Origin: Verrucomicrobiia bacterium
GTDB taxonomy: Bacteria; Verrucomicrobiota; Verrucomicrobiia; Limisphaerales; UBA1319
Direction of reading: 5' to 3'
Assembly: GCA_963664225.1 (NCBI GenBank)
Contig: OY760937.1
Location: 4,512,001 to 4,576,000 of the forward strand
Length of the DNA stretch: 64,000 bases
Positions 1 through 64,000 of this stretch are shown piece after piece. The translations under genes and the position numbers were made by a program. The notes under the pieces were generated by a model. The model searched no databases, had not been told where the DNA came from, and saw only the letters and a program-made list of their open reading frames with translations. Position 1 is the stretch's first letter; each line of letters starts with the position of its first letter.

Positions 1-2
1 AG

Positions 3-347
3 GGTTACATGACCTTTGCCAAGCGCCTGGGTAAACCGCTCATGATCGGTGAGCTTGGTTTGCAGGCCAAACCGAGGACGGACAAGAAACTCTGGGAGGA
101 GACACCGAATTACTTCGAGAGTTACGACGATACGGCCGCCGCCAGGCCCTGGGTCATGAAGACGCTCAAGGACGTGATCGATGCCGAAGTGCCGCTGACC
201 TACTGGTGGTGCTACCAATCGGACCGTTCCGACGACCAGAACAACCGCCAGCGGTTCGACATCGATCGTGATCGCAATCCGGAGCTCATGGCCCTTTTCG
301 TGGAGGCCAACAAGCGCCTGAAGGCAAAAATCTTTTCAAAGCCTTGA
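3..347 (+). CDS. C-terminal part of a clan-A glycoside hydrolase (GH5-like cellulase/mannanase), truncated by the window start
   Basis: The frame is open to the left edge. KPLMIGELG resembles the clan GH-A nucleophile motif and is followed by a YWW strand. Confidence 0.6.
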   Translation, partial: GYMTFAKRLGKPLMIGELGLQAKPRTDKKLWEETPNYFESYDDTAAARPWVMKTLKDVIDAEVPLTYWWCYQSDRSDDQNNRQRFDIDRDRNPELMALFVEANKRLKAKIFSKP

Positions 348-687
348 AAAGCCGGAATTTCAGAATAATTCAATATTGGATGCGGAATGGCTGGAGTGTG
401 GATTTTTGCCTGGGACGAGGAATTGCAGTGGAACGATATTAAATCTGGAATGGCTTATGGAAACGGTTGAAGGAGCCAGCAGAGTTTGAAGGTTTGAAGT
501 TTGTGCATGTGGATATTCTGGTGGTTTAACAGAGCTTGGGAACCGGTCAAAACGCAAACGCGCCCAGCGATGGTGGCGTTGGTCTAATCAATCTGATCGT
601 AATTAATGGTTTGTATGTTGGAGCCGAATGGGCCATTCTGCCGCAAGGTGGTTCGTTGATTCGATGTTCGGAGATAGTCATGCGTTT

Positions 688-1026
688 ATGAATACAGAAC
701 AAGAGTCCCTTGCGCCAATTGTTGAAAAATCAAATGCCCCAGCCACGGTTGCCGATGAGCTAACCCGCGTCAAAATCTTTCTGGGCATTCAGGCGTTCTT
801 CCTCGTCATTTCCGTGTTTACGGGCGGCTTCAATTTTAAGTTGTGGTCGATGCTCGACACGGCGCTAATGATCCAATCGATTGGAGTCACGGCCCTCGTC
901 ATCGTTCTTGAAGATGCCAGGCACCGGAGGATTGCATTCAAGGCGGCCATTGTTCTTTACTTGCTCGCAATTCTTGATATGGGAATAAACGTATGCATCT
1001 CAGGTGTGGTTGGATGGAAATCCTAA
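688..1026 (+). CDS. small hypothetical membrane protein (about 3 TM helices)
   Basis: ORF 628..1026; ATG 688 chosen as start. Three hydrophobic segments. Confidence 0.55.
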   Translation: MNTEQESLAPIVEKSNAPATVADELTRVKIFLGIQAFFLVISVFTGGFNFKLWSMLDTALMIQSIGVTALVIVLEDARHRRIAFKAAIVLYLLAILDMGINVCISGVVGWKS

Positions 1027-1096
1027 TCTGCATGGCTCGAACTCCGAACCTGATCGGTTTCATTACATCAGTTTGAGCACAACCGAATGTCCCACT

Positions 1097-1489
1097 ATGG
1101 CAACATTTAAGTCACCTCTTTTAAACGGACTCAAAGACATCACCATGGAGGAATGGTGGAAGGATCCTTACATTGTGGTCGATGCCCTGGAACGCAAACT
1201 CGATGGACTCCCGGTCAATCGAAAAGCAAATCCGGTGCTGGATGTGGAGATTCACCAAGCGCTGCGACTCCTGCGTGCAATCGCCAGCCGGAGTTACGGC
1301 CAGATTTCGATGCTGGCGGTGCTCGATCTGCTGCTGGCGATCGATTATTTTCTGGTTCTCCAAGACAAGCACCACGACAGCCATGACAGTGGCTATGATG
1401 ATGATGAGGAGGCGTTGCAGAATGTATTCAAGAAGCACGAGGTCGAGATCGACAATTTCCGTGTTTGGTTCAACCAGCAGCGAAAATAA
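1097..1489 (+). CDS. YkvA/DUF1232-like protein
   Basis: LLAIDYFLVLQD..D....GYDDD resembles the YkvA Y-F/L-x-x-P-x-D..PD...GYLDD motif. Confidence 0.55.
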   Translation: MATFKSPLLNGLKDITMEEWWKDPYIVVDALERKLDGLPVNRKANPVLDVEIHQALRLLRAIASRSYGQISMLAVLDLLLAIDYFLVLQDKHHDSHDSGYDDDEEALQNVFKKHEVEIDNFRVWFNQQRK

Positions 1490-1517
1490 CACACGCAAGA
1501 ATCGAGCGGCTCGAATT

Positions 1518-3902
1518 ATGTCCTCCTTTTCAACCCGGCGCAAATTTTTGAAAACTGTTACGGCCATGGGAGCCTCGCTGCCCATTATGGCCCATTCCGG
1601 ATGGGCCGCATCCGACACGGTCAAGGCTTCGAGCCAAATCGAGAACGAATACTTCTCTTTGGTGTTTGATGCGTCCACCGGACGGTTGAGCTCCTGGCGA
1701 AAAGGGAGCGGCAGGCTTCTGGATGGGGTGGTCGCACGCGCCAATCTGAAGAGCGGACGGCGCAGCACTAGCGAGTCGGCCTATCGCCATGCGGTCGAAA
1801 CGGTCCAAGTGAAAGATCAGCTCGGCGTTGGTCAGCAATTAGTGGTTCACTGCGTCGATTCCAAGCAGCAATTGAATTTTGTGCTGCGCCACACTCTCTA
1901 TGAACGGCGGGACGCCATCCTGATCGAGGCCGAATGCCAGAATGTGTCCTCCGCGCCGTTGGTTTTGCTGAGCCTGGAGCCACTTTGTGCGATTCGGGAA
2001 GAGCAGGGCGGGCTTTATTGGCTGGGGGTGACCAAGGTTTTGACCAATGGCCCGATGTATTATGACCCAGGCGTGGTGGCGGACTTTGCAAAGATTGATC
2101 CAAAGGGCTTGCGGAGCTGGTGGAATGTCGGTTTCTTCCGCGGTTACGATCATTCTGGCCTTGTGTGCGGGTACGTGGAGAACAAGGTTGCGCTTGGTCA
2201 GTTGATGGTCCGTCCGGAATCCCAAGGTTCCATTTCATTGATCGCCGAATCGGTGTTTGCGAAGGAATTTGTGCTGGCCGCAGGTCAGAAGATCACCTCC
2301 AACCGACTCATGGTTAATGCCGCTCCTGATCCCTACCTCGCCCTGGAGAATTATGCCCAGGCGATGGGCGACGTGGGGCAGGCCCGTCTGCATTCGATCC
2401 TCAACGGTTGGTGCGACTGGCCTTATGCCTTCGAAGGGATCACTGAGGATGAAATGATCGCCAACGCCGAGTTTGCCGCTCGCGTTCTCAAACCTTATGG
2501 CTTCGAATACATTCAGGTCGATGAGGGTTTCCAACGGTGGCATGGAGATTGGGAGGGGAACGCCAAGTTCCCGCACGGAATGAAATGGCTGGCCGACCGC
2601 ATCCGGGCGCTCGGCCTCAAACCCGGCATCTGGCTGGCACCTTATGTCATTTCCGAACCGTCCCAGGTTTATCAGGAACATCCGGAGTGGATGCTGCGGG
2701 AACCGGATGGCAAGCTAAAGGAAGTGCTGTCCGGCGCCGGGAACACGAAACGTTTCGCGCTCGATATCACCCATCCCGGTGCGGCCGAGTGGCTCTACAA
2801 CCTCTTCGACACTGTTGCGAACAAATGGGGTTACGAATTGATCAAAATCGATTTTGTGGACTGGTCGCTGCTCTCTGCTGAGCGATACCACGATCCCAAC
2901 GTGAGCCGCGCGCAGGCCTATCGAAAAGGCGTTGAAATCATGCGCCGAGCCATCGGACCCCGATGCCACCTGCTAGACTGCGGTCCGGGTCCGGTCTCTG
3001 TGGGCATGCTCGATAGCATGAGGATCGAACTGGACCAGCCGCCGGTGAACTGGAACCAGTATTTCCTGCAATCCGCCAGCACCGCTCCCGCCGCCGCCAA
3101 GCGCTATTACTTTCACAAACGAACCTGGATCAACGATGCCGACCATGTGTGTCTCGGGCTGTTGACGATTCCGCAGGCGCAGGCCGCCACCAGCCTGATC
3201 GCCCTGACAGGAGGCAATCTGATGGCGGGTGATCGGCTGCCAGACCTTGATGTCGCCCGGTTGGACATTTTAAAGAAAATATTTCCCTCTTACGGTGAAG
3301 CGGCGCGTCCGGTGGACTTGTTCGACTCGGATCGCCCATCCATCTTCGCGCTCAAGATTCAAAAGCCTTTTGGCACCTGGACCGTGGCGGGCTTCTTCAA
3401 CGCAAGCGAGACCGAATCCGTGGAACGGACGATTCCATTGAGCCGTCTTTGGCTTGATCCGGGCAAAACTCACCTTGCTTTCGACTTTTGGCAGCAGCGT
3501 TTGCTGGGGGAATTTACCGGCGAACTGCGGGTTAAGGTGGCTCCCGCCAGCGTCACACTCCTGGCGCTGCATGAAAAACAAGGTATTCCCCAGGTGCTCT
3601 CGACAGATCGGCATGTCCTGCAAGGGGCTTTGGAATTGGAAAATGTGGTCTGGAATGCCCCGGCCAAGATCCTGGAGGGTGTTTCCCTGGGGCCGGAACA
3701 AACGGCTCATAACGTCTCCGTTTATATCCCGGAAGCTCACCCCTGGTTTCAAGGCGGACCATTCCTCTTCCACGATTTCCCAGGTTACACCGTGAAAATG
3801 ATGGACGAACATATCCTCCGCATCCGTGTCCGCTTTGACAACACGAAGCGCGTTCCGTGGCGAGTCGATCTTAATCAGTTGTTCGCGAAACGAGAAGCGT
3901 GA
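1518..3902 (+). CDS. Tat-exported alpha-galactosidase (GH36/GH27, clan D)
   Basis: Tat signal STRRKFLK. Motifs GWCDW, IQVDEGFQ, KFPHGMK, GIWLAP, IKIDF (nucleophile), MRIELD and INDAD. Confidence 0.85.
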   Translation: MSSFSTRRKFLKTVTAMGASLPIMAHSGWAASDTVKASSQIENEYFSLVFDASTGRLSSWRKGSGRLLDGVVARANLKSGRRSTSESAYRHAVETVQVKDQLGVGQQLVVHCVDSKQQLNFVLRHTLYERRDAILIEAECQNVSSAPLVLLSLEPLCAIREEQGGLYWLGVTKVLTNGPMYYDPGVVADFAKIDPKGLRSWWNVGFFRGYDHSGLVCGYVENKVALGQLMVRPESQGSISLIAESVFAKEFVLAAGQKITSNRLMVNAAPDPYLALENYAQAMGDVGQARLHSILNGWCDWPYAFEGITEDEMIANAEFAARVLKPYGFEYIQVDEGFQRWHGDWEGNAKFPHGMKWLADRIRALGLKPGIWLAPYVISEPSQVYQEHPEWMLREPDGKLKEVLSGAGNTKRFALDITHPGAAEWLYNLFDTVANKWGYELIKIDFVDWSLLSAERYHDPNVSRAQAYRKGVEIMRRAIGPRCHLLDCGPGPVSVGMLDSMRIELDQPPVNWNQYFLQSASTAPAAAKRYYFHKRTWINDADHVCLGLLTIPQAQAATSLIALTGGNLMAGDRLPDLDVARLDILKKIFPSYGEAARPVDLFDSDRPSIFALKIQKPFGTWTVAGFFNASETESVERTIPLSRLWLDPGKTHLAFDFWQQRLLGEFTGELRVKVAPASVTLLALHEKQGIPQVLSTDRHVLQGALELENVVWNAPAKILEGVSLGPEQTAHNVSVYIPEAHPWFQGGPFLFHDFPGYTVKMMDEHILRIRVRFDNTKRVPWRVDLNQLFAKREA

Positions 3903-4043
3903 GGAGCCACGAATGCTCCAGGTTCCGACGCACGGGCGGCTAAAGGAAACGCACAACGATATTGATGCGTTCGTTCAACCAACGGCTATTACTGTCGATA
4001 TCCCAAGTCAAAAACGAAACGAAAACATGGGATTGCCAAGCCT

Positions 4044-5252
4044 TCAATGGTGCCGCTTCACCAGAGCGGCCAATCGGGCAATGCCTGACTCGATGGCCTC
4101 AGGACGCGCATTGGAAAAATTCAAGCGCAACGTGCTGGCACCCTCGCCATTGAGGTGAAATTCCTCTCCAGGAACAAAAGCGACCTTTTGCTCCAAGGCA
4201 TGAGGCAGGAGGTGGGTCGCATTGATTTCCGGCGGGAGAGTCATCAGAAGGAACATCCCCCCTTGCGGCTGGGTCCAGGTAGCCAGCCCCGAAAAATGCC
4301 GTTGCAACGATGCGATCATCACATCACGGCGCTGACGATAGGTGCGACAGAGCAGCGGCACGAATTCTTCCAAGAAGCCATTCTGGACTAATTCCCACAC
4401 GATATATTGGTTCAATGATCCGGTATGCAGGTCAGCGGCTTGTTTGGCTTGGACCAGTTTTTCGATGACCGGCCGGGCCGCAGCCACCCAACCCACCCGA
4501 AGACCTGGCATGAGAATCTTGGAAAAGCTCCCCACCCGGATTACCTGGCTCTCCAGACCGGTTCCGGGCTCGATCGCTGCATCCAATTCGAAGAGCGAGG
4601 GCAAGGACTCTCCATCGTAGCGCAACTGGCCATACGGATCGTCCTCAACGGCCACGACGTTATTGGCTTTGAGCCATGCGACCAATTCGTGGCGACGGCT
4701 ACGACTCAGAGTGGTGCCCTGGGGATTTTGAAAGTTGGGCACGAGATACAAAAGTTTGGGTCGTTTATTCAAAACCAGCTCATCCAAGCCGTCGAGACGC
4801 ATGCCAGACTGATCCGAACCGGCGCTGACAAATTCAACTCCCAATGGCCGCCAGGCCGAAAGCAGGGCAAGGTAGGTGGGATTCTCCACCAGAACACGGT
4901 CACCGGCATCCAACATCACCCGGCCAATCAGGTCCAAAGCCTGTTGGGCGCCACTGGTCACAAGCACATTTTCAGGATGAACAGAGAGGTGTGGACTGCT
5001 CAACCGGCGGGCAATCCATTCTCGCAAGCCAGCCAATCCCTCGGTTTCAGCGTATTGGAGGCTTTGGCCGCCCACACGCTTGAACACTGCCTCAACGGCC
5101 GCTTGAACCTGTGGTATTGGAAAGAGATCGGCAGCAGGCAACCCGCCGGCAAAGGAGATGATGTCCGGCCGGCTGGTCACTTTAAGTATCTCCCGCACAG
5201 CCGAGCGTTTCATCTGGGTTGTGCGGCGCGCAAAGCATTGGTTCCAATTCAT
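4044..5252 (-). CDS. PLP-dependent aminotransferase class I/II (LysN/ARO8-like)
   Basis: ISFAGGLP, NFQNPQG, EDDPYG, GSFSKILMPGLRVGW (PLP lysine), RLNFS. Start placed at MNWNQ. Confidence 0.92.
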   Translation of the reverse strand: MNWNQCFARRTTQMKRSAVREILKVTSRPDIISFAGGLPAADLFPIPQVQAAVEAVFKRVGGQSLQYAETEGLAGLREWIARRLSSPHLSVHPENVLVTSGAQQALDLIGRVMLDAGDRVLVENPTYLALLSAWRPLGVEFVSAGSDQSGMRLDGLDELVLNKRPKLLYLVPNFQNPQGTTLSRSRRHELVAWLKANNVVAVEDDPYGQLRYDGESLPSLFELDAAIEPGTGLESQVIRVGSFSKILMPGLRVGWVAAARPVIEKLVQAKQAADLHTGSLNQYIVWELVQNGFLEEFVPLLCRTYRQRRDVMIASLQRHFSGLATWTQPQGGMFLLMTLPPEINATHLLPHALEQKVAFVPGEEFHLNGEGASTLRLNFSNARPEAIESGIARLAALVKRHH

Positions 5253-5383
5253 ACGAGTTAACGGGATCCGCTTCGGCGCGGGCATTCTCAAACTTCAGCG
5301 ATTTGCCCGAATCGAATCAAGCGGCAGTCAAAAGATTACTGACGCCACCGCCAATGGGCCAATACTTCAATGTTCCAGTGGCA

Positions 5384-5398
5384 ATGCCTTTCGGGTAT
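5384..5398. promoter_or_regulatory. putative LysR recognition site (T-N11-A dyad ATGCC-N5-GGTAT)
   Basis: Imperfect dyad just upstream of the LysR start codon in the divergent intergenic region. Confidence 0.5.
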
Positions 5399-5408
5399 GG
5401 TGTCGGGC

Positions 5409-6287
5409 ATGGAATTGCGGCATTTGCGTTATTTTGTCTGCGTGGCCGAGGAGTTGAATTTCACCCAGGCCGCCCGGAGGTTGCGTGTGGCCCAGCCTGC
5501 GTTGAGCCGCCAGGTGCGCCAGCTTGAAACTGAATTGGGAGTCCAACTTTTGGAACGGGATTCGCACGGGGTGCGTTTGACGGAGGCTGGGCGCGCATTT
5601 CGGATTGAAGCCAGCGCGATACTTGCACAAAGCGAACGGGCGGTACGGGTGGCCCGGCAAACCGGAAAACTCGACTCCAACCCATTACGTCTGGGGTATG
5701 TTTGGGGTTTGTTCCATTCGCTGGTTCCGCCATTGATCGAACAGTTCCGACGGCAAGCCCCCTTGACGCCGGTTCATCTGTTCGACCTGGCTCCGTCGGA
5801 ACAATCGCGGCAGCTTTTGGCCGGGGAGTTGGATGCCGGTTTTATCGGCTTCGCACAGGAGGCTGACGAGGCGGGTCTGCACAAACGCAAGATTACCTCC
5901 TGCGAATTCGTCGCGGCGCTGCCCAAAGGCCATCACGCCGCCCGCAAGTCAACAGTGGAACTAAGCAGCCTCGCGAACGATTTCTTCCTGGGCATCTCGG
6001 AGCAAACGTACCCAGATGCGTCACATCATGTGCAGGAAGCCTGCCGCCGGGCCGGTTTTCGCCCCAAGGTGCTCCAGATGGTCGAACGCGGCTTCACTAT
6101 TCTGGGCCTGGTGGCCGGGGGAGGCGGGGTGGCCATTCTGCCCAAGTCGCTCAAAGCCATGCCTCACTCTGGAGTCGTATTCAGGCCGCTGACCGATCCG
6201 CCGGTAGCGGATTTGTTCCTGGCGTGGAAAGTGCAAACACCGTCGCCGCTTCTTGAGGAGTTTCTCAAAGTGCTTCCCGCTGTATGA
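5409..6287 (+). CDS. LysR-family transcriptional regulator, divergent from the aminotransferase
   Basis: MELRHLRYFVCVAEELNFTQAARRLRVAQPALSRQVRQLE HTH plus substrate-binding domain. Confidence 0.95.
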   Translation: MELRHLRYFVCVAEELNFTQAARRLRVAQPALSRQVRQLETELGVQLLERDSHGVRLTEAGRAFRIEASAILAQSERAVRVARQTGKLDSNPLRLGYVWGLFHSLVPPLIEQFRRQAPLTPVHLFDLAPSEQSRQLLAGELDAGFIGFAQEADEAGLHKRKITSCEFVAALPKGHHAARKSTVELSSLANDFFLGISEQTYPDASHHVQEACRRAGFRPKVLQMVERGFTILGLVAGGGGVAILPKSLKAMPHSGVVFRPLTDPPVADLFLAWKVQTPSPLLEEFLKVLPAV

Positions 6288-6512
6288 ACCGTTGGGAATC
6301 GCGTCTGAGATCTAACGATTGGCGCATTCCAAAGAATTCCATGATGTGGAGGGACAACCCCAGACGCGCAGCAGCTTGCGACCAGCATGCGGCCTTGCCC
6401 AGCATCACCATGCGCCCGATCAACCAGGTGCAATAGTTTTCAAATTACCGAACCAAGCGATGTTGACGCTTTCCTTTTCCAAAGGAACCAGACGCCACTT
6501 GGGCGCTTACGC

Positions 6513-8465
6513 CTATGGGATGGCCACTATCCGGTAATACCGACGAGGCTGAGTCCCATCGGACACGTTAACGCTGGTGTCCATCCAGAGCTGAACCGGC
6601 TGGGTCAAGGTGATGTTTGTGAGAGTGGTCCAGGTGTTCGTTGCTGACACGTCGGTCGTGAATTGTATTCCGAAGTTCCTGCCGACTGTGCCTTCGATGG
6701 TCAAACCCGGATACATGCCGAGTGCAATGCCCGCGGGATTCACCACGAGCAGGGTTGGGGTGCTGGTAATGCTTCCAAAGTTGTTGCTGACTTTGACCTG
6801 GTAGGTGCCGGCGTCATAGAGTTCCAGACTCGGGATTGTCAGCGTGGCATTCGTGCCCCATGAAATCGGAAATTCATTAAAGTACCATTGATAGAATAGA
6901 GGCGAGGCTCCCTTGACCGTCACCTGCATGGAAGCGCTCTTCCCCCAATATCCGACCTGCCCGCTCGGTTGGGTCACGATAGTCGGGGGCGTCTCATCAC
7001 TAAGGGCCGCAATTTGGAGTCCGTTGAGATGACTGTAGCCTGCAAGACCACCATAGGCTCTAATGTTCAGCGGGGCGGCGCCGTTGGTTATGACGATATT
7101 GTGGAAGACGACGTACTGCGATCCCTCGACCCAATTAGTCAGGGCATAGCTGGCGTCAGTAGTGGTTGATTGGTACCCATAATCATGACCCCCCACCAGC
7201 AACTGGAAGATGGTGTTTGCATTAGCCGACCCGCCGTGGCCATAGAGATACACATCATAGCGCCCGCTGGACAGGTTGGTCACTGTCACGTCGATGGGGC
7301 CGGTCACGGTGTAGCAGTAGGTGCTGTACATTAGGTCTGGATGCGCAAAGTTCCAGTGGCCTGGACCGTTCTGGACAGTCAATCCCACGGAGGTTGTGGT
7401 TCCATCGGCTGTCTGCAGGTTTGTCACGCCCGCCAAAGTTGCATAAGGAGCCGTATAATTATTCCACAGGTCATTGGCGCTCTGCCCTGTGGCGGCATAT
7501 CCCACTTTTGCCAAATCATAAGCTGCGAAGTTAACGTTGAACAAGGTCAGCGGCTGGGACGGAGATACGATTAGAACAGCGTTGGAACTGGTTGTAGATC
7601 CGGAAGCATTAGAAACCACCACTGAATAACTCCCCGCATCGGCGAGTTGGGCATTGGTGAGCACCAGTGAAGAGCTGATGGCTCCGGTCAGCGCCGTCCC
7701 GTTCCGCAACCATTGATATTGGAGGGGCGGAGCACCCGTCGCGCTCACTGCAAACGTTGCGGCCTCGCCGACCAGCACAGTCCGGTTCGTGGGTTGCTCC
7801 AGAATCATGGGGGAAGCAGCCAAGGCCATCTGCAATCCGTTGAGGTGTGCGTCACCGGAGAGACCCGGGTGGGCTTTGACGGTGAGCGGTGCGCCGCCGT
7901 TGGTCACGGCCACATTCCGAAATACCACATATTGTGCTCCTTCAACAAAGTTGGTAAGGGCATAGCTTGCATTGGTGGTGGTGGGTTGAATCCCGTAATC
8001 GTAGCCATCGACCAGTACCTGAAAGAGGGTGTTTGCTTCGTTGGCTCCACCATGCCCGTATAGATATATATCCCATTTTCCGGACGGTAAATTTGTAACC
8101 GTCATCGTGATGTCTCCTTGGTCTTGGGAATAGCAATAGGTGCTGTACATCAAATCAGGATGCGAAAAATTCCAGTGGCCGGCGCCATTGTGAACGGTCA
8201 GTCCAATGGACGTGCCCGTTCCGGCAGCCGTTCTTAAATTGCTCAATCCAGCCAGTGCCTGATACGGGGCGGTGTAAGTGTTCCAGAAATCGTTCGCGCC
8301 CTGACCGGTGCCGGCAAAACCGGTCTTCACCAGATCATAAGCCGCGAAGTTCACGTTTACCAAAGTTTGTGCATGGGAGGACGACAGAGTGAGGATCAGC
8401 AAACTCGCAACCATTGCCACACGGAAGAACAACGAAGGCTGAATTTTATCTCCAAGGGTTCGCAT
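6513..8465 (-). CDS. secreted protein: two copies of [beta-sandwich domain + Ig I-set domain] and a C-terminal RYYR domain
   Basis: Signal peptide ending SHA-Q. Duplicated NVNFAAYDL..G..NDxWN module. Ig motifs YQW...DAGSYSV and YQW...DAGTYQV. Confidence 0.85.
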   Translation of the reverse strand: MRTLGDKIQPSLFFRVAMVASLLILTLSSSHAQTLVNVNFAAYDLVKTGFAGTGQGANDFWNTYTAPYQALAGLSNLRTAAGTGTSIGLTVHNGAGHWNFSHPDLMYSTYCYSQDQGDITMTVTNLPSGKWDIYLYGHGGANEANTLFQVLVDGYDYGIQPTTTNASYALTNFVEGAQYVVFRNVAVTNGGAPLTVKAHPGLSGDAHLNGLQMALAASPMILEQPTNRTVLVGEAATFAVSATGAPPLQYQWLRNGTALTGAISSSLVLTNAQLADAGSYSVVVSNASGSTTSSNAVLIVSPSQPLTLFNVNFAAYDLAKVGYAATGQSANDLWNNYTAPYATLAGVTNLQTADGTTTSVGLTVQNGPGHWNFAHPDLMYSTYCYTVTGPIDVTVTNLSSGRYDVYLYGHGGSANANTIFQLLVGGHDYGYQSTTTDASYALTNWVEGSQYVVFHNIVITNGAAPLNIRAYGGLAGYSHLNGLQIAALSDETPPTIVTQPSGQVGYWGKSASMQVTVKGASPLFYQWYFNEFPISWGTNATLTIPSLELYDAGTYQVKVSNNFGSITSTPTLLVVNPAGIALGMYPGLTIEGTVGRNFGIQFTTDVSATNTWTTLTNITLTQPVQLWMDTSVNVSDGTQPRRYYRIVAIP

Positions 8466-8519
8466 AATATCGCTTTCTTGTGATGACGGCGCTCCGAACT
8501 GACTATTTTATAACGAAGG

Positions 8520-8551
8520 CGTCATTATGACGAAGTAGCGAAAGACGTCAA
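8520..8551 (-). promoter_or_regulatory. putative sigma70 promoter (TTGACG-16 bp-CATAAT) with palindrome CGTCAT-T-ATGACG over the -10 box
   Basis: Minus strand, about 55 bp upstream of the 8465 start. Perfect 6-1-6 dyad at 8520-8532. Confidence 0.45.
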
Positions 8552-8645
8552 CGAATAACTGAAAAAACTTGCGTTATTGCTGCCTTCAGTTCCAGGGAAC
8601 ATCAGTCGTTGTAAAAACGAATTGCCTCCGGGTTAAATCGACTGG

Positions 8646-8921
8646 TTAGCTCGATTTGTCGGCGAGATGCGCGCTGACCGCCTGGGCAATGGTGGAGACG
8701 TTTTGGAGGATCTGACGGGCGATTTCCGGACTGGGGATCTTGAGGCCGTAGGTTTTATCGAGTGCGACAACCAATTGCAGGGCGTCCACCGAGTCCAAAC
8801 CCAGGCTTCCCGGACCAAACAGGAGTTGTTCGTCGCCGATTTCGTCGTCGGTCACCTGCAGCATGAGGTTTTCCACCATCATACGCTTGATTTGCCGCTT
8901 ATAATCCAATTCCGTTTCCAT
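8646..8921 (-). CDS. acyl carrier protein (cluster-specific)
   Basis: Acidic 91 aa protein with the phosphopantetheine motif LGLDSVDAL. Confidence 0.93.
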   Translation of the reverse strand: METELDYKRQIKRMMVENLMLQVTDDEIGDEQLLFGPGSLGLDSVDALQLVVALDKTYGLKIPSPEIARQILQNVSTIAQAVSAHLADKSS

Positions 8922-9652
8922 CAGAGAATTCCACCGTCAATTTTCAGAACTGAGCCTGTGATATAGCCCGCTTCATCACAAGCCAAAAAGCGGATGGCTG
9001 CGGCGATTTCTTCGGGTTTGCCGAACCGCCGCATGGGAATGCGCGATTGCAGGGACTGACGCTCCGGGCCGGTCATTTTCGAGAGCACGTCCGTTTCGAT
9101 GTATCCTGGGCAGAGGGCGTTGACGGTGATTCCAATGCGGGCCATTTCCTTGGCCAGGGATTGGGTCAAAGCCACAACACCGGCCTTTGCGGCGGCATAG
9201 TTGGTCTGGCCTGCCGGTGGAAGCAGCGCGCTCAGGGAAGAGATGTTGATGATCCGGCCTTTGCGCTGGCTGATCATGGCGGGTAACACCGCCTGGCAAC
9301 CGTAAAAAACACCGTTGAGATTTGTGTCCAAAACCTGCCGCCAACTCGCTGGGGTCATGGTGCCCAGGAGCGCGTCATCGTGCGTCCCGGCATTGTTCAC
9401 CAGCACATCCACACGCGTGTCTGCGTCGAGTAATGCATCAACGGCGCCCTTCCATGCCTCTGGAGAGGTCACGTCCAGCGGCACGCATCGGCATCGGCCC
9501 GGATACTCGCGAGTCAGTTGATCCGCGCGTTCCCGCCGGGAACGGACGGCAAGCCAGATGGAGTTCTCCGGGCGCTCCGCAAGGAACGCCTTTGCGACTG
9601 CAATGCCCAGTCCGCCGTTGGCACCGGTAATTAAAATGACGCGTTTATTCAT
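8921..9652 (-). CDS. fabG: 3-oxoacyl-ACP reductase (FabG/ApeQ-like SDR)
   Basis: TGANGGLG, NNAG, GQTNYAAAK (YxxxK), PGYIET, GSVLKIDGG. Confidence 0.92.
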   Translation of the reverse strand: MNKRVILITGANGGLGIAVAKAFLAERPENSIWLAVRSRRERADQLTREYPGRCRCVPLDVTSPEAWKGAVDALLDADTRVDVLVNNAGTHDDALLGTMTPASWRQVLDTNLNGVFYGCQAVLPAMISQRKGRIINISSLSALLPPAGQTNYAAAKAGVVALTQSLAKEMARIGITVNALCPGYIETDVLSKMTGPERQSLQSRIPMRRFGKPEEIAAAIRFLACDEAGYITGSVLKIDGGIL

Positions 9653-10704
9653 GGGGCAGATTGGGCCGGAACCGTTGCGGGTTGAGCGCGTTCAAAACGC
9701 GCTCCAATCGCCTGTTGACTGCCGCCGACCAAACTGATGTTCACGCCAATGTATGGTCCCTGCATCAAAGCATCAACCCCGGCGACACATTGCCAGGCGG
9801 CGGCGGCCATCAAACCTTCGCCCAGGATTCGTTTCGGGCTCAGGCGCGGATTGGTCCAATCGCGCCATGCCGCCAGTTCCGGCGCGCTGGAACGGAAGCT
9901 TTCGCTGGTGCCGTCGCAGAGCAGGTCGCCGGATTGATTTGCCGGCAACTCGCTGCGCATTGACTTTACAGCGGCAGTGCGGCAAGTGTGGTGGGTCATT
10001 GAATGCGCACTGGTAATGGCGGTCAGACCGGCCCCGATGGACCAGGCGGGATTGAGACTCAAGCACAAGGCGCCGGCACCCCCGCTGAGGATTGCCGAAT
10101 GTTCCAGGTGCCACAGCGCGTCGGCCAGCAACCAGTTGGTTTCCTCGGCGCCCACCACGACGCAGGCATCGACCTGCCGGTCCTCCAGCCAATCAATCGC
10201 GAGCGAGAGTCCCTGCAGGAACGTGCCGGGATCGCCGACCAGGGTGTAAACGGACGGTGTGTCGCCCAACAAGGCGCTCACATGGCTGGCCGGCGCCGAG
10301 AAGACCGTTTCAGGAAACAGGAGCGGGCTGGCCGTGGCCGGATCCTGGAGCGCTTCCGCCCAGAACCGGGAGGAATAAAGCACACATCCGGCATTGAGAC
10401 AGGAGATCACGCCCAGACGGCAATGGGGCCCGGCAATGGATTGCACTCGGGCCACAGCTTCCAATGTGGCCGATGCGGCGTAATGCGTAATGGGACTGGC
10501 GCGCCTTAAACGTGGATGGCTGAGAAATGCGGGACGACCGATTGGCGCAGGCACCGGGCGCGATCGCAACGGCTTGCTCCAGCCGGGTCTGAGCAATGGT
10601 TCAACCGGAAGTGGAACGCCCTGACTCAATGCCTGACGCATGGCCGCCACATCCCAGCCCGCTGGTGACACTGCTCCCACGCCGCAGACAAATACCTGGC
10701 TCAT
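9649..10704 (-). CDS. ketosynthase chain-length factor (KS-like, no catalytic Cys; ApeC-like)
   Basis: KS fold (GVGAVSPAG, SPLLFPETV, VVGAEE, LGEGL). The Cys position reads LVGDPG. ATGA overlap with the KS gene. Confidence 0.85.
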   Translation of the reverse strand: MSQVFVCGVGAVSPAGWDVAAMRQALSQGVPLPVEPLLRPGWSKPLRSRPVPAPIGRPAFLSHPRLRRASPITHYAASATLEAVARVQSIAGPHCRLGVISCLNAGCVLYSSRFWAEALQDPATASPLLFPETVFSAPASHVSALLGDTPSVYTLVGDPGTFLQGLSLAIDWLEDRQVDACVVVGAEETNWLLADALWHLEHSAILSGGAGALCLSLNPAWSIGAGLTAITSAHSMTHHTCRTAAVKSMRSELPANQSGDLLCDGTSESFRSSAPELAAWRDWTNPRLSPKRILGEGLMAAAAWQCVAGVDALMQGPYIGVNISLVGGSQQAIGARFERAQPATVPAQSAP

Positions 10705-11939
10705 GGCCACCTCCGAAAAAGCAGTGTGGCGTTGATTCCACCAAACCCAAATGAGTTTGAGAGCACCACGTTCAATGTTGCATCTTGAGGTTGTCGCACC
10801 ACAGGAAAGTTGCAGGCGGGATCGGGAGTTTCAACGTCGATTTCCGGCGGCAGCCACTGTTCCCGAAGCGTCATGAGACAAACGACGGCCTCCGCTGCTC
10901 CCGCTGCGCCGAGCAAGTGCCCGACGCTGGCTTTGGTGGAACTGACTGGCAAAGTTACCGCCCGCGCGCCGGCCCAACGGTTGATGGCGGTGGCTTCGGC
11001 AGAATCGTTCAAAGGCGTTCCTGTGCCGTGGGCGTTGATATAGTCCACCTCGGCCGGCTCGATGCGGGCCGACTTGCAGGCCAGATTCATCGCCGCCAGT
11101 GCGCCGTCCCCCTGAGGATGGGGCTGGGTCAAATGATGCCTATCGATGGTCGAACCGTAACCGATGATTTCTCCCAGGATGAAGGCACCACGGCGCCTGG
11201 CATGCGGCAAGGACTCCAATGCCAGCACACCTGCTCCTTCGCCCAAAAGCAGGCCGTTGCGAGCGGCATCAAACGGACGGCATGTCGTTGGTGAAAGCAC
11301 CTGAAGCGAGTCGAAGCCCGCATAGACCATCTGGCTGTGGGCATCGTAACCCCCGGCCAAAATTCGCTCCGCATGGCCGTGGCGAATCATCTGCCAGGCG
11401 AGCCCGACCGCGTCGCTGCCCGAAGCGCAGGCGTTGGACACAATGCGCACCGGCCCAGTGAAACCCAAGGCTTCGCTGACGGCCCGGGCCTGGGTCTGCG
11501 CCTGGTAATGGAGCGCGCGGGTGGGTTGGCGACCATGGTGGCTGGGAGTTTCCACCGCCTGACGATAATAATCCTCGCCCAGGTTCATGCCGCCAGCCGT
11601 GGTTCCGAGTACGAACGGCAAATCTTCCGCAGACTGCCAACCCGATTGCTCCCAGGCTTCATGGGCGGCGAGCAGAAGCAATTTCGCCCCACGATCCAGC
11701 CGAGCCGCCTGCCGCGTGGTCAACTGGCCCATGGGGATGCTCTGTGGCAAATCCACCTCCGCGGCTAATTTGACCTTTTGGCGGCTGACATCAAAAAGAG
11801 TCACAGGGCGCGCGGTTGTGCGACCGACGCGAAAGCCCCCTGCATTGCTTTTCCAACCAATGCCCAAGGCCGAGACAATACCGGCACCGGTGATCACCAC
11901 TCTCGGCGGTTCGGCGGGTCTATTTATCGGATAGAGCAT
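10701..11939 (-). CDS. fabF: beta-ketoacyl-ACP synthase (FabF/ApeO-like)
   Basis: SNACASG (Cys), NAHGTGT, GHLLGAAG, SNSFGFGG. Intact Cys-His-His triad. Confidence 0.93.
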   Translation of the reverse strand: MLYPINRPAEPPRVVITGAGIVSALGIGWKSNAGGFRVGRTTARPVTLFDVSRQKVKLAAEVDLPQSIPMGQLTTRQAARLDRGAKLLLLAAHEAWEQSGWQSAEDLPFVLGTTAGGMNLGEDYYRQAVETPSHHGRQPTRALHYQAQTQARAVSEALGFTGPVRIVSNACASGSDAVGLAWQMIRHGHAERILAGGYDAHSQMVYAGFDSLQVLSPTTCRPFDAARNGLLLGEGAGVLALESLPHARRRGAFILGEIIGYGSTIDRHHLTQPHPQGDGALAAMNLACKSARIEPAEVDYINAHGTGTPLNDSAEATAINRWAGARAVTLPVSSTKASVGHLLGAAGAAEAVVCLMTLREQWLPPEIDVETPDPACNFPVVRQPQDATLNVVLSNSFGFGGINATLLFRRWP

Positions 11940-13245
11940 GTCGCGCAAGTTTATGTACGCTTTGGCGAAAGCCAAGGTTCATTGGGTAAAAAAGGTTCTT
12001 CCACGCGGTGGTGCCCCAGAGGCGTTTGACGATTGAGGGAATGGTATAGACCTCTTTGAGGGCGCCGAAATAGCCCCTCAGAAGTTGATCTGGAGTGAAG
12101 TGTTTTGGCTGAAACACCACATGGTTGGCGTCATAGAGGGACCAATCGCGGCTGATAATACGGCCCTCATCCTCCAGGCGTTTGTGCAGCCGCGTGCCGG
12201 GATAAGGAGTGAGAATCGAAAAATAGGCCACCTCGAGCTTGGCCTTTTCGACGAAGTCCAGGGTCCGATCGAAAACGCCCTCATCATCCGTGTCGAAACC
12301 GAAAACAAACGAACCGTCGATGCCAATGCCGTGGTCATGAATGCGATGCACCACGTCCATATAATCCTGGGGCCGGTTGACGCGTTTGCCCACCGACTCG
12401 AGGGTTTGGGACGAGAGCGTTTCGAAACCGAGAAACAGCCCCCGGCAACCGCTTTGCTGACAAAGTTTCAACAGAGCGTCGTCTTTGGCGATGTTCATTG
12501 AAGTCTGGCCGAACCATTGCAGGCCCATATCACTGATGCGGGTCAGCAGTTCGTGAGCATACGCACGATTGCTGATGATGTTGTCATCGACAAAGAAAAG
12601 GCAGTTTTTGAGAGTGAACCGGCCACCAAACGGCTCCAGACCCTGCAATTCGGACAGGACTTCCTCAATGGGGCGGTTGCGGTAACGGCCTCCAAACGCG
12701 CTGGTAACGGCGCAGAATTCACAATTAATGGGACAGCCCCGGGTGGTTTCCACAAAATGCACCGGCAGATATTTTTTGGGCCGGTAGAGATTCCAATCCG
12801 GCTGGGGCAATTCCGCCAGCGGAGGCAAATCGCCCGTGTGCTCGTAGATGGGCTCAAGCTGGTTTCGTTCCAGGTCCCGCAGCAGGCGCGGCCACAGCCC
12901 TTCGGCCTCCGCCACCACCACACTATCGCAATGCTGCAAGGCTTCCTGAGGCAGGCACGATACATGCATTCCGCCCATGACCACTTTGATCCCCTTGCGA
13001 CGAAAGTGGTCGGCAATCTCGTAACCGCGCTGCGCCGTGGTTGTCATGGTGCTGATGCCCACCAAATCAGCTTCGAGTTCCAAGTCGAGAGTTTCGACCC
13101 GCTCGTCCACCAGCGTCACATCCCAATCTGGCGGAGTAAGAGCGGCGACTTTCAACAGCCCCAGCGAGGGCATGCGAAAGAAGAAACTACCGCCCATGAG
13201 GCTGTTTTTCGCCAGAGGAGAAATGAGTAAAAGCCGCTTGTTCAT
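11920..13245 (-). CDS. cobalamin-binding radical SAM enzyme (class B methyltransferase-like)
   Basis: N-terminal B12 domain (PSLGL, DLVGIS, GGMHVS). TRGCPINCEFC motif, FVDDN, TPYPGT. ATGA overlap with the upstream rSAM gene. Confidence 0.92.
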   Translation of the reverse strand: MNKRLLLISPLAKNSLMGGSFFFRMPSLGLLKVAALTPPDWDVTLVDERVETLDLELEADLVGISTMTTTAQRGYEIADHFRRKGIKVVMGGMHVSCLPQEALQHCDSVVVAEAEGLWPRLLRDLERNQLEPIYEHTGDLPPLAELPQPDWNLYRPKKYLPVHFVETTRGCPINCEFCAVTSAFGGRYRNRPIEEVLSELQGLEPFGGRFTLKNCLFFVDDNIISNRAYAHELLTRISDMGLQWFGQTSMNIAKDDALLKLCQQSGCRGLFLGFETLSSQTLESVGKRVNRPQDYMDVVHRIHDHGIGIDGSFVFGFDTDDEGVFDRTLDFVEKAKLEVAYFSILTPYPGTRLHKRLEDEGRIISRDWSLYDANHVVFQPKHFTPDQLLRGYFGALKEVYTIPSIVKRLWGTTAWKNLFYPMNLGFRQSVHKLARHALSDK

Positions 13246-14654
13246 TTGAAAGGGCTGCTGTCGGCCCCTTGGGGCCAAAGTCGCTGGATGACTGAAAAAT
13301 AACTCCACAACGGGCCAACCACACCGCGTCGGCGCAACCGTTCGACCAGTTCGGTGTAGGCGGGTGCGGGATCGCCCACCACCCAATTGGGCGAAAGGCG
13401 GGCGAATTCACGCAACTGTTCAAACACCGCGCCATTATTCAAGCCCGGAGCCAGATAGTAGTGTGGATAGAGCAGAACTTGCGCTGGTTGAATCTGGCCC
13501 TCCACCACTGCCCGGTTGTAAAGGTCGGTTTGTGGATAGATACGCATTCCCACCACGGCCATGATCGTCGAGTCGCGAAGTTGCTTCGCATTCTCAAAGC
13601 CCTGGCGGAGGCTTGCCATGGTTTCGCCAGGACCGCCCGCGATGAGAAAGTGGCAGCAATCCATATGCGTTTTGCGGGCCAACTCCGTCGAAAACAAAAT
13701 ATCTTCGAAGCTGAATCCTTTCTGGTAGGCGTGGAGCACGTCATCGCAAAAACTATCCGAACCAAATTCGACATGGGCCAGTCCGGCACGGGCCATGAGC
13801 TGCATCAGTTCGGCAGTCAGACCTTGCGGACGCAGGAAGCAGCCCCAGGAGATTTTGACACCCCGACGAAGGATGGCTTCACAAATCTCCTCAACATGCT
13901 GTCGGGAGGAATTGAACACCGAATCGACAATGAACGCATATTTGACGTTCAAGCGCTCCAGTTGGGAAAATTCCTCGGCCACCAGTTCCGCTGGACGCCG
14001 CCGATGTCCCCGTCCCTCCACAACCGGATAGGTGCAGTAGCAGCAGCGATAGGCACAACCGCGCTGGGTTTGGACGTTGAGGACTCCGCTGGTGTTTCGA
14101 TAGCGGTCCACCACCGCAACAGGTCTGTCCGATTCCATCACCACACTGTCGAAAGGCCGTGGCTCGGGCGGATTGATCATTACCTGACCATTCTTTCGAT
14201 GAACCAGTCCTGGAATACCCTCCCAGTTTTTGCCTTCTTCAAGGCTTTGAATTAGGCGCGTCAGGCTCGATTCGCCTTCGCCAGAGATGCCAAAATCGGC
14301 TCCTGAGAGTTCGAGCAATTGGGCGGGGAATATGGTAAAGCCGCTGCCTCCAAGAATAATGCGGCGGACATTATGATGACGGATGGTGGCACAGATGGAG
14401 GGCAGATCGTCGAAGAAAGTCTGTTGTTTGCGGATGATCACATCGTCAATGTTCCGCAAGGATATGCCCACAAAATCTGGGTGAAAGGATTCGAGCGTCG
14501 CATCGAGCTGGTCGGCCTGGTCGAGAAGATCCAGCCAGAGGCATTCATGGCCGGACTGGCGCAGGGCCGCCTGCAGATAGGTCAGCCCCAAGGGAAAGAC
14601 CCGCTCGGGATTCGCACACCGGTTGGCGCTAATTAGAAGAATCCGGCTCGGCAT
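13242..14654 (-). CDS. lipid-biosynthesis B12-binding radical SAM protein (resembles TIGR04072, the ladderane-cluster family)
   Basis: ILLISAN...VFPLG, GISLRNID, GGSGF, VQTQRGCAYRCCYCTYP, VDSVFN, GMRIYPQT. Family recognised from memory. Confidence 0.85.
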   Translation of the reverse strand: MPSRILLISANRCANPERVFPLGLTYLQAALRQSGHECLWLDLLDQADQLDATLESFHPDFVGISLRNIDDVIIRKQQTFFDDLPSICATIRHHNVRRIILGGSGFTIFPAQLLELSGADFGISGEGESSLTRLIQSLEEGKNWEGIPGLVHRKNGQVMINPPEPRPFDSVVMESDRPVAVVDRYRNTSGVLNVQTQRGCAYRCCYCTYPVVEGRGHRRRPAELVAEEFSQLERLNVKYAFIVDSVFNSSRQHVEEICEAILRRGVKISWGCFLRPQGLTAELMQLMARAGLAHVEFGSDSFCDDVLHAYQKGFSFEDILFSTELARKTHMDCCHFLIAGGPGETMASLRQGFENAKQLRDSTIMAVVGMRIYPQTDLYNRAVVEGQIQPAQVLLYPHYYLAPGLNNGAVFEQLREFARLSPNWVVGDPAPAYTELVERLRRRGVVGPLWSYFSVIQRLWPQGADSSPFK

Positions 14655-14791
14655 CGTTTTTCATGCCCCAACGTTTGAATTTGATGCAATGCGCCACATC
14701 TAGGACTGAGGTTCTAGCCGTGAACACGTCCCAGGCGCAACATTAAATGGATTCTCTTCAATTATATCGGCCAATCCTGTAGATTGGGGTT

Positions 14792-15523
14792 GTGGATTCG
14801 AATTGGCCTGAAAGGGGCGCGGCTGTGGTTCCGTGCATTAACGAAGCCGCCACCATCGGAAGAGTGGTGGGCGAACTGCGCGCCTTTCTGCCGAAGGTCA
14901 TCATTGTGGACGATGGCTCGACCGATGCAACCGCCGTCATCGCGACCCAGGCAGGGGCGGGAGTGGTGCGCCATTCAAGGAACTTGGGCAAAGGGGCCGC
15001 TTTAAAGACAGGCTTTGCCGCAGCCATCGATGCGGGCGCCGAATGGGCCGTGATGCTGGACGGGGACGGTCAGCACAAGCCAATGGATATTCCCGCCATA
15101 CTAACCTGCGCACAAACCACCGGTGCGCCACTTGTGGTAGGGAATCGGATGCACGATAAGCGAGCCATTCCCTGGCTACGACGGCAGGTGAACGCAGGCA
15201 TGAGCCGCGCAATCTCGCGTCATCTCGGCCATCATCTTCCAGATACGCAGTGCGGTTTTCGATTTGTGGACCTGAAAGTGTGGCGCACGTTGTCGATCCG
15301 AAGCTGCCATTTCGAGATCGAGTCGGAGATGCTGGCGGCTTTCATTCTCGCGGGCTGCCGGGTGGAGTTTGTTCCGATTCAGGTGGTTGGGTGCGGGCCA
15401 TGCAGCCGTATTCGCCCAATTCGAGACACCTGGCGCTGGCTCAAATGGTGGGTCTCGCTCCTCAAACCTGTCGCATTCGACTTGCGCGAGAGTCCCCCGG
15501 CAGCGCATCCTCCTGCCCAATGA
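14792..15523 (+). CDS. glycosyltransferase family 2 (DPM1-like)
   Basis: VVPCINE, VDDGSTD, NLGKGAA, LDGDGQH, DTQCGFR, FEIESE. Confidence 0.92.
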   Translation: MDSNWPERGAAVVPCINEAATIGRVVGELRAFLPKVIIVDDGSTDATAVIATQAGAGVVRHSRNLGKGAALKTGFAAAIDAGAEWAVMLDGDGQHKPMDIPAILTCAQTTGAPLVVGNRMHDKRAIPWLRRQVNAGMSRAISRHLGHHLPDTQCGFRFVDLKVWRTLSIRSCHFEIESEMLAAFILAGCRVEFVPIQVVGCGPCSRIRPIRDTWRWLKWWVSLLKPVAFDLRESPPAAHPPAQ

Positions 15524-15885
15524 TACCGACTGCCTCCAGTCTCAAACCAGTGTCGGCCCGTCGTGGTTGGGCAAATCGCCTGGCACGGAAGGTCCTGTCT
15601 CTTGTGGTCGCGGGGATTGTACTGGGTTGGGCCTACGAATGGGCGGCCGTGCGTTTCTACCAGGCAGACCGTACGGCAGGTTTCTGGCACGGAACGATGC
15701 ACGGTGCGTTAATGCCCGCGGCCCTGCCGAGCCTGTTGTTGGGCAAGGACGTCCCTATTTTCGCCGGAAACAACACAGGGCGCACTTACAAACTTGGCTA
15801 CATCACCGGTATTAACGCCTGCGGATTGCTCTTCTTTGGCCTGGCCTTCCGAAATCCAAAATCGACCACCGACCCAGAGGCGTAG
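15520..15885 (+). CDS. small hypothetical membrane protein, translationally coupled to GT2
   Basis: ATGA overlap at 15520-15523. Hydrophobic helices with GFWHG..HG and YKLGY..G motifs. Confidence 0.7.
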   Translation: MIPTASSLKPVSARRGWANRLARKVLSLVVAGIVLGWAYEWAAVRFYQADRTAGFWHGTMHGALMPAALPSLLLGKDVPIFAGNNTGRTYKLGYITGINACGLLFFGLAFRNPKSTTDPEA

Positions 15886-15900
15886 GAACTGGCGATTCGT

Positions 15901-16635
15901 TCAGTAAAACCAACCGCGATACACCTCGATGACATCCAATGGGCCACCCGCCCAGTAGTGGTTCTGCGGGAATGAAAACGTCCGTTGCGTCTGGTCATAA
16001 ACCAACTGAGTCGGCGCAGCCGGTTGGTTGGGATCATACGCAGAGAAGCAAATATTCTCATCCGACCTGGCCAGATTAAAGAGTGTGATGCCATGATTGA
16101 TGGTCAATTGCGGAAAGCGAACCAGATGGACAATGGGATCCGGTTTGGTTTTAAACGCATGAATCAGCCGTTCGGCCATGTCCTCCTGATGATTGCGTGA
16201 AATCGGGAAAACCATCCGCCAATGACTGCGCAGGAAATAGGATTGCCAGGCGCCGCCGCAATGGGCCTTGAGGACCGGTTCCTGGGCGCGGCTGAAGGAT
16301 CGAAGACAGTCGTAGCCTGGAATCATTATCCGACTGCTTTCAGGGCTGGGCACCCTTGGGTCGCGCTGAACAACCGCGCGAATCAACCGGGCATAAGTGG
16401 AGGCGTCCGCCACAGGTTCGTTCGGGGCAAACCGGGCATGATAAAAGAACTGCCGGGCGGAGCGCACCATTACAAAGCAGCGGTGCGCATAGGTTGGGGG
16501 AGGGGAGTTGCGCCGGGTGGTCAGGGCTCCGGTTGCGGGATCGAACCGATACTCCCAGAACAATTCGTTGGCGAATGCAAAGGTGTCCTGCTCGAAGTTG
16601 AAAGGGCGGTTCTGGTGGTCAACATCGCAAATCAT
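15901..16635 (-). CDS. hypothetical protein with a papain-like Cys-His-Asp arrangement
   Basis: RCFVM (Cys), INHGI (His), AYDPN (Asp). 244 aa ORF filling the gap in the cluster. Confidence 0.7.
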   Translation of the reverse strand: MICDVDHQNRPFNFEQDTFAFANELFWEYRFDPATGALTTRRNSPPPTYAHRCFVMVRSARQFFYHARFAPNEPVADASTYARLIRAVVQRDPRVPSPESSRIMIPGYDCLRSFSRAQEPVLKAHCGGAWQSYFLRSHWRMVFPISRNHQEDMAERLIHAFKTKPDPIVHLVRFPQLTINHGITLFNLARSDENICFSAYDPNQPAAPTQLVYDQTQRTFSFPQNHYWAGGPLDVIEVYRGWFY

Positions 16636-16674
16636 GCTTGCGGCAGACTCTAGCGATTGATTAGGAAGGTGTAA

Positions 16675-18012
16675 ATGCTGTTCAACCTATGGAGCGAAAT
16701 CGCCCGCCATCACGCCAGTGAACCGGCCCTTTGGGACCTGACTGCCGGTCGGCGATGGAGCTTTCGAGACTTGGCCGAAGCGGCTGAGAGATCCGGCCCC
16801 GTTACTCAACCCATGGTCCACCCGACTTTTCGTTCCCTGACGGAACAAGGCCTGCGAGAGAGATCCGGCCCCGTTACTCAACCCATGGTCCACCCCCAGG
16901 GAAACGGCGCGGAATTCATCCTGACCGTTTTACGGGCCTGGCGGGACGGAGTCGTGGTCTGTCCATTGGAACCCTATCAAACCCCGCCGCCGATACCCCA
17001 GCCACCTGACGGCTGCAAGCATCTGAAGTTAACGTCGGCCACTTCTGGCGCGGCGAGAATGATTGCCTTCACGGAAGAGCAGTTGGCTGCAGACGCCATT
17101 AATATCGTTCAAACGATGGGATTGCGGCCTGAGTGGCCGAATCTGGGTGCAATCTCAATGGCCCATTCTTACGGATTCTCAAACCTCGTGTTGCCACTCT
17201 TGCTGCACGGAATTCCGCTCATCCTCGCGCCATCCGCGCTGCCCGAGATGGTCCGTCGTGCCGCTGCAGATCACCCCTTCGTGACACTGGCGGGGGTGCC
17301 GGCGCTGTGGAGGGCCTGGCACGAGTCCGGAGCCATTCCGGCCAACGTTGCGCTGGCCATCTCAGCGGGTGCGCCTCTTTCCATTGAGCTGGAGCGGGCG
17401 GTGCATTCGGGCTGCGGTCTGAAAATCCATAATTTCTACGGTTCGTCCGAATGCGGCGGGATTGCCTACGACGACACCACGACGCCCCGCGTTGAGGAAG
17501 GTCTAGTTGGGCGTGCCATGCGGAATGTGGATTTGTCTTTGACCAATCAAGGCTGTCTCGAGGTTCGCAGCCGGGCCGTGGGAGAAACCTATTGTCCGGA
17601 AATGAACGAGTCCCTGGGAAACGGGCGTTTTCAAACGAGCGACCTTGCAGAATTTCATAACGGCGCGCTTTATTTGCGTGGACGACTCGGCGATCTCATT
17701 AACGTGGCCGGCCGCAAAGTCTCACCCGGAGCCATCGAACAGGTCCTGCGGGGTCATCCCGCCGTAAAGGAATGCCTCGTTTTTGGCGCGCCCGATGTGC
17801 AAGGCGAGCGGACGGATCGCATTGTGGCGTGCGTGGTGGCCAATGGCAGCGGACTGGCGAATGCTGAGCCTCTCCGGCAGTTTCTGCTGCGCAGCCTGCC
17901 CGCCTGGCAGATGCCCCGGGACTGGTGGTTTGTGGATTCTTTAAGTCCCAACAGCCGGGGTAAAATCTCCCGTGCGGAATGGAGACAGCGATACATCACG
18001 CGCCAGGAATAG
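16675..18012 (+). CDS. class I adenylate-forming enzyme (acyl-CoA/acyl-ACP ligase, ApeH-like)
   Basis: LTSATSG, HSYG, SAGAPL, YGSSECG, FQTSDLA, GRLGDLINVAGRKV, GKISR. Confidence 0.88.
   Translation: MLFNLWSEIARHHASEPALWDLTAGRRWSFRDLAEAAERSGPVTQPMVHPTFRSLTEQGLRERSGPVTQPMVHPQGNGAEFILTVLRAWRDGVVVCPLEPYQTPPPIPQPPDGCKHLKLTSATSGAARMIAFTEEQLAADAINIVQTMGLRPEWPNLGAISMAHSYGFSNLVLPLLLHGIPLILAPSALPEMVRRAAADHPFVTLAGVPALWRAWHESGAIPANVALAISAGAPLSIELERAVHSGCGLKIHNFYGSSECGGIAYDDTTTPRVEEGLVGRAMRNVDLSLTNQGCLEVRSRAVGETYCPEMNESLGNGRFQTSDLAEFHNGALYLRGRLGDLINVAGRKVSPGAIEQVLRGHPAVKECLVFGAPDVQGERTDRIVACVVANGSGLANAEPLRQFLLRSLPAWQMPRDWWFVDSLSPNSRGKISRAEWRQRYITRQE
16786..16895 (+). repeat. perfect 38 bp direct repeat (16786-16823, 16858-16895) around a 34 bp spacer, in frame within the ligase gene
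   Basis: GAGAGATCCGGCCCCGTTACTCAACCCATGGTCCACCC occurs twice. The peptide ERSGPVTQPMVHP is duplicated. Confidence 0.95.
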
Positions 18013-18084
18013 TGCGTTGCATCGTTGCATCGGGGCACAGTTTCCCCACTTGACGAATGGGTTCTTTAAGGGAAGTGTCTTTAA

Positions 18085-18459
18085 ATGAATAAGTGCCATA
18101 TCTTTTCGCTGGCTGCGGTGTCCGCAACGTTGCTGCTCGTGGGTTGTGTCAATACTCCAATAGATCCCAGTGCGGAGCGCGGTCCCCAAGGCACCATTCT
18201 TTATGAGGTCAAGGTGGAGGCCAGCGATCCGGGCACCAAGATCGAGGCGAACGGAGATTATGTTGGTCAGGCCCCGTGCGTTATTAAGATTTATGGCGAC
18301 CCTGACGGCACATTCCATAATTTCGGCCGATACGATTACACCATCAGGGCGTTCCCAGGCAATTCCAGTCTTCATGAGAAGGTGAAAGTGTTCCGCACTG
18401 GCGGCTGGTTTACACCAGAAGACCTGATTCCCAAACGGATCTATTTCGATATGAAATAA
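18085..18459 (+). CDS. small lipoprotein with a PEGA-like domain
   Basis: Lipobox LLVGC. SDPGTKIEANGDYVGQAP resembles the PEGA S-P-GA-v-vdG--vG-tP pattern. Confidence 0.7.
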   Translation: MNKCHIFSLAAVSATLLLVGCVNTPIDPSAERGPQGTILYEVKVEASDPGTKIEANGDYVGQAPCVIKIYGDPDGTFHNFGRYDYTIRAFPGNSSLHEKVKVFRTGGWFTPEDLIPKRIYFDMK

Positions 18460-18507
18460 CCGACGTGCGGACCGGCTGAAGGTTTCGCACGATGACGCCC
18501 TGAAATC

Positions 18508-18939
18508 TCAAGGCGCGCCGCTCAATGTGAGATCGGCCTGCAGGACGAGTTGATCACCGACAAATCCCCTGGCGTGCGCCTGAACAAGGCTCCCCATGCG
18601 GCCTGTCAATTGAGCTTCAAGGCGCAGCACTTCTCCGGGGCGGGCTGTGCCTAGAATTTTAACCCCGCGCAATGCGGTCAGCTTCAGCCCTGCGAGCGGC
18701 GGTGTAATGGGATCGCTCTGGGTTATCACTCCAGCCAATTGGGCGGCGGCTTCCACCAGCAGCACGCCAGGAAATATTGGTTCCCCCGGGAAATGACCTT
18801 TCAGGAACGGTTCGTCTCCGCGAACCCGGTATTCTCCCACGCCTTCCCTGCCGGGGATCAGGCTTAAAAGCCGGTCCAGAAACCGGAACTCAGGGCCGTG
18901 TGGCAGAGTTTTGAGCGCCGCTTCCAGAACATTCTCCAT
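18508..18939 (-). CDS. fabZ: 3-hydroxyacyl-ACP dehydratase (FabA/FabZ hotdog fold, ApeI-like)
   Basis: LPHGPEFRFLD, GHFPGEPIFPGVLLVE, RPGE. Confidence 0.9.
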   Translation of the reverse strand: MENVLEAALKTLPHGPEFRFLDRLLSLIPGREGVGEYRVRGDEPFLKGHFPGEPIFPGVLLVEAAAQLAGVITQSDPITPPLAGLKLTALRGVKILGTARPGEVLRLEAQLTGRMGSLVQAHARGFVGDQLVLQADLTLSGAP

Positions 18940-18943
18940 ACTC

Positions 18944-19624
18944 TTACTTCTTGAGCGGTTCGACCAACTTGGTGTCCGCGTCGAGTTGAACCTCGAACAG
19001 GTCCTTGGGCAATGCCGTGTTCAAAACGGAATGACTGAAATCATTGCGCATGCTGGAGCCATCGCTGAACTGGAGTTCTGTCGAGGATGGCGAGTAGTCC
19101 TTCGTGCTAAAACTGATTTGGAGCTGGCTCATGAACTTTCGCGCAAAGGCGCTTTTGGGCTGAAGGGACAATTGCACAATGTCGTTGGTTTGCACGACCG
19201 ATAAGACGGTGAAGCGCGATTCCAACTCGGCTCGGCTGCGGGGAAAGCTGGCCTCCAGAAGAGCCAGCGCGTCACGCCAGGGGCCGGGAGCGTTTCCGGT
19301 CAGGGGATATTTCTCGGCTCGCTTGAGCTTGGGATACAAAAGCCACAATTGATCAGGCTGGCGCACCGCGATCGTTTGCGGAGGCTGGCCCAGCTCCCAA
19401 CGAAAGTGGTCAGGCACCACGACCCACACCTTGCCGGTCGAAACCAGTGGCTGGGAAAATGTTTTGATCGAACGCGTTTGAACCGCATCAGCAGTCCAAG
19501 TGTGGACGTTGGTCTGCGCGGCGAACCATTGATCCAATAGGGCACTGGTATCGGCCGCCTTGACTGCAGAGTTTCCAACCAACAGAAAACCCAGCAACAC
19601 GGACAGAAACCGTGACACCTTCAT
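18944..19624 (-). CDS. LolA-like periplasmic carrier (ApeL-like)
   Basis: Signal peptide. Q-T-R...STGKVWVVVPDHFRWEL LolA pattern. ATGA overlap with the MMPL gene. Confidence 0.85.
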   Translation of the reverse strand: MKVSRFLSVLLGFLLVGNSAVKAADTSALLDQWFAAQTNVHTWTADAVQTRSIKTFSQPLVSTGKVWVVVPDHFRWELGQPPQTIAVRQPDQLWLLYPKLKRAEKYPLTGNAPGPWRDALALLEASFPRSRAELESRFTVLSVVQTNDIVQLSLQPKSAFARKFMSQLQISFSTKDYSPSSTELQFSDGSSMRNDFSHSVLNTALPKDLFEVQLDADTKLVEPLKK

Positions 19625-22600
19625 AAAGGGGTGGGAGTATTCCCATTGGCTCGATTGCCGCTGGACGCTTTTGCAATCAGCGATGCCTTTGACCAAATTG
19701 GAACAAAATGAAACCATTGGTCCAAATGCTGCCGAATCCGCGGCTCGAATGCACGCAGGATTTGTCGGGTGAGTTCATGCCGGGCTTCCCGGTTGCCCAG
19801 GGTTGCGCGGTCATATTGAAATTCTTGAAACACCTGGGCGAGGTAGCGGCCGTCGGGGCAGCGTAAAACAGTAACCCCGAAAAGGGCGCAACCGGAGGCC
19901 CGCGCCAGTTCGGCTGGTGCGATGGAGGCTTGAAATGGCCTGCCAAAAAGTTCCACCTCGACAGCGCTGGACGGTTGAGGTCGATCCACCAGCAACGCAA
20001 TGATCGCACCTTCCTGCAATCGGCGGATGACATCGACGAAGCCGAACGCGTTGTTGCCAATGACCAGCGTTTCGATCCCCCATCTGGCTCGCGAGGTCCG
20101 GCGCAACTCGGTCAATCCTTCGCCCGGTTCGGCCTGTGTGATGACCAGCAAATTAATTCCATGCTCCCTGAGCAAAAGCGCGCCCACTTCCCAATTTCCC
20201 AGATGAGGCGTCAGGAGTAATACGCCCCGACCCTTTTTTTGAATGTCTGCCAGGGCCGCGGTGGAAATGGCTTCTGTGTTGGTCTGTGGATTGGAAGCGG
20301 CGGCTGTATCAGAGCTTTGAGGACTGTCCACAAATGCGATGGCGGAGGAAATGCCATTTTCAAACCTCCACAAATCCAGAAGTTTTAGCGCAAATTGTTG
20401 ATATAGTCGGCGAGCTGTTCCCTCAGCGCGCTTGCGATCCCCGCCAACCGCAGGCAATAAGTTCTCAATCACCACTTCACGCCTCGGGCGATCCAGCCGG
20501 AAATGAGCCGCCGCCAATACCAGGCAAAACTGTCGGACCAACACCAGCGGCATCATTCGGGTCAGCAGCATCCCCAAGCGCCACAGCCAGGCCCGATACA
20601 AAGCGGAAGGTTTCGTTGGCAGATCGGAGTGTGGAGCGGGGCACTGTTCCGGTAAATCTGTCCGGTTAATGGTCCTACACCACCAGGTGGGCAGCAGGTA
20701 GATCGAGATGAGCATGTTGGCCAATATGCCCATGGCGCAGACCTTGCCCAGACTGGCCATGCCCACATTCGCTGACCACGCCAGGGAACCGAAACCGGCA
20801 ATGGCGGTGCCGCCGCAGAGCAAAAGCGCCCGGCCTATGGAGTTGCGCACCATCGCCACATCTCCTCCATGCCGACGCAGGCCAAGTTGGATGAAAATGC
20901 CATAATCCACCCCGGTGCCCAGAATCAAAGGCAACGCCATTAAGTTGAGCAGATTCCATGTCCATCCGTTCAATACCATGAATGCCAGCAAACACAGGCC
21001 CGAGAGCAGGAGCACCGCAACGCCCAGCAGCACCTCACGAACATTTCGGAAGGCCAGCCACAATGATACCAGCACCAGCGCCACCATGGGCAGTACCACA
21101 AGCCACAGCCGGTCTTTGACGCGTGCCAGTGTCACAGTGCCCAGCAGCGGCCAACCCGACAGGGAAATATGTGCTTTTTCAAACTCATCCGCCAATCGGA
21201 CCAGGCCCGTGTCGGAAACTTGATTGGTGGAGGGATAAACAAGGCCCAGGGCCAGCCATTGATTTGTGGAATGGGCGACAAAACGTTTGAGCAGCCATTG
21301 ACTCATCTGGTTGGTGGGCCACGACACTCCGTTACCGGCGCCCAGTCGCTCCCAGGTTCTCAACAGTTCATCCGTTAGGAATAATGCGTTGGTATTGAAT
21401 CCCTCATGCAAGGCCGCCTCCCGCAAAGGCGTCTCCTGACCTGACAGCCAAAGCGCTGCCGGACGGTTGGCCTCCTGGTTGGCCACGTGCGGCCACAACG
21501 GCGTGGGAATCATATAACCGCTGATTTGCTGGTTGGAACTGGCCCGCGCCAGCAAAGCTTCCGCCCGGCTGAGTTGCTCATACACTTCCGATTCGGTCCG
21601 GCCTGATGCAATCGTCCAGAGCGGATCCTGAGGGATGCCGACCGCCGAAGAGATTTCATCGAGCGCCACCTCCGCTTCTGTGTGCTGGAGCCGAAGTGCG
21701 TCCCCGGAGCGATCCACACCGGGCAAGCCCCGCACAAGTCCCAAAGCCGCCACTAAAATCACCGCCCCGGTCACCAGCAGCCCAATGCGGCAACACCGCG
21801 TCGGCGGATTCCCAGCCCACACGATTCGCTCCGGCGGGGGTGGAAAGAGAAAAGTAATCAACCGGGGACGTGCAATGCCGGGGGGCAGTTGGCGGCGTTT
21901 TGGAAAGAGTGGCGGCAGAAACGCCACCACCATGACCAAGGCCGCCAGGCTCACCCCAATGGCCACCAGCGATCCCAATTGCGCAAGACCGGGCAGGCCG
22001 CCAAAGCTCAACATCAGGAATGCGGCTATGGTTGTGATGGCCGCCCAAAGGATGCTCGGTGAAATGGCGCGACGGATTTCTGGAACGGTTAGTTGCGGAT
22101 GAGCCAGGGCCTCCTGGTAATGGACCACGGCGTAGTCCACGGCCAACCCGAGCAACACCGCTGCGAATCCCAGGCTGATCACGTTGATGGTTCCCAGGAG
22201 AAGACTCCCCAGCCCCAAGGTCGCCACCAGGATGAGTCCCAAGAGCGTCAGCAGCCAGAGCATTGGAAGCCAGCGCCGGTGCGTCAGCCAGAATAGCAGC
22301 GCAATGATGATGGCGGTGCCAATAATCGACCCGCTCAAATCCCGTTGCATGCTCGACGCAATCTCCGCCACAAACGCCGGTCGGCCCGTGTAGCGAATCG
22401 TCACGTCCCGCCATTCGGATTTCTGTGCGCGCGTCTCCTCAACGGTCCGACGAATCGCCTCCAGCCAGTCCACGCAGGCGCGATAGCCGGCCAATGCGGG
22501 GCGAGCCTGGAGAAACACCAATCGAAAAGTGCCGTCGGAGGAGCCAAACATCTGCTGGCCTTGATCGGCGGACATGCCGCTGAAATTCGCCAGTGTCGGT

Positions 22601-23091
22601 AGGTTCAACAGATCGTAGGGATCGAACGCGCGCCGGGCGATGTCCATGGGTGAGAGGGAGGTGGCCAAAGCCTCTCGGGACTCCCCGAGGACCGTGGCGC
22701 GATGGGCAGGCGACAGACGATTGGTCAGGGCGTTGAACACTTCTGGCGGTTGGTTGAACCACAGATATGCAACGATCTCAGCGGCCTGGGCTGGCTGCTC
22801 CATCCAGGGCGGTTGCCAGGAGACTTCGGTAACCAGATTGGTCTGCGGACGCAAACGGGTTGCCAATTCCGCAGCCAGGCTTTCGGTTGTTTCACCGGAC
22901 GGCGCGCGCAAGGTAATGATTAACTCGCGGGCATTGGCAAAATGCTCCTGGTAGAGTTTCAATCCCTGCACGCTGGGAATGTCGGGCGGCAGGAGGTTCA
23001 GGACATCGACGTCGAATCGCAGACGGCCCAACCCAAGCAGCACCAGAACCGCAAGCGGCAGCCACCACCATTTTTTAAACAGCGCACTCAC
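19621..23091 (-). CDS. MMPL/RND-family exporter fused to a C-terminal LpxL/HtrB-type acyltransferase
   Basis: Two TM bundles with GLAVDYAVV and GTGVDYGIF. The C-terminal ~320 aa contain TPHLGNWE, LLVDR, VELFGR, QWFHFVPIW. Confidence 0.88.
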   Translation of the reverse strand: MSALFKKWWWLPLAVLVLLGLGRLRFDVDVLNLLPPDIPSVQGLKLYQEHFANARELIITLRAPSGETTESLAAELATRLRPQTNLVTEVSWQPPWMEQPAQAAEIVAYLWFNQPPEVFNALTNRLSPAHRATVLGESREALATSLSPMDIARRAFDPYDLLNLPTLANFSGMSADQGQQMFGSSDGTFRLVFLQARPALAGYRACVDWLEAIRRTVEETRAQKSEWRDVTIRYTGRPAFVAEIASSMQRDLSGSIIGTAIIIALLFWLTHRRWLPMLWLLTLLGLILVATLGLGSLLLGTINVISLGFAAVLLGLAVDYAVVHYQEALAHPQLTVPEIRRAISPSILWAAITTIAAFLMLSFGGLPGLAQLGSLVAIGVSLAALVMVVAFLPPLFPKRRQLPPGIARPRLITFLFPPPPERIVWAGNPPTRCCRIGLLVTGAVILVAALGLVRGLPGVDRSGDALRLQHTEAEVALDEISSAVGIPQDPLWTIASGRTESEVYEQLSRAEALLARASSNQQISGYMIPTPLWPHVANQEANRPAALWLSGQETPLREAALHEGFNTNALFLTDELLRTWERLGAGNGVSWPTNQMSQWLLKRFVAHSTNQWLALGLVYPSTNQVSDTGLVRLADEFEKAHISLSGWPLLGTVTLARVKDRLWLVVLPMVALVLVSLWLAFRNVREVLLGVAVLLLSGLCLLAFMVLNGWTWNLLNLMALPLILGTGVDYGIFIQLGLRRHGGDVAMVRNSIGRALLLCGGTAIAGFGSLAWSANVGMASLGKVCAMGILANMLISIYLLPTWWCRTINRTDLPEQCPAPHSDLPTKPSALYRAWLWRLGMLLTRMMPLVLVRQFCLVLAAAHFRLDRPRREVVIENLLPAVGGDRKRAEGTARRLYQQFALKLLDLWRFENGISSAIAFVDSPQSSDTAAASNPQTNTEAISTAALADIQKKGRGVLLLTPHLGNWEVGALLLREHGINLLVITQAEPGEGLTELRRTSRARWGIETLVIGNNAFGFVDVIRRLQEGAIIALLVDRPQPSSAVEVELFGRPFQASIAPAELARASGCALFGVTVLRCPDGRYLAQVFQEFQYDRATLGNREARHELTRQILRAFEPRIRQHLDQWFHFVPIWSKASLIAKASSGNRANGNTPTPL

Positions 23092-23588
23092 GGCGAGAGA
23101 AACCCTTCGATGCTCTCACCGGAATTGGTGTTTTGAAGAATCCAGCCGCCATCGGGTTTGCGTTCAAAGAGGAACGCCTTGGGAAGCGGTTTGCCTTCCA
23201 GCGCTGCCCCCAAATAGAGCCAGGTGAAACGCAAGGGAGGTTGTCCCTTGCCTCCAAAGCTGTATCGCTGCGCCGGAAACTGTATGAGCCAGTTGGTCGA
23301 TGTGGTATGGCCCATCGTGATCGGCAGGGGCGTTTTTTCAAAGTCGAAGATATAACTTCCATTCTCATGGCGGGCGACCAGGAGATCGCCGCCCAGTTCG
23401 GGTCGGTTGCGACTTGGCCGCCACACAGCCTGCCCATTCAGCACCCGCCAGCCAGGACCCGCTGTGGAAATTCGTGAGGCATCTCCGAATGTGCGACATC
23501 CCGTGGTAAAAACCACCAGAACCAATAATGCCACACCACAGAGACCCAAAAACAACCGCATGCAGCGCAATCCCATAGGTCTGGCCAT
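23088..23588 (-). CDS. hypothetical lipoprotein upstream of MMPL (positional counterpart of ApeN)
   Basis: Lipobox FTTGC. GTGA overlap with the MMPL start. Start codon uncertain (23588 or 23561). Confidence 0.7.
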   Translation of the reverse strand: MARPMGLRCMRLFLGLCGVALLVLVVFTTGCRTFGDASRISTAGPGWRVLNGQAVWRPSRNRPELGGDLLVARHENGSYIFDFEKTPLPITMGHTTSTNWLIQFPAQRYSFGGKGQPPLRFTWLYLGAALEGKPLPKAFLFERKPDGGWILQNTNSGESIEGFLSP

Positions 23589-23790
23589 TGTTATTAGAGC
23601 CAGCCTTTGATGAAAGCTTTTGTTTCGCGCTGTGGTCGAAATATTGTGTGAATCTTTGGATGGTCGGGCAATTTGGGCGGAATTGTCCACATCAGCGATC
23701 TTGCCATTCAAGCAAACTGCGGATCGCCAGGGCAAGGTCGTGCCTCGTCCGAACGTCTGGAAGCCATTCCGCTCACATTCCGACGGACCA

Positions 23791-25941
23791 TCAGGGATTC
23801 GCGTAATCCACTTTCAGGAATGCATTGGTGTTGAAGGACGGGCCCAGTCGGACAGGCAGCTTGCGACCATGCACAACGACATTCATACGTCCGTTGAACC
23901 AGGTCCAGGAGACCGCGCCAAAGCGGGTCGAAATTCCGCGCACACTCATGGGTTTGTCCAACCAGAAGCCCGGTATGCCCGCGCCCACGATCAGCACAGG
24001 TTCGGGGGTGCTTTCATCGACACAGGCCAGCATATCGCATTGGAGCAGGAACATCTCCGCGGCGGTCCAGTAATGGGGGGTCGATTGCGAGGGGGTGACC
24101 CAGCCCCGCACGCGCTCCCATTGATGCTGATTGGGATTCTCGCCGGCGCCATCGCCCCACGTGTAGAGCCCGGGAGAGGATTGGTTTTTCCAAAACCATT
24201 TGACTGTGTCCCACACCGTTTCGGGCTTGTTCAAGTAGAGCCATTGATGGGCTTTATCCAAGAGGACATAAGGATGCGCGGTGTCTTCGGCTGAAGGCCG
24301 GGCGTCAAAACCCAGGCTCGGCGTGTGTTCTTTCAATGCTGTTGCAAAAACTTCGCGATGAGGACCCGCTGACCAGGAAGGCCACAAGCCATTGATCCAG
24401 GTCCATTCCTCAGCCGCATAGGGTGATTTCAGAGCGTTGAACCAGGATTCGCGCATCTGTGCCGCGTCGATGCGCCATTGGAGCCCATAGATGCCCGCAC
24501 CGAGCCTTTCCATGAATTCCGCGGCAGCGGTCAGGCCGCCCGAGTTTGCGGCGTTGATATAGAGCAGGGGATGGGTGCCGCCGGCCTTGCCCATGATCAA
24601 TCCATTCTGGGCGGGATCGCAAAGCAAAGTTAATTGGGGATCGTTCAGATACTGCGGGTCCACGGGCGGCGTGACCGGTTTGCGAATGGGTTTGTCTGCG
24701 GCGAGCATTTCATGAATCAACTGGGCTTTTCGCATGACATGCGGTTGGAGATAAGAATCAAATGATCCCTGGTTGAGCCGTCCTGCAATTTCCATCAAGG
24801 CCCAGAGAGCCAAACCCGGGGCATCCGCCTCGGGGCCGCGGCCTCCAAAGAAGTCGCGTTCCGCGAAGGGGCGGGCCAACTGGCTGGCCAGGTTGATCTG
24901 TCCGGCGCGCGCCAGTGCGACCAGAATGGAAGCGCCTTCGCGTAATGAGGAGATTGGATATTGCATGGGATCTCCCGGGCGCGTTTCCGAGCCGGTAATG
25001 CCCATGAGCAATTGGGCCGCCTGGGCATTCATGCAGGCGGCGAATTGCTCATCCGGCAGGCGAACCTCGATGGCAGATTTAATCGAGGCATAGGGCAGGG
25101 TCACCTGCATACCGGGTGAGGGATCGAAAATGGCGACTTTGAACTCGCGTCCCTTTGGGATTACGATCCGGGCAAAACCCCATCCGTCCGCATTGCGACA
25201 GAGGCGTTCAGTCGAGGCGGAGGCAGTCCAATTCTCGTCGCCTTCGTGTCCGGTATAAACAGCGGTCGGAGCTGGATCAAAGGACAAAATCCATCGGTTG
25301 TTGAGTTGGAGGGTTTTTCCATTCCATGCAATGTTTTGCAGGGGCCCGCCAGCCGGGCCGGGGCTGCGCACGAGCATTTGAACGGTGCTGGTGCTATTCG
25401 TGGGAAGAGTTAACGCCAGGCGTCCTTGGCCTGGACCCGCGAGCGACCAGAGGGCCTGGTAATAGACAGTGTCGGTCAATACGCCGGGTGGCGCGTTCAA
25501 TGCCGACCACACCCATTGCTGACGAATCTGGTCCGTGGTGATTTTTTCGCTCGTTGTCTGAAGTTTGCCCTCCTGATCATAAACCCAGAAGGAAATGCCA
25601 TAGCTGTTTATGCACGGACTAAAATTCCCGCCGGGCTCCAGATACGCCTTGCCCGTTTCGCGGCTGCCCGGGTAGGCGAGAATGACGTGCCCCGCGCTGC
25701 GCGGCCAGGAATCGTTGGGGCGCTGTTGGATGGCACGCAGAAGGACCTGATGACCATTTGTCTGCCCATAGCCAACCGGCGTCCAAGTGACGGCCAATAA
25801 CAGAAAAAGCAGCGCTGCCGTTACGCGCGATTTGCGAATCGGGGAGGCGGGATGGTTTGCAGGGCAATTTGATGCAGGCCCGGCGTTACGTGCAAAAAGC
25901 GACGTGGATGCCAGACAATTGGGCGCGTTTATGGCGTTCAT
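23791..25941 (-). CDS. large secreted protein with a probable (alpha/alpha)6 six-hairpin glycosidase-like domain
   Basis: Signal-like segment RKSRVTAALLFLLLAV. Motifs YP.SSLREGA, EADAPGLALW, PHYWTAAE, LIVGAGIP..W, GISTRFG. Start uncertain. Confidence 0.7.
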   Translation of the reverse strand: MNAINAPNCLASTSLFARNAGPASNCPANHPASPIRKSRVTAALLFLLLAVTWTPVGYGQTNGHQVLLRAIQQRPNDSWPRSAGHVILAYPGSRETGKAYLEPGGNFSPCINSYGISFWVYDQEGKLQTTSEKITTDQIRQQWVWSALNAPPGVLTDTVYYQALWSLAGPGQGRLALTLPTNSTSTVQMLVRSPGPAGGPLQNIAWNGKTLQLNNRWILSFDPAPTAVYTGHEGDENWTASASTERLCRNADGWGFARIVIPKGREFKVAIFDPSPGMQVTLPYASIKSAIEVRLPDEQFAACMNAQAAQLLMGITGSETRPGDPMQYPISSLREGASILVALARAGQINLASQLARPFAERDFFGGRGPEADAPGLALWALMEIAGRLNQGSFDSYLQPHVMRKAQLIHEMLAADKPIRKPVTPPVDPQYLNDPQLTLLCDPAQNGLIMGKAGGTHPLLYINAANSGGLTAAAEFMERLGAGIYGLQWRIDAAQMRESWFNALKSPYAAEEWTWINGLWPSWSAGPHREVFATALKEHTPSLGFDARPSAEDTAHPYVLLDKAHQWLYLNKPETVWDTVKWFWKNQSSPGLYTWGDGAGENPNQHQWERVRGWVTPSQSTPHYWTAAEMFLLQCDMLACVDESTPEPVLIVGAGIPGFWLDKPMSVRGISTRFGAVSWTWFNGRMNVVVHGRKLPVRLGPSFNTNAFLKVDYANP

Positions 25942-26019
25942 GGGCAATTAATAACAAACAATCTGGAGATTGTGTTCTCCACGTTGTCAACGTGCCAAAC
26001 AAATCCATGGAAATCAACC
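25880..26019. repeat. copy 1 of a ~135 bp duplicated leader segment with dyad ACAATCT-GG-AGATTGT
   Basis: Aligns with 29885-30013. Identical 25 bp core TAACAAACAATCTGGAGATTGTGTT at 25952-25976. Confidence 0.85.
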
Positions 26020-26277
26020 GCACGAAGTTTGGATTTAAATGGAGCAGAACTTTGGAGAATGGCCGAACAGGATTGGAAGTGCGTTGCTGCAAGTTTGAAG
26101 CAGGATCGCTGCTTGAAAGAAAACCTGAGATTCCACGGCACGGAGCAAGTCCGAGTCTTGGTTCAAATAATAACAAGATGGTCAAAAATCAAACCGATGG
26201 GCAGGATGGGCGAGAATTCTGTGAAAGCAGCGGTAACACGCTTGGAATCCGACATGACCATGAATTCGATCTCTTTG

Positions 26278-26994
26278 ATGAAATACACGTATGAGGAGAT
26301 GGCGGGAATGATCGATCATTCCCTGCTGCATCCGACCATGACAGACGCCGAGTTGGAGGTTGGATGCAAACTTGCGGCCAAATACAAAGTGGCATCGGTC
26401 TGCATCAAACCCTATGCCGTGAAGATGGCGGCCGGGATTTTGAACGGCACCGGTGTCAAGGTGGGCGCGGTTGTCGGCTTCCCCCACGGCGGTAGTACGA
26501 CCGAATCGAAATGCTTTGAAACTGTGGTCGCGTGCAACGATGGCGCCACCGAAATCGATATGGTCATTAATATCGGCAAGGCGCTTTCGGGCGATTGGGT
26601 TTATGTGACCCGGGATATTCGGCAAGTCACGGAAACCGCCCACAAGCATGGCGCCATTGTCAAAGTGATCTTCGAAAACGATTTCGTTACCGACGACAAA
26701 CTTAAAATCAAGCTGTGCCAGATTTGCGAAAGTGTGTGGGCTGATTTTGTAAAGACATCGACCGGCTATGGATTTGTGAAGGGCTCGGATGGCAAGTATT
26801 CCTACAAAGGCGCCACCGAGGAGGACTTGAAGCTGATGCGGGCTAATTGCTCGACAAAAGTGCAAGTCAAGGCCGCTGGCGGCATCCGGGATCTGGATGC
26901 GTTAATTCATGCCCGTGATCTCGGTGTCTCGCGTGTTGGCGCCACGGCCACGGCCCAGATGTTGGATGAATATCGAAGGCGCGCATCGTTGTGA
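26278..26994 (+). CDS. deoC: deoxyribose-phosphate aldolase
   Basis: IDHSLL, VGFPHG, EIDMVINIG, KVIFE, DFVKTSTG (Schiff-base Lys), VKAAGGIR. Confidence 0.95.
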   Translation: MKYTYEEMAGMIDHSLLHPTMTDAELEVGCKLAAKYKVASVCIKPYAVKMAAGILNGTGVKVGAVVGFPHGGSTTESKCFETVVACNDGATEIDMVINIGKALSGDWVYVTRDIRQVTETAHKHGAIVKVIFENDFVTDDKLKIKLCQICESVWADFVKTSTGYGFVKGSDGKYSYKGATEEDLKLMRANCSTKVQVKAAGGIRDLDALIHARDLGVSRVGATATAQMLDEYRRRASL

Positions 26995-27392
26995 TGGGCA
27001 GTCAGAACAAACCCTGCTTCCAGGGGAAAACATCGAACCCGACTTTGAAACACCCGTATGCTGGATTGCCAATTGTGTAGCGTCTGACCGCAGGCTCCAC
27101 GTCAGCCGCAGGCAAGAGGAATGCCGGTTTTGTAACCTCTAAAATTACCACGTCTCCTGTGGCAACTGGCATGGCGAGGCCAATCGATGCAAGAGTCAGA
27201 ACTAAACTCAGAATTGGCTTCATACGGTTTGAGTTTGTGAAACCGCATCTGCTGGTTCTCTCTATCGCCCTCAACCATGGTAAAGCCAAAAGCACAACAA
27301 CACGTCGCGAATATATTGATGAGACGCGTTTGTGATTTTTTCAACAAGTCCATTATAATGGAGTTCAGTGATATGAAATTGGATGTGAATGC

Positions 27393-28433
27393 TCAGCACA
27401 GGATGCCTCTCTCGCGGTAAACGGCCAGGATATTCTCAGGCGGTACGTCTGGCTGAAACAGATGGGCGGGGCCGAGAATATAACCGCCGCCTGCGCCCAG
27501 TACTTCGCAGTAACGATGTGCTTCTGCGTTCACTTGAGAGGGAGTCGCGTGAGGGAGCAGGTGTTGCATGTCCATCCCACCGTGAAAACTCAGGTGGTCA
27601 CCAAAGTCCCTTTTCAAACCCTCTGGATTCATTTCGGGACCGGTGGGCTGGATGGGATCCAACACATCCACGCCCAACTCGATCAAGTCCGGTATGAAAG
27701 GCCGCACCATGCCGCAACTGTGAAACAGGGCTTTTCCTCCCAGGCTGTGAATGCAGTCGCACATCTCCTTCAGATAAGGCGCCACGAATTGGCCGAACAT
27801 GGCGATTGAGATCAGCGGTCGGTGCTGCGAACCCAGATCGCTGATGACCAGGTAGAGGTCGATGCGTCCACTGGTGATTTCCGCCGCGCGAGTGTAATCC
27901 TCCAGGTAAAAATCGGTGAATTTGCGGCAAAGGAAATGAACCCATTCCGGCCGTTCGACCATGTCCAAAAACATGTTGTCCCAGCCGCGCACCAAGGCAG
28001 GACGCTGCCAGACGTCTGCAAAGCCATAGAGCAACGCCCGCGTCTCATGGCGCTGGCATTGTTCGCTGAGTTGGAAGTGATCGATGCAGTCTGGTGACGG
28101 CCAGCTAAAGGTTTCCAACTCAGCAATGCTCTTCGCGCCAGCCAGTGCGCCTTTGACATCCTCGCGCAGTGGGCCCCAGGGTGTCGGCTGGTATATAAAC
28201 CGCTCGCCCCAGAAGTTCTGGAAGACTCCGCCACCGATCGTTTGGTCCGGTGGCGGCAGAGCCTCGAGATGTCTGATATCTATGCCCAGCGAGTCGAGTA
28301 GTTTGTGCTTATCGTCGTGGCCCACGTGCGCAAACAATCGTTTCCAGGTCGGCGGTTCCGCCCAGAAATCACGCGGTGTGCGGTCAGGATGCTCATGCCG
28401 CAGGGCGGTAAGGACTCTTTCTCGCGACGTCAC
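27393..28433 (-). CDS. uroporphyrinogen decarboxylase/MtaA-CmuA family protein
   Basis: TSRERVL..L.H..PDR.P, RGWDN, SDLGSQ, FHSCG, FHGGMD, GGYILGPAH, PPENI. Confidence 0.88.
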   Translation of the reverse strand: MTSRERVLTALRHEHPDRTPRDFWAEPPTWKRLFAHVGHDDKHKLLDSLGIDIRHLEALPPPDQTIGGGVFQNFWGERFIYQPTPWGPLREDVKGALAGAKSIAELETFSWPSPDCIDHFQLSEQCQRHETRALLYGFADVWQRPALVRGWDNMFLDMVERPEWVHFLCRKFTDFYLEDYTRAAEITSGRIDLYLVISDLGSQHRPLISIAMFGQFVAPYLKEMCDCIHSLGGKALFHSCGMVRPFIPDLIELGVDVLDPIQPTGPEMNPEGLKRDFGDHLSFHGGMDMQHLLPHATPSQVNAEAHRYCEVLGAGGGYILGPAHLFQPDVPPENILAVYRERGILC

Positions 28434-29845
28434 AAGGTCCAGCCTTCGCGGTATTTTCGGCGGATCAGGACGTTGGCCTCTTTGTTGTTCGTTACCTCCA
28501 TCTTCTCACCGTTCCATAACAATGGCTTGTTGGGAAAGCGCACCGCCAGGTTGCCCATCAGCACCATTTCCGAAAGTGGGCCGGAATAGTCGAAATTCGA
28601 GCTGGCCGGTTTTCCGCCCTTGCAGGCGCGGACCCAGTCTTTTTCGTGTCCGTTCATCCCGCCGGGAATGCGATCGATGCTTTTGGGCACCTTTGCCACA
28701 TCGCTTCGCAATGTTTCCGGAAACACGCGTGGACTCAGACCGTAGCAGCCGCTGATCAAAACACCTTTGTCGCCCCGGAAAATCAGGCCGCCATCGCTAT
28801 CGCCCAACTCTTCGTCCGGCTCCAGGATTTCGGGACGTGGCGGCATCATGCCTCCATCCCACCAGGTTAGTTTGAGCTCGGGCAGGCCATCTCTGGCGGG
28901 AAATTTATAGCGCACAATGGTGGAGCGCGGGAAGTTTTCGTTTTTCGGATCCGTCTTTTTCCACAGGTCCTGCCAGTAGGTGGAGATGCAGCCTTCCACG
29001 CTGGTGGGATATTTGAGCTTCATGGCCCAGAAGGCGGCATCGAGGATGTGGCAGCCCAGATCGCCGAGCGAGCCGGTTCCAAAATCACACCAGGCACGCC
29101 AGGTGCCTGGCACATAGGCGGGATGGTAGGGACGGAGAGGCGCAGGCCCCAGCCACCGATCCCAATCAAGCCCGGCGGGCACGGGAGGTGTGTCTTTGGG
29201 GCGGTCCACTTCAACGCCCTGCGGCCAGACCGGGCGGTTGGTCCAGGCGTCGATTTCCTTCACGGTGCCAATGACACCGGCCTGGATCCACTCGCAGATC
29301 TGGCGGGTGCCATCCCCGGAATGTCCCTGGTTGCCCATCTGGGTGACAACCTTGTGTTCACGGGCGGCTTCGGTGATGGTGCGGGCTTCATGCACGGAAT
29401 AGGCCAGGGGCTTCTGCACATAGACATGTTTGCCGTGGCGAATGGCCTCCATGGCTATGACGGCGTGGGTGTGGTCGGGCGTGGCGATGATCACCGCATC
29501 GATGTCATTTTGCTTTTCCAGCATGTCGCGGTAGTCGCGATACAGTTTTGCCTTGGGAAATTCCTTGTAGGTCTTGGCCGCATAATCCTGATCAATATCG
29601 CAAAGCGCCACAATATTTTCCCCGGCGCATTGTTTGATATTATTGCCCCCCATGCCCCCCACGCCAATACCGGCAATATTCAACTTTTCGCCGGGCGCTT
29701 TCCCGCCTGCGGCTCGGACAAATACCGCAGGAGCCAGCGACAACGCGGCCGAAGTCAGCGCGGTTGTTTGCAGGAATTGACGGCGGGAGGCCGGTTTGGA
29801 AGTCGGAGAGTTGGCATCGTGCGGGGGTAAATTGTTGTTAATCAT
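28430..29845 (-). CDS. Tat-exported Gfo/Idh/MocA oxidoreductase
   Basis: SRRQFL Tat motif, GIGVGGMG, ATPDHTH, QKPL, GSLGDLGCH. Confidence 0.93.
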   Translation of the reverse strand: MINNNLPPHDANSPTSKPASRRQFLQTTALTSAALSLAPAVFVRAAGGKAPGEKLNIAGIGVGGMGGNNIKQCAGENIVALCDIDQDYAAKTYKEFPKAKLYRDYRDMLEKQNDIDAVIIATPDHTHAVIAMEAIRHGKHVYVQKPLAYSVHEARTITEAAREHKVVTQMGNQGHSGDGTRQICEWIQAGVIGTVKEIDAWTNRPVWPQGVEVDRPKDTPPVPAGLDWDRWLGPAPLRPYHPAYVPGTWRAWCDFGTGSLGDLGCHILDAAFWAMKLKYPTSVEGCISTYWQDLWKKTDPKNENFPRSTIVRYKFPARDGLPELKLTWWDGGMMPPRPEILEPDEELGDSDGGLIFRGDKGVLISGCYGLSPRVFPETLRSDVAKVPKSIDRIPGGMNGHEKDWVRACKGGKPASSNFDYSGPLSEMVLMGNLAVRFPNKPLLWNGEKMEVTNNKEANVLIRRKYREGWTL

Positions 29846-29884
29846 AGCGGTGTTCAGTCTTGTTGAAGAAAATGGAATTCAGTT

Positions 29885-30013
29885 CCGGCATTCCGTGCGA
29901 AGGCCAGACCATTTGGCACGGATAGGACGTTTATGGGCAAACGTTTAACAAACAATCTGGAGATTGTGTTTTCCACGGTTTCAAAGTGCCAAAAAACGTC
30001 CGGGAAATCAACC
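29885..30013. repeat. copy 2 of the duplicated leader segment
   Basis: Identical 25 bp core at 29946-29970. Flanks similar to 25880-26019. Confidence 0.85.
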
Positions 30014-30120
30014 ATTGCTGCACAACCTGCCGAAAAAAGAAGTGGGCCTGGCAACTCTTGTGACCAGGCCCACGACGACCGCCTTTTTTGAAGGCAGCCA
30101 TTAAACTGCATCCGAACCGT

Positions 30121-31287
30121 TTATGGCACCAGCACTGTGCGATAGAACCGGGTGTTGCTTAAAGGCGAACTGGAATCGATGATCATTTGAGGTGATATCG
30201 TCAGTTTGTTGGTGCTGAGAGAAATCCATGTGGCGGGTGCGATTTCGGTGGAATAGTCCACCCGATAGGTGTCTCCGATTTTGCCGGTGATTGTAATGAC
30301 TGGATAGAAATTGATGGCCGTTAGTGCAAGCACTGCCTCACTGCTGAAGACGGTGCTCACCGTATTGGCAATCCGGACGCGATAGCGGCCGATATCGTTG
30401 GCAGAGGCGTTGGCTATGGAGAGAGTGCTGGTCGTGGCGCCGGAGATATTGCCGCCATCGGAGATGTTGGTGTCGTTAATCTGCCATTGATATGTGGCCC
30501 CCGTGAGATTGGAGATGGTGACGGAAAAGGTGGCTGTACTGCCGGGTGAAACCGTAGTATTGCCAGGTTGCTGGGTGATTACAGGCGCACCGGCAGGCGC
30601 TTCGGATTCAAGATCGAAGGCATCCACGAAGAAGGATTGAGCGCCAGTAGTGCCATAAGCGTTGAGCAGGAAAGCGCCCGCGCGCACTGTGGCGGTGTTG
30701 GCCGGAGCTGTGAATTGGGGCGTGGTGAATATCGCCATGCTTCCGGGGCCGGAGTTTGGAAGGCCAGCTATTACCAGGTCCAGCGCATTGCTGGCGATGA
30801 CGGTGTTGGCGGAATCGAGAAACTCGACGACAAAAAAGGCCGAAGGCGCGGGGGTATTGGTATTAAAGAACGCGCAGAAGTTGGCCTCACCGGCGGCATA
30901 ACCGGACAAAGTGTATTTCGTTCCCTCCACGGCCGGGAGATCCTGATAGAAATAGACGGAAATTGCGTCGGCCACGGTGCCCTGGAATGGCTTGAAAAAA
31001 AGCCCAAAACCATCAGGTCCCTGGACGTTGCAAAAAGTTTCAGAGGAGCATCCGTCCTGGAAGGCACCGGAGACGGCCTTGGTGGCAACCACAGACCAGC
31101 CGGTTGGGGTGGCGTTGGCCTGAGGACCGACGGTGGTTGAGTCCAGGTTGGCGTTGACCAGATCATTAGCCTGGCCCAGGGAGGCCCCAAAGGCCAGCAG
31201 GGATAATGCGACCGTCACAGAGAGCGCCCGGCCAAGTGGCATTGATGTCGCGTGGGGGGTATTTGTTCGTGCTGATTTCATAGCCAT
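30121..31287 (-). CDS. secreted protein: carbohydrate-binding-like jelly-roll + Ig domain + C-terminal RFYR domain
   Basis: Signal peptide. NDLVNANLD start. Ig motif YQWQ...DIGRYRV. Ends TRFYRTVLVP. Confidence 0.82.
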   Translation of the reverse strand: MAMKSARTNTPHATSMPLGRALSVTVALSLLAFGASLGQANDLVNANLDSTTVGPQANATPTGWSVVATKAVSGAFQDGCSSETFCNVQGPDGFGLFFKPFQGTVADAISVYFYQDLPAVEGTKYTLSGYAAGEANFCAFFNTNTPAPSAFFVVEFLDSANTVIASNALDLVIAGLPNSGPGSMAIFTTPQFTAPANTATVRAGAFLLNAYGTTGAQSFFVDAFDLESEAPAGAPVITQQPGNTTVSPGSTATFSVTISNLTGATYQWQINDTNISDGGNISGATTSTLSIANASANDIGRYRVRIANTVSTVFSSEAVLALTAINFYPVITITGKIGDTYRVDYSTEIAPATWISLSTNKLTISPQMIIDSSSPLSNTRFYRTVLVP

Positions 31288-31598
31288 TCTTTCGTTTTTG
31301 TTGTACTGGTTTAGCCTGTAGTGGTGGAAAATGTCTTTGAGGTGATCAACTCTTGGCATCAGTTTGGACAATGGATCGCCATTGCTGAGGTCATGCGAAG
31401 TGCAAAACGGTCACGCGGCGCATCCATGAGAAGCCTCATTTCATATCTCAACTCCTATTGATCTGGTCGGCTTGCGGAAATGAGCGCAAATAACGCACGC
31501 CCCAAGCTATGTCCATCTAAAATACGATGGAGATCGACTTCTTAATATCGGCGCTGATTACAAATTCGCAAGTTGAACTTCAGAGGAAGCTTTATCCC

Positions 31599-33407
31599 CT
31601 ATGGCGGGCCGAATTGGAAAACGCGATAAAACCGCTGGCTGGCGCCAAAGGGAGGCGTTGCCGTGTCCGGTGGCCCGCCATCAATCCAGGTTACGGCGGG
31701 ACTCTGCGCCAGTGCGAGAGTCGGCAGGCTGAACCATGTCAATAAGTCGGGGGAGTATTCAACTTGGTAATAGGAACCAGTAAGGGAATCCCAGATGAGA
31801 GTTATGGCATTCTGTCCAGAGACTGGCTTGAGGATTGGACGCATGGAAGAGAGCGAAACGAATCCTGCTTTCTGAAGTCCGCGTTGGATTTCCTGGTTTC
31901 GCATGAATCGGCGCCAAACCTTCTGTGTGCGATAGTTTTCGATGGCGATGACGATAGGTCCCTGGTCGATCCCCACTTCGTCCGGACCCCACCACTGTGC
32001 GCCCTGGTTGAAGGCATCCCGGAAACCGTATCCGGTCCAGACGTTTCGCCGGAAGTGGCTGTAAAAGTAACGCAAAGCAGGTATGGAGACTTCCGGCGTG
32101 AACACAAGAGAACCCCCGGCGGCCGTGGGGGCAATCGTGCCATCGTCGTTCTGGCTCGGAGGCGCGCCCCGGGCCGCATACCCGTTTGGTCCATCGCAAG
32201 CGGTTAATCCCCAGACGTTGCTGGAATAGCCGGCCCGGCTCAGTGGATTGACAATGCAATAAGCCCGTTGGGCGAGGGTGGCGCGCCTTGAATTCACGAA
32301 ATAGGTGGTGTTGTGGTTATTCATGTAGGCGTCAGCGATGTGGCGAAAGTCAATCCAGCAATGGGAATACTGGTGCCCAAATAGCGGCGGAAACTCGATA
32401 AACGAATAGTTGGCATAATTCGTCCAGGTGTAACCGCTGGTCCATTGATCCCACGCCGAGGCAGGCAGGGAGTTGCCGGCTGACCCCAAGCCCAGGAGAT
32501 AAAGAATCATGGCCTCGTTGTAGCCAATCCAGTTGGCCGTGAGAAAACCCGATTCGGGCTTCCACCCCATTGCGATCGCGTTCGTTCCGCGCGCCATCCA
32601 GCTCCAATCGACACGGTTGTAAATGGCATCGGCCATGGACCGAATCTCGGTTTCGGTAGAGTTCGTGTTGTCGAAATACTGTTTGGCGTAGAGGACTCCT
32701 GCCAGGAGCAAGGCGGTATCAATCGACGAGAGTTCGGAGTTATAGGGAGCATACCGCACTCCGGTGTTCATATCCAGAAAGTGGTAAAACCATCCCTTAT
32801 AACCGGTTTTTCCAGAGGCCTCTGGTCCTTGCGGCCCATTAAGTAAACTGCTTAACGTCGTTCGTACCCGCTCCAGACCCTGCGTTCGTGAAATCCATCC
32901 ATGGTCGATGCCAATGCCAATGGCTGTGAGTCCGAATCCCACGGCAGCAATGCTGCATGGTGCAGCTGAGGGGAGTCGATCCGGGATCAGCCCGTTTACC
33001 GGGTTGGCGCCATACCAAAAGTAATCGAAACTGGTTTGCTGGACGTATTCCAGGAATTCATCGTCGCCCGTAAAAGCGTGCGGCAGAGCCGCAAGCGTTT
33101 CTGACGCGCTGCTTTCTGCGGCCGCGGTGGTTACCGCCGAGACGCGATAGTAGTTGGTCTGACCATTGACGACATTCAAGTCGCAAAAGCTGGGAGTCGT
33201 CAGCAAACTTGAGTTTTGCAAGTTAAACGGACCATCGCCGGCAGAGGATCGGTAAACACGGTAACCGGCGACGTTGGTTTCAATCGAGGATTCCCAGTGC
33301 AACACAACGCTTTGATCGCCCGTTCGGCTTGTCAAACCGGAAGGGGGTTGAATGGCGAATGCCGTCAACTGATACGCCAACCAAACCAAAGCCAGAGCGT
33401 GTTTCAT
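31599..33407 (-). CDS. secreted FN3 + GH144-like (DUF3131/glycoamylase) endo-beta-1,2-glucanase with C-terminal RFYR domain
   Basis: FN3 (GYRVYRS, YYRVSAV). SIAAVGFGL, GWFYHF, SSIDTALL, GYNEAMILY, PLFGHQYSH, WGLTACD, GFRDAFN, GIDQGP. Confidence 0.85.
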   Translation of the reverse strand: MKHALALVWLAYQLTAFAIQPPSGLTSRTGDQSVVLHWESSIETNVAGYRVYRSSAGDGPFNLQNSSLLTTPSFCDLNVVNGQTNYYRVSAVTTAAAESSASETLAALPHAFTGDDEFLEYVQQTSFDYFWYGANPVNGLIPDRLPSAAPCSIAAVGFGLTAIGIGIDHGWISRTQGLERVRTTLSSLLNGPQGPEASGKTGYKGWFYHFLDMNTGVRYAPYNSELSSIDTALLLAGVLYAKQYFDNTNSTETEIRSMADAIYNRVDWSWMARGTNAIAMGWKPESGFLTANWIGYNEAMILYLLGLGSAGNSLPASAWDQWTSGYTWTNYANYSFIEFPPLFGHQYSHCWIDFRHIADAYMNNHNTTYFVNSRRATLAQRAYCIVNPLSRAGYSSNVWGLTACDGPNGYAARGAPPSQNDDGTIAPTAAGGSLVFTPEVSIPALRYFYSHFRRNVWTGYGFRDAFNQGAQWWGPDEVGIDQGPIVIAIENYRTQKVWRRFMRNQEIQRGLQKAGFVSLSSMRPILKPVSGQNAITLIWDSLTGSYYQVEYSPDLLTWFSLPTLALAQSPAVTWIDGGPPDTATPPFGASQRFYRVFQFGPP

Positions 33408-33417
33408 ATCGCGTTAT

Positions 33418-33485
33418 TTGACAGTGCGTGATGACATGCGATTATGATAAGGCGGAGTTCGTATTACTTCAACTCTGACATGTCA
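33418..33485 (+). promoter_or_regulatory. putative divergent promoter region with TTGACA and palindrome TGACATGTCA
   Basis: TTGACA at 33418 and TATGAT at 33443 (long spacer). TGACA occurs three times, with a dyad at 33476-33485. Confidence 0.35.
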
Positions 33486-33495
33486 CTTCGTATTT

Positions 33496-36174
33496 ATGAA
33501 AAAAGGCGTAATAATCCAGGCGGCCTGCAATGGCATTCAGATTCTCCTTGGGGCTCGCGTTGTCATATTCCTCTTTTCCGCGTCGATTCTTTTGATGTTT
33601 TCGACAAGCCCTGCCTTGGGCGGCAACCTGCTCGTGAATCCCAGTTTTGAATCGAACGGAGGGCATGTCGTTCCGTTTGGGTGGACCTATTTTTCGCCGC
33701 CGCCGCCCTCAGGTTATTTTGGCAATTATTGGGTGGAGAGCAACGTGCCCGCGCAATCTGGAACGCTCTATTGGAAGCAGTGGGGCGCCCTGTATCTGAC
33801 CGCTCCAACGAATAATGTGGCGGGCATTTATGAGGATTTCAGCAGCGCCCCTGGATCTGTATATACAGCCAACGGATGGTTTTATACCGCAAGCTCGGAC
33901 CTGCTCGGGCCCGATTGCGTCACCTGGATTGAAGTTTCGTTTCTGGGTGCGGGCAGCAACGTTCTGGCGTTGTATAAATCGGATGACTTCTCAGCCGCAG
34001 CGGGAGCTGATGCATGGCATTCATATGACGTGACCCAGGTTTGCGACCTGACCGTCCCCATCGCCACCGGCGACCCATATTACACCAACTATGCGGTGAG
34101 CGGCGTGATAAGCCAGATGGTCGCGCCGGTCGGGACGAAGACGGTCCGTTATCGGTTTGCGTATCTGCAGTCCGGCAAGCAAGGGGGTTCTTGTTATTTT
34201 GACAATTCCGTCCTGAACCAGGTGAGTGGTCCGCTCCCGCCTCTGATTGGCAACGTTTCACCCTTGAACATGATCTTCGTCGATCCGGCTGACGGCATCA
34301 CTTTCAACGCCAGTTCGCCCAGCGGATTCACAATCAACGACATTCGACTGATCGTGAACGGGTTGGATGTATCCACGAATCTTGTTATCAGCGGCTCGAC
34401 ATCAAACAAAAACGTCGCGTATCACGGGCTCAAATCCAACATGACTTACAACGCCTCCATTACAGTGTCCGATGCATTGGGATCCAGTGCCACCACGGAC
34501 ACCTACTTTGAGACCACCTGGGTTGGCGTGCCGCCTGTGGTGTATCTATGGGAAGCGGAGGATTTTGATTTCTCGAGCGGGCAATATTACAACAACCCGG
34601 ACTTGTGCATCGAAATCGGTCATACGAACTGTTACTATGGCACAGTGGGCGTGGAAGGTGTTGACGAGCACAAAACAGGCAGTGCCCCCAACCACATGTA
34701 CCGGCCCGATGACGCGGTTTCAATTGGCGTTTCGGGTGACTTCCAGCGCAAGAACCTGGCGGCTGCTGGCCGGGCCGATTACCGGATCGATCCGTTCATC
34801 AGCGGCGAATGGTTGAATTATACCCGGGATTGGTCGAGCAACACCTATTGGATTTATGCCCGTGCGGCCACTGGGGAAGGTCTTTCCGGGTCGCTGACCT
34901 TGAGCCTGGTCAACGCGGATGCGACCACCACAGACCTGGGAACCTTCTCCGTGGATAACGGACGAGGCTGGACTAGCTACGACAATGTTCCGCTCTTGGA
35001 CACCAACGGCAGTCTGGTAAATGTTCCCCTCAGCGGCAAAGCCACTCTGCGGGTTACGAGCGTCGGCAATCTCCTCCCGAACTTTTTCATGCTCACGCCC
35101 GCACAGATCGACTTGCCGGTGATTAGCAATTTGTATCCCACCGGGAAACATCCGTTTGAGCCAACGAACGCGCTTAGCTTTACAGTCACCACGACGGGAT
35201 CTGCTTTTCCCACCAACGGAATCAAGCTCATTCTGGATGGCGTCGATGTTTCATCCCAACTGCTCTTCACTGGCTCGGAATCGACTCAACAGGTGGTTTA
35301 TCCCACCTTAGCGTCCAACACCACGCACACTGCGACCATTACGGCCACGAATTCCCTGGGCCACGGCATCTTTGTGTCCAATCAATTCGATACCTTCAGC
35401 CAGGACAATTACATGGTGGAAGCGGAGGATTTCGACTACGACAGCGGACAGTTTGTGGCCGATTGGATTCCCGGGTCTTATGCCGCGCTGGGAGCGAATC
35501 CTGAAATTGACTTCCACCACACCACGCTCGACGGGGAACAGTATCCCTACCGCGGCGCCGGCATTCCCGAGGAAATTGCGCGTGACTACATCCGACAGGT
35601 GTTCCTGGATTGGGGCGCAACGGATTACCACCTCGCATATTATGGGGCGTTGGATTGGGCGGATTATACGCGTTTGTATCCCACGAACCAGTTCCACGTT
35701 TACGTCCGATCCGGCGGCTTTGGTGACTTTTCGATGGAACTGGCGAAAGTCGTCAGCGGTGCAGGCACAACCAACCAGGTCACACAATCGCTCGGTGTCT
35801 GGCAGGCGTCCGGGCGTGACAATCAAACCCATGAATGGGTGCTTTTGACCACGGCGGGATCGGCAACACCCGCGTCGGTGAAGTTGGGCGGCCTGGCGAC
35901 TCTACGCCTCTCGACCAGCACGGGAAACTGTCATCCCAGCTATTTCATGTTCGTCCCGGCGGTGGACCTTGTCTTGTCGGCAAAGACTGCGGGAACCAAC
36001 GTGGTCATTTCATTTCCGACGCATCCGGGGGTGCATTACCGATTGCTTTATCGCAACGACCTTTCGACCGGAAGTTGGAACCTGCTGACAAACCTGTTTG
36101 GGGACGGCTCGGTTCAATCTGTAAGTGAACCCGCGATTGAAGCACAACGATTCTACAGGATCGCCACCCCGTGA
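33496..36174 (+). CDS. large secreted multi-CBM protein (jelly-roll + 2x [Ig-like + CBM6/35-like]) with C-terminal RFYR domain
   Basis: Signal peptide then NLLVNPSFE. Duplicated EAEDFD modules. GEWLNYT. Ends QRFYRIATP. Confidence 0.82.
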   Translation: MKKGVIIQAACNGIQILLGARVVIFLFSASILLMFSTSPALGGNLLVNPSFESNGGHVVPFGWTYFSPPPPSGYFGNYWVESNVPAQSGTLYWKQWGALYLTAPTNNVAGIYEDFSSAPGSVYTANGWFYTASSDLLGPDCVTWIEVSFLGAGSNVLALYKSDDFSAAAGADAWHSYDVTQVCDLTVPIATGDPYYTNYAVSGVISQMVAPVGTKTVRYRFAYLQSGKQGGSCYFDNSVLNQVSGPLPPLIGNVSPLNMIFVDPADGITFNASSPSGFTINDIRLIVNGLDVSTNLVISGSTSNKNVAYHGLKSNMTYNASITVSDALGSSATTDTYFETTWVGVPPVVYLWEAEDFDFSSGQYYNNPDLCIEIGHTNCYYGTVGVEGVDEHKTGSAPNHMYRPDDAVSIGVSGDFQRKNLAAAGRADYRIDPFISGEWLNYTRDWSSNTYWIYARAATGEGLSGSLTLSLVNADATTTDLGTFSVDNGRGWTSYDNVPLLDTNGSLVNVPLSGKATLRVTSVGNLLPNFFMLTPAQIDLPVISNLYPTGKHPFEPTNALSFTVTTTGSAFPTNGIKLILDGVDVSSQLLFTGSESTQQVVYPTLASNTTHTATITATNSLGHGIFVSNQFDTFSQDNYMVEAEDFDYDSGQFVADWIPGSYAALGANPEIDFHHTTLDGEQYPYRGAGIPEEIARDYIRQVFLDWGATDYHLAYYGALDWADYTRLYPTNQFHVYVRSGGFGDFSMELAKVVSGAGTTNQVTQSLGVWQASGRDNQTHEWVLLTTAGSATPASVKLGGLATLRLSTSTGNCHPSYFMFVPAVDLVLSAKTAGTNVVISFPTHPGVHYRLLYRNDLSTGSWNLLTNLFGDGSVQSVSEPAIEAQRFYRIATP

Positions 36175-36269
36175 TGCAGGTTTCAGGGCAGGTTGCAAGG
36201 GCGGGAAGGATTACAAAGAAGCCAGAGCGAAGTCTGTTGCACTTCTTCGTGCCTTGTATGCGCTGTGAG

Positions 36270-36509
36270 TCAAAAGTAACGGTCAACCGGGATGATCCTC
36301 CGACGCTGCTGATCCACGGCGATAAAGACGAATTGGTAAATTTCAACCAAAGCCAGTATATTTACGATGCGTTTCGGACGAATGACGTGACCTGCCAGTT
36401 GATCGTGATGGAAGGCGCCGGACAAGGTTTCAAGGGCGAGGACGATGCGCGCGCCGCCAAGGCGTTGGTCAACTGGTTCGACCATTACCTCGCAAAGAAA
36501 AAGACGTAA
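36270..36509 (+). pseudogene. C-terminal remnant of an alpha/beta-hydrolase (S9/BD-FAE-like esterase)
   Basis: DDPPTLLIHGDKDELV..QS is present but there is no N-terminal half or GxSxG. The catalytic GAGHGF reads GAGQGF. Confidence 0.65.
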
Positions 36510-36528
36510 TCTTTAACCTCTGGAATTT

Positions 36529-37593
36529 ATGCGGACAAAAATCCTGAACATTTCGCCGACAGTTCTAATCCTGGCCATGGGTTTGGCCTGCGGTCCTCTC
36601 GTGATTGGTCAAACCGTGTCGGCGGTCTCGCTAAGCACGAATTCCGGTGAAGTTCCAGTGAAGGCAGCGGGAACCACCCTGAGCTGGAAACCCTTGACCC
36701 CCATGCCAGAAGAGCGTTTCGAGCATGGGTGTGCCGTGGTGGACGGATGTTTTTATGTCTTCGGCGGTTATGGCAATGGTGTCAATGCTAGCAAACATGT
36801 CATGGCCTTCGATTTGGCCAAAGGTCAATGGCGACGGCTCCACGACATGCCAAGCGCCATTACGCACATGAACACCGTCGTTGACGGCAGGTTTGTCTGG
36901 ATCGCTGGCGGTTACAAGGATAGTCATCCGGGTTTTGCAATCGATGAGGTTTGGAAATATGACGTGGATAAGGACCTTTTCATAGCCGCTCCGTCACTGC
37001 CCGGGCTGCGAGCGGGAGGCGGGCTCGCGCTGGTTGGCCGACGGCTCCATTATATCAGCGGATTGATGGATCGGGACAATGACTCGGCAGATCATTGGGT
37101 GCTCAATCTCGAGGCCGCAGACGCGGCTTTCAAGTGGGAGAGTGCCGCACCGATTCCCGCGCCTCGCAATCAATTCAGCACCGTGGTCTTAAAGGGCAAA
37201 ATCTACGTGATTGGCGGCCAGGTTCATCACGACAGCCGGTACGGCAAACCGGCCCTGGACCAGACGCGTGTGGACCTATACGACCCGGTATCCGATTCGT
37301 GGAGCGCCGGACCGGGGATGCCGAAGCCCAATTCACACACCGAGAACAGCACGTTCGCTTACGAGGGACAGGTCTATGTGATCGGGGGGCGGAGCGTGGA
37401 CCATTTTGAAGACGCCATATGGGTGCTTTCTCCCGCAGGTAATTGGAGTCAGTATGGCGTGTTACCCTTTCCGCTTCTTGGACCCGCAGCCAGGATTATA
37501 GACGGCCAGCTTGTCATTGCGGGCGGAGCGCTCAAGGGATTCGAGACGCTGGCGCAGGTCTGGGTGCAGGACTTGACGCCGAAAGCGAGGTAA
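36529..37593 (+). CDS. secreted Kelch-repeat beta-propeller (NanM/galactose oxidase-like)
   Basis: Signal peptide. Repeats YVFGG, WIAGG, HYISG, YVIGG (twice), VIAGG. Confidence 0.88.
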   Translation: MRTKILNISPTVLILAMGLACGPLVIGQTVSAVSLSTNSGEVPVKAAGTTLSWKPLTPMPEERFEHGCAVVDGCFYVFGGYGNGVNASKHVMAFDLAKGQWRRLHDMPSAITHMNTVVDGRFVWIAGGYKDSHPGFAIDEVWKYDVDKDLFIAAPSLPGLRAGGGLALVGRRLHYISGLMDRDNDSADHWVLNLEAADAAFKWESAAPIPAPRNQFSTVVLKGKIYVIGGQVHHDSRYGKPALDQTRVDLYDPVSDSWSAGPGMPKPNSHTENSTFAYEGQVYVIGGRSVDHFEDAIWVLSPAGNWSQYGVLPFPLLGPAARIIDGQLVIAGGALKGFETLAQVWVQDLTPKAR

Positions 37594-37752
37594 ACGGTGG
37601 ATTCTGAGTTGCTCCCATGAGGTAGTTACTCTGTGGAAGCCATTTTCGCATACCTATTGAAAAGAAAGAACTTCCTAACTGTTTTGTTACAAACGAGATG
37701 CGTCTTCAATGTGTGAGTGTTTTTAGATCCTAAATGGTAAGCATCCGTCATT

Positions 37753-38166
37753 TCAGGATTGTGTCGCAATGGGTCGGGTTTTTGCCTGCAACCGTTTGGT
37801 GAAAGAGGCCGTGTGAATGATTCGACGCCGATGAAACCCGCGCGCTATAAGTTCCTTTTCATCATGGGCTTCCAATTGGAACGCGATACTTGACCCGTCC
37901 GAGTGAATAACTCTTGCCATACATTTGACCAACCCGGTCAAGGGCGTGGGAGCAAGGTGCTCAAGCTCAATATCGGTCCCAACGCTGGCTTCATCCGCAT
38001 CCAGGAGCGGTTCGAGGACTTTGATGGCGGCGTGTTCCAGAAACCAAATGAGCGAGGGGGTGCTTAGGACGGGCGGCATGTTTTTGCTGGGAAATGCAAT
38101 GGCATGGATTCCCTCGACTGTGAATTGCAATTCGCCCGCAGCTCCAACTTTGGCAGGATTCTTCAT
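37753..38166 (-). CDS. FlK-like hotdog thioesterase
   Basis: VLSTP...LE..A, SVGT...EHLAPTP, G.H.R. Thr-Glu-His triad present. Confidence 0.85.
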   Translation of the reverse strand: MKNPAKVGAAGELQFTVEGIHAIAFPSKNMPPVLSTPSLIWFLEHAAIKVLEPLLDADEASVGTDIELEHLAPTPLTGLVKCMARVIHSDGSSIAFQLEAHDEKELIARGFHRRRIIHTASFTKRLQAKTRPIATQS

Positions 38167-38385
38167 ATAGAGTGAGGGCATTAAAGCGCGGGAAGGAGGT
38201 CAAGGCAAGCGGGTCGTCTCGCAAACGTGAAAAGAGGGCTGTATTTTCGTTTGCAGGAGATGGAAAAAAATTGGGTTTTGGCTGGACGGAGGATTGACAA
38301 AATTGGGGCTTCCCGGAAAAGTAGGACTCCGTTCATCAGAGTTATTGAATAAACAATATCGTACAACGTCCGTCTTGTAAGACAT

Positions 38386-39597
38386 ATGAAGCAAATTAAA
38401 GTAAGGAACAATCAATCCACGTTCTTTATGGGCGGCCTTTTTGCGGCGCTGTCCGCGGCCATGATTGGCCAGGCAACCGCAGCCGACACCAAGTTCGAAT
38501 CCTACACCGAGAAAATCCCCGGATCCTCCGTCTCTTTTGACATGGTGGCCATTCCGGGTGGTGAAATCACGGTTGGAAGCCCCGAGAATGAGGCCGGACG
38601 CGATAAGAACGATTTAGCCGCCAAAAAGGTCACCGTCAAGCCCTTCTACATGGGCAAAAACGAGGTGAGCTGGCAGGAATACATTCTCTACGTTTTCGGC
38701 GAGAAGGAAGAGATCGAAAAGGAAAAGAAGGATGGGATCACCCGCCCGACCAAGCCCTACGGTTCAGTTTACCGTGATCGCGGCGAAAAGGGATTTCCCG
38801 CCATCGGCATGTCGCAGCACTCGGCGGTCAACTTTGCCAAATGGTTGAGCTGGAAGACCGGCAAACAGTATCGCCTGCCAACCGAAGCGGAATGGGAGTT
38901 TGCGTGTCGCGCGGGCAGCACGACCCCTTATTTCTGGGGTGACGACAAGGCGAAGGCTGCGGATTACGGCTGGTCCAAGGAGAATGCCGGGGATCAAACG
39001 CATCCCATTGGAAAGAAGCAGCCCAATAAATTTGGCCTGTATGACATTGTGGGTAATGTGTCCGAGTGGTGCTCCAAGGATGACACGAACGCCCCCGCTG
39101 TGACTCGCGGCGGCGCGTTTACGGAACCGGTCGAGAAGATGCGCAGTGCTTCCCGCATGATCGACTGCCCCGAATGGAACGAACTCGATCCTCAAAGCCC
39201 GCCGAGCATCTGGTGGCTTTCGGCAGCTGACTTTGTCGGCATCCGCCTGGTTTGCACCGCTGATGGCGCTGAGGCCCCCAAGGCTGACGCCAAGCCCGCC
39301 GCCGCCGCTGCTGCGCCTGCCGCAGTCAACGCCGATGCCGGAGCTGCGAAGTATAAGCAGTTCTGCGCTGGATGCCATGGTCCCGACGGCAAAGGCCAGT
39401 CCAAACTGGGCATCAAGATGGGTGCGCGTGATTACACGGATGCCAAAGTCAAAGCCACTCTGAAAGACGAGGAGATGGTCAAAGCCGTCAAGGAAGGCTT
39501 CTCCAAGGATGGCAAAGTGGTGATGCATCCGATCGGCGAGAAGATGAATGACGCGGAAATCGCTTCCGTGGTGCAGTTCATGAAGACCTTTAAATAA
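38386..39597 (+). CDS. exported FGE/SUMF1-like domain fused to a class I cytochrome c
   Basis: RLPTEAEWEFACR, PNKFGLYDIVGNVSEW, RGG, GIRLV. Ala-rich linker, then CAGCHG and a distal Met (VMHP). Confidence 0.88.
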   Translation: MKQIKVRNNQSTFFMGGLFAALSAAMIGQATAADTKFESYTEKIPGSSVSFDMVAIPGGEITVGSPENEAGRDKNDLAAKKVTVKPFYMGKNEVSWQEYILYVFGEKEEIEKEKKDGITRPTKPYGSVYRDRGEKGFPAIGMSQHSAVNFAKWLSWKTGKQYRLPTEAEWEFACRAGSTTPYFWGDDKAKAADYGWSKENAGDQTHPIGKKQPNKFGLYDIVGNVSEWCSKDDTNAPAVTRGGAFTEPVEKMRSASRMIDCPEWNELDPQSPPSIWWLSAADFVGIRLVCTADGAEAPKADAKPAAAAAAPAAVNADAGAAKYKQFCAGCHGPDGKGQSKLGIKMGARDYTDAKVKATLKDEEMVKAVKEGFSKDGKVVMHPIGEKMNDAEIASVVQFMKTFK

Positions 39598-39629
39598 GGC
39601 TTTCGTTTTTTAACCCGTCCGCCCGCCAG

Positions 39630-39652
39630 CCGCCTCCAGAGTATGGAGGCGG
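39630..39652 (+). other. intercistronic GC-rich hairpin (CCGCCTCCA-GAGTA-TGGAGGCGG)
   Basis: Perfect 9 bp stem between two same-strand genes, with no long U-tract. Confidence 0.5.
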
Positions 39653-39689
39653 TTCGAGTGGATCAGTCAAACAACCCAAACAACTGAAT

Positions 39690-40955
39690 ATGAACAAAAC
39701 TGGTTCCCAGACGGACGTTTCGCGCCGTCATTTCATCAAGAGCACCTCATTGGTGGCTGCTGGAGCGGCGATTGCTCCCTACGTGATCACAGGCCGGGCG
39801 GCGGATGATCTGCCGATCAAGGTCGGTCTGATTGGCTGCGGCGGACGCGGCAAGGGCGCGGCGGAAAACGTAATGGAAGCGGACAAGAACGTCAAAATCA
39901 TCGCGGTGGCCGATGTGTTTGAAGATCGGGCCAAGGGCGCTGCTTCGCAGTTTAAAGTGGATCCCGCGAATTGCTTCTCCGGTTTCGACGCCTACAAGAA
40001 GCTTCTGGCGGTTGGCGATATTAATTACGTGATTCTGGCCACGCCGCCAGGATTCCGTTCTGTGCATTTCCCCGCCGCGATCGAGGCCGGGAAGAATGTG
40101 TTCATGGAAAAACCCGTGGCCGTGGACGGCCCTGGCGTTCGTAATGTCATTGCGGCTGGCGAACTGGCCGACAAGAAGAACCTGAAGGTGGCTGCGGGCA
40201 CGCAGCGCCGCCATCAAGCCAGCTACATCGAAACGATCAAGCGTATTCATGACGGCGAGATCGGTGATATCGTCGCTCTGCGCGGTTATTGGAACCAGGG
40301 CCAGATTTGGTATAATCCGTGGAATGACAAAGTCAGCGACATGGAAAACATGCTTCGCAACTGGTACCACTATCAGTGGCTCTGCGGTGACTGTATTGTG
40401 GAGCAACATCTCCACAACATCGACGTCTGCAACTGGGTCATGAACGATCACCCGATCAAGGCATACGGTCAGGGCGGTCGCCAGATTCCCTACAGCTTCT
40501 ACAATGCGAAGGGTAACATTTGGGATCATTTCGCCGTCGAATTCGAGTACGCGTCCGGCGCGCGTTTCTACAGTCAGTGCCGTCAGATCAGCAACTGCGC
40601 GGACAATGTCAGCGAAGCGGCGGATGGCACCAAGGGCAAGAGTAATCCGGGTGGCAACATCCAGATCAAGGGCGGCTCGAACTGGAATTTCGAAGGCAAG
40701 TCCCGCAATCCGTATGTGCAGGAGCATATCGACCTCATTGCGGCGATCCGCAACGACACGAAGCTCAATGAATCCGTTCAAGTGGCGCACAGCACTATGA
40801 CCGCGATCATGGGCCGTGAATCCGCTTACACCGGCAAGGTCATCACATGGGAGGAAGCTCTCAATTCGAAGATGACTCTCGCACCTGCGAAATACGAGAT
40901 GGGCGACATGCCTGCAGTGGAAATCGCAATGCCTGGCAAACACAAGTTTGAATAA
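39690..40955 (+). CDS. Tat-exported Gfo/Idh/MocA oxidoreductase
   Basis: SRRHFIK, GLIGCGGRG, ATPPGFR, EKP, GTQRR, EQHLHNID. Confidence 0.93.
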   Translation: MNKTGSQTDVSRRHFIKSTSLVAAGAAIAPYVITGRAADDLPIKVGLIGCGGRGKGAAENVMEADKNVKIIAVADVFEDRAKGAASQFKVDPANCFSGFDAYKKLLAVGDINYVILATPPGFRSVHFPAAIEAGKNVFMEKPVAVDGPGVRNVIAAGELADKKNLKVAAGTQRRHQASYIETIKRIHDGEIGDIVALRGYWNQGQIWYNPWNDKVSDMENMLRNWYHYQWLCGDCIVEQHLHNIDVCNWVMNDHPIKAYGQGGRQIPYSFYNAKGNIWDHFAVEFEYASGARFYSQCRQISNCADNVSEAADGTKGKSNPGGNIQIKGGSNWNFEGKSRNPYVQEHIDLIAAIRNDTKLNESVQVAHSTMTAIMGRESAYTGKVITWEEALNSKMTLAPAKYEMGDMPAVEIAMPGKHKFE

Positions 40956-40986
40956 ATTTCATCCGCTTCAAGCGAATTGAAAACAC

Positions 40987-41016
40987 AAGGCCGACTGGAG
41001 ACAGTCGGCCTTTTTT
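40987..41016 (+). terminator. Rho-independent terminator
   Basis: AAGGCCGACTG-GAGA-CAGTCGGCCTT followed by a T run. Confidence 0.88.
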
Positions 41017-41066
41017 ACGTACGTTGCCCATGACAACGGAACGCCTGATGGGGAAGGGGATTGAAA

Positions 41067-41093
41067 CACTAATTGGCACTAATAACCACTAAT
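41067..41093. repeat. three CACTAAT heptamers at a 10 bp period
   Basis: Copies start at 41067, 41077 and 41087 in an AT-rich intergenic patch. Confidence 0.7.
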
Positions 41094-41249
41094 ATAATAT
41101 TATAACACTTGAAATAATAATATGTGCATGTAAACAATGATGTGTCCGAGGATTATGCGGACGGAGAAGGGGGTGAAGAAATTCAACACCCCGAGCAATG
41201 CCCAACCACGGCATTCATGAATATTGATAAACGGACTCAAGGGCGCCGT

Positions 41250-43139
41250 TTACTTGGTGATCTGCTCCAGTTCCTGCCAGCGATGATAGAGCTGTGTGAC
41301 CTTTTTGCGGGCTGATTCGAGGTCCGCGATCACTTTGGGCGCCTCGGCGGCGCGCGTTGCGAAAAAGGTTGGATCATTGAGGGTGGCTTCCAGCGTGGAT
41401 ACTTTTTCCTCGGCGGTGAGAATCGCCTGTTCCATTCCCTCCAACTCGCGTTGTTCCTTGAAAGTAAGTTTGCGGGTGCGCTCTTTTTTGGCTGGTTCGG
41501 TTTTCGTCGGGGCGGCCGGGAGCGTTGCTTCGCGTTCGGCACGATCCCGGAGCTTTTTCTTTTCCAGATAATAGGAGTAATTGCCGGGTTGCATGAAGAG
41601 GCCGCCATCCTCAAAGGCGACGATTTGATCGCAGATGCGATCCAGGAAATAGCGGTCATGGCTGACGACGAGGACGGAGCCGCCAAAGTCCACGAGTGCT
41701 TCTTCAAGCATGCGCAGGCTGGGCAGGTCGAGGTCGTTGGTCGGTTCGTCCAGCACCAGAAGGTTTCCGCCTTTGCAAAGGACTTTGGCCAGCATCAGCC
41801 GGGCCCGTTCGCCGCCCGAGAGGCGGGAAACGGTTTCCTTGAGTCGTTCATCCGGGAAGAGAAAACGCCTCAAATAGGCGCGTGCGGTCAGCCGTTGCTC
41901 GCCGAACTGCACCATCTCGCTTTTGTCGGACACCTCGGCCATGAGGGTGTTGGAATCGGTCAATTGCATGCGGGCCTGGTCGATGTAATTGACGACCACC
42001 CGCTTGCCCAGTGTGGAGGTGCCTTCGTCCGGGAGCCGTTGGCCCAGGCAGACGCGCAAGAGGGTGGTTTTGCCCACGCCGTTGCGACCCACGACACCGG
42101 TGCATTGACCGGGTTTCAGGGATAACTCGAGACCGCGAAAGAGCCAGCGTTCCGAGTCGCCTGTTCCCACTTTCACGCCGACCTGTTCAAGATCCACGCC
42201 CACATTGCCCATTTCAGGCGGGGGAGGAATCGGGAGGTCCATTTCGCGCTCCTCGGGCGGGGCCTCAAGCCCGGCTACATTGTAAAACGTGTCCAGACGA
42301 TGCCGGGATTTGGAGCGTTGCGCGCGCACGCCCGCGCGGACCCATTCGAGTTCCACCCGGAGAAAACGCTGGCGTCGGCGTTCTGCTTCTTCGGCGATCA
42401 TTTGTCTTGCGGCCTTGGATTCCAGGTAGGCCGTGTAGTTGCCTGGATGAGAAAAGATGCGCGTTTCGGCCACCTCCAGAATGCGGGTGGCGATGACGTC
42501 CAAAAAGTAACGATCGTGGGTGACGAACATCACTGCGCCCCGGAATTCCCGCAGGAACTCTTCCAGCCAGCGAATGGACTCGGTGTCCAGATGGTTGGTC
42601 GGTTCGTCGAGCAGTAGCAGATCAGGTTGCGAAACCAACGCGCGGCAGAGGGCCACGCGCCGTTTTTCCCCGCCAGAAAGAGGTTCCACGAGCTTATCCA
42701 GATCCGGAGCGCCCAATGCGGCCGCCTCGGCTTTGATGCGCGATTCGAGATTCCATCCATCCGCATGCTCGATTTTGACCAAAAGGTCGGCCAATTCCGC
42801 CTCGCTACCGTCGCCGTATTCGTAGCGTCTTCGCCATTCCATCAGGTCGGCCACACCGGCCTCGATGTTTTCACGAACGGTTTTGGCGCCATCCAGCTCG
42901 AATTCCTGCGGGAGGTAACCGATGCGCAGGCCCCGGCGTTGCGTGATTTCGCCGGAGTCGGGAGGTTCCACACCGGTAAGAATTTTCAACAGGCTGGTCT
43001 TGCCGCAACCATTACGGCCCACAAGACCCACTTTTTCACCCGCGCTGACGGCGAGGCTGACTTGTTGGAGCAGAACCTGATAGCCATAGGCCAGGCTGAT
43101 CTCGTTGGCGATTAATAATGGGGCTTCGGGAGTGCTCAT
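41250..43139 (-). CDS. uup: ABC-F family ATPase (Uup-like)
   Basis: Two ABC cassettes (GRNGCGKT/GRNGVGKT, LSGGE, LDEPTN). C-terminal KLTFKEQREL...LYHRWQELE coiled coil. Confidence 0.9.
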   Translation of the reverse strand: MSTPEAPLLIANEISLAYGYQVLLQQVSLAVSAGEKVGLVGRNGCGKTSLLKILTGVEPPDSGEITQRRGLRIGYLPQEFELDGAKTVRENIEAGVADLMEWRRRYEYGDGSEAELADLLVKIEHADGWNLESRIKAEAAALGAPDLDKLVEPLSGGEKRRVALCRALVSQPDLLLLDEPTNHLDTESIRWLEEFLREFRGAVMFVTHDRYFLDVIATRILEVAETRIFSHPGNYTAYLESKAARQMIAEEAERRRQRFLRVELEWVRAGVRAQRSKSRHRLDTFYNVAGLEAPPEEREMDLPIPPPPEMGNVGVDLEQVGVKVGTGDSERWLFRGLELSLKPGQCTGVVGRNGVGKTTLLRVCLGQRLPDEGTSTLGKRVVVNYIDQARMQLTDSNTLMAEVSDKSEMVQFGEQRLTARAYLRRFLFPDERLKETVSRLSGGERARLMLAKVLCKGGNLLVLDEPTNDLDLPSLRMLEEALVDFGGSVLVVSHDRYFLDRICDQIVAFEDGGLFMQPGNYSYYLEKKKLRDRAEREATLPAAPTKTEPAKKERTRKLTFKEQRELEGMEQAILTAEEKVSTLEATLNDPTFFATRAAEAPKVIADLESARKKVTQLYHRWQELEQITK

Positions 43140-43528
43140 GAAATGCTGCGAATCATCGGACCCTCTGCATGGCATCGGCCATCGAAGGTGCTCAATCGTC
43201 TGCTTTGTTTTAAAAATGCGGTTTCAATTCCGCCGCCACACGGTGCCATAAAGCCGGACATCATGAAGTATTTTTGACAGGGATGCACGCTTTTCCGGGG
43301 GAACGTTCAGGATTGAAAAACATAATCAGCAGACGGCAGAGGTTTTCTGAAATGAAAACGATAATTAACCAAAAGACCCGAACCTGGTTGCGCCGGTTAT
43401 TCGGACTTCATAGAGTGCCCCATACGTGGGCGGATAACAATCTGTTGCGCCAACCATCGCTGTGAGGCCGCCTCAGTTAATGGTTCTGGTTGAGGTCGAT
43501 AGACTTGGTCGTTAAGCAATTCAAAGTC

Positions 43529-43867
43529 ATGGCTACCGAGCAACACGATAAGGATTACGGAGATCGGACTCTCTATCGAGTCATGATTTTGATCGCAGCG
43601 CTTCTGGGTCTTGGCGTATTCATCATACCCAATGTGGAATACGGGCCAAAGATCACTACGGCGGGCTATGTGATCATCACGTTTTGGACTTTAATTCTTG
43701 TGGTCGGCTGTTTTTGGGTCGGTCAAGTTCAGGCTCGTTATCGTTGTGTAAAATGCGGCGCACATCTCCCCAAACTCCAGCCAGAGGCTTCCACCAAGTA
43801 CCAGCACAGGTTTTATTGCAAGAACTGCGATGTGGTCTGGACCACGGACATTTATGCGGGAGATTAG
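43529..43867 (+). CDS. small membrane protein with a C-terminal zinc ribbon
   Basis: Two TM helices, then CVKCG...CKNCD. Confidence 0.7.
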   Translation: MATEQHDKDYGDRTLYRVMILIAALLGLGVFIIPNVEYGPKITTAGYVIITFWTLILVVGCFWVGQVQARYRCVKCGAHLPKLQPEASTKYQHRFYCKNCDVVWTTDIYAGD

Positions 43868-43887
43868 TGTCGCCCTGTGATTCGGTT

Positions 43888-45063
43888 TCAGAGGCTAGCG
43901 GCCATGGCGCGACGAAATTGGGCGGGAGTTTTCTTGAGGTGGGTTTTGAAGACGGCGCCCATGTATTCCTGGTGTTTGAAGCCGGTTTTTTCGGCAATAT
44001 CGCCGAGGGACAGATTTGTTTCCGCGAGCAGTTCCCGGGCGCGTTTAAGGCGGGCGTTCAGGATTTCCTGATGCACAGAGCGATGCAGGAGGGCGCGGAA
44101 GCGGCGTTGCAATACGCTGCGGGAGAGGCCGGAGTGACGGGCGATGGCATCCACATGGATCGGGCCGCAGGCGTTCTCGCGAATCCAGCGCAGGGCGATG
44201 GAGATGGGGCGGTCCTCGATGGCATAGACATCGGTGGAGAGGCGGACGGTCACGCTTTTAGGATCGACCAGCCGGGGTTGGGTTGGGGCAGGCTGGTCGG
44301 CCATCATTTGCGCCAATAGCTCAGCGGCGGCATAGCCAACATGATCATGGCCCGGTTGCACGCTGGAGAGGGGCGGATTGCAGACTTCGCACAGTGGTTG
44401 GTCGTCGTCCACGCCGATGACGGCGACTTCGTCTGGAACGGCCACGCCCGCTCTGCGGCAGGCTTCAAGGAATTGGGGTCCGCGCTGGTCGCTGCAAACC
44501 ATGACTCCGGCGGGTTTGGGAAGGCGGGCGACCCAGGCAGCCAGGGCGTCCTGGGTGTTTTCCCAGGAATGCGCGTTTTCGCCGCCACGTGGCGGTTCAT
44601 AGACGCGTAAGACGCCGCCGGAGGAATGGATGGTCTGCTCGAAGGCGTCACGTCTGCGTTCCGACCAGTTTTCGCCGCCGATGCCAAAATAACCGAAATT
44701 TTTGAAGCCGCGTTCGATCAGATGTCCGGAGGCCATGCGCGCGATGAGGGAGTCGTTGACATGCACCAACGGGAAGGTGGCGTTACGCACGACGCCCAAA
44801 ACGTCCACGGTGGGGATGCCTGAGGCAAGAACCTCCTGGGCAATAGATTGGTTCTGGATGCGGGCAATAATGCCATCGCCCTTCCACTTTCGCAGCCATT
44901 TTGGGGGGGATTCCTCCAATCCGCGCGGCTCGTAATAGAGTGACCATGAGGCATTTTCGCGGACGTAACGCGAAATGCCGCGCAGGATGTCGCGACCCGA
45001 GGCCAGCGTGGTTTCCACCAGCAGCGCGACATGGGGTCTGGGACGGGTGTTGAGCTTTTTCAT
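43888..45063 (-). CDS. XylR-type regulator (LacI-like sensor domain + AraC HTH)
   Basis: VALLVET...GR.ILRGI, DGII, VPDEVAVIGVD, PPLSSV, C-terminal AraC double HTH. Confidence 0.92.
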   Translation of the reverse strand: MKKLNTRPRPHVALLVETTLASGRDILRGISRYVRENASWSLYYEPRGLEESPPKWLRKWKGDGIIARIQNQSIAQEVLASGIPTVDVLGVVRNATFPLVHVNDSLIARMASGHLIERGFKNFGYFGIGGENWSERRRDAFEQTIHSSGGVLRVYEPPRGGENAHSWENTQDALAAWVARLPKPAGVMVCSDQRGPQFLEACRRAGVAVPDEVAVIGVDDDQPLCEVCNPPLSSVQPGHDHVGYAAAELLAQMMADQPAPTQPRLVDPKSVTVRLSTDVYAIEDRPISIALRWIRENACGPIHVDAIARHSGLSRSVLQRRFRALLHRSVHQEILNARLKRARELLAETNLSLGDIAEKTGFKHQEYMGAVFKTHLKKTPAQFRRAMAASL

Positions 45064-45329
45064 GGTCATCGGCCAGGGTGGCCGGATTTCTTAATTCATT
45101 TAATCACAAGTCATTCGCAAGGGAAAACCACCCATTACAATTCTCACTGTGAACATTATAAAAACCACAAATTCGTGACACAGGCAATGACAACATGCCA
45201 GCGACCCGAAATCTACAATTAATGACCCGTTCCCTCCTTGCCCGCAGCGTACGTTTCATTACAATGTAATCACTCTGGAAACCCTTGCGGCCTGCCGGAG
45301 GTTTTATTAACGCTTAAAGAATTGATGTT

Positions 45330-46523
45330 ATGATTGATCAGGCTCCAAACCTGGCGCAACTGGCCAGCGAGACGGCTGAGAAGTTTGCCCAAAAATATGG
45401 TCGGCAACCCCGATGGATCGTGGCGGCGCCGGGCCGGGTCAATATCATCGGCGAGCACACGGATTATAACGACGGCTTTGTCTTTCCAATGGCCATTGAG
45501 CGTTACACGATCATTGCCGCCGACCGGCCCGTAGTAACGCATGAGCCTGCTCAATTCAAATGGACCTGCACCCGCCTGGGAGAGACTGCGGTCATTAACA
45601 CGGCAGAGCCCGCCCAAAAAGGCAAGCCCGCCTGGGCGAATTATATTCGCGGCGTGGTCGCCGGTTTTCAGAAGCTGGGTGTTGAATTGGGGTCGTTGGA
45701 TGTGCTGATGCAATCGACGGTTCCGTTGGGTGGCGGACTTTCCAGCAGCGCGGCATTGGAAGTGGCCACGGCCACTTTGCTGGAGGTTGTGACTGGCACG
45801 AAGATGAGTGCTGTCGATAAGGCGCTGCTTTGCCAGAAGGCGGAGCATGAGTTTGCGGGAGTGCCTTGCGGCATCATGGATCAATTCACCTCCGCGCTGG
45901 GCAAGGAAGGCCACTTGCTGTTGCTCGATTGCCGGACCAGGACTACGGAACTGGTTCCGATGACCGATCCTGATATCGCGGTTTTGATCACCAATACCAA
46001 CGTGCGGCATGAGTTGGGGAATGGGGAATACGCGCAACGGCGCGCCCAATGCGAGACGGCGGCAAAAATTCTTGGGGTTGCGTCACTGCGTGATGCCACA
46101 ATGGCGTCACTGGAAGCGAAGAAGAGCGCGATGGACCCGGTGGTTTTCAAACGCGCCCGCCACGTGATCGGTGAAATCGATCGCACAACCAAAGCGGCCA
46201 GGGCGATTCGCGCCGGGAAATTGGATGAGCTGGGTCAGTTGATGTATGCCAGCCACGATTCGCTGCGAGATGATTACGCGGTGAGTTGCAAGGAGTTGGA
46301 TGAGGTGGTGGAAATTGCCCGTAAAATTGGGACCAAGGGCGGGATGATCGGCTGCCGGATGACGGGTGGCGGTTTCGGTGGGTGCACGGTCAGCCTGGTG
46401 AAAACGAGCGAGGTCAACAAAATCGCCGATACGATTTTCAGAGAGTATCAAGCTGCGACCGGGATCAAACCGGCGTTGTTTGTATCCAGGCCGGCCGCCG
46501 GAGCGACGATCATCAAGGCTTAG
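45330..46523 (+). CDS. galK: galactokinase
   Basis: [44 protein letters not shown]. Confidence 0.97.
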
Positions 46524-46591
46524 GCCGCGAGAATTTCCGTGTGCATGGGCTGCATCCCAATGATGCAGCCCGTTTTTTCCATTTAACGATC

Positions 46592-47635
46592 ATGAATTTT
46601 AATCCTGAAACGCATCCGCATCGCCGTTTGAACCTGTTGACTGGCGAGTGGATTTTGGTGTCGCCGCATCGGACGCAACGTCCCTGGCAGGGGCAGCAGG
46701 AAAGTGCGGGCGCCGAAACCCGGCCCAGCCATGATCCCAAGTGCTATTTGTGCCCGGGCAATCGCCGCGCAGGGGATCTTACCAATCCGGACTACAAGGA
46801 TACGTTTGTATTCTCCAATGACTTTGCGGCTTTATTACCGGACGCGCCAACGGACGGCGCGGTGGCTGAGGGGATGTTTCGGGCGCAGCCAGTGCAAGGG
46901 CAATGTCGCGTGATCTGTTTTTCGCCGCGGCACGATTTAACGCTTCCGGAGATGACCGTGGGGCAAATTCAGAAAGTGATCGATGTCTGGGCGGCGCAGG
47001 TTCAAGAATTGGGCGCCCGTTTCAAGTGGGTGCAGGTGTTCGAGAACAAAGGGGCGGCGATGGGTTGCTCGAATCCTCATCCGCACGGGCAGATCTGGGC
47101 TGGCAACTGGCTGCCGCGACTGGTGGAGCAGGAGGAGAACAGTCAGCGGGAGTACTTCAAAAAGCAGGGTCATCCCCTGTTGCTGGATTACCTGGCTGCG
47201 GAGTTAAAGGAGCAATCCCGCGTCATCGAATCGAACGAGCACTGGGTGATGACGGTTCCCTATTGGGCCACCTGGCCGTTTGAATTGCTGTTGGTTCCAA
47301 GGCGTTCAGTGAAGCGGTTGCCGGAATTGACGGTTGAGGAACGGGCCGCATTGGCGGAAATTCTCAAGCGGAGTCTGAGCCGCTACGACAATCTTTTTCA
47401 AACCAGTTTTCCTTATTCCATGGGCTGGCACGGTGCGCCCACGGACGGTGGGGATTATGCGCACTGGCAGTTGCACGCTCATTTTTATCCGCCACTGCTG
47501 CGGTCAGCCACGGTAAAGAAATTCATGGTGGGCTACGAGATGCTGGCGGAACCGCAACGCGATTTGACTGCTGAGCAGGCGGCCCGGCGTTTGCGCGAGG
47601 TCTCCTCCCTTCACTATAAAAGCGCGAAGGCCTGA
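46592..47635 (+). CDS. galT: galactose-1-phosphate uridylyltransferase
   Basis: [37 protein letters not shown] (HPH motif). Confidence 0.97.
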
Positions 47636-47655
47636 CAGCAAGCCGAGCCGGACCA

Positions 47656-48621
47656 TCAGGGTTGAGGCGGACGATTCTTTTTGTCCACCAGGCCCCGCAT
47701 GGTGGCAGCATCGTGGTGCTCATGCAGGTGACGGTTTTCGGCCTCGTATGGCTCGGTGTGGAGGGTGACTTCAGTGTTTGGAAAACGGGCGCGAATGCGG
47801 TCTTCCATTTCCTCGGTCAAATCATGGGCCTGGGGCAGGGAGAGGGTGTCATCGAGCAGGATATGCGCATCGATATAACGGAAAGAGCCGGATTTTCGGG
47901 TGCGCAGTTTGTGATATCCGAAAACGCGCTGTTCAAGATCGAGAATCTCCTTGATGGCATCGACATCTGAAGAGGGCAGTTGGGTATCCATGAGGGTTTC
48001 AATCGCAGCCATTGTAAGCCGCCAGGCAGCGTGAAAAATCATCATGGCCACCAAGATGGCAACGATGGGATCCAACAGGTAATAACCGGTCAAACGCGCC
48101 AGCGCCAAGCCGATTAAAACTCCGAGAGAAGTATAAACGTCCGTGCGCAGATGCTCGGCATCCGCTTCCAAGGCCAGGGAATCCGTTTTTTTGGCGACTC
48201 GGAAAAGGTAGCGGGCGATGAAAAAATTCATTGTCACTGAAATGGCCATAACCCCGATGCCCAGATCCAGCCGTTGCGGTGTGGTGTGATGAATGATTTT
48301 TTGAATGGCCTCGTAGATGATGTAAATGGCGGCGGCGAAAATCAGAAATGCCTCTGCCATTCCCGAGAGGCTCTCGACCTTTCCGTGGCCGTAGGGATGT
48401 TTGTCGTCGGCGGGCAGGTCGGATTGGCGTACGGAAAAATAAGCGATCCACGAAGCCATCAGATCCGATGCGGAATGAACCGCCTCGGAAAGAACGCTAA
48501 CCGAACCGGTGATCAAGCCGATCCCCAGCTTTAACACGGTTAGCGCCGTATTGGAAAAAATGGAAAATCGGGCGGCCTTGATTTTTTCGCGGCTGGCTGT
48601 GGCGAGGTTTTCTGACACCAT
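47656..48621 (-). CDS. cation diffusion facilitator (FieF-like)
   Basis: SEAVHSASD, HPYGHGKVE, HLRTD, RTRKSG, His-rich tail. Confidence 0.92.
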   Translation of the reverse strand: MVSENLATASREKIKAARFSIFSNTALTVLKLGIGLITGSVSVLSEAVHSASDLMASWIAYFSVRQSDLPADDKHPYGHGKVESLSGMAEAFLIFAAAIYIIYEAIQKIIHHTTPQRLDLGIGVMAISVTMNFFIARYLFRVAKKTDSLALEADAEHLRTDVYTSLGVLIGLALARLTGYYLLDPIVAILVAMMIFHAAWRLTMAAIETLMDTQLPSSDVDAIKEILDLEQRVFGYHKLRTRKSGSFRYIDAHILLDDTLSLPQAHDLTEEMEDRIRARFPNTEVTLHTEPYEAENRHLHEHHDAATMRGLVDKKNRPPQP

Positions 48622-48831
48622 TGTTGTTTTATGTTAGGTCTTCCTGGGAACAAATCCCACAGGGCGTTTTTGCTACAAGTTCCTTGAATCCACATCGTCC
48701 GTTGACCGCATCATTCGACCGTGCGCGAATGAATGAAACCTAGCGTCTGCAAGGGTTCAGGCAAGCACTAAGATCGGTTTGCGGCGGATCTTTTGAAAAT
48801 ACCGCGGGGGAATTATAAAAGCATATTCGAC

Positions 48832-48866
48832 AAAAAATCCCCCGTGCGAATGGCACAGGGGATTTT
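48832..48866 (-). terminator. Rho-independent terminator of the 48893-50221 gene
   Basis: AAAATCCCC-CGTGC...GCAC-AGGGGATTTT hairpin, with a T run on the minus strand. Confidence 0.75.
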
Positions 48867-48892
48867 GTGAAAAGGACTGGGCAATTCGAAGA

Positions 48893-50221
48893 TTACTCGA
48901 ATTTGTAAGTGCCGGGAATGGCGACCGGGGGAACGGGCAAGGGCCCGAACTCGTACTTGGCGGGCGAGAGATCCATCTTGGACTCCATCGCGCTATCCCA
49001 ATCGATGATCTTGCCACTGTAGGCGGATTCGCGACCCATGATGGCGCCGAGATTACTTTCGGCAATCTGCTGCGCTTCATTCAGAGGCTGGCCGGCGCGG
49101 ATGCTTTCGATGAGATCGACGTGTTCCTGCTCATACGGATTGCGGAACTTGCCGGAGAAACGGAAGGGGGTCTTGGCCGTGATCGTGTTCATGCAGTTGC
49201 TCACGCCTTCGGTGCCGACAACCGCTTCGCCGATCTGATCTGAACAATTATCCGTCTGACGGCACATGCTCAGCATGCGAACGCCGCCCGGGTATTCATA
49301 CTCGACGCAGAAGTGGTCGTAAATATGGCCAAACTCCTTGCCGAAGCGCGCGGCCTGGCCACCCATGCCGTAAGCTTTGATGGGGTGCGCCTGCATGGCC
49401 CAATTGATGACATCGAGGTTGTGCAAGTGCTGCTCGACAATGATATCGCCGGAGAGCCAGGTGAAATAGATCCAGTTGCGCAACTGCCACTCCATGTCAG
49501 TCCACTCGGTCTTGCGCGTCTCATGCTGGGTGTGAGAGGCCTGGTTCCAGTAGGCGCGCGCCGAGGTGATCTTGCCGATGGCGCCGTCGTGAATGCGTTT
49601 GATGGTTTCGACGTATTGTTTTTGATGGCGGCGCTGGGTGCCGGCGACGATGCCCAGGTTTTTCTTCTTCGCCATTTCGCCGGATTCAATGATCGAGCGG
49701 CAGCCCGAGCTGTCAACGGCCACCGGCTTTTCGATAAAGCAGTTCTTGCCCGCTTCGACTGCGGCGCGGAGATGCTGGGCGCGGAAGTGGGGTGGCGTGG
49801 TCAGGATGACGTAATTAATGTCAGGGACTGCGAGGAGTTTCTTATAGGAGTCCCAGCCCGAGAAACACATGGAAGGATCGAGCTTGATGCTGACGTCCTG
49901 CATGTCTTTGCTCTCGGTGCCCTGGGCCCAAGCCGCATTGCCCTTGAGTCCGGCCTCGAATTCTTTTTTCGCCGCCTCGACCTTTTCGGGGAACAAGTCG
50001 GCAATGGCGACCAGTTTGACATTCGGCGCCGCTGCCATGGCATTACCCACAGCGCCCTTGCCACGTCCACCGCAGCCAATCAATCCCACGCGAATCGGAT
50101 CGTCCGGCGCGGCATGGCCGGTGATGATGTAGGGAGCGGCGGCGGCACTGGCCATGACCAGCGATGAGGTTTTTATAAACTGACGTCGGGAAACGTCGAT
50201 TTGAGACTTCTGCATACTCAT
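48893..50221 (-). CDS. Tat-exported Gfo/Idh/MocA oxidoreductase (close paralogue of 39690-40955)
   Basis: SRRQFIK, GLIGCGGRG, TPPHFR, EKP, GTQRR, EQHLHNLD. Confidence 0.93.
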   Translation of the reverse strand: MSMQKSQIDVSRRQFIKTSSLVMASAAAAPYIITGHAAPDDPIRVGLIGCGGRGKGAVGNAMAAAPNVKLVAIADLFPEKVEAAKKEFEAGLKGNAAWAQGTESKDMQDVSIKLDPSMCFSGWDSYKKLLAVPDINYVILTTPPHFRAQHLRAAVEAGKNCFIEKPVAVDSSGCRSIIESGEMAKKKNLGIVAGTQRRHQKQYVETIKRIHDGAIGKITSARAYWNQASHTQHETRKTEWTDMEWQLRNWIYFTWLSGDIIVEQHLHNLDVINWAMQAHPIKAYGMGGQAARFGKEFGHIYDHFCVEYEYPGGVRMLSMCRQTDNCSDQIGEAVVGTEGVSNCMNTITAKTPFRFSGKFRNPYEQEHVDLIESIRAGQPLNEAQQIAESNLGAIMGRESAYSGKIIDWDSAMESKMDLSPAKYEFGPLPVPPVAIPGTYKFE

Positions 50222-50764
50222 GTAATTATTTGGCTTATGGTGTTAATCGTTTCCAGTTTTCGCTTATTGGACGATCAAACGTGGTTAACAAATTCATATT
50301 GGAGATAAATTACGGAAAATGGAAATGAAATAATTCAGGTCGCAACGGTTTTAAAAAATGCGTATCCAATTGCAGCACAATACAGTGTGATAAATTCAAC
50401 AGAGAGCATGCAGCGATCACCAAGCTTTATTTTGATTCTTCCGGCCTGAAACAGGATTCGAGACTGCTTTGTGGTGACGCATTTACAGTGCTGCCATACA
50501 GGGAGCCAATTGGCTGTGTTTGCAAGGTATCCTGCAGAATGATCAAGGGGGGAATTGGCACTTTCTTATCGTCATGGACGGGGTTTGAGGTCATATAAAT
50601 GGGCATGCAGAATTCGGGATTATCCGGTTTGTCCGTGTTTGAAAAAAGTGCCGAGGTGGTCGTGGCCGGGCAGGCTGAAGCTGTTCTGGAATGGCCGGAT
50701 GCGGCGCGCATTCCGATTGTGCCTCTGCCTGATTTCTGACGGCCACTGGCACAGGAGTAATCGC

Positions 50765-51592
50765 ATGTTGCATATCCAAACTCTCGGGACGCTTGATTTG
50801 CCGGAATTAGAGCCGTACCGGACGATGAAGCGGCAGCAGGAACATCGGGACCGCCAAATATTCGTGGCGGAGGGCGAGAAGGTGGTGCGTCGTCTTTTGG
50901 AGAGCCAGTTTTTGGTGGAATCCATCATTCTGCCGCAAAATTGGCTTGAGGCGTTGCGACCATTGTTGGACGCGCGAAAGGAAGAGGTGCGGGTTTATCT
51001 GGCGGATCGGGATTTTTTGGAAAAGCTCGTTGGATTCACCATGTATCAAGGCTTGCTTGCGGTGGGCAAGGTGCCGCGAGCCATTACGCTGGATGGTTTG
51101 CTGGAGGGGAGTCGCCGCCCAATGCTTTTCGCTGCGGCTGAGGGAATTCACGACGCCTTGAACATGGGGGCGCTGGTGCGTAATTGTGCGGCGTTTGGCG
51201 CGCAGGGCCTGATCGTGGGCGAAACCTCGAGCAGCCCGTTTTTGCGACGGGCGGTTCGCAACTCGATGGGCGCGATTTTTACGACGCCCATTCTGGAGGT
51301 TGAGAATTTGGCGCAGACATTGCTGGCCATGCGCAAACGGGGTGTACGGTGTCTGGCGGCCCACCCACATGCGGGTCAGCGCATGTTGCCCCAGGCCGAT
51401 TTCAGCGGCGACTGCTGCGTTGTTTTTGGCAACGAAGGAAATGGATTGACGACGGCGGTGCTGGAGGCCTGCGACGAACCGGTGGCTGTGCCGATGCAGA
51501 ACGGTGTCGATTCCCTGAACGTGGGCAGTGCCGGCGCGGTTTTTTTATATGAAGCGGCACGGCAGCGCGGATTGGCCGGGGCTTTGATATGA
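50765..51592 (+). CDS. TrmH/SpoU-family RNA methyltransferase
   Basis: FVAEG, NMGALVR, FGNEGNGL, VPM...DSLNV SPOUT motifs. Confidence 0.92.
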   Translation: MLHIQTLGTLDLPELEPYRTMKRQQEHRDRQIFVAEGEKVVRRLLESQFLVESIILPQNWLEALRPLLDARKEEVRVYLADRDFLEKLVGFTMYQGLLAVGKVPRAITLDGLLEGSRRPMLFAAAEGIHDALNMGALVRNCAAFGAQGLIVGETSSSPFLRRAVRNSMGAIFTTPILEVENLAQTLLAMRKRGVRCLAAHPHAGQRMLPQADFSGDCCVVFGNEGNGLTTAVLEACDEPVAVPMQNGVDSLNVGSAGAVFLYEAARQRGLAGALI

Positions 51593-51673
51593 AGCGGCGG
51601 AGCCTTATGATTTTTGCAAAAGCGTACAGGCACCCATTTGCCGCGCGCGGAACGAACTTTATTATTTTTTAAC

Positions 51674-52384
51674 ATGCTTTCACTTGTTGCCACGCCGATT
51701 GGAAATCTGGAGGACATCACTCTGCGCGCGCTGCGCATTCTCAAGGAATGTGATGTAGTGGCTGCGGAGGATACGCGCCGCACCGGCCAGTTGCTCCACC
51801 ATTTTGGAATATCCAAACCGATGATCAGCTACTTCCGCTTCAACGAGGCCCGGCGAAGCGAGGAGATACTGGAACGCCTCGGACGGGGTGAAAAGGTGGT
51901 GCTGGTGACGGATGCCGGCACACCGGGCATCAGCGATCCGGGCCAGCGGGTGGTGGAGGCGGCGATTCAACGCGGGTATGCAGTGGAGTCGATTCCAGGG
52001 CCATGCGCCCTAGTTGCGGCATTGACCGCCAGTGGCCTGCCAACCGACGAATTTCATTTCATCGGTTTCTTGCCCCGTAAACCCGGACAGCGGCGCAAAC
52101 GATTGGAAGCGGTATCGAACTCTGGAGGCACGTTGGTGATTTATGAGTCGCCCTGGCGTGTGGGTAAGATTCTGGAGGAAATCAACGCGCTATGGCCGCA
52201 ACGCAAGGTGGTGTTGGCGCGTGAAATCACGAAGAAATTCGAGGAGTACCTGCGCGGCACCGCTGCGGAGTTGCTCCTGCTGCTTCCAACACGAGTCGTG
52301 AAAGGGGAATTTGTCGTTTTGGTGGGGCCGCTTGAGGAGCCTGAAACCAAAGAAGTTGACGAGGAAGATGAAATTCCTCATTAG
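51674..52384 (+). CDS. rsmI: 16S rRNA C1402 2'-O-methyltransferase
   Basis: VATPIGNLEDITLRA, AEDTR, DAGTPGISDPG, YESP, REITKKFEE. Confidence 0.96.
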   Translation: MLSLVATPIGNLEDITLRALRILKECDVVAAEDTRRTGQLLHHFGISKPMISYFRFNEARRSEEILERLGRGEKVVLVTDAGTPGISDPGQRVVEAAIQRGYAVESIPGPCALVAALTASGLPTDEFHFIGFLPRKPGQRRKRLEAVSNSGGTLVIYESPWRVGKILEEINALWPQRKVVLAREITKKFEEYLRGTAAELLLLLPTRVVKGEFVVLVGPLEEPETKEVDEEDEIPH

Positions 52385-52393
52385 AATAACACG

Positions 52394-53116
52394 ATGAAAA
52401 GATACTTCGGGTTTCGTGTCAGCGCATGGTTTGCCGTGCTGTTGGCTGCAATACTGCTGGCGGGCAAATGCCAATCAGCCGATCCTCAGACCAGCGGCGC
52501 ACCGACCAATGCTCTCTCCACCAATGCCCTGTCCAAATGGGAGCCAGAGATTCAGACGTTCGAGCAAATGGACAAGACGAATCAGCCGCCCGAGGCCGCA
52601 GTGTTGTTCCTGGGCAGCTCCAGCATTCGGATGTGGAAGACACTGGCGGAGGACATGGAAGGGATCAAGACCGTCCGGCGTGGTTTTGGCGGATCGCGGA
52701 TTGCTGACAGCACCGAATTGGCCGAACGGATTGTATTTCCTTACAAACCGCGGATGATCGTTTTTTACGCCGGGGATAATGACATCGCCGCCAAGGCGAC
52801 CCCGGATCAGGTATTGGCCGATTTTAAGGCTTTTGTGCAAAAGGTTCATAAGCATTTCCCGAATCTTCCGATTGCCTTTGTTTCCATCAAACCGAGCATG
52901 GCCCGTTGGGAGCGAATCGATCAGATTCGGGTTTCGAACGCCCTGGTGCGGCATTACTGCGAATCCGATCACAGCTTGAAATACATCGATGTATTTACGC
53001 TGATGCTTGGATGTGATGGAAAGCCACTCCCGGAGTTGTTTGAGAGCGACTTGTTACATTTGAACCGTGCGGGTTATAAACTCTGGACGCGCATCATCCG
53101 TCCGCAGTTGGAGTAA
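52394..53116 (+). CDS. secreted SGNH/GDSL hydrolase
   Basis: Signal peptide. GSSSI, RGFGGS, YAGDND, DLLHLN..GY. Confidence 0.9.
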   Translation: MKRYFGFRVSAWFAVLLAAILLAGKCQSADPQTSGAPTNALSTNALSKWEPEIQTFEQMDKTNQPPEAAVLFLGSSSIRMWKTLAEDMEGIKTVRRGFGGSRIADSTELAERIVFPYKPRMIVFYAGDNDIAAKATPDQVLADFKAFVQKVHKHFPNLPIAFVSIKPSMARWERIDQIRVSNALVRHYCESDHSLKYIDVFTLMLGCDGKPLPELFESDLLHLNRAGYKLWTRIIRPQLE

Positions 53117-53187
53117 ACCCCAATGCCGGTAATGCGATGGGCTTTCCGCAACGCTGACTGTAAGCGTCGCCGGATTTGCCCGTGAAC

Positions 53188-54162
53188 TCAAAAGAGACCG
53201 TTGGCCATCACGCCCATGATGCTCAGAGGACCCTGGTCTTCGAGACCTTCGGTTGCCTTGTCCAGTTTCTGCAGGGTCATGCGGGCGTTTTTATAGAGGG
53301 ACTCGTCGTTAATGAGTTTGCCGACGGAACCTTGCCCTCGATTAACTTTCTCAAAGATTTCCCGCAGATTGGTCATGGCGGTGGTGGTTTCCTTGTAGAG
53401 GGCTTCGTCCTTGGTGAGTTTGCCCAAGGTGCCTTTGCCGGCGTTAATGTCGTTCATGACCACCTTCGCCTCGCTGACGATGCTTTTGATATCAGTGGCG
53501 GTGTCGTTGAAATTGGTGACCGTGCTCAAGGCGGAATTATAGAGTGCGTCGTCATTGATGAGTTTGCCAACAGTGCCTTTGCCTTGGGCAACCTGCGCGG
53601 TAATGGTTTCAATGTTGGTGATGGTGGACGAGAGTTTGTCCTTGTTGTCCTTGATGAAATCGGTGATCGGCCCGAGCATGTTGCCGAGACCATCGCCGCT
53701 GAATTGTTTGGACATGCCTTCAACGCCGGAAGCCACCTTGTCGATTCGAGCCATCAGGGCGCTGAGGTCGGTTTGTTCGATGGTTGACAGTTCCGCGCCG
53801 GTGGAGATGAGGGGTGAATTGGAAGAGCCAAAATCGACGGACACATAATTCTGGCCCATAAGACCGGCAAACTTGATGGTGGCCTTGCTGTCTGTATGGA
53901 TGGCGGCGTCACTTCGATTGATTTTCATGAAAACTTCCACCCTGTCCCCGGCAATGCCGATGCGTTCCACGCGTCCGATTTGCACGCCGGCCATTTTGAC
54001 GGGATCTCCCTGTTTAAGCTCGAGCACGTTATTGAAACGGGCGTGAATGTAGGTGCCGTGTTTTAAGAATTCCAGGCCGCCGATCATTTCAATGATGATT
54101 ATCGCGGCCACAAGGGCCAGAGCAAAGAAAATGCCCAGCCGGGTTTCCAAGGTGTTTTTCAT
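53188..54162 (-). CDS. mlaD: MCE-family protein MlaD with a long helical extension
   Basis: N-terminal TM, GDPVKMAGVQIGRV, GLMGQNYV. Repeated GxGT/SxGKL..D..LY. Confidence 0.9.
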   Translation of the reverse strand: MKNTLETRLGIFFALALVAAIIIIEMIGGLEFLKHGTYIHARFNNVLELKQGDPVKMAGVQIGRVERIGIAGDRVEVFMKINRSDAAIHTDSKATIKFAGLMGQNYVSVDFGSSNSPLISTGAELSTIEQTDLSALMARIDKVASGVEGMSKQFSGDGLGNMLGPITDFIKDNKDKLSSTITNIETITAQVAQGKGTVGKLINDDALYNSALSTVTNFNDTATDIKSIVSEAKVVMNDINAGKGTLGKLTKDEALYKETTTAMTNLREIFEKVNRGQGSVGKLINDESLYKNARMTLQKLDKATEGLEDQGPLSIMGVMANGLF

Positions 54163-54953
54163 GGCGTTTGCCTTTCGATCTGTGAGTTCAAATTGTGATT
54201 GCTGCTGTATTCGGCTTTTAAGAATTTTTGAATCAAGGGATTAGTGCTGGCTTTGATTTCCTCCGGAGTGCCGATGGCCAGGATTCGACCATCGCTAATC
54301 ATGCCGATCCGGCTGGCGATGCCAAATCCCAGTTCGCGATCATGGGTGACGACGACAGAGGTGACGCCGGTGCGGCGGTTAAGCCGGAGAATTTCCTCGG
54401 CGATGGTGATGGCGATCATCGGGTCGAGTTCGCTTGTGGGCTCATCGTATAAAATGAGTTGGGGGTCGGCGACGAGCGCCCTTGCGATGGCCACGCGTTT
54501 TTTCATGCCTCCTGAGAGTTCCGCCGGAAGTTTATTTTCGACGCCCTGGAGGCCAACGATGGCGAGTTTTTCGGCGACGATGCGGGCGATTTCACCAGCC
54601 GGCTTCAACCGGTGCTCGGTGAGGTAAAGGCTGACGTTCTCACCGACTGTCAGGGAGTTGAAAAGGGCGCCGGATTGAAAAACCATGGCCAGGCGAAAGC
54701 GGTTGGCCACATCCTCGCCGTCGAGAATGGATTTGCCTTCGATGAGGATGTCGCCCGAATCAGGGCGTTCGAGGCCGATCATGTGCTTGAGCAGGACGCT
54801 TTTGCCGCTGCCGCTGGGGCCCATGATGACGAAGATTTCACCGGCCTTGATGTCGAGGTCCACGCCTTTGAGAGCGGCCTGGCCGGCGTAGGATTTATGC
54901 AAGCCGCGCACTTCGACGCGAACGCCGGGTTGAACTGTGGGGTTGGCGCTCAT
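54159..54953 (-). CDS. mlaF: ABC ATPase MlaF/Mkl
   Basis: GPSGSGKS, FQSGALF, LSGGMKKRVAIAR, YDEPT. Confidence 0.93.
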   Translation of the reverse strand: MSANPTVQPGVRVEVRGLHKSYAGQAALKGVDLDIKAGEIFVIMGPSGSGKSVLLKHMIGLERPDSGDILIEGKSILDGEDVANRFRLAMVFQSGALFNSLTVGENVSLYLTEHRLKPAGEIARIVAEKLAIVGLQGVENKLPAELSGGMKKRVAIARALVADPQLILYDEPTSELDPMIAITIAEEILRLNRRTGVTSVVVTHDRELGFGIASRIGMISDGRILAIGTPEEIKASTNPLIQKFLKAEYSSNHNLNSQIERQTP

Positions 54954-55696
54954 TTTTGGAAAAACATAAGGACGCGTGTCAGGAAATAATCGAGAACCAG
55001 AATTAGAACGATGGAGTTAACGACGGCCTTGGTGACGGAGCGTCCGATGCCGCGCGGGCCGCCGATGGTTTGCAGACCCTGGTGGCAGGAGACGGTCCCA
55101 ATGCAAATCGCAAAAACAAAACTCTTAATGAGGCCGTTGAAAATGTCCTTCAATTCCACCACATCGCGCAGGTTGTTAAAATAGCTTTGAACAGAGACGG
55201 CGATGTTCTGGTTGTATGCACAAACCAAGGCCCCGCCAGTCCAGCCGATGAGGATGGCAAACACGACGAGGACGGGCAGGGCAATGCAGATGGCGACCAG
55301 GCGTGGAAGCACCAGATAGTGAACCGGGTTGATATTCATGGTGCGCAGCGCGTCAATTTCCTGATAGACACTCATGGATCCGATTTCCGCCGCCATGGCC
55401 GATCCAATGCGTCCGGCAATCAGAATGGACATCATGACGGGCGCCAATTCCCTGGCCAGCGATAAGCCGACAATGCCGCCCAGCAGGCTGCCCAATCCGC
55501 GTTCCACCAGGACCGGACCGGTTTGCAGGGCGAGAACACCTCCGATGAATACTGACAGGACGCAGGCCATGAGGAGGCTTGCATTGCCGATTTCAAAAAG
55601 CTGCTCAAATACCTTGTGCCGATGCCGCCAGACCAATGGCAGTGATCGCATGGTGCGCCACAATAGTATGAGCATTTCCCCAACGTTTTGAAACAT
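54950..55696 (-). CDS. mlaE: ABC permease MlaE
   Basis: RELAPV, AGRIGSAMAAEIGSM, EIDAL, YLVLPR. Start placed at MFQNVG. Confidence 0.93.
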   Translation of the reverse strand: MFQNVGEMLILLWRTMRSLPLVWRHRHKVFEQLFEIGNASLLMACVLSVFIGGVLALQTGPVLVERGLGSLLGGIVGLSLARELAPVMMSILIAGRIGSAMAAEIGSMSVYQEIDALRTMNINPVHYLVLPRLVAICIALPVLVVFAILIGWTGGALVCAYNQNIAVSVQSYFNNLRDVVELKDIFNGLIKSFVFAICIGTVSCHQGLQTIGGPRGIGRSVTKAVVNSIVLILVLDYFLTRVLMFFQK

Positions 55697-55704
55697 ACAG
55701 GAAA

Positions 55705-57141
55705 TCAGTTTTTTTTCGGAGTTTGCACCGGGCCTTTGCCTTTGATCGGCGGTAAATATAATAGCCGCGTTTTCGATCCTTCTCCAGTGGATTCGTAGCG
55801 AACCAAGCCAAAGAGAAGGGAGAATTTCCTTCCCTCGGGCGCGTTTTGGCTGCGGTAGAGGTTCCACAGGAGCGACTGGCTGGAGACGCTGGTTTTGGCA
55901 TTTTTTTCTGAACGCCAGATCGACCAGACAGGCGAGTAATCGCGCTCGATGCTTTTGTTGTTTGGAATCAGTGGTTCCAGGATGGACAGGAGTTGAAGGC
56001 GTTCATTGCCCTCGCGATCACGGCGCGCGGTGAAAAGCGGCCAGAGATCGGTGCGCCGCAGGGCATTGGTCGCGCCGGGGGCTTTTTCCGTCACATCGGA
56101 GTAGAGGAAAAAGAAGACGCGCGAGCGTTCCCGCACCACGGCTTCGGAGGTGAATTTGTTGTATTTGTAGAGGGGCCAACAATAAAAATCGCTCTGCAGA
56201 TTGGTGTTGTAAACATGGCTGTAGAGCGGCCAGACGCGATTTGCGGTCTTGCCACCGCCGCGCGCAAACACGACCAACGGCCAGGGGGCATCCCATTCCC
56301 GATAATTCCTGGCCCGATCATCGGTGCTTGTAAAGAGCGGCCAGATGACAGTGGTGGAATCCCTTTGAGGGGACCGTTCCATCGAGTAAAGCGGAAGGAT
56401 GGATTGGAACTTTCTGGGGTTTTCGCCGCCAATGCCTGTTTTTTCACTCAGGTAAATGGGCCACAGAACAAAATCTTTTTCATGGCCAGGCACCATGACC
56501 ACGTCGTCGATGTTGTTGGTTTTGGAGGTGATACCCTTGGTTTCATGTCCAATGAATGGCCAAACCTGCCAGCCTTTCAAGGCATTACCATGGCGAACGT
56601 GCACGACCGGAAACAGGTAATTATCGGTGACGACATCCTGTTTCTGGGATTGAACGTAACAGGGGAGCAGGACAAAATGAATACGATCCCGCATGAGGCG
56701 GTGTTTCAGGGTGCCATAAATTGGCAGGACAGCTGTGTAGTTCTGATTGGTGTCTGTCGATCGTTGGGTGAAGACGATCGGGAACAGGGTGAACCGGTCC
56801 GTGGGTACCGCACGTTGATCCTTGCCGCCTGAGAAGCTAAAAAGCTGGAACCACTGGAATCGATATTCCGCCCCGAAGCGGTCATAAGTCAGGATGGGAT
56901 AGGCCACGTCAATCTCTTCCATGTCCAGGGAGGCATCCCGGGTGCGACTAACCAGTGGAGGCAAGGCCCATTGGCGTTGGGATTCTTTTTGTTCGGAATA
57001 GAACAGCGGGCCAAAAGCTTCCTGGCGATGGCCTGAGTCGAGCGTTAGCGAAAATTCCTGTGCAAAAGGTCCTGCTTCCAGTTCGTCGCCTTGGGCTGTC
57101 ATCATTCCTGCGTTTAGAGCAGACAGGAGAAATACGGCCAT
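55705..57141 (-). CDS. hypothetical exported, probably outer-membrane, protein with repeated aromatic (W/F/L)-P-(L/F/I) strands, first gene of the mla operon
   Basis: Signal-like segment and many GPLF, FPI, WPF, WPI, WPL units. Ends 8 bp before mlaE. Start uncertain (ORF extends to 57312). Confidence 0.75.
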   Translation of the reverse strand: MAVFLLSALNAGMMTAQGDELEAGPFAQEFSLTLDSGHRQEAFGPLFYSEQKESQRQWALPPLVSRTRDASLDMEEIDVAYPILTYDRFGAEYRFQWFQLFSFSGGKDQRAVPTDRFTLFPIVFTQRSTDTNQNYTAVLPIYGTLKHRLMRDRIHFVLLPCYVQSQKQDVVTDNYLFPVVHVRHGNALKGWQVWPFIGHETKGITSKTNNIDDVVMVPGHEKDFVLWPIYLSEKTGIGGENPRKFQSILPLYSMERSPQRDSTTVIWPLFTSTDDRARNYREWDAPWPLVVFARGGGKTANRVWPLYSHVYNTNLQSDFYCWPLYKYNKFTSEAVVRERSRVFFFLYSDVTEKAPGATNALRRTDLWPLFTARRDREGNERLQLLSILEPLIPNNKSIERDYSPVWSIWRSEKNAKTSVSSQSLLWNLYRSQNAPEGRKFSLLFGLVRYESTGEGSKTRLLYLPPIKGKGPVQTPKKN

Positions 57142-57578
57142 GACCGATGACTGGGCGGCTCGAAATCGGTAAAGCGCGCTAAGACACCCACTTTGCATGC
57201 GCCTTTCGATGGCGTTCAAAAGCAACATGGAAAACCGTCTCCACGACGTGGATACGCCGCAGCCAAAACCGGAACAAACATCCTGTAAAATGGAATCGAA
57301 GCGCTGCATCAATTCGGCAATATACTACGGCGTCTCATTTTGAGGCGTCAAGCACGGGAAAATGGCAGCTGATCGGATCGGGTGACACAAAATGCCGAGC
57401 AATACCTGATTTCGCGGCGTGAAACCTGCTCCATGCGTCTTGACATCTGTGATGGCGATAACGATGCTGCGCGCCAGCCTGATGGGAGCCGTTTCCGTGC
57501 GTTCCGGAAAGGCGCGGAATGGGAAGAAATGTTATAAGCAGATGCCTCATTTAATGGTGTGAGGGATAATTACAGGTC

Positions 57579-58424
57579 ATGATTGCGGCGTTTTTACTGT
57601 CAGTTGTCATGGTGGTGCTAGCGGAAATGGGCGATAAAACCCAGCTTCTGGCGATGGCATTTGCTTCACGTTATCGATGGCAGACGGTGATGTGGGGTGT
57701 GCTTGCAGCCACCCTTGCCAATCATCTTCTGGCGGTACTTGCAGGTAATACCCTTGTTTCGATCATTCCTCTGGGGTGGCTAAAAACGCTTGCGGCGGTT
57801 TCGTTCATCTTTTTCGGCCTATGGACGATTCGCGGAGATTCGTTGGACGGTATGGAGAAGACCACAAAAATGACCCCGTTTTGGACGGTTGCCGTGGCTT
57901 TCTTCATAGCGGAAATGGGTGATAAGACGCAGCTCATGACGATGGCAATCGCAGCGGACGAGGCGATCAAAATCGGAGGAGTCGGGCTTGCTGCAAAGGC
58001 CAGCCAGATCCTTCCCGTATGGATGGGATCCACCACCGGGATGGTGATCGCGGATGGCTTGGGGATCGTGGCCGCGATTGTCTTGAAAAGGCACATCCCC
58101 GAAAAAGCCATCAAATGGGTGGCGGCATTGGTATTCATTGGATTCGGGCTCTTTGGCATCGATGAGGGCCTGGATCATTTGTTCAAGACCACATGGCACC
58201 ATCCGGCGCTCGTGATATCCGTGCCAATGCTCGTTGGTTTGATGTGGATGATTTCTCGCGCCAAACCTGTCGAGATGGTGGTTGACGGAGATAACCGCGC
58301 CGATTCAAGCACTTTAAGCGCAAGTTGCGCAGGAGTTGGGGCGATGGATCGGTCGATCGAAAAGGACTGCGCATCGCGAAGATTGAGGGGCGGTAAAGTT
58401 CAAGGGGTGAGCGAGGCTAAATAG
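57579..58424 (+). CDS. TMEM165/GDT1 (UPF0016) Mn2+/Ca2+ transporter
   Basis: Two AEMGDKTQL motifs. Confidence 0.93.
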   Translation: MIAAFLLSVVMVVLAEMGDKTQLLAMAFASRYRWQTVMWGVLAATLANHLLAVLAGNTLVSIIPLGWLKTLAAVSFIFFGLWTIRGDSLDGMEKTTKMTPFWTVAVAFFIAEMGDKTQLMTMAIAADEAIKIGGVGLAAKASQILPVWMGSTTGMVIADGLGIVAAIVLKRHIPEKAIKWVAALVFIGFGLFGIDEGLDHLFKTTWHHPALVISVPMLVGLMWMISRAKPVEMVVDGDNRADSSTLSASCAGVGAMDRSIEKDCASRRLRGGKVQGVSEAK

Positions 58425-58429
58425 GCGGT

Positions 58430-59341
58430 CTACTGCGTTTTTGAAGAGGCGGGGGTTGAATCCTGTCGATACTCAGAAAAGCACTCCAGGAAGTTCAGCA
58501 GCAGAAGCGAGGTATTTTGGCGCCTCCAAGTCAGGGCTGTTCGCACCGGTGGCAATCCTGGCGGCAGCGAACGAAAAACCAATCCCGGACGCTTTATCAG
58601 GGAAAGGGCGGCGGTGGTTGGCGCCACCCCGAATCCGGCCGAGATGAGCCACATTTTAATCTGGATATCCGGGGTGTAGTGCGCGGGATGTACTTTTGCG
58701 CCCGCCCTGGCGCATGCAGCCAGGAACGCATCGTAAAAACCATGCTGCTGGCTGGGCTGGATCATCACGAGCGCTTCGCCGTCGAAGTCCCCCCACTGAA
58801 GCTTGCGTTTGCGCGCGAGTCGATGCAGGGCAGGGGTGGCGAGCACTTGGAAGGTTTCCTCGACAAAACGGGACTCCAAATCGGGAAATTCCACCGGTGG
58901 TCGCAATAAACCGGCGTCCAACTCACCTGACCGGAGTTGTCGGAATTGCTCAGCGCTGGTTTGTTCGGAAATCAGAAGCTGCACGTCTGGAAAACGTTGA
59001 TGGTATTGACGCAGAATCCGGGCCAGCCAGGGGCTTGCCGCAGATGGAATGACTCCCACCCGGAGCAATCCCGCAGTACCCTTTTGCGCACGGCGCGCCA
59101 GGAGTTGAGCCTGTTGCGCAGCGGCTAGAATGGCGCGCGCCTGGTCAAGAAACAAGGAGCCAGCCTCGGTGAGAACGATCGTACGTGTGGTGCGTTCGAA
59201 CAGACGCACGTCCAGATCCTCTTCCAGAGCTTTGATTTGCGCGCTCACGGCTGGTTGGGCGACGCGCAGCCGTTCCGCCGCCCTGTGAAAATTGAGCTCC
59301 TCAGAAGCCACCACAAAGCATTTCAAATGGCGCAGTTCCAT
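58430..59341 (-). CDS. LysR-family transcriptional regulator, divergent from the RND operon
   Basis: MELRHLKCF...LNFHRAAERLRVAQPAVSAQIKALE HTH. Confidence 0.95.
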   Translation of the reverse strand: MELRHLKCFVVASEELNFHRAAERLRVAQPAVSAQIKALEEDLDVRLFERTTRTIVLTEAGSLFLDQARAILAAAQQAQLLARRAQKGTAGLLRVGVIPSAASPWLARILRQYHQRFPDVQLLISEQTSAEQFRQLRSGELDAGLLRPPVEFPDLESRFVEETFQVLATPALHRLARKRKLQWGDFDGEALVMIQPSQQHGFYDAFLAACARAGAKVHPAHYTPDIQIKMWLISAGFGVAPTTAALSLIKRPGLVFRSLPPGLPPVRTALTWRRQNTSLLLLNFLECFSEYRQDSTPASSKTQ

Positions 59342-59350
59342 ATTGGGATC

Positions 59351-59373
59351 ATTGATAACGAATAGTTATCAAT
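59351..59373. promoter_or_regulatory. LysR operator (ATTGATAAC-N5-GTTATCAAT, contains T-N11-A)
   Basis: Perfect 9-5-9 inverted repeat about 10 bp upstream of the LysR start. Confidence 0.75.
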
Positions 59374-59515
59374 ATGCTGCTGAATCTCTATTAGGCAATC
59401 CGCCAATTATCGGCGATTTTGCGTCGTGTTGTCAGGCAGACGCAGCGGGCGAAATTTCAAAAACGCCTAAAACCCCTGTATTAAGCGTATCACCTGACGA
59501 TCTTAAAACTGATAT

Positions 59516-62500
59516 ATGTGGATTGTCAGCCTTGCCTTGCGACGGCCCTACACTTTTGTGGTGGCCGCCCTGCTTCTTTTGTTGGTGACGCCCTTTGTTT
59601 TGCTGCGGACCCCGACGGACATCTTTCCGAGCATCAACATTCCGGTGATCAGCATCATCTGGCAATACAACGGTCTGGACGCGCAAGACGTGGAACAGCG
59701 TCTTGTTTACGCGAATGAGAGGGCGCTGAGCATCACGGTCAACGATATCGAGCACGTGGAGTCCACATCCTACAACGGCATTGGCATCATCAAGGTCTTC
59801 CTTCAACCGGGCGCTTCCGTGCCTGCAGCCGTGGCCCAAATCACCGCCATTGCACAGACTGTGTTGCGCCAGATGCCTCCGGGACAAACCCCGCCGCTCA
59901 TTATTCAATACAACGCCTCCACAGTGCCCATTCTCCAATATGGATTCAGCAGTCCCAAAATGGCGGAGCAGGAACTGTTTGATGTCACCGCCAACCAGGT
60001 GCGAATCGGTCTTGCGACAGTTCGTGGCGCGGTCGTTCCCTGGCCGTATGGCGGTAAGATGCGCCTGGTGATGGTGGATTTGAACTTGTCCTCCCTGAAG
60101 GCCAAGAATCTTGCACCGCAGGATGTCGTCACCGCAATGAATGCACAAAACCTCGTTTTGCCGGGAGGCGCAGCCAAGATCGGTTCCACGGAATATGACA
60201 TTGGGGTCAATGGCTCCGTGGTCCGTATCGAGGATTTGAATGACCTCCCCATCAAGGTCGTTGATGGCGCAACGATCCGTCTGCGCGATGTGGCACAAGT
60301 ACATGACGGATTCAATCCCCAGTTGAATGCGGTTCGTCAGGACGGTGTGCGAGGGGCGCTGCTGACGATCATGAAAAGCGGCTCAGCCTCAACGCTCGAT
60401 GTGGTGCGCCAGGCGAAGGCCTCGATGACCAGAATCATGAACACGGTCACCCCGGACTTGCAGGTGAAGGAGTTTGCCGATCAATCCCTGTTTGTGCGTG
60501 CTGCCGTGAATGGAGTGCTTCGCGAAGGGGTGATTGCAGCGGCCCTAACCGCTTTGATGATTCTGCTCTTCCTGGGTTCCTGGCGCAGCACGGTCATCAT
60601 CGCGCTTTCGATCCCACTTTCCGTAATGGCCTCGGTGGCCGTTTTGAGCGCCCTGGGAGAAACCATCAATCTGATGACATTGGGTGGTCTGGCATTGGCA
60701 GTGGGTATCCTGGTGGACGATGCCACGGTAGCGATTGAGAATATTCATCAACACATGGCCACCGGGAAGAAGCTTGAAGAGTCCATTCTCGACGGCGCGC
60801 AGGAAATCGCCCTGCCAGCCTTTGTTTCCACGCTTTGCGTATGCATCGTATTCGTCCCCATGTTTTTCCTGACAGGTGTGGCGCATTATCTGTTTGTGCC
60901 GCTGGCCGAAGCAGTCGTGTTTGCCATGCTGGCCAGCTACATCCTCTCACGAACCCTGGTGCCGACGCTGGTCATGTGGTTTTATCGCAATGTGCGAATG
61001 CATGGTTTTCATGAGGACGATTCGCACGCTTCAGTGTGGATTCGTCCGGCGCTAAGATTGCAACGCGCGTTTGAGACTGGATTCGAACGTTTCCGTCATA
61101 GCTATCGTGCATTACTCGCGGCCTGTCTGGCACGCCGTGTTTTCTTTGCGCTGGGGTTTCTCGGGATTTGCGCTGCTTCCACCCTCTTGATTCCCCTGCT
61201 TGGCGAGGACTTCTTTCCGAGTGTCGATGCGGGTCAACTTCTCCTTCACGTTCGCGCGCGGACCGGAACTAGAATGGAGGAAACCATTCGACTGACGTCG
61301 CAGATTGACGCGGTTATTCGCCAGGAGATCCCTGTCTCCGAGATTCGTGGTATTACTGATAATATCGGAATCCCGAATTCAAGCATTAACCTGAGCTACA
61401 ATACCAGCGGAGTGATTGGACCTGGCGATGCGGACGTGCTGGTCTCGCTCAACAAGGGCCACGCGCCGACGGAGGATCACGTGCGACGACTGCGCAAAGT
61501 CATGAACCGGGAGTTTCCTGGCACCCTTTTTTACTTCCTGCCCGCCGACATTGTCAGCCAGACGCTGAACTTTGGGCTTCCTGCGCCCTTTGACATCCAG
61601 ATTGTCGGACGGGACCAGGTCAATAATCGCCGTGTCGCCGGGCAAATTGTGGACCAGATCCGGCACATACCCGGCGCTGTGGATGTGCATTTGCATCAGC
61701 CTTCGGATCTTCCCCGGCTCAACGTGGCAGTGGATAGGGCCAAGGCTGCGGAACTTGGTTTGACCGAACAAAATGTCGCCAGTTCCATTTTGTTGAGTCT
61801 GAGCGGCAGCGGCCAGGTTTCACCTTCTTACTGGATGGATCAACGTTTCGGAGTCCAATACCTGATCAACACCCGCGTGCCAGATTACGCAATGAATTCG
61901 ATTGAGACTTTCAAATCGACCCCCATTGGTGGTGGGATTTCCGGAGCCTCCAGCGGCCAGATATTGGACAACCTTGCAACCGTTACTCGCGGATCAGGGC
62001 CGCCGGTGTTCAGCCACTACAATGTGGCTCCAGTGATTGACATTTTCGGCGGTGTGGACGGCCGGGATCTTGGGGCGGTGTTGCATGATATCGAACCCAT
62101 AATCAAGAAAGCAACGAACGACCTGTCCCGGGGCAATTCAATCGTATTGCGAGGTCAGGCTGATACCATGCACTCAAGCTACATTGGGCTTGGCGTTGGC
62201 CTTGTCATGGCGATCGCCCTGATTTATTTGCTGCTGGTCGTAAATTTTCAAAGCTGGCTGGATCCATTCATTATCATCACCGCGCTGCCGGGCGCTCTGG
62301 CCGGAGTGTTGTGGGGACTGTTCCTTTCGCAAACCACACTCTGTGTTCCGGCGCTCATGGGGGCGATCATGAGCATGGGGGTGGCAACCGCCAACTCCGT
62401 TCTCGTGGTGAGTTTTGCTCGCGACAATCTTCGGCGTGGAATGAGCCCTGTCGCCGCCGCCTTGGATGCAGGCGCTGGACGCATTCGACCTGTTTTGATG

Positions 62501-62698
62501 ACGGCCGCCGCCATGCTGATCGGCATGCTCCCCATGAGCCTGGGTCTCGGTGAAGGCGGAGAACAAAATGCGCCACTGGGACGCGCGGTCATTGGCGGTC
62601 TCTTTGTGGCCACAATCGCAACACTCCTTTTCGTGCCGGTGGTATTCAGCTTCATGCACCGCCGCAGCACCACTCATAACTCTGAAATTTCTCGATAG
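59516..62698 (+). CDS. RND efflux permease (AcrB/AcrD/AcrF family)
   Basis: ALRRP, DIFPSINIPV, GILVDDA.V.IENI, RIRPVLMT, PLGRAVIGG. 1060 aa. Confidence 0.95.
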   Translation: MWIVSLALRRPYTFVVAALLLLLVTPFVLLRTPTDIFPSINIPVISIIWQYNGLDAQDVEQRLVYANERALSITVNDIEHVESTSYNGIGIIKVFLQPGASVPAAVAQITAIAQTVLRQMPPGQTPPLIIQYNASTVPILQYGFSSPKMAEQELFDVTANQVRIGLATVRGAVVPWPYGGKMRLVMVDLNLSSLKAKNLAPQDVVTAMNAQNLVLPGGAAKIGSTEYDIGVNGSVVRIEDLNDLPIKVVDGATIRLRDVAQVHDGFNPQLNAVRQDGVRGALLTIMKSGSASTLDVVRQAKASMTRIMNTVTPDLQVKEFADQSLFVRAAVNGVLREGVIAAALTALMILLFLGSWRSTVIIALSIPLSVMASVAVLSALGETINLMTLGGLALAVGILVDDATVAIENIHQHMATGKKLEESILDGAQEIALPAFVSTLCVCIVFVPMFFLTGVAHYLFVPLAEAVVFAMLASYILSRTLVPTLVMWFYRNVRMHGFHEDDSHASVWIRPALRLQRAFETGFERFRHSYRALLAACLARRVFFALGFLGICAASTLLIPLLGEDFFPSVDAGQLLLHVRARTGTRMEETIRLTSQIDAVIRQEIPVSEIRGITDNIGIPNSSINLSYNTSGVIGPGDADVLVSLNKGHAPTEDHVRRLRKVMNREFPGTLFYFLPADIVSQTLNFGLPAPFDIQIVGRDQVNNRRVAGQIVDQIRHIPGAVDVHLHQPSDLPRLNVAVDRAKAAELGLTEQNVASSILLSLSGSGQVSPSYWMDQRFGVQYLINTRVPDYAMNSIETFKSTPIGGGISGASSGQILDNLATVTRGSGPPVFSHYNVAPVIDIFGGVDGRDLGAVLHDIEPIIKKATNDLSRGNSIVLRGQADTMHSSYIGLGVGLVMAIALIYLLLVVNFQSWLDPFIIITALPGALAGVLWGLFLSQTTLCVPALMGAIMSMGVATANSVLVVSFARDNLRRGMSPVAAALDAGAGRIRPVLMTAAAMLIGMLPMSLGLGEGGEQNAPLGRAVIGGLFVATIATLLFVPVVFSFMHRRSTTHNSEISR

Positions 62699-62703
62699 CA
62701 CCT

Positions 62704-63912
62704 ATGGAAACGAACGAATCAAAATCTTCCCTTCGTAAGTTGAACTCCGACACAGTCGGCGCGCTTCCTGAAACGCCACCCATCCGGCTCAGCCGCTTTG
62801 CGCTGATTGTTGGCATCCTTATTTTAATCGGACTGGTGGTGGGGCTCTGGCCCCGCTTGCTCGCGCGCCGCGCGCTGGCTGCAGAGTCCAGGGATGAGTC
62901 CGGAACCTCGGTGGCGGTGGTTCTGCCTGTTCCGGGCAAGTCCGGTCTCGGGACGCCTCTTTCCGCAGAGGTTAGAGCCTTTGTCGAAGCGCCCATTTAC
63001 GCTCGCGCCAGCGGTTATTTAAAGCGGTGGCTGGTGGATATTGGAGATCAGGTCAAGGCCGGGGACCTGCTGGCGGAAATCGATACGCCAGAAATCGACC
63101 AGCAATTATCGCAAGCTAAAGCCGAGCTGGCGCAGTCTGAAGCGACGTTGGAACTGGCCAAAACCACCGCAGCGCGCTGGACCGAACTGCTCAAAACCTC
63201 AAGCGTCAGCGAACAGGAAGCCGCTGAAAAACAGGCCGATCTGGCATTGAAAATCGCAACTGTGGATGCCGTACGCGCCAATCTTCATCGGCTCGAGGAT
63301 TTGAAGCGTTTTGCCAGTGTCACCGCGCCCTTTGATGGGGCCATCACTGCCCGCCAGACGGATGTTGGCCAGTTGATCACCGCGGGCAGCGGCAAGGAAC
63401 TATTCCACCTGGCGCAAACCAACCCTTTGCGTGTGTATGTGCGTGTGCCCCAAACCTACTCCCATTCCATCAAAACAGGGCAGAAGGGCGAGCTGGTTCT
63501 CGATGAACTGCCTGGTCGTAAATTCGAAGCCCGCGTGGTGCGTTCCGCAGGTGCGATGGAACCCGGGTCACGAACACTGCTGGTCGAATTGCAGGTGGAT
63601 AATTCCAAAGGCGAACTCCTCGCCGGTGGTTACGCTCAGGTTCGGTTCGCAGACGCTAGTGAGGCACCGATACTGACTCTGCCTTCCATCACGCTGCTCT
63701 TTCGCGCCGAAGGAATTCAGGCAGGTGTTGTTGGAAGCGATAACAAAGTCGGCTTACGCACGCTTAAACTCGGGCGGGACTTCGGCCAGACCATCGAAAT
63801 ACTTGGAGGCATCGACCCCGGTGACCGGGTGATTGTAAACCCACCTGATTCGCTGGCCAACGGTCAGGTCGTGCGCGTGGTTGAACCTGTGAAAAGTGTC
63901 GCGGCAAAGTGA
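62704..63912 (+). CDS. RND periplasmic adaptor (membrane fusion protein)
   Basis: N-terminal TM, ARASGYL..VDIGD.VK.G, APFDG.IT.R. Confidence 0.93.
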   Translation: METNESKSSLRKLNSDTVGALPETPPIRLSRFALIVGILILIGLVVGLWPRLLARRALAAESRDESGTSVAVVLPVPGKSGLGTPLSAEVRAFVEAPIYARASGYLKRWLVDIGDQVKAGDLLAEIDTPEIDQQLSQAKAELAQSEATLELAKTTAARWTELLKTSSVSEQEAAEKQADLALKIATVDAVRANLHRLEDLKRFASVTAPFDGAITARQTDVGQLITAGSGKELFHLAQTNPLRVYVRVPQTYSHSIKTGQKGELVLDELPGRKFEARVVRSAGAMEPGSRTLLVELQVDNSKGELLAGGYAQVRFADASEAPILTLPSITLLFRAEGIQAGVVGSDNKVGLRTLKLGRDFGQTIEILGGIDPGDRVIVNPPDSLANGQVVRVVEPVKSVAAK

Positions 63913-63916
63913 AGTC

Positions 63917-64000
63917 ATGGATGATATGTCGAATCCAGATCTTATTTCCGATGGCGAATCACCTTTGAACACAGGGGGAATCCAATCTTCAAAGGTTTTC
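63917..64000 (+). CDS. possible start of the next operon gene (outer-membrane factor expected), truncated by the window end
   Basis: ATG 5 bp after the MFP stop, with the frame open to the edge. Identity inferred from operon logic only. Confidence 0.3.
   Translation, partial: MDDMSNPDLISDGESPLNTGGIQSSKVF

Follow-up and report, generated by a model that had tools for sequence, protein, structure and literature searches.

Gene content and organization of the cluster

The window analyzed here is a 64,000-nt stretch of DNA from a Verrucomicrobiia bacterium (GCA_963664225.1, OY760937.1:4512001-4576000). Positions 8646-23588 hold a genuine, conserved Verrucomicrobium gene cluster of ~15 kb, whose 14 genes are co-oriented or translationally coupled according to ORF, Pfam and NCBIfam scans. 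All are on the minus strand except those for GT2, a small membrane protein and an AMP-ligase. One further ORF embedded in the region is listed with them:

8646..8921, minus: dedicated ACP, 91 aa, LGLDS phosphopantetheine site (Pfam PP-binding, 9.4e-7)
8921..9652, minus: FabG/ApeQ-like 3-oxoacyl-ACP reductase (Pfam adh_short_C2, 2.8e-57)
9649..10704, minus: CLF-like inactive KS partner; active-site columns changed from Cys to Pro, His to Asp and His to Glu
10701..11939, minus: active beta-ketoacyl-ACP synthase (KS), start ATG 11939 (Pfam ketoacyl-synt N and C domains)
11920..13245, minus: rSAM1, B12-binding radical SAM protein, 441 aa (Pfam B12-binding, Radical_SAM and DUF4070)
13242..14654, minus: rSAM2, B12-binding radical SAM protein (NCBIfam TIGR04072, 388.5 bits against a cut-off of 360)
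14792..15523, plus: GT2 of polyprenyl-phosphate-sugar synthase type, PpgS/AglJ/DPM1-like (Pfam Glycos_transf_2, 1e-22)
15520..15885, plus: small membrane protein, 121 aa, 2-3 hydrophobic segments, ATGA-coupled to GT2
15901..16635, minus: DUF8321/DUF8322 protein, 244 aa (Atlas match 0.99 to DUF8321/DUF8322 clusters)
16675..18012, plus: adenylate-forming ligase, in the ApeH position (Pfam AMP-binding and AMP-binding_C)
18085..18459, plus: embedded lipoprotein ORF, 124 aa, lipobox LLVGC
18508..18939, minus: FabZ-like 3-hydroxyacyl-ACP dehydratase (Pfam FabA, 7e-18)
18944..19624, minus: LolA-like periplasmic carrier with signal peptide (Pfam LolA, 3.9e-13)
19621..23091, minus: MMPL/RND (HpnN-like) transporter with C-terminal LpxL-type acyltransferase (Pfam MMPL, 1e-26)
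23088..23588, minus: LolB-fold lipoprotein, 166 aa, lipobox FTTGC, GTGA-coupled to MMPL

ATGA overlaps join CLF/FabG, KS/CLF, rSAM2/rSAM1, GT2/small membrane ORF and MMPL/LolA. The lipoprotein and MMPL overlap by GTGA, FabG and ACP share TGATG, and the KS start overlaps the end of rSAM1 by 20 nt. True starts lie downstream of the longest ORFs for rSAM1, KS, CLF, LolA and the lipoprotein. An earlier sequence-only reading of this DNA had reported ATGA/GTGA overlaps, which are present at five and one junctions respectively, and every gene that it named was found at its coordinates. Its identities stood, but the list was incomplete: it missed the LpxL-type acyltransferase fused to MMPL, it lacked both the DUF8321/8322 protein (predicted papain-like fold) and the small membrane protein after GT2, and its lipoprotein was not recognized as having the LolB fold that structure comparison indicates. 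The embedded ORF at 18085..18459 gave no tblastn match in any related locus examined and is probably not part of the cluster proper.

A putative chain-building core with an inactive KS partner

The FabG passed the cut-off of the NCBIfam FabG subfamily NF009466 (231 bits against 222) and also matched FlxB (2e-63). The top NCBIfam match of the ACP, PRK09184, was under cut-off, as was the FabZ model for the dehydratase (4e-23), which matched FabZ structures in the PDB at 2e-15. Alignment indicated that Cys-His-His is intact in the KS, and the Pro/Asp/Glu replacement of this triad in the CLF was identical in 5 of 5 aligned verrucomicrobial orthologues. The CLF had no Pfam match at 0.01 and a single PDB sequence relative, 9s5h_C (E 1.5e-5). 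The entry 9s5h comprises two 3-oxoacyl-ACP synthase chains, B matching the KS and C the CLF; 9s5h_B is the second-best PDB match of the KS (2e-78), after 1j3n (1e-86) and ahead of ApeO 6qsp_A (2.5e-53). An anammox KS/CLF heterodimer is described in bioRxiv 10.64898/2026.05.19.726425, and we infer that the 9s5h chains are this heterodimer, an identification of our own rather than one from a linking citation.

In a KS tree, the window KS and five verrucomicrobial orthologues formed one clade (95/95), nested in a 14-row clade (100/99) that also holds E. coli ApeO and the KS1 proteins with CLF partners from Jettenia, Brocadiaceae, Nitrospira and deltaproteobacterial loci. The two FabF genes of the host genome and ApeR fell outside, so that the window KS groups with ApeO and the Cluster-II-type KS1, apart from FabF.

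Putative genes for activation, transfer and export

The relatives of the ligase are generic only (acyl, aryl or benzoate-CoA ligases), and its gene contains a 72-nt in-frame duplication. In the DUF8321/8322 protein, C53, H181 and D201 are invariant in 11 sequences. The top VIA rows for its AF2 model (pLDDT 76.8) were cysteine peptidases, weak at Z 5-7.1 and under the tool's safe level, and we predict a cytoplasmic papain-like Cys-His-Asp hydrolase or acyltransferase. The lipobox cysteine of the lipoprotein is invariant in 10 sequences. Its AF2 model (pLDDT 84.9) shows a LolB fold, aligning with LolB 1iwm_A in VIA (Z 9.9, rmsd 3.0 over 117 residues) and Foldseek (E 5.4e-4). LolA, starting at ATG 19624 within the overlap with the MMPL stop, matched NCBIfam LolA2_flexi (8e-13). 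The MMPL protein (1156 aa, 11 hydrophobic segments) matched HpnN (NCBIfam, 1e-52) and carries Lip_A_acyltrans at residues 832-1133 (Pfam, 4.3e-22), a fusion found in the orthologues of loci L128, L131, L132 and L033 and split in genome G022.

Lipid A lauroyl- and PIM-acyltransferase models are among the NCBIfam matches of this acyltransferase part. GT2 matched polyprenyl-phosphate sugar synthases, namely PpgS (4.8e-33) and AglJ (3e-29), both under cut-off, and ArnC (3.9e-8), and the small membrane protein is translationally coupled to it. These matches could point to remodelling of lipid A/LPS or another envelope glycolipid, in which the LpxL-type domain acylates a lipid-A-like acceptor while GT2 and the small membrane protein supply a polyprenyl-phosphate sugar in the manner of ArnC and a small flippase subunit. 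We consider this extremely unlikely. Neither a GT-C/ArnT-like transferase nor any other lipid A gene was found in the cluster by Pfam scans, and the LolA/LolB-like pair with MMPL represents an APE-type route, not the Lpt (LPS) route. The small membrane protein matched no flippase family in Pfam or the Atlas: it had no Pfam match even at E 10, and its Atlas matches were unnamed Verrucomicrobiota clusters only.

Two B12-binding radical SAM enzymes

rSAM1 has a CxxxCxxC motif and a DUF4070 tail, and its start is fixed by homologues of 433-456 aa with 71-96% identity. All NCBIfam models were below their cut-offs for this protein, and its closest solved structure is 9ccb (QCMT, 4e-20). rSAM2 is the genome's only match over cut-off to TIGR04072, the NCBIfam 'lipid biosynthesis B12-binding/radical SAM protein'. 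It also matched the BzaD (7e-61) and TsrM-type (6e-42) models, and TsrM 6wte was its top PDB match (2.9e-33). The closest characterized relatives of both enzymes, TsrM and BzaD for rSAM2 and QCMT for rSAM1, are thus C-methyltransferases; the similarity to known methylases is only remote, with comparable NCBIfam scores for the non-methylases HpnJ, BchE and AprD4. CbiC and CbiB had no match in the host genome, suggesting that the radical SAM steps would rely on imported cobalamin.

The radical SAM genes are optional additions to a conserved base cluster

The cluster genes travel together in relatives, and many Verrucomicrobiota contigs share this gene set with order and orientation preserved, which rules out a chance arrangement and upholds the co-conservation that the sequence-only reading had left to be checked. 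Among 20 verrucomicrobial-type loci fetched via rSAM1, many of which end at contig ends, rSAM2 was adjacent to rSAM1 in 19 (L048 being the exception), as were KS and CLF, also in 19. ACP was found in 13 loci and FabG in 12; 10 had the small membrane ORF, nine the ligase and nine the 244-aa DUF8321/8322 gene, and in seven loci nine cluster genes occurred together. The full order from lipoprotein to ACP is seen in L128 and L131, and G015 has all parts on two apparently joined contig ends. The ligase module was absent from the 8-10 kb upstream of rSAM2 in L043, L044, L045, L047 and L054.

Across the order, 150 other genomes were surveyed, and the distribution proved nested, with rSAM1 within rSAM2 within the base set. 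Base cluster markers occur in 70-80 genomes (80 for the 244-aa gene and 70 for CLF, with 65 genomes having both and 65 having neither), rSAM2 orthologues in 18 and rSAM1 orthologues in seven, all seven of which carry rSAM2; the surveyed genomes are kin, and these counts overstate independence. The radical SAM genes sit precisely between GT2 and KS of the base cluster, and this slot varies. L128 and L129 have rSAM2 only, L129 retaining a short rSAM1 remnant at the exact rSAM1 position. In one relative, L131, the slot holds a flavoprotein of the Trp-halogenase family together with genes for a radical SAM protein of non-B12 type and a SAM methyltransferase. The optional presence of the radical SAM genes across the cluster family leads us to favor a tailoring role for both enzymes, most likely as C-methylases to judge by their relatives. 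Methyl branching, cyclopropanation and cyclization of the acyl chain had been suggested by the sequence-only reading as candidate chemistry.

The difference in abundance between the 244-aa marker and the radical SAM genes might instead reflect two neighboring systems, a widespread lipid-export/acylation module (ligase, DUF8321/8322, FabZ, LolA, MMPL-LpxL and LolB-like genes) and an independent radical SAM module that does not use this export. The radical SAM and transport genes of G019, G022 and G029 are indeed separated, lying far apart or on different contigs, and another copy of rSAM2 in G019 has neighbors of a different kind, namely GT2, a deacetylase, another B12 radical SAM gene and an LpxL-like gene. 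Nevertheless, all 18 genomes with rSAM2 and all seven with rSAM1 carry the 244-aa marker, KS/CLF/FabG/ACP co-occurs with the transport marker in the 65/65 pattern given above, and the placement between GT2 and KS, with overlap of the KS frame in the window and the L129 remnant at the same position, makes two separate systems quite improbable.

Comparison with aryl polyene clusters

The sequence-only reading had likened the gene set to aryl polyene (ape) clusters, and blastp against the E. coli CFT073 ape cluster (an 18-protein database) agreed. ACP matched ApeE (39%), FabG matched ApeQ (34%), KS matched ApeO (38%) and ApeR (34%), and GT2 matched the N-terminal domain of ApeJ (32%). Weak matches linked MMPL to ApeM, LolA to ApeL, FabZ to ApeI, the ligase to ApeH (24% identity, E 1e-5) and the acyltransferase part of MMPL to the ApeJ C-terminus (E 0.004). 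In the published APE-lipid model, which assigns acyltransferase, GT, MMPL, LolA-like and LolB-like roles, ApeN has the LolB-like role (10.1101/2020.12.19.423268); the LolB-fold lipoprotein would be its counterpart in role here.

The core ape genes include ApeO and ApeR, two ACPs, ApeI and ApeP, ApeK and ApeD (10.1101/2020.12.19.423268). In contrast, ApeB, ApeK, ApeR, ApeP, ApeD and the second ACP have no counterpart in the window cluster, which is therefore not a standard ape cluster; the sequence-only reading had proposed that the product is probably no standard aryl polyene pigment. The absences on which that proposal drew also hold in the window: across 53 ORFs (20 + 33), Pfam detected no ApeB-type SAM methyltransferase, second KS, second dehydratase, ammonia-lyase or FabH/DarB-like gene, and the only thioesterase-like gene is of the FlK type, at 37753-38181, 14 kb outside the cluster.

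The product might still be a conventional aryl polyene pigment, with aromatic starter, polyene tail and outer-membrane anchor, in which one or both B12-radical SAM enzymes replace ApeB for C-methylation of the ring or polyene. Consistent with this, pairwise homology extends to ApeE, ApeQ, ApeO, ApeJ and ApeM, a LolA/LolB-like pair is present, and two flexirubin models, FlxB and LolA2_flexi, appear in the NCBIfam results. TsrM and BzaD methylate aromatic ring carbons, 4-chlorobenzoate and benzoate-CoA ligases are among the PDB relatives of the ligase, and the tailoring slot of the sister cluster in G056 has a SAM methyltransferase and an enzyme of the Trp-halogenase family, as would be required for halogenated or methylated aryl polyenes. 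ApeO also adjoins the window KS clade (94/94), but its placement is unsure because its branch is very long (3.8). Against a pigment of this kind are the single KS, ACP and dehydratase where ape has two of each, the missing ApeK and ApeD, the weak match of the ligase to ApeH, and a Pfam search of the window that found no gene for making an aromatic acid. We regard a conventional pigment as unlikely, though deserving of serious consideration.

Relation to 'ladderane-type' and anammox clusters

The cluster had been put forward as a candidate new pathway, but its type has been seen before: rSAM2 passes TIGR04072, homologues occur in anammox bacteria, and verrucomicrobial 'ladderane' clusters appear in two reports as antiSMASH calls of unknown product (PMC7298704, PMC9902471). 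It belongs to these already catalogued 'ladderane-type' clusters of Verrucomicrobia. Both rSAM1 and rSAM2 have homologues in anammox 'Cluster II'-like loci, which comprise LpxL, LolA, VTT, SPASM radical SAM, ATP-grasp, deacetylase and several KS genes. rSAM1 is 61-64% identical to proteins of Nitrospirota, Desulfobacterota and anammox loci, with 61-62% for those of Brocadiaceae and Jettenia.

This kinship, together with the TIGR04072 match and the position of 9s5h, taken as anammox KS/CLF, as the CLF's only and the KS's second-best PDB relative, raises the question of whether the product is a true ladderane (concatenated cyclobutane) or a related cyclized lipid. In that case, ring closure by the B12-radical SAM enzymes would take place on a polyunsaturated chain carried by ACP, which is what has been proposed for anammox bacteria. 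With no enoyl reductase encoded, the intermediate could plausibly be a polyene, and in reviews the chemistry of the ladderane radical SAM enzyme is given as unknown (PMC13459092, PMC12931638). However, the anammox homologues lie in the Cluster II-like locus, not Cluster I, and the same locus type occurs in the non-ladderane Nitrospira, Thermodesulfovibrionales and deltaproteobacteria. Desulfotalea psychrophila has such synteny, and Rattray et al. detected no ladderanes there (PMC2649909). Pfam found no phytoene-desaturase-like gene in the window. Since otherwise colinear clusters can lack the radical SAM genes or have others in their place, decoration fits better than scaffold formation, and ladderane synthesis appears very unlikely.

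Proposed pathway

Overall we favor, with reasonable but far from full confidence, an aryl-polyene-like, 'ladderane-type' type II fatty-acid/polyketide pathway leading to a tailored outer-membrane acyl lipid. Building on the observed gene identities, inactive CLF, folds, synteny and nested distribution, we infer the chemical steps, substrates, anchor and destination as follows. The adenylate ligase would activate a carboxylic-acid starter, aromatic or fatty, and load it onto the dedicated ACP for iterative extension by the KS/CLF heterodimer, FabG and FabZ. As Pfam indicates no enoyl reductase in the cluster, the chain is probably (poly)unsaturated, unless a housekeeping reductase steps in. rSAM2, joined in some clusters by rSAM1, may tailor the ACP-bound chain or the head group; the chances that the reaction is cobalamin-dependent C-methylation are about even, and another radical C-C or C-H transformation would be the alternative. 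The LpxL-type domain fused to MMPL, possibly with the papain-like DUF8321/8322 enzyme, could then move the chain onto an anchor, a lipid or sugar-phosphate-lipid that may be prepared by the PpgS-like GT2 together with the small membrane protein coupled to it. The product would reach the outer membrane via MMPL, the LolA-like carrier and the LolB-fold lipoprotein.

A verrucomicrobial variant of the 'ladderane-type' clusters

The genes between 8646 and 23588 form a real, conserved cluster, which is a verrucomicrobial variant of the catalogued but chemically unsolved 'ladderane-type' clusters. Genome-mining programs routinely call such 'ladderane' clusters in Verrucomicrobia, Desulfobacterota, Nitrospirota and further phyla. 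In the available parts of PMC7298704, PMC9902471 and PMC11968836, antiSMASH 'ladderane' clusters in Verrucomicrobia are of unknown function, and our literature search, which covered sources outside the subscription journals, found no paper giving such clusters a product. The window holds a complete, compact example in a closed 5.8-Mb genome. The sequence-only reading had described an aryl polyene (APE)-type cluster with B12-radical SAM chemistry and proposed a new lipid pathway. Its outline (APE-like, radical SAM-tailored, unknown product) is right, but the newness does not stand, the cluster being a variant of a catalogued type. What we add is an APE-type transport assignment that includes a predicted LolB fold, a fusion of MMPL exporter and acyltransferase, a DUF8321/DUF8322 candidate enzyme, an affinity of both radical SAM genes to anammox genes of the Cluster II type, not Cluster I, and a nested series of variants with zero, one or two radical SAM genes.

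Gene content and arrangement

Open reading frames called across the window were searched against Pfam and NCBIfam, gene junctions were inspected, and starts were refined by homologue lengths and alignments. One conserved block of 14 genes was found between 8646 and 23588, arranged as follows.

Genes of the cluster (window positions, strand, description)
14654 to 8646, minus: operon 1, in the order rSAM2, rSAM1, KS, CLF-like protein, FabG, ACP
13242-14654, minus: rSAM2, 470 aa, B12-binding and Radical_SAM domains
from ATG 13245, minus: rSAM1, 441 aa, B12-binding, Radical_SAM and DUF4070 domains
from ATG 11939, minus: active ketosynthase (KS), 412 aa
from ATG 10704, minus: CLF-like protein (Cys-less KS partner), 351 aa
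end of operon 14654 to 8646, minus: FabG and ACP
14792-15523, plus: GT2, ATGA-coupled to the 121-aa membrane ORF
15520-15885, plus: small membrane ORF, 121 aa
15901-16635, minus: 244-aa gene (DUF8321/DUF8322)
16675-18012, plus: adenylate ligase, 445 aa
23588 to 18508, minus: operon 2, in the order lipoprotein, MMPL-LpxL-type acyltransferase fusion, LolA, FabZ

Six gene pairs are joined by ATGA or GTGA overlaps, FabG and ACP have TGATG in common, and there is a 20-nt overlap between the KS start and rSAM1. The Cys-His-His triad is intact in KS; in CLF the triad columns hold Pro, Asp and Glu, as they do in 5 of 5 aligned verrucomicrobial orthologues. The block comprises five transcription units of alternating orientation, a pattern also present in related loci, with divergent spacers of 137 bp (14654-14792) and 39 bp (16635-16675).

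Every gene that the sequence-only reading had listed for this region was found by ORF calling, Pfam and NCBIfam, and the acyltransferase fusion, the small membrane ORF and the 244-aa gene go beyond that list. Its statements about missing genes were also upheld for the window: Pfam scans of the 33 remaining larger window ORFs and the flanking genes found no methyltransferase, second KS, second dehydratase, ammonia-lyase or FabH-like gene. In addition, tyrosine ammonia-lyase, DarAB and chorismatase-type genes are absent from the window, and none of its 53 ORFs has an amine-oxidase/phytoene-desaturase domain. A FlK-type thioesterase lies 14 kb from the cluster, outside the conserved block, and the other KS genes of the genome are 0.4 and 1.3 Mb distant. 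Across the whole window no Rfam family reached its gathering score, and a search of sequencing runs for 9000-18900 listed no RNA run.

The B12-binding radical SAM enzymes

rSAM2 matches the NCBIfam model TIGR04072 (rSAM_ladder_B12) over positions 1-439 of 443 with 388.5 bits (387.9 in the genome scan), over the cut-off of 360, and is the sole gene in the genome to exceed that cut-off. rSAM1 scores 73.7 bits against the same model and exceeds the cut-off of no NCBIfam model; by sequence it belongs to a family other than TIGR04072. The nearest solved relative of rSAM2 is the tryptophan C2-methyltransferase TsrM (2.9e-33) and that of rSAM1 is the glutamine C-methyltransferase QCMT (9ccb, 4e-20). 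The non-methylating B12-radical SAM enzymes HpnJ, BchE and AprD4 score about equally, and the likeness to methylases is remote. The genome, a single closed contig of 5.78 Mb (96% complete), contains at least nine matches to the B12-radical SAM model, and we found no match in it to CbiC or CobD/CbiB. Given nine such matches and yet none to CbiC or CbiB, the organism probably imports its cobalamin.

Comparison with aryl polyene clusters

The ape (APE) cluster of E. coli CFT073 served as an 18-protein blastp database for all cluster proteins. ACP matched ApeE (39% identity), FabG matched ApeQ (34%), KS matched ApeO (38% over 314 aa) and ApeR (34%), and GT2 matched the N-terminal domain of ApeJ (32%). 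The LpxL-type domain aligned with the C-terminal part of ApeJ (22%, E 0.004) and MMPL with ApeM (23%, E 1.5e-7). Matches of FabZ to ApeI and of LolA to ApeL were weak, as was that of the ligase to ApeH (24%); the other relatives of the ligase are generic, and a tblastn search of plasmids with it returned generic adenylate-forming enzymes only, with no ape-type context. Among the 18 ape proteins there was no blastp match for CLF (ApeC), the lipoprotein (ApeN), the 244-aa protein or the small ORF, and ApeA, ApeB, ApeD, ApeG, ApeK and ApeP had no blastp counterpart in the cluster.

The cluster has in common with APE clusters (E. coli CFT073 apeA-R and Xenorhabdus doucetiae) a type II set of KS, CLF, ketoreductase, dehydratase and dedicated ACP, together with a starter-position adenylate ligase, GT2, LpxL-like acyltransferase function, MMPL exporter, LolA-like carrier and LolB-like lipoprotein. 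In contrast to ape, which has two of each, there is one KS, one ACP and one dehydratase here, with no equivalents of ApeR, ApeF or ApeP in the cluster or window; the acyltransferase is fused to MMPL rather than to GT2; and a DUF8321/DUF8322 gene for a putative papain-like protein and two inserted B12-radical SAM genes are added. Measured against the ape core set of 10.1101/2020.12.19.423268, the cluster has an ApeO-type KS, an ApeQ-type ketoreductase and an ApeM-type MMPL, has a triad-less KS partner in which blastp finds no likeness to ApeC, and lacks the ApeB methyltransferase, the ApeK thioesterase and the second KS, ACP and dehydratase of that family. A conventional aryl polyene with radical SAM methylation, with which the shared core agrees and from which these absences depart, is a rather unlikely product.

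Clusters of the flexirubin and xanthomonadin type are relatives of APE clusters. Among NCBIfam models, FabG resembles FlxB (2e-63) and LolA resembles LolA2_flexi (8e-13), both under the cut-off, and a halogenase-like gene in the sister cluster of genome G056 is a further point of likeness to flexirubin and xanthomonadin clusters.

Transport proteins and proteins without a family

In the published APE lipid model the APE is esterified to a GalNAc-phosphate-glycerolipid, ApeD and ApeJ are the acyl- and glycosyltransferases, and transport runs through ApeM, the LolA-like ApeL and the LolB-like ApeN (10.1101/2020.12.19.423268). Its transport scheme fits the transport half of the cluster well. LolA has a signal peptide and matches Pfam LolA at 3.9e-13. 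The lipoprotein, whose true start is at 23588, has the lipobox FTTGC with a Cys that is invariant among orthologues. Its AF2 model (pLDDT 84.9) best matched E. coli LolB, 1iwm_A (VIA Z 9.9, rmsd 3.0 over 117 residues; Foldseek E 5.4e-4), with LolA and LolB structures in the top ranks; the predicted structure is thus a LolB fold, with a lipobox. The best NCBIfam match of GT2 is polyprenyl-phospho-GalNAc synthase, under the cut-off, which we take only as a lead. LPS remodelling, a reading that would draw on the LpxL-type domain and GT2, is very improbable.

With Pfam thresholds relaxed to E 10, nothing matched the small membrane ORF, the 244-aa protein, the lipoprotein or a neighbouring 718-aa ORF, and CLF gave a sub-threshold ketoacyl-synt match only. 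For the small membrane ORF the only relatives are unnamed verrucomicrobial ones. The 244-aa protein belongs to clusters bearing the new Pfam families DUF8321/DUF8322 and has invariant Cys53, His181 and Asp201, with C53 at a helix N-terminus in the AF2 model (pLDDT 76.8). The top VIA rows for this model are papain-like, C39 and related cysteine peptidases, all weak (Z 5-7.1), and Foldseek gave no match at E <= 0.001 (lowest E 0.058). We tentatively take it for a probable Cys-His-Asp hydrolase or acyltransferase.

Conservation and modularity

Synteny across Verrucomicrobiota had been proposed as a check on the cluster, and the genes proved to be co-conserved in relatives, both in 20 verrucomicrobial-type loci and in two colinear clusters, L128 and L131.

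Cluster genes in 20 verrucomicrobial-type loci (L040-L055 and L073-L076), many of which stop at a contig end or at the 10-kb flank
rSAM2 adjacent: 19 of 20 (not L048)
KS and CLF: 19 of 20 (not L043)
ACP: 13 of 20
FabG: 12 of 20
small ORF: 10 of 20
ligase: 9 of 20
244-aa gene: 9 of 20
GT2: 7 of 20
MMPL-LpxL: 6 of 20
FabZ: 4 of 20
LolA: 4 of 20
lipoprotein: 2 of 20

In five of these loci (L043, L044, L045, L047 and L054) the ligase module is missing upstream despite room for it. Elsewhere the two halves come apart: genome G015 has all parts, with the halves separated by about 14 kb of unrelated genes; G019, G022 and G029 carry the halves on separate contigs or widely spaced; and loci L132 and L133 have the transport half with no KS/CLF nearby. 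That the cluster is a set of independent neighbouring modules, as such separations might suggest, is improbable when they are set beside the co-conservation of the parts.

We also surveyed 150 other genomes of the order Limisphaerales, which are kin and partly incomplete, so that the counts show nesting and are not independent statistics. The 244-aa gene occurs in 80 and CLF in 70 of the 150; 65 genomes have both, 20 only one and 65 neither. Orthologues of rSAM2 (49-72% identity) are present in 18 genomes, with the 244-aa gene in all 18 and CLF in 16 of them, and the seven genomes with rSAM1 orthologues (61-73%) all fall within those 18. Weaker, paralogue-like matches were found for rSAM2 in 8 genomes (34-37%) and for rSAM1 in 15 (36-44%). 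All four markers are missing from G001, a genome of the same genus that is 93% complete.

Individual loci display the same nesting. In L128 (genome G135) and L129 (G097) the colinear cluster is complete but for rSAM1, with rSAM2 in place; in L131 (G056) everything is there except the B12-radical SAM genes. In their stead L131 has, between KS and the small membrane ORF (G056:C4, 4953-9126), genes for a flavoprotein of the Trp-halogenase family (527 aa), a 354-aa radical SAM protein of the non-B12 kind and a 252-aa SAM methyltransferase. The survey counts and the variants L128, L129 and L131 indicate that the base pathway, the cluster without its radical SAM genes, is common in the order and that the position between GT2 and KS serves as a slot for variable tailoring genes. 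Clusters of this type thus rest on an APE-like outer-membrane lipid pathway present in about half of the species sampled in the order; the B12-radical SAM genes are additions to it, optional and nested.

Between rSAM2 and KS of L129 (G097:C97, 13217-13408) there is a match to the rSAM1 N-terminus (57% over 66 residues, ~65 codons), possibly a deletion remnant of rSAM1. Genome G019 has a second rSAM2 copy (53% identity) in another neighbourhood (L023, G019:C113, 831-9446), in the order GT2, polysaccharide deacetylase, B12-radical SAM (525 aa), 239-aa ORF, rSAM2, 315-aa ORF, LpxL-like acyltransferase and hexapeptide transferase. Two loci, L045 and L073, and the protein P0003, all 74-86% identical to verrucomicrobial rSAM1, come from records that carry the names Candidatus Acidoferrum, Bifidobacteriaceae and Bacillota, probably through mis-binning of verrucomicrobial contigs and not through transfer.

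Comparison with anammox loci and KS phylogeny

A scan of genome contigs with rSAM1 yielded 80 loci. Identity was 65-79% in Verrucomicrobiota contigs, 59-64% in deltaproteobacterial, Nitrospirota, Dissulfurispiraceae, Thermodesulfovibrionales, Geobacteraceae and Pelobacter contigs, 61-62% in two anammox genomes (Brocadiaceae and Jettenia) and 32-49% in the remaining loci. In Jettenia, Brocadiaceae, Nitrospira and deltaproteobacterial loci the rSAM1 orthologue (61-64%) lies near KS (41-45%) and CLF (23-32%), as in Cluster II. The Jettenia/Nitrospira order is LpxL-type acyltransferase, LolA, VTT, SPASM radical SAM, rSAM1 orthologue, ATP-grasp, polysaccharide deacetylase, KS and CLF, followed by a methyltransferase (Jettenia only), more KS genes and an AMP-ligase (Jettenia). 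The best rSAM2 homologue of these loci (34-36%) is just downstream on the same contig; second-tier anammox homologues of the radical SAM genes (29-30%) lie elsewhere.

Like 'Cluster II'-like loci (Kuste3335-3352 type, neighbourhoods of TIGR04072 genes), the cluster has a KS/CLF pair, an LpxL-type acyltransferase, LolA and an AMP-ligase, and MMPL, which occurs in some of them. Unlike them, the window has no additional KS genes and none of the accessory set present in the related loci L067 and L059 (SPASM radical SAM, ATP-grasp, polysaccharide deacetylase, VTT/DedA and SAM methyltransferase); in their place it has GT2 with the small membrane protein, DUF8321/DUF8322 and a lipoprotein of LolB fold.

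Anammox Cluster I (KustE3603-3608) consists of amxACP, amxFabZ, the amxFabF2/amxFabFmut heterodimer, PDH and a B12-radical SAM enzyme. The cluster shares with it an ACP, FabZ, an active KS with a triad-less partner and B12-radical SAM enzymes, but there is no phytoene-dehydrogenase-like gene among the 53 window ORFs, and both radical SAM genes have their best anammox homologues in the Cluster-II-like locus. The triad columns of the partner hold Pro/Asp/Glu here versus Val or Thr with Asn/Glu/Cys in the anammox partner, according to the available part of 10.64898/2026.05.19.726425. The only PDB sequence match of CLF is 9s5h_C, and 9s5h_B is second-best for KS. From molecule names and timing, and as far as the available part of 10.64898/2026.05.19.726425 goes, we infer that 9s5h is the amxFabF2/amxFabFmut heterodimer of that work; a literature search for the code 9S5H gave unrelated papers and none bearing the code.

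By sequence comparison, then, the locus with the closest homologues of the radical SAM genes is of the Cluster II type, not Cluster I, which is now favoured for ladderane synthesis. Cluster II is syntenic with Desulfotalea psychrophila, in which no ladderanes were detected, according to the accessible text of Rattray et al. (PMC2649909). The closest anammox homologues therefore lie in a locus common to non-ladderane bacteria. True ladderane synthesis, for which the shared Cluster I gene set would speak and against which the Cluster II affinity and the lack of a phytoene-dehydrogenase-like gene can be set, is quite improbable. The same comparison argues against taking such clusters as a sign of ladderanes outside anammox bacteria.

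In a KS tree of 24 rows, the window KS groups with five verrucomicrobial orthologues (95/95), nested within a 100/99 clade that includes E. coli ApeO and the KS1 of Cluster-II-type loci. ApeR and the two other KS genes of the genome lie outside this larger clade. The comparison of KS with APE, ladderane and FabF sequences called for by the earlier reading thus groups it with Cluster-II-type KS1 and ApeO, apart from housekeeping FabF, but the placement of ApeO itself, sister at 94/94 on a long branch of 3.8, is unsure.

Proposed pathway

We consider the following overall scheme fairly probable. A starter acid, aryl or fatty, would be adenylated and loaded on ACP, and the chain would be extended by KS/CLF, FabG and FabZ. 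As no enoyl reductase is present in the cluster, the chain would probably be unsaturated, like those of APE and other highly reducing type II systems. Decoration by rSAM2, and then by rSAM1 where present, would follow. The LpxL-type domain on MMPL, perhaps together with the putative papain-like protein, may then move the chain to an anchor built by GT2, with delivery to the outer membrane via MMPL, LolA and the LolB-fold lipoprotein.

For the radical SAM reaction we favour C-methylation, at roughly even chances, because the nearest characterised relatives of both enzymes are C-methylases, because the tailoring slot holds a SAM methyltransferase, along with a halogenase, in the sister cluster of G056, and because the radical SAM genes are dispensable for the base pathway. 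Tentatively, rSAM2 and then rSAM1, the latter only where rSAM2 is present, may act on the ACP-bound polyenoyl/acyl chain of an APE-like outer-membrane lipid and give an undescribed class of C-methyl-branched or radical-cyclised polyene lipids. If this sequential reading is true, it would offer the first tractable route to the radical SAM chemistry long suspected in ladderane-related lipid synthesis; the 61-62% identity of rSAM1 to an anammox Cluster-II-like protein and the natural variants with zero, one or two radical SAM genes make the system tractable. With the radical SAM genes optional and nested and their homologues of the Cluster II type, the 'ladderane-like' label now gives testable predictions, namely mass shifts among the natural variants, B12 dependence and methyl labelling.

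Other features of the window

Four ORFs were considered as cluster members and dropped, each being found in none of the 20 related loci: the 718-aa ORF (23791-25947), an Ig-domain ORF (6513-8465), a DeoC-like ORF (25972-26994) and a 124-aa lipoprotein (18085-18459). The last, on the plus strand between ligase and FabZ, has the lipobox LLVGC, a weak PEGA match (E 0.02) and a weak match to the ApeN N-terminus (E 7e-4 in the 18-protein database) in which the aligned part includes the signal peptides.

The ligase gene contains a perfect 38-nt direct repeat (16786-16823 and 16858-16895, spaced 72 nt), which came from a direct-repeat search; Tandem Repeats Finder reported nothing in 16600-17100. The repeat is an in-frame duplication of 24 codons in the N-terminal domain, with SGPVTQPMVHP occurring twice, and is not found in orthologues (418-438 aa versus 445 aa here).

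Two secreted-looking proteins on the minus strand have matches to eukaryote-type immunoglobulin domains, Ig_3 and I-set (6513-8465, 3.7e-23 and 3.2e-21; 30121-31371, 3.4e-11 and 1.5e-9), and show no conservation with the cluster. At 38386-39597 on the plus strand, one protein joins an FGE-sulfatase (formylglycine-generating-enzyme-like) domain to a cytochrome c domain at its C-terminus.

Follow-up and report, generated by a model that had tools for sequence, protein, structure and literature searches.

The locus raises the question of what two adjacent radical SAM genes (rSAM1 and rSAM2) contribute to the beta-ketoacyl synthase (KS) operon that they head. It was approached through the whole stretch of 64,000 nucleotides (the window), related loci, and 151 genomes of the same order as the window.

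Gene organization of the locus

The genes of the locus and their neighbours are given below, with "profile" for those assigned by family profile matches.

8646..8921, minus strand: ACP, PP-binding, serine within LGLDSVD
8921..9652, minus strand: KR, FabG-type SDR (profile)
9649..10710, minus strand: degenerate KS-like partner ("CLF"), 353 aa, FabF N-terminus at 23.2 bits
10701..11939, minus strand: KS, FabF-like beta-ketoacyl synthase, start codon uncertain
11920..13245, minus strand: rSAM2, 441 aa, B12-binding-domain radical SAM protein with DUF4070, C171/C175/C178
13242..13245, minus strand: ATGA overlap of rSAM1 stop (TGA 13244-13242) and rSAM2 start (ATG 13245-13243)
13242..14654, minus strand: rSAM1, 470 aa, B12-binding and radical SAM, CX3CX2C = C200/C204/C207, TIGR04072 member
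14655..14791, no strand: intergenic region between the divergent rSAM1 and GT2, tailoring-gene slot in relatives
14792..15523, plus strand: family 2 glycosyltransferase, GT2 (profile)
15520..15885, plus strand: small conserved membrane ORF after GT2, start inferred (mechanical ORF from 15250)
15901..16635, minus strand: conserved cluster protein, DUF8321/DUF8322 by language-model look-alike
16675..18012, plus strand: AMP-binding ligase, candidate starter-unit loader (profile)
18508..18939, minus strand: FabZ/FabA-like dehydratase (profile)
18944..19717, minus strand: LolA-like lipid/lipoprotein carrier (profile)
19621..23091, minus strand: fusion of an MMPL/RND-type exporter with an LPLAT (lipid A-type) acyltransferase, 1156 aa (profile)
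23088..23735, minus strand: conserved hypothetical protein, gene 5' of that for the exporter, 32-64 % identical across related loci

That two genes are present and form a real pair is practically certain. An earlier note on this DNA had described them as tandem, translationally coupled and placed ahead of KS-CLF-KR-ACP. The tandem pair and the ATGA overlap were observed and the gene order was confirmed at the coordinates listed; coupling is suggested by the overlap, and the "CLF" label appears to be the weakest part of the gene-order claim. The 353-aa partner had no Pfam match, no BLASTP similarity to the KS and a single PDB match (9s5h_C, E 1.3e-5), and its orthologs in related loci always lie 3' of the KS. 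If the KS begins at ATG 11939, its frame overlaps the end of rSAM2, stop TAG (11922-11920) included, by 20 nt; an in-frame GTG farther downstream is a possible alternative start. The ATGA overlap and the tight packing with KS, partner, KR and ACP are in keeping with a tailoring role.

No match was obtained for region 14655-14791 in the Rfam search, and no promoter-like consensus site was reported there. The membrane ORF is conserved at 38-57 % in related loci (tblastn) and the 15901-16635 protein at 51-74 % identity; family searches returned no match for the former or for the 23088-23735 protein. The cluster contains no enoyl reductase and no phytoene-desaturase-like gene.

Sequence and structure comparison of the two radical SAM proteins

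Both proteins are class-B-type: a cobalamin-type Rossmann domain at the N-terminus precedes a [4Fe-4S]/SAM barrel. They share 22 % identity over 368 aligned residues and are therefore clearly different enzymes, which confirms the earlier description of two enzymes with CAYRCCYC and CPINCEFC motifs and N-terminal B12 domains. Both look catalytic, because all three cluster cysteines are kept in each in the alignments. Neither reaches the cut-off of any characterised non-lipid radical SAM family, the clustering that the earlier note had named as counting against its idea; the best other matches were BzaD (206.8 bits; cut-off 450) and HpnJ (103.1; cut-off 577.6).

In rSAM1, the CAYRCCYC motif occupies residues 200-207, and Pfam domains are B12-binding (19-134; 54.3 bits) and Radical_SAM (195-349; 64.2 bits). 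The proposed resemblance to TIGR04072 was borne out over the full length, in a narrow pass (388.5 bits; cut-off 360). The protein is far under the cut-offs of both BzaD (benzimidazole C-methylase; second-best family, 206.8 bits against 450) and TsrM (Trp C2-methyltransferase; 143.8 against 500). The nearest solved structure is TsrM, both by sequence (PDB search; E 2.9e-33, both domains) and in the fold comparison (TM 0.82-0.83), and the two hardly differ in the Fe-S motif region CAYRC..C. TsrM places an unusual polar residue, Glu236, between cobalamin and cluster (PMC12931638). Because Tyr209, invariant in alignment A1, replaces it in rSAM1, the latter need not use the non-radical mechanism of TsrM.

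According to the relevant sections of three reports, anammox ladderane-candidate clusters contain B12 radical SAM enzymes without a known reaction (PMC10139942, PMC13459092, PMC2649909), in agreement with the earlier note. That anammox reaction may not be what rSAM1 performs, because rSAM1 falls in a divergent Verrucomicrobial subclade (about 330-417 bits against TIGR04072, other classes of the phylum scoring 414-620) and is 30-34 % identical to high-scoring members.

For rSAM2, the mechanical ORF is 11920-13386, with TTG as its first codon; an ATG start at 13245 was preferred, giving 441 aa, and it fits the N-termini of orthologs (alignment A2; P0001 = 441 aa, 100 % coverage). CPINCEFC corresponds to residues 171-178. 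Pfam domains are B12-binding (17-117; 44.3 bits, gathering threshold 32.1), Radical_SAM (165-322; 53.8 bits) and DUF4070 (351-409; 24.3 bits). No curated NCBIfam family was reached (TIGR04014 96.4 against 360; AprD4 46.7 against 500), and rSAM2 is a discrete Verrucomicrobial orthogroup without a curated family. The top PDB sequence match was MgmA/QCMT (MCR glutamine C-methylase, Csp3; E 4e-20), with AprD4 (cobalamin-free diol dehydratase) at E 1.5e-12. The best folds for the AF2 model (pLDDT 88) were AprD4 (TM 0.77, E 2.4e-23), TsrM (0.68) and MgmA (0.64). MgmA and AprD4 have the two-domain fold in common with rSAM2, at 20-21 % identity and with scores far under the family cut-offs; unlike them, rSAM2 ends in a DUF4070 region and lies in a lipid cluster. 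B12 dependence of rSAM2 is not assured, because AprD4, the best fold match of the model, is described as not binding cobalamin (PMC12931638).

The class B radical SAM methylases CysS and TokK share the fold class of both models (TM 0.63-0.68). Crystal structures of the two in complex with pantetheinylated substrates appear in the fold matches of both models, and there is therefore a precedent for B12 radical SAM chemistry on carrier-bound intermediates. They are larger proteins from different pathways; PDB sequence matches to rSAM1 are weak (E 2.1e-7 and E 9.6e-4, respectively), and neither was among those of rSAM2.

Distribution in related genomes and loci

In the order sample, the KS partner was present in 71 of 151 genomes and an rSAM1-like gene in 27. 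The KS partner occurred in 23 of the 27 rSAM1-positive genomes and in 48 of the 124 rSAM1-negative ones, as raw counts from related genomes that are not independent. Hence 48 of the 71 KS-partner genomes lack an rSAM1-like gene, and four of the 27 gave no KS-partner match. An rSAM2 ortholog was found in eight genomes, all of which (8/8) also have the rSAM1-like gene and the KS partner; 19 of the 27 rSAM1 genomes have none.

Three architectures were observed: core only (GT2<>KS; L032-L036), rSAM1 only (GT2<>rSAM1-KS; L030 and L031; 10 of the 80 loci compared) and both genes (GT2<>rSAM1-rSAM2-KS; the window and L009-L013; 8/80). Insertion of rSAM1 immediately before KS was seen in 18 of the 80 loci; among the 23 order-sample genomes with rSAM1 and the KS partner, 8 have it there. 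Elsewhere the tailoring slot holds a HydE-like radical SAM gene (L034, L041) or this together with a flavin halogenase (L029). In the rSAM1 tree, the sister of the window is L030, which lacks rSAM2 (support 100/98), and the label "tandem" requires at least six changes over well-supported branches. Solo and in-operon copies are intermixed, and a basal clade of five members is entirely solo (100/98).

Lone rSAM1-like genes occur in unrelated contexts (L014-L019). Solo copies, 49-56 % identical to rSAM1, adjoin T2SS ATPases, LysR and DAHP synthase, and one (L015) lies near a corrinoid protein with methyltransferase genes. In G240 and G315 rSAM1 and rSAM2 are unlinked; in G240 (one genus) they and the KS partner occupy three distinct locations.

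The pair is thus best read as accessory tailoring and not as part of the core chain-building machinery, because clusters occur without either gene, with rSAM1 only or with both. It is an optional addition to an already catalogued cluster type.

Proposed role and alternative explanations

As inferred from the gene set, the AMP-ligase would load a starter unit; KS, partner, KR and dehydratase would assemble an unsaturated chain bound to the ACP; the acyltransferase and GT2 would attach this to a lipid or sugar carrier; and MMPL and LolA would export the product. The carrier-tethered chain or its head group would be C-methylated in successive steps, radical or TsrM-like: by rSAM1 at first, and afterwards by rSAM2, whose action would depend on the presence of rSAM1. 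Our best explanation, which we favour slightly, is that of accessory tailoring enzymes, with successive C-methylation as the most likely chemistry, in a lipid or pigment pathway of the type-II kind with KS and KS partner. Of its parts, the accessory tailoring role is likely, while methyl transfer as the chemistry stays tentative, at a little under even chances. Four points are our inference: that the enzymes methylate, that their substrate is ACP-bound, the order in which they act, and that the product is a polyene. C-methyltransferases make up most assigned B12 radical SAM enzymes, and BzaD, likened to TsrM, is given as a probable Csp2-methylase; against our reading, BchE, OxsB, HpnJ and "Ladderane" are listed as non-methylating, and structure is said to offer no clear mark separating alkylating from non-methylating members (PMC12931638). 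A further point against it is that in the host genome CobQ over the cut-off and BtuB-family matches were absent and one cobalamin riboswitch was found, so that B12 must probably be imported.

One or both enzymes might instead form C-C bonds, cyclising or cross-linking the unsaturated chain to a ladderane-like or other carbocycle, as hypothesised for the anammox enzymes. rSAM1 passes TIGR04072, a model named for ladderane clusters; the order B12 radical SAM, KS, inactive KS parallels kuste2803-2805 (PMC4790861); the ladderane enzyme is listed as possibly having non-methyl chemistry (PMC12931638, PMC13459092); and the missing enoyl reductase makes an unsaturated substrate plausible. We consider this unlikely, as rSAM1 barely exceeds the cut-off at its low identity to high-scoring members, most KS-partner genomes do without it, the nearest characterised relatives are methylases, and the phytoene-desaturase-like gene of anammox Cluster I and of L021 is absent here. 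A different chemistry could also apply to rSAM2 only, as a cobalamin-independent, AprD4-like dehydratase or other non-methyl enzyme whose Rossmann domain is merely B12-like. The fold match and an NCBIfam match point to AprD4, which is described as non-cobalamin-binding (PMC12931638), but that family score is far under its cut-off, Pfam B12-binding exceeds its threshold and MgmA is the better match by sequence; we regard this reading as improbable.

An obligate heteromeric pair, functioning only as a complex with, for example, one catalytic and one substrate-presenting member, would suit the ATGA overlap and the confinement of rSAM2 to rSAM1-positive genomes. A B12 radical SAM gene also lies directly 5' of high-scoring TIGR04072 genes in other classes and phyla (L021, L022, L024, L025, L094, L106, L110, L111), but these upstream proteins are 31-32 % identical to rSAM2 and not clear orthologs. 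With 19 rSAM1 genomes, the nearest relative L030 included, lacking rSAM2, the genes unlinked in G240 and G315 and both proteins apparently catalytic, such a pair is quite improbable. Just as little probability is given to the idea that rSAM1 belongs to a different pathway, for a cofactor or an unrelated metabolite, and sits in the KS operon incidentally or secondarily. The solo copies beside unrelated genes, their basal clade and the four genomes without a KS-partner match agree with it, whereas the recurrent position immediately before KS, the higher raw share of KS partners in rSAM1-positive genomes, which are not independent, and the mixing of solo and in-operon copies across the tree argue against it.

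Comparison with known systems

The earlier idea of a compact non-anammox model is weakened by its lack of novelty: clusters of the TIGR04072 type are common well beyond the anammox bacteria, with 552 relatives in the genome collection, and Verrucomicrobia "ladderane" clusters are already in print, described as of unknown function (PMC7298704, PMC8692599). For the window cluster, "ladderane" would be a presumptive label. As in the TIGR04072 neighbourhoods of other lineages, rSAM1 occurs with KS, ACP, KR, GT2, acyltransferase and LolA/MMPL; the order here is TIGR04072, second B12 radical SAM, KS, whereas other lineages have B12 radical SAM, TIGR04072, GT2-DUF2062.

Anammox clusters were compared from published gene tables and descriptions. 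In kuste2802-2805 and Cluster I (kuste3603-3608), as here, a SAM radical enzyme, which carries a B12-binding domain (PMC2649909), adjoins FabF and a KS partner that is non-canonical and inactive, on a dedicated ACP (PMC4790861, PMC2649909, PMC10139942, bioRxiv 10.64898/2026.05.19.726425). Unlike them, the window lacks the phytoene-desaturase-like gene, has two B12 radical SAM genes in tandem and export/attachment genes (MMPL-LPLAT, LolA, GT2), and comes from a non-anammox bacterium.

By gene content, the cluster seems to be laid out like an aryl-polyene (APE)/flexirubin-type lipid cluster. APE, flexirubin and xanthomonadin clusters are type-II PKS-like, with KS and inactive partner, KR, dehydratase, ACP, AMP-ligase, GT2, LPLAT, MMPL and LolA-like genes. 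Differences are that flexirubin models are under their cut-offs in the window (FlxB 214 against 340, LolA2_flexi 48 against 125), that the dehydratase matches FabA/FabZ and is not ApeI-like, and that thioesterase, second KS, second ACP and SAM methyltransferase are absent. B12 radical SAM enzymes are, to our knowledge, no APE components, and a full-text literature search found no paper that names aryl polyene, radical SAM and cobalamin together. The gene set of the window otherwise matches that of these clusters, and a flavin halogenase fills the tailoring slot in the relative L029.

Organisation of the rSAM1-rSAM2 operon

Six closely packed genes were called as ORFs on the minus strand in positions 8646-14654 of the window. 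Two proteins with cobalamin (B12)-binding and radical SAM domains, rSAM1 and rSAM2, head this group, and genes for a FabF-like ketosynthase (KS), a 353-aa KS partner, a FabG-type ketoreductase (KR) and an acyl carrier protein (ACP) follow 3' of rSAM2.

13242-14654, minus strand: rSAM1, 470 aa, motif CAYRCCYC
11920-13245, minus strand: rSAM2, 441 aa from the ATG at 13245, motif CPINCEFC; the start agrees with the N-termini of orthologs
9649-10710, minus strand: KS partner, a degenerate KS-like protein

Both rSAM1 and rSAM2 contain the Pfam B12-binding (N-terminal) and Radical_SAM domains, all above the gathering scores, and rSAM2 has DUF4070 as an extra domain. Aligned over 368 residues, the two proteins are 22 % identical. 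The mechanical ORF of rSAM2 begins at TTG 13386, and ATG 13245 was preferred. The stop codon of rSAM1 and the start codon of rSAM2 share the sequence ATGA, so the two genes are probably translationally coupled. If the KS begins at its furthest upstream plausible start, it shares 20 nt with the 3' end of rSAM2. No riboswitch or other RNA match was found by Rfam in 8000-26000 (E <= 0.1), and the counts in a promoter/terminator scan of 8300-15000 were within or below shuffle expectation.

The earlier note had described two distinct B12/radical SAM genes ahead of KS-CLF-KR-ACP, the first resembling TIGR04072. The pair is real and was correctly read at gene and family level. The order of the downstream genes also stands, whereas the name 'CLF' for the KS partner reflects only position and a faint KS likeness in its sequence (23.2 bits against the FabF N-terminus). 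The partner had no Pfam match and no BLASTP similarity to the cluster KS, and its sole PDB match was 9s5h chain C (E 1.3e-5). Entry 9s5h is heteromeric, with two different '3-oxoacyl-ACP synthase' chains (B and C), and is also the second-best PDB match of the cluster KS (E 1.9e-78). It may be the anammox FabF2/FabFmut heterodimer; its code is absent from the text (supplements aside) of the bioRxiv anammox FabF preprint and from the literature searched.

Family and fold of rSAM1 and rSAM2

TIGR04072 ('lipid biosynthesis B12-binding/radical SAM protein') is an 'equivalog'-type model with a curated cut-off of 360 bits. When rSAM1 was scored against it, a full-length match of 388.5 bits was obtained (E 3.3e-116; residues 4-451 on profile positions 1-439 of 443), which bears out the resemblance. 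The margin over the cut-off is small, and a genome-wide search gave 387.9 bits, with rSAM1 as the only match above the cut-off in the 5.78-Mb host genome besides eight weaker B12-rSAM-like matches. The next-best families were BzaD (206.8 bits; cut-off 450) and a TsrM-type model (143.8 bits; cut-off 500). Pfam scores were 54.3 bits for PF02310 and 64.2 bits for PF04055, and C200, C204 and C207 of the CX3CX2C motif are invariant across 13 homologs. With KS, KS partner, KR and ACP directly 3', rSAM1 has the lipid-type context associated with TIGR04072; this context is not general among its close homologs, which include the solo copies L014-L019.

The closest solved relative of rSAM1 is TsrM, both in sequence (E 2.9e-33 over both domains, with a near-identical Fe-S motif) and in fold (TM 0.82-0.83; AF2 model, pLDDT 84.6). 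Glu236 of TsrM, named as an unusual residue in the available part of a 2026 review (PMC12931638), is replaced in rSAM1 by an invariant Tyr209. The same part of the review describes BzaD as a likely Csp2-methylase, TsrM-like (PMC12931638).

rSAM2 scored below every cut-off tested: TIGR04072 (74.1 bits; 360), HpnJ (103.1; 577.6), MgmA (TIGR04014; 96.4; 360), BchE (85.9; 481), PhpK (82.8; 600) and HpnR (74.9; 650). Its best PDB sequence match was MgmA (E 4e-20). The AF2 model of rSAM2 (pLDDT 88.0) was closest to AprD4 (TM 0.77), followed by TsrM (0.68) and MgmA (0.64), with OxsB, CysS and TokK as further matches; the rSAM1 model also matches TsrM, MgmA, OxsB, CysS and TokK. Both enzymes are thus predicted to have a class B-type layout, in which a Rossmann-type B12 domain precedes the radical SAM barrel.

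The wider rSAM2 family is large and diffuse (2598 representatives at E <= 1e-30, the full-length ones at most 48 % identical), while its orthogroup is discrete. The best 120 database proteins are 71-96 % identical, and the named orthologs among them are generic 'radical SAM' entries from Verrucomicrobiota or Limisphaerales. Against the nearest representatives, the orthologs of rSAM2 group in a single clade (SH-aLRT 99).

Distribution within the order

An even set of 151 genomes of the same order, host included, was analyzed. The KS-partner ortholog was present in 71 genomes, a TIGR04072-like gene (E <= 1e-60) in 27 (19 of them above the cut-off) and an rSAM2 ortholog (61-73 % identity) in eight. 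The distribution is nested: of the 27 genomes with rSAM1, 23 also carry the KS partner, and all eight rSAM2-positive genomes have both rSAM1 and the partner. The partner also occurs in 48 of the 124 rSAM1-negative genomes; related genomes in these counts are not independent. No rSAM1, rSAM2 ortholog or KS partner was present in the only other genome of the genus (93 % complete) or in one further genome of the family.

Three layouts were observed next to a divergent GT2 glycosyltransferase gene: KS-partner-KR-ACP without any rSAM gene (loci L032-L036), rSAM1 followed by the KS (L030 and L031), and rSAM1-rSAM2-KS (the window and L009-L013). Among the best 80 loci of the species-genome collection, this tandem occurs in eight and rSAM1 lies directly 5' of the KS in ten. 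In one genome (G240) rSAM1, rSAM2 and the KS partner are in three separate places. Solo rSAM1 homologs (L014-L019) are equally similar (49-56 % identity) and lie in unrelated contexts. For related loci, Pfam was applied to 132 ORFs from 10 loci, within 7.5 kb of the match; ORFs were picked by GC3, as greedy longest-ORF choice gave antisense ORFs in GC-rich DNA.

Other tailoring genes were also seen in the slot between GT2 and KS. In L029 (genome G243) a Trp-halogenase-family flavoenzyme and a HydE/PylB-like radical SAM protein are encoded at 13453-16122, in L034 (G235) a HydE-like gene stands alone at 6523-7617, and in L041 (G335) a HydE-like gene at 8728-9990 lies 5' of rSAM1-rSAM2. The HydE-like proteins of L034 and L041 scored 179-192 bits on HydE (cut-off 254.6). 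A search of the host genome, run without a positive control, gave no HydE-like rSAM match at E <= 1e-10. At L015 (G234; 8932-14539) a solo rSAM1 homolog (56 % identical) is divergent from genes for a corrinoid protein (B12-binding and B12-binding_2), a homocysteine S-methyltransferase-family protein and two URO-D/MtaA-like proteins; these form a methyl-transfer set with no relation to lipid synthesis. Verrucomicrobial-type rSAM1 (56-59 % identity) was also found in L039, labelled Bifidobacteriaceae, which has the entire tandem operon, and in L046, labelled Nitrospirota. Mis-binning of both contigs, rather than gene transfer, is the probable explanation.

Phylogeny of rSAM1

A quick tree was drawn from 92 rows, of which one was the window and 91 were distinct sequences taken from 102 loci; matches below 1150 nt, rows with internal stops and identical copies were left out. 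A careful tree had 44 rows, comprising the Verrucomicrobial clade, three Fibrobacterota and three outgroup rows. Tandem, rSAM1-KS and solo copies were intermixed on both trees, and L030, which has no rSAM2, is the sister of the window (support 100/98). The tandem label requires at least six changes on well-supported branches, and none of 200 bootstrap trees gave it a single origin. Together these results indicate that rSAM2 has been repeatedly gained or lost and that rSAM1 is independent of it.

The wider family in other lineages

In the phylum sample, TIGR04072 was matched above the cut-off in 20 of 201 genomes, with 414-620 bits in other classes of the phylum against 359-388 in the class of the host. 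In those other classes a B12-rSAM gene lies directly 5' of the TIGR04072 gene (31-32 % identical to rSAM2, cysteines retained), and GT2-DUF2062, acyltransferase, third B12-rSAM, ACP and KS genes lie 3'. The absence of a Pfam Radical_SAM match had suggested that the upstream B12 proteins of other lineages lack the Fe-S cysteines; this was refuted, as all three cysteines are present. In L022 (G017) the upstream B12-rSAM is separated from the TIGR04072 gene by a gene for a 23S rRNA-intervening-sequence-type protein (PF05635; 10370-10777). Geobacteraceae-type loci run in the order ACP, a pair of B12-rSAMs (39-43 % identical to rSAM2), a gap, TIGR04072, KR and KS. TIGR04072-type relatives were found in Fibrobacterota, Nitrospirota, Thermodesulfobacteriota, Bacteroidota, Spirochaetota and others. 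Arrays of B12-rSAM genes beside KS and ACP are therefore a recurring, catalogued theme.

Possible roles of rSAM1 and rSAM2

To our knowledge, no reaction has been assigned to any B12 radical SAM enzyme from a fatty-acid or polyketide-type lipid cluster. Because the distribution is nested and patchy, we infer that rSAM1 and rSAM2 decorate a product which the core cluster would be able to make in their absence. Among characterised enzymes, the closest to rSAM1 are the C-methylases TsrM and BzaD, and the closest to rSAM2 is the C-methylase MgmA; CysS and TokK are class B precedents on pantetheine-tethered substrates, according to PDB entry titles. On these grounds and the nested distribution, we tentatively favour, at somewhat under even confidence, successive C-methylation of an ACP-tethered chain or head group, in which rSAM2 would act on or after the rSAM1 product.

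Other readings are each improbable. It is unlikely that the TIGR04072-type enzyme, with or without rSAM2, forms C-C bonds by non-methylating radical cyclisation on a growing unsaturated acyl-ACP, as proposed for ladderane synthesis; the family membership of rSAM1 is shared with that proposal, and its nearest characterised relatives are methylases. For rSAM2, a cobalamin-free enzyme is a small possibility suggested by AprD4, its best fold match, which is reported in the available part of PMC12931638 to be cobalamin-free despite a B12-type domain; the B12-binding domain of rSAM2 is above the gathering score. A role of rSAM1 outside the cluster pathway would fit the equally similar solo copies, and we give it little credence, with rSAM1 directly 5' of the KS in several loci. 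An obligate rSAM1-rSAM2 complex would suit the overlapping genes and seems just as doubtful, since rSAM1 does not depend on rSAM2 on the trees.

The host encodes at least nine B12-rSAM-like genes. No CobQ match above the cut-off and no BtuB-family match were found in its genome, and the only cobalamin riboswitch match (59.3 bits) is at 1127085-1127335 of contig C1, outside the window. The host therefore probably imports B12 and may depend on it.

Surrounding cluster and comparison with known systems

Divergent from rSAM1 are genes for the GT2 glycosyltransferase, a small conserved membrane ORF, a conserved DUF8321/8322 look-alike and an AMP-ligase; beyond these, the minus strand encodes a FabZ-like dehydratase, a LolA-like carrier, an MMPL-acyltransferase fusion and a conserved hypothetical protein. 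The look-alike (15901-16635, minus strand) had no match in local Pfam or NCBIfam, was placed by a protein atlas in DUF8321/DUF8322 clusters of Verrucomicrobiota (score 0.99) and accompanies the core cluster at 51-74 % identity. The fusion (19621-23091, minus strand) joins an MMPL-type exporter and a lipid A-type acyltransferase in one 1156-aa ORF and is retained in relatives. The N-terminal part of the AMP-ligase gene contains a perfect 38-nt direct repeat (16786-16823 and 16858-16895, 72 nt or 24 codons apart), which duplicates the peptide RSGPVTQPMVHP in frame and looks like a recent duplication; it came from a direct-repeat search, and Tandem Repeats Finder found nothing in this 5' part. 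Directly 3' of the ACP, a 650-aa secreted protein with Ig-like domains (6513-8465, minus strand) consists of two similar halves ('LVNVNFAAYDL...' repeated as 'LFNVNFAAYDL...') and is not conserved alongside the cluster in relatives. Positions 1-6400 and 25900-64000 hold carbohydrate, transport and regulatory genes unrelated to the cluster, and no starter-unit genes.

The gene content (KS with inactive partner, KR, DH, ACP, AMP-ligase, GT2, LPLAT, MMPL and LolA) matches the aryl-polyene/flexirubin type of pigment-lipid cluster. Flexirubin-specific models were not reached (FlxB reductase 214.1 bits, cut-off 340; LolA2_flexi 48.2, cut-off 125), and the dehydratase matches PF07977 only, whereas an ApeI-like dehydratase is a flexirubin/aryl-polyene feature. 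The cluster has no enoyl reductase, thioesterase or phytoene-desaturase-like gene, and no Amino_oxidase or FAD-oxidoreductase match was found in the 17 proteins scanned in 6513-25947.

In the anammox clusters kuste2802-2805 and kuste3603-3608, SAM radical enzymes stand beside FabF and an inactive FabF, and a B12-binding domain is present in at least one of these radical enzymes (available parts of PMC2649909, PMC4790861, PMC10139942 and bioRxiv 10.64898/2026.05.19.726425). The Cluster I type has a phytoene-desaturase-like flavoenzyme beside ACP, FabZ, FabF, inactive FabF and B12-rSAM; the window cluster lacks this flavoenzyme, and an amine-oxidase-type flavoenzyme is present in the relative L021. 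In the excerpts of PMC10139942 and PMC13459092, heterologous work has not delivered the reaction of the anammox enzymes and no TIGR04072-type member has an established one. 'Ladderane' is listed among B12-rSAMs of unknown transformation in the excerpt of the 2026 review (PMC12931638), and 'ladderane' clusters are described, in the parts seen of PMC7298704 and also PMC8692599, as well represented in Verrucomicrobia with the role unassigned. The identifier 'TIGR04072' was not found in the literature search. Anammox bacteria have no genetic system, and the ladderane question is about two decades old, as stated in the same excerpt of PMC10139942.

The window cluster is a variant of this known kind of cluster and not a new system. 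It is distinguished by the pairing of a divergent TIGR04072 subclade with a second, private B12-rSAM orthogroup, and by a naturally occurring series in which clusters carry neither enzyme, one of them or both. Within one Verrucomicrobial order the rSAM enzymes are modular additions to a common core cluster, so the 'minus', 'plus one' and 'plus two' versions that heterologous expression or a comparison of lipids would need exist naturally. Should the enzymes be methylases, the gain for lipid tailoring chemistry would be modest; if not, the series bears on the ladderane problem, and were C-C bond formation true, this nested series, with the HydE-like rSAM/halogenase variants, could reveal the reaction of the family in non-anammox bacteria.
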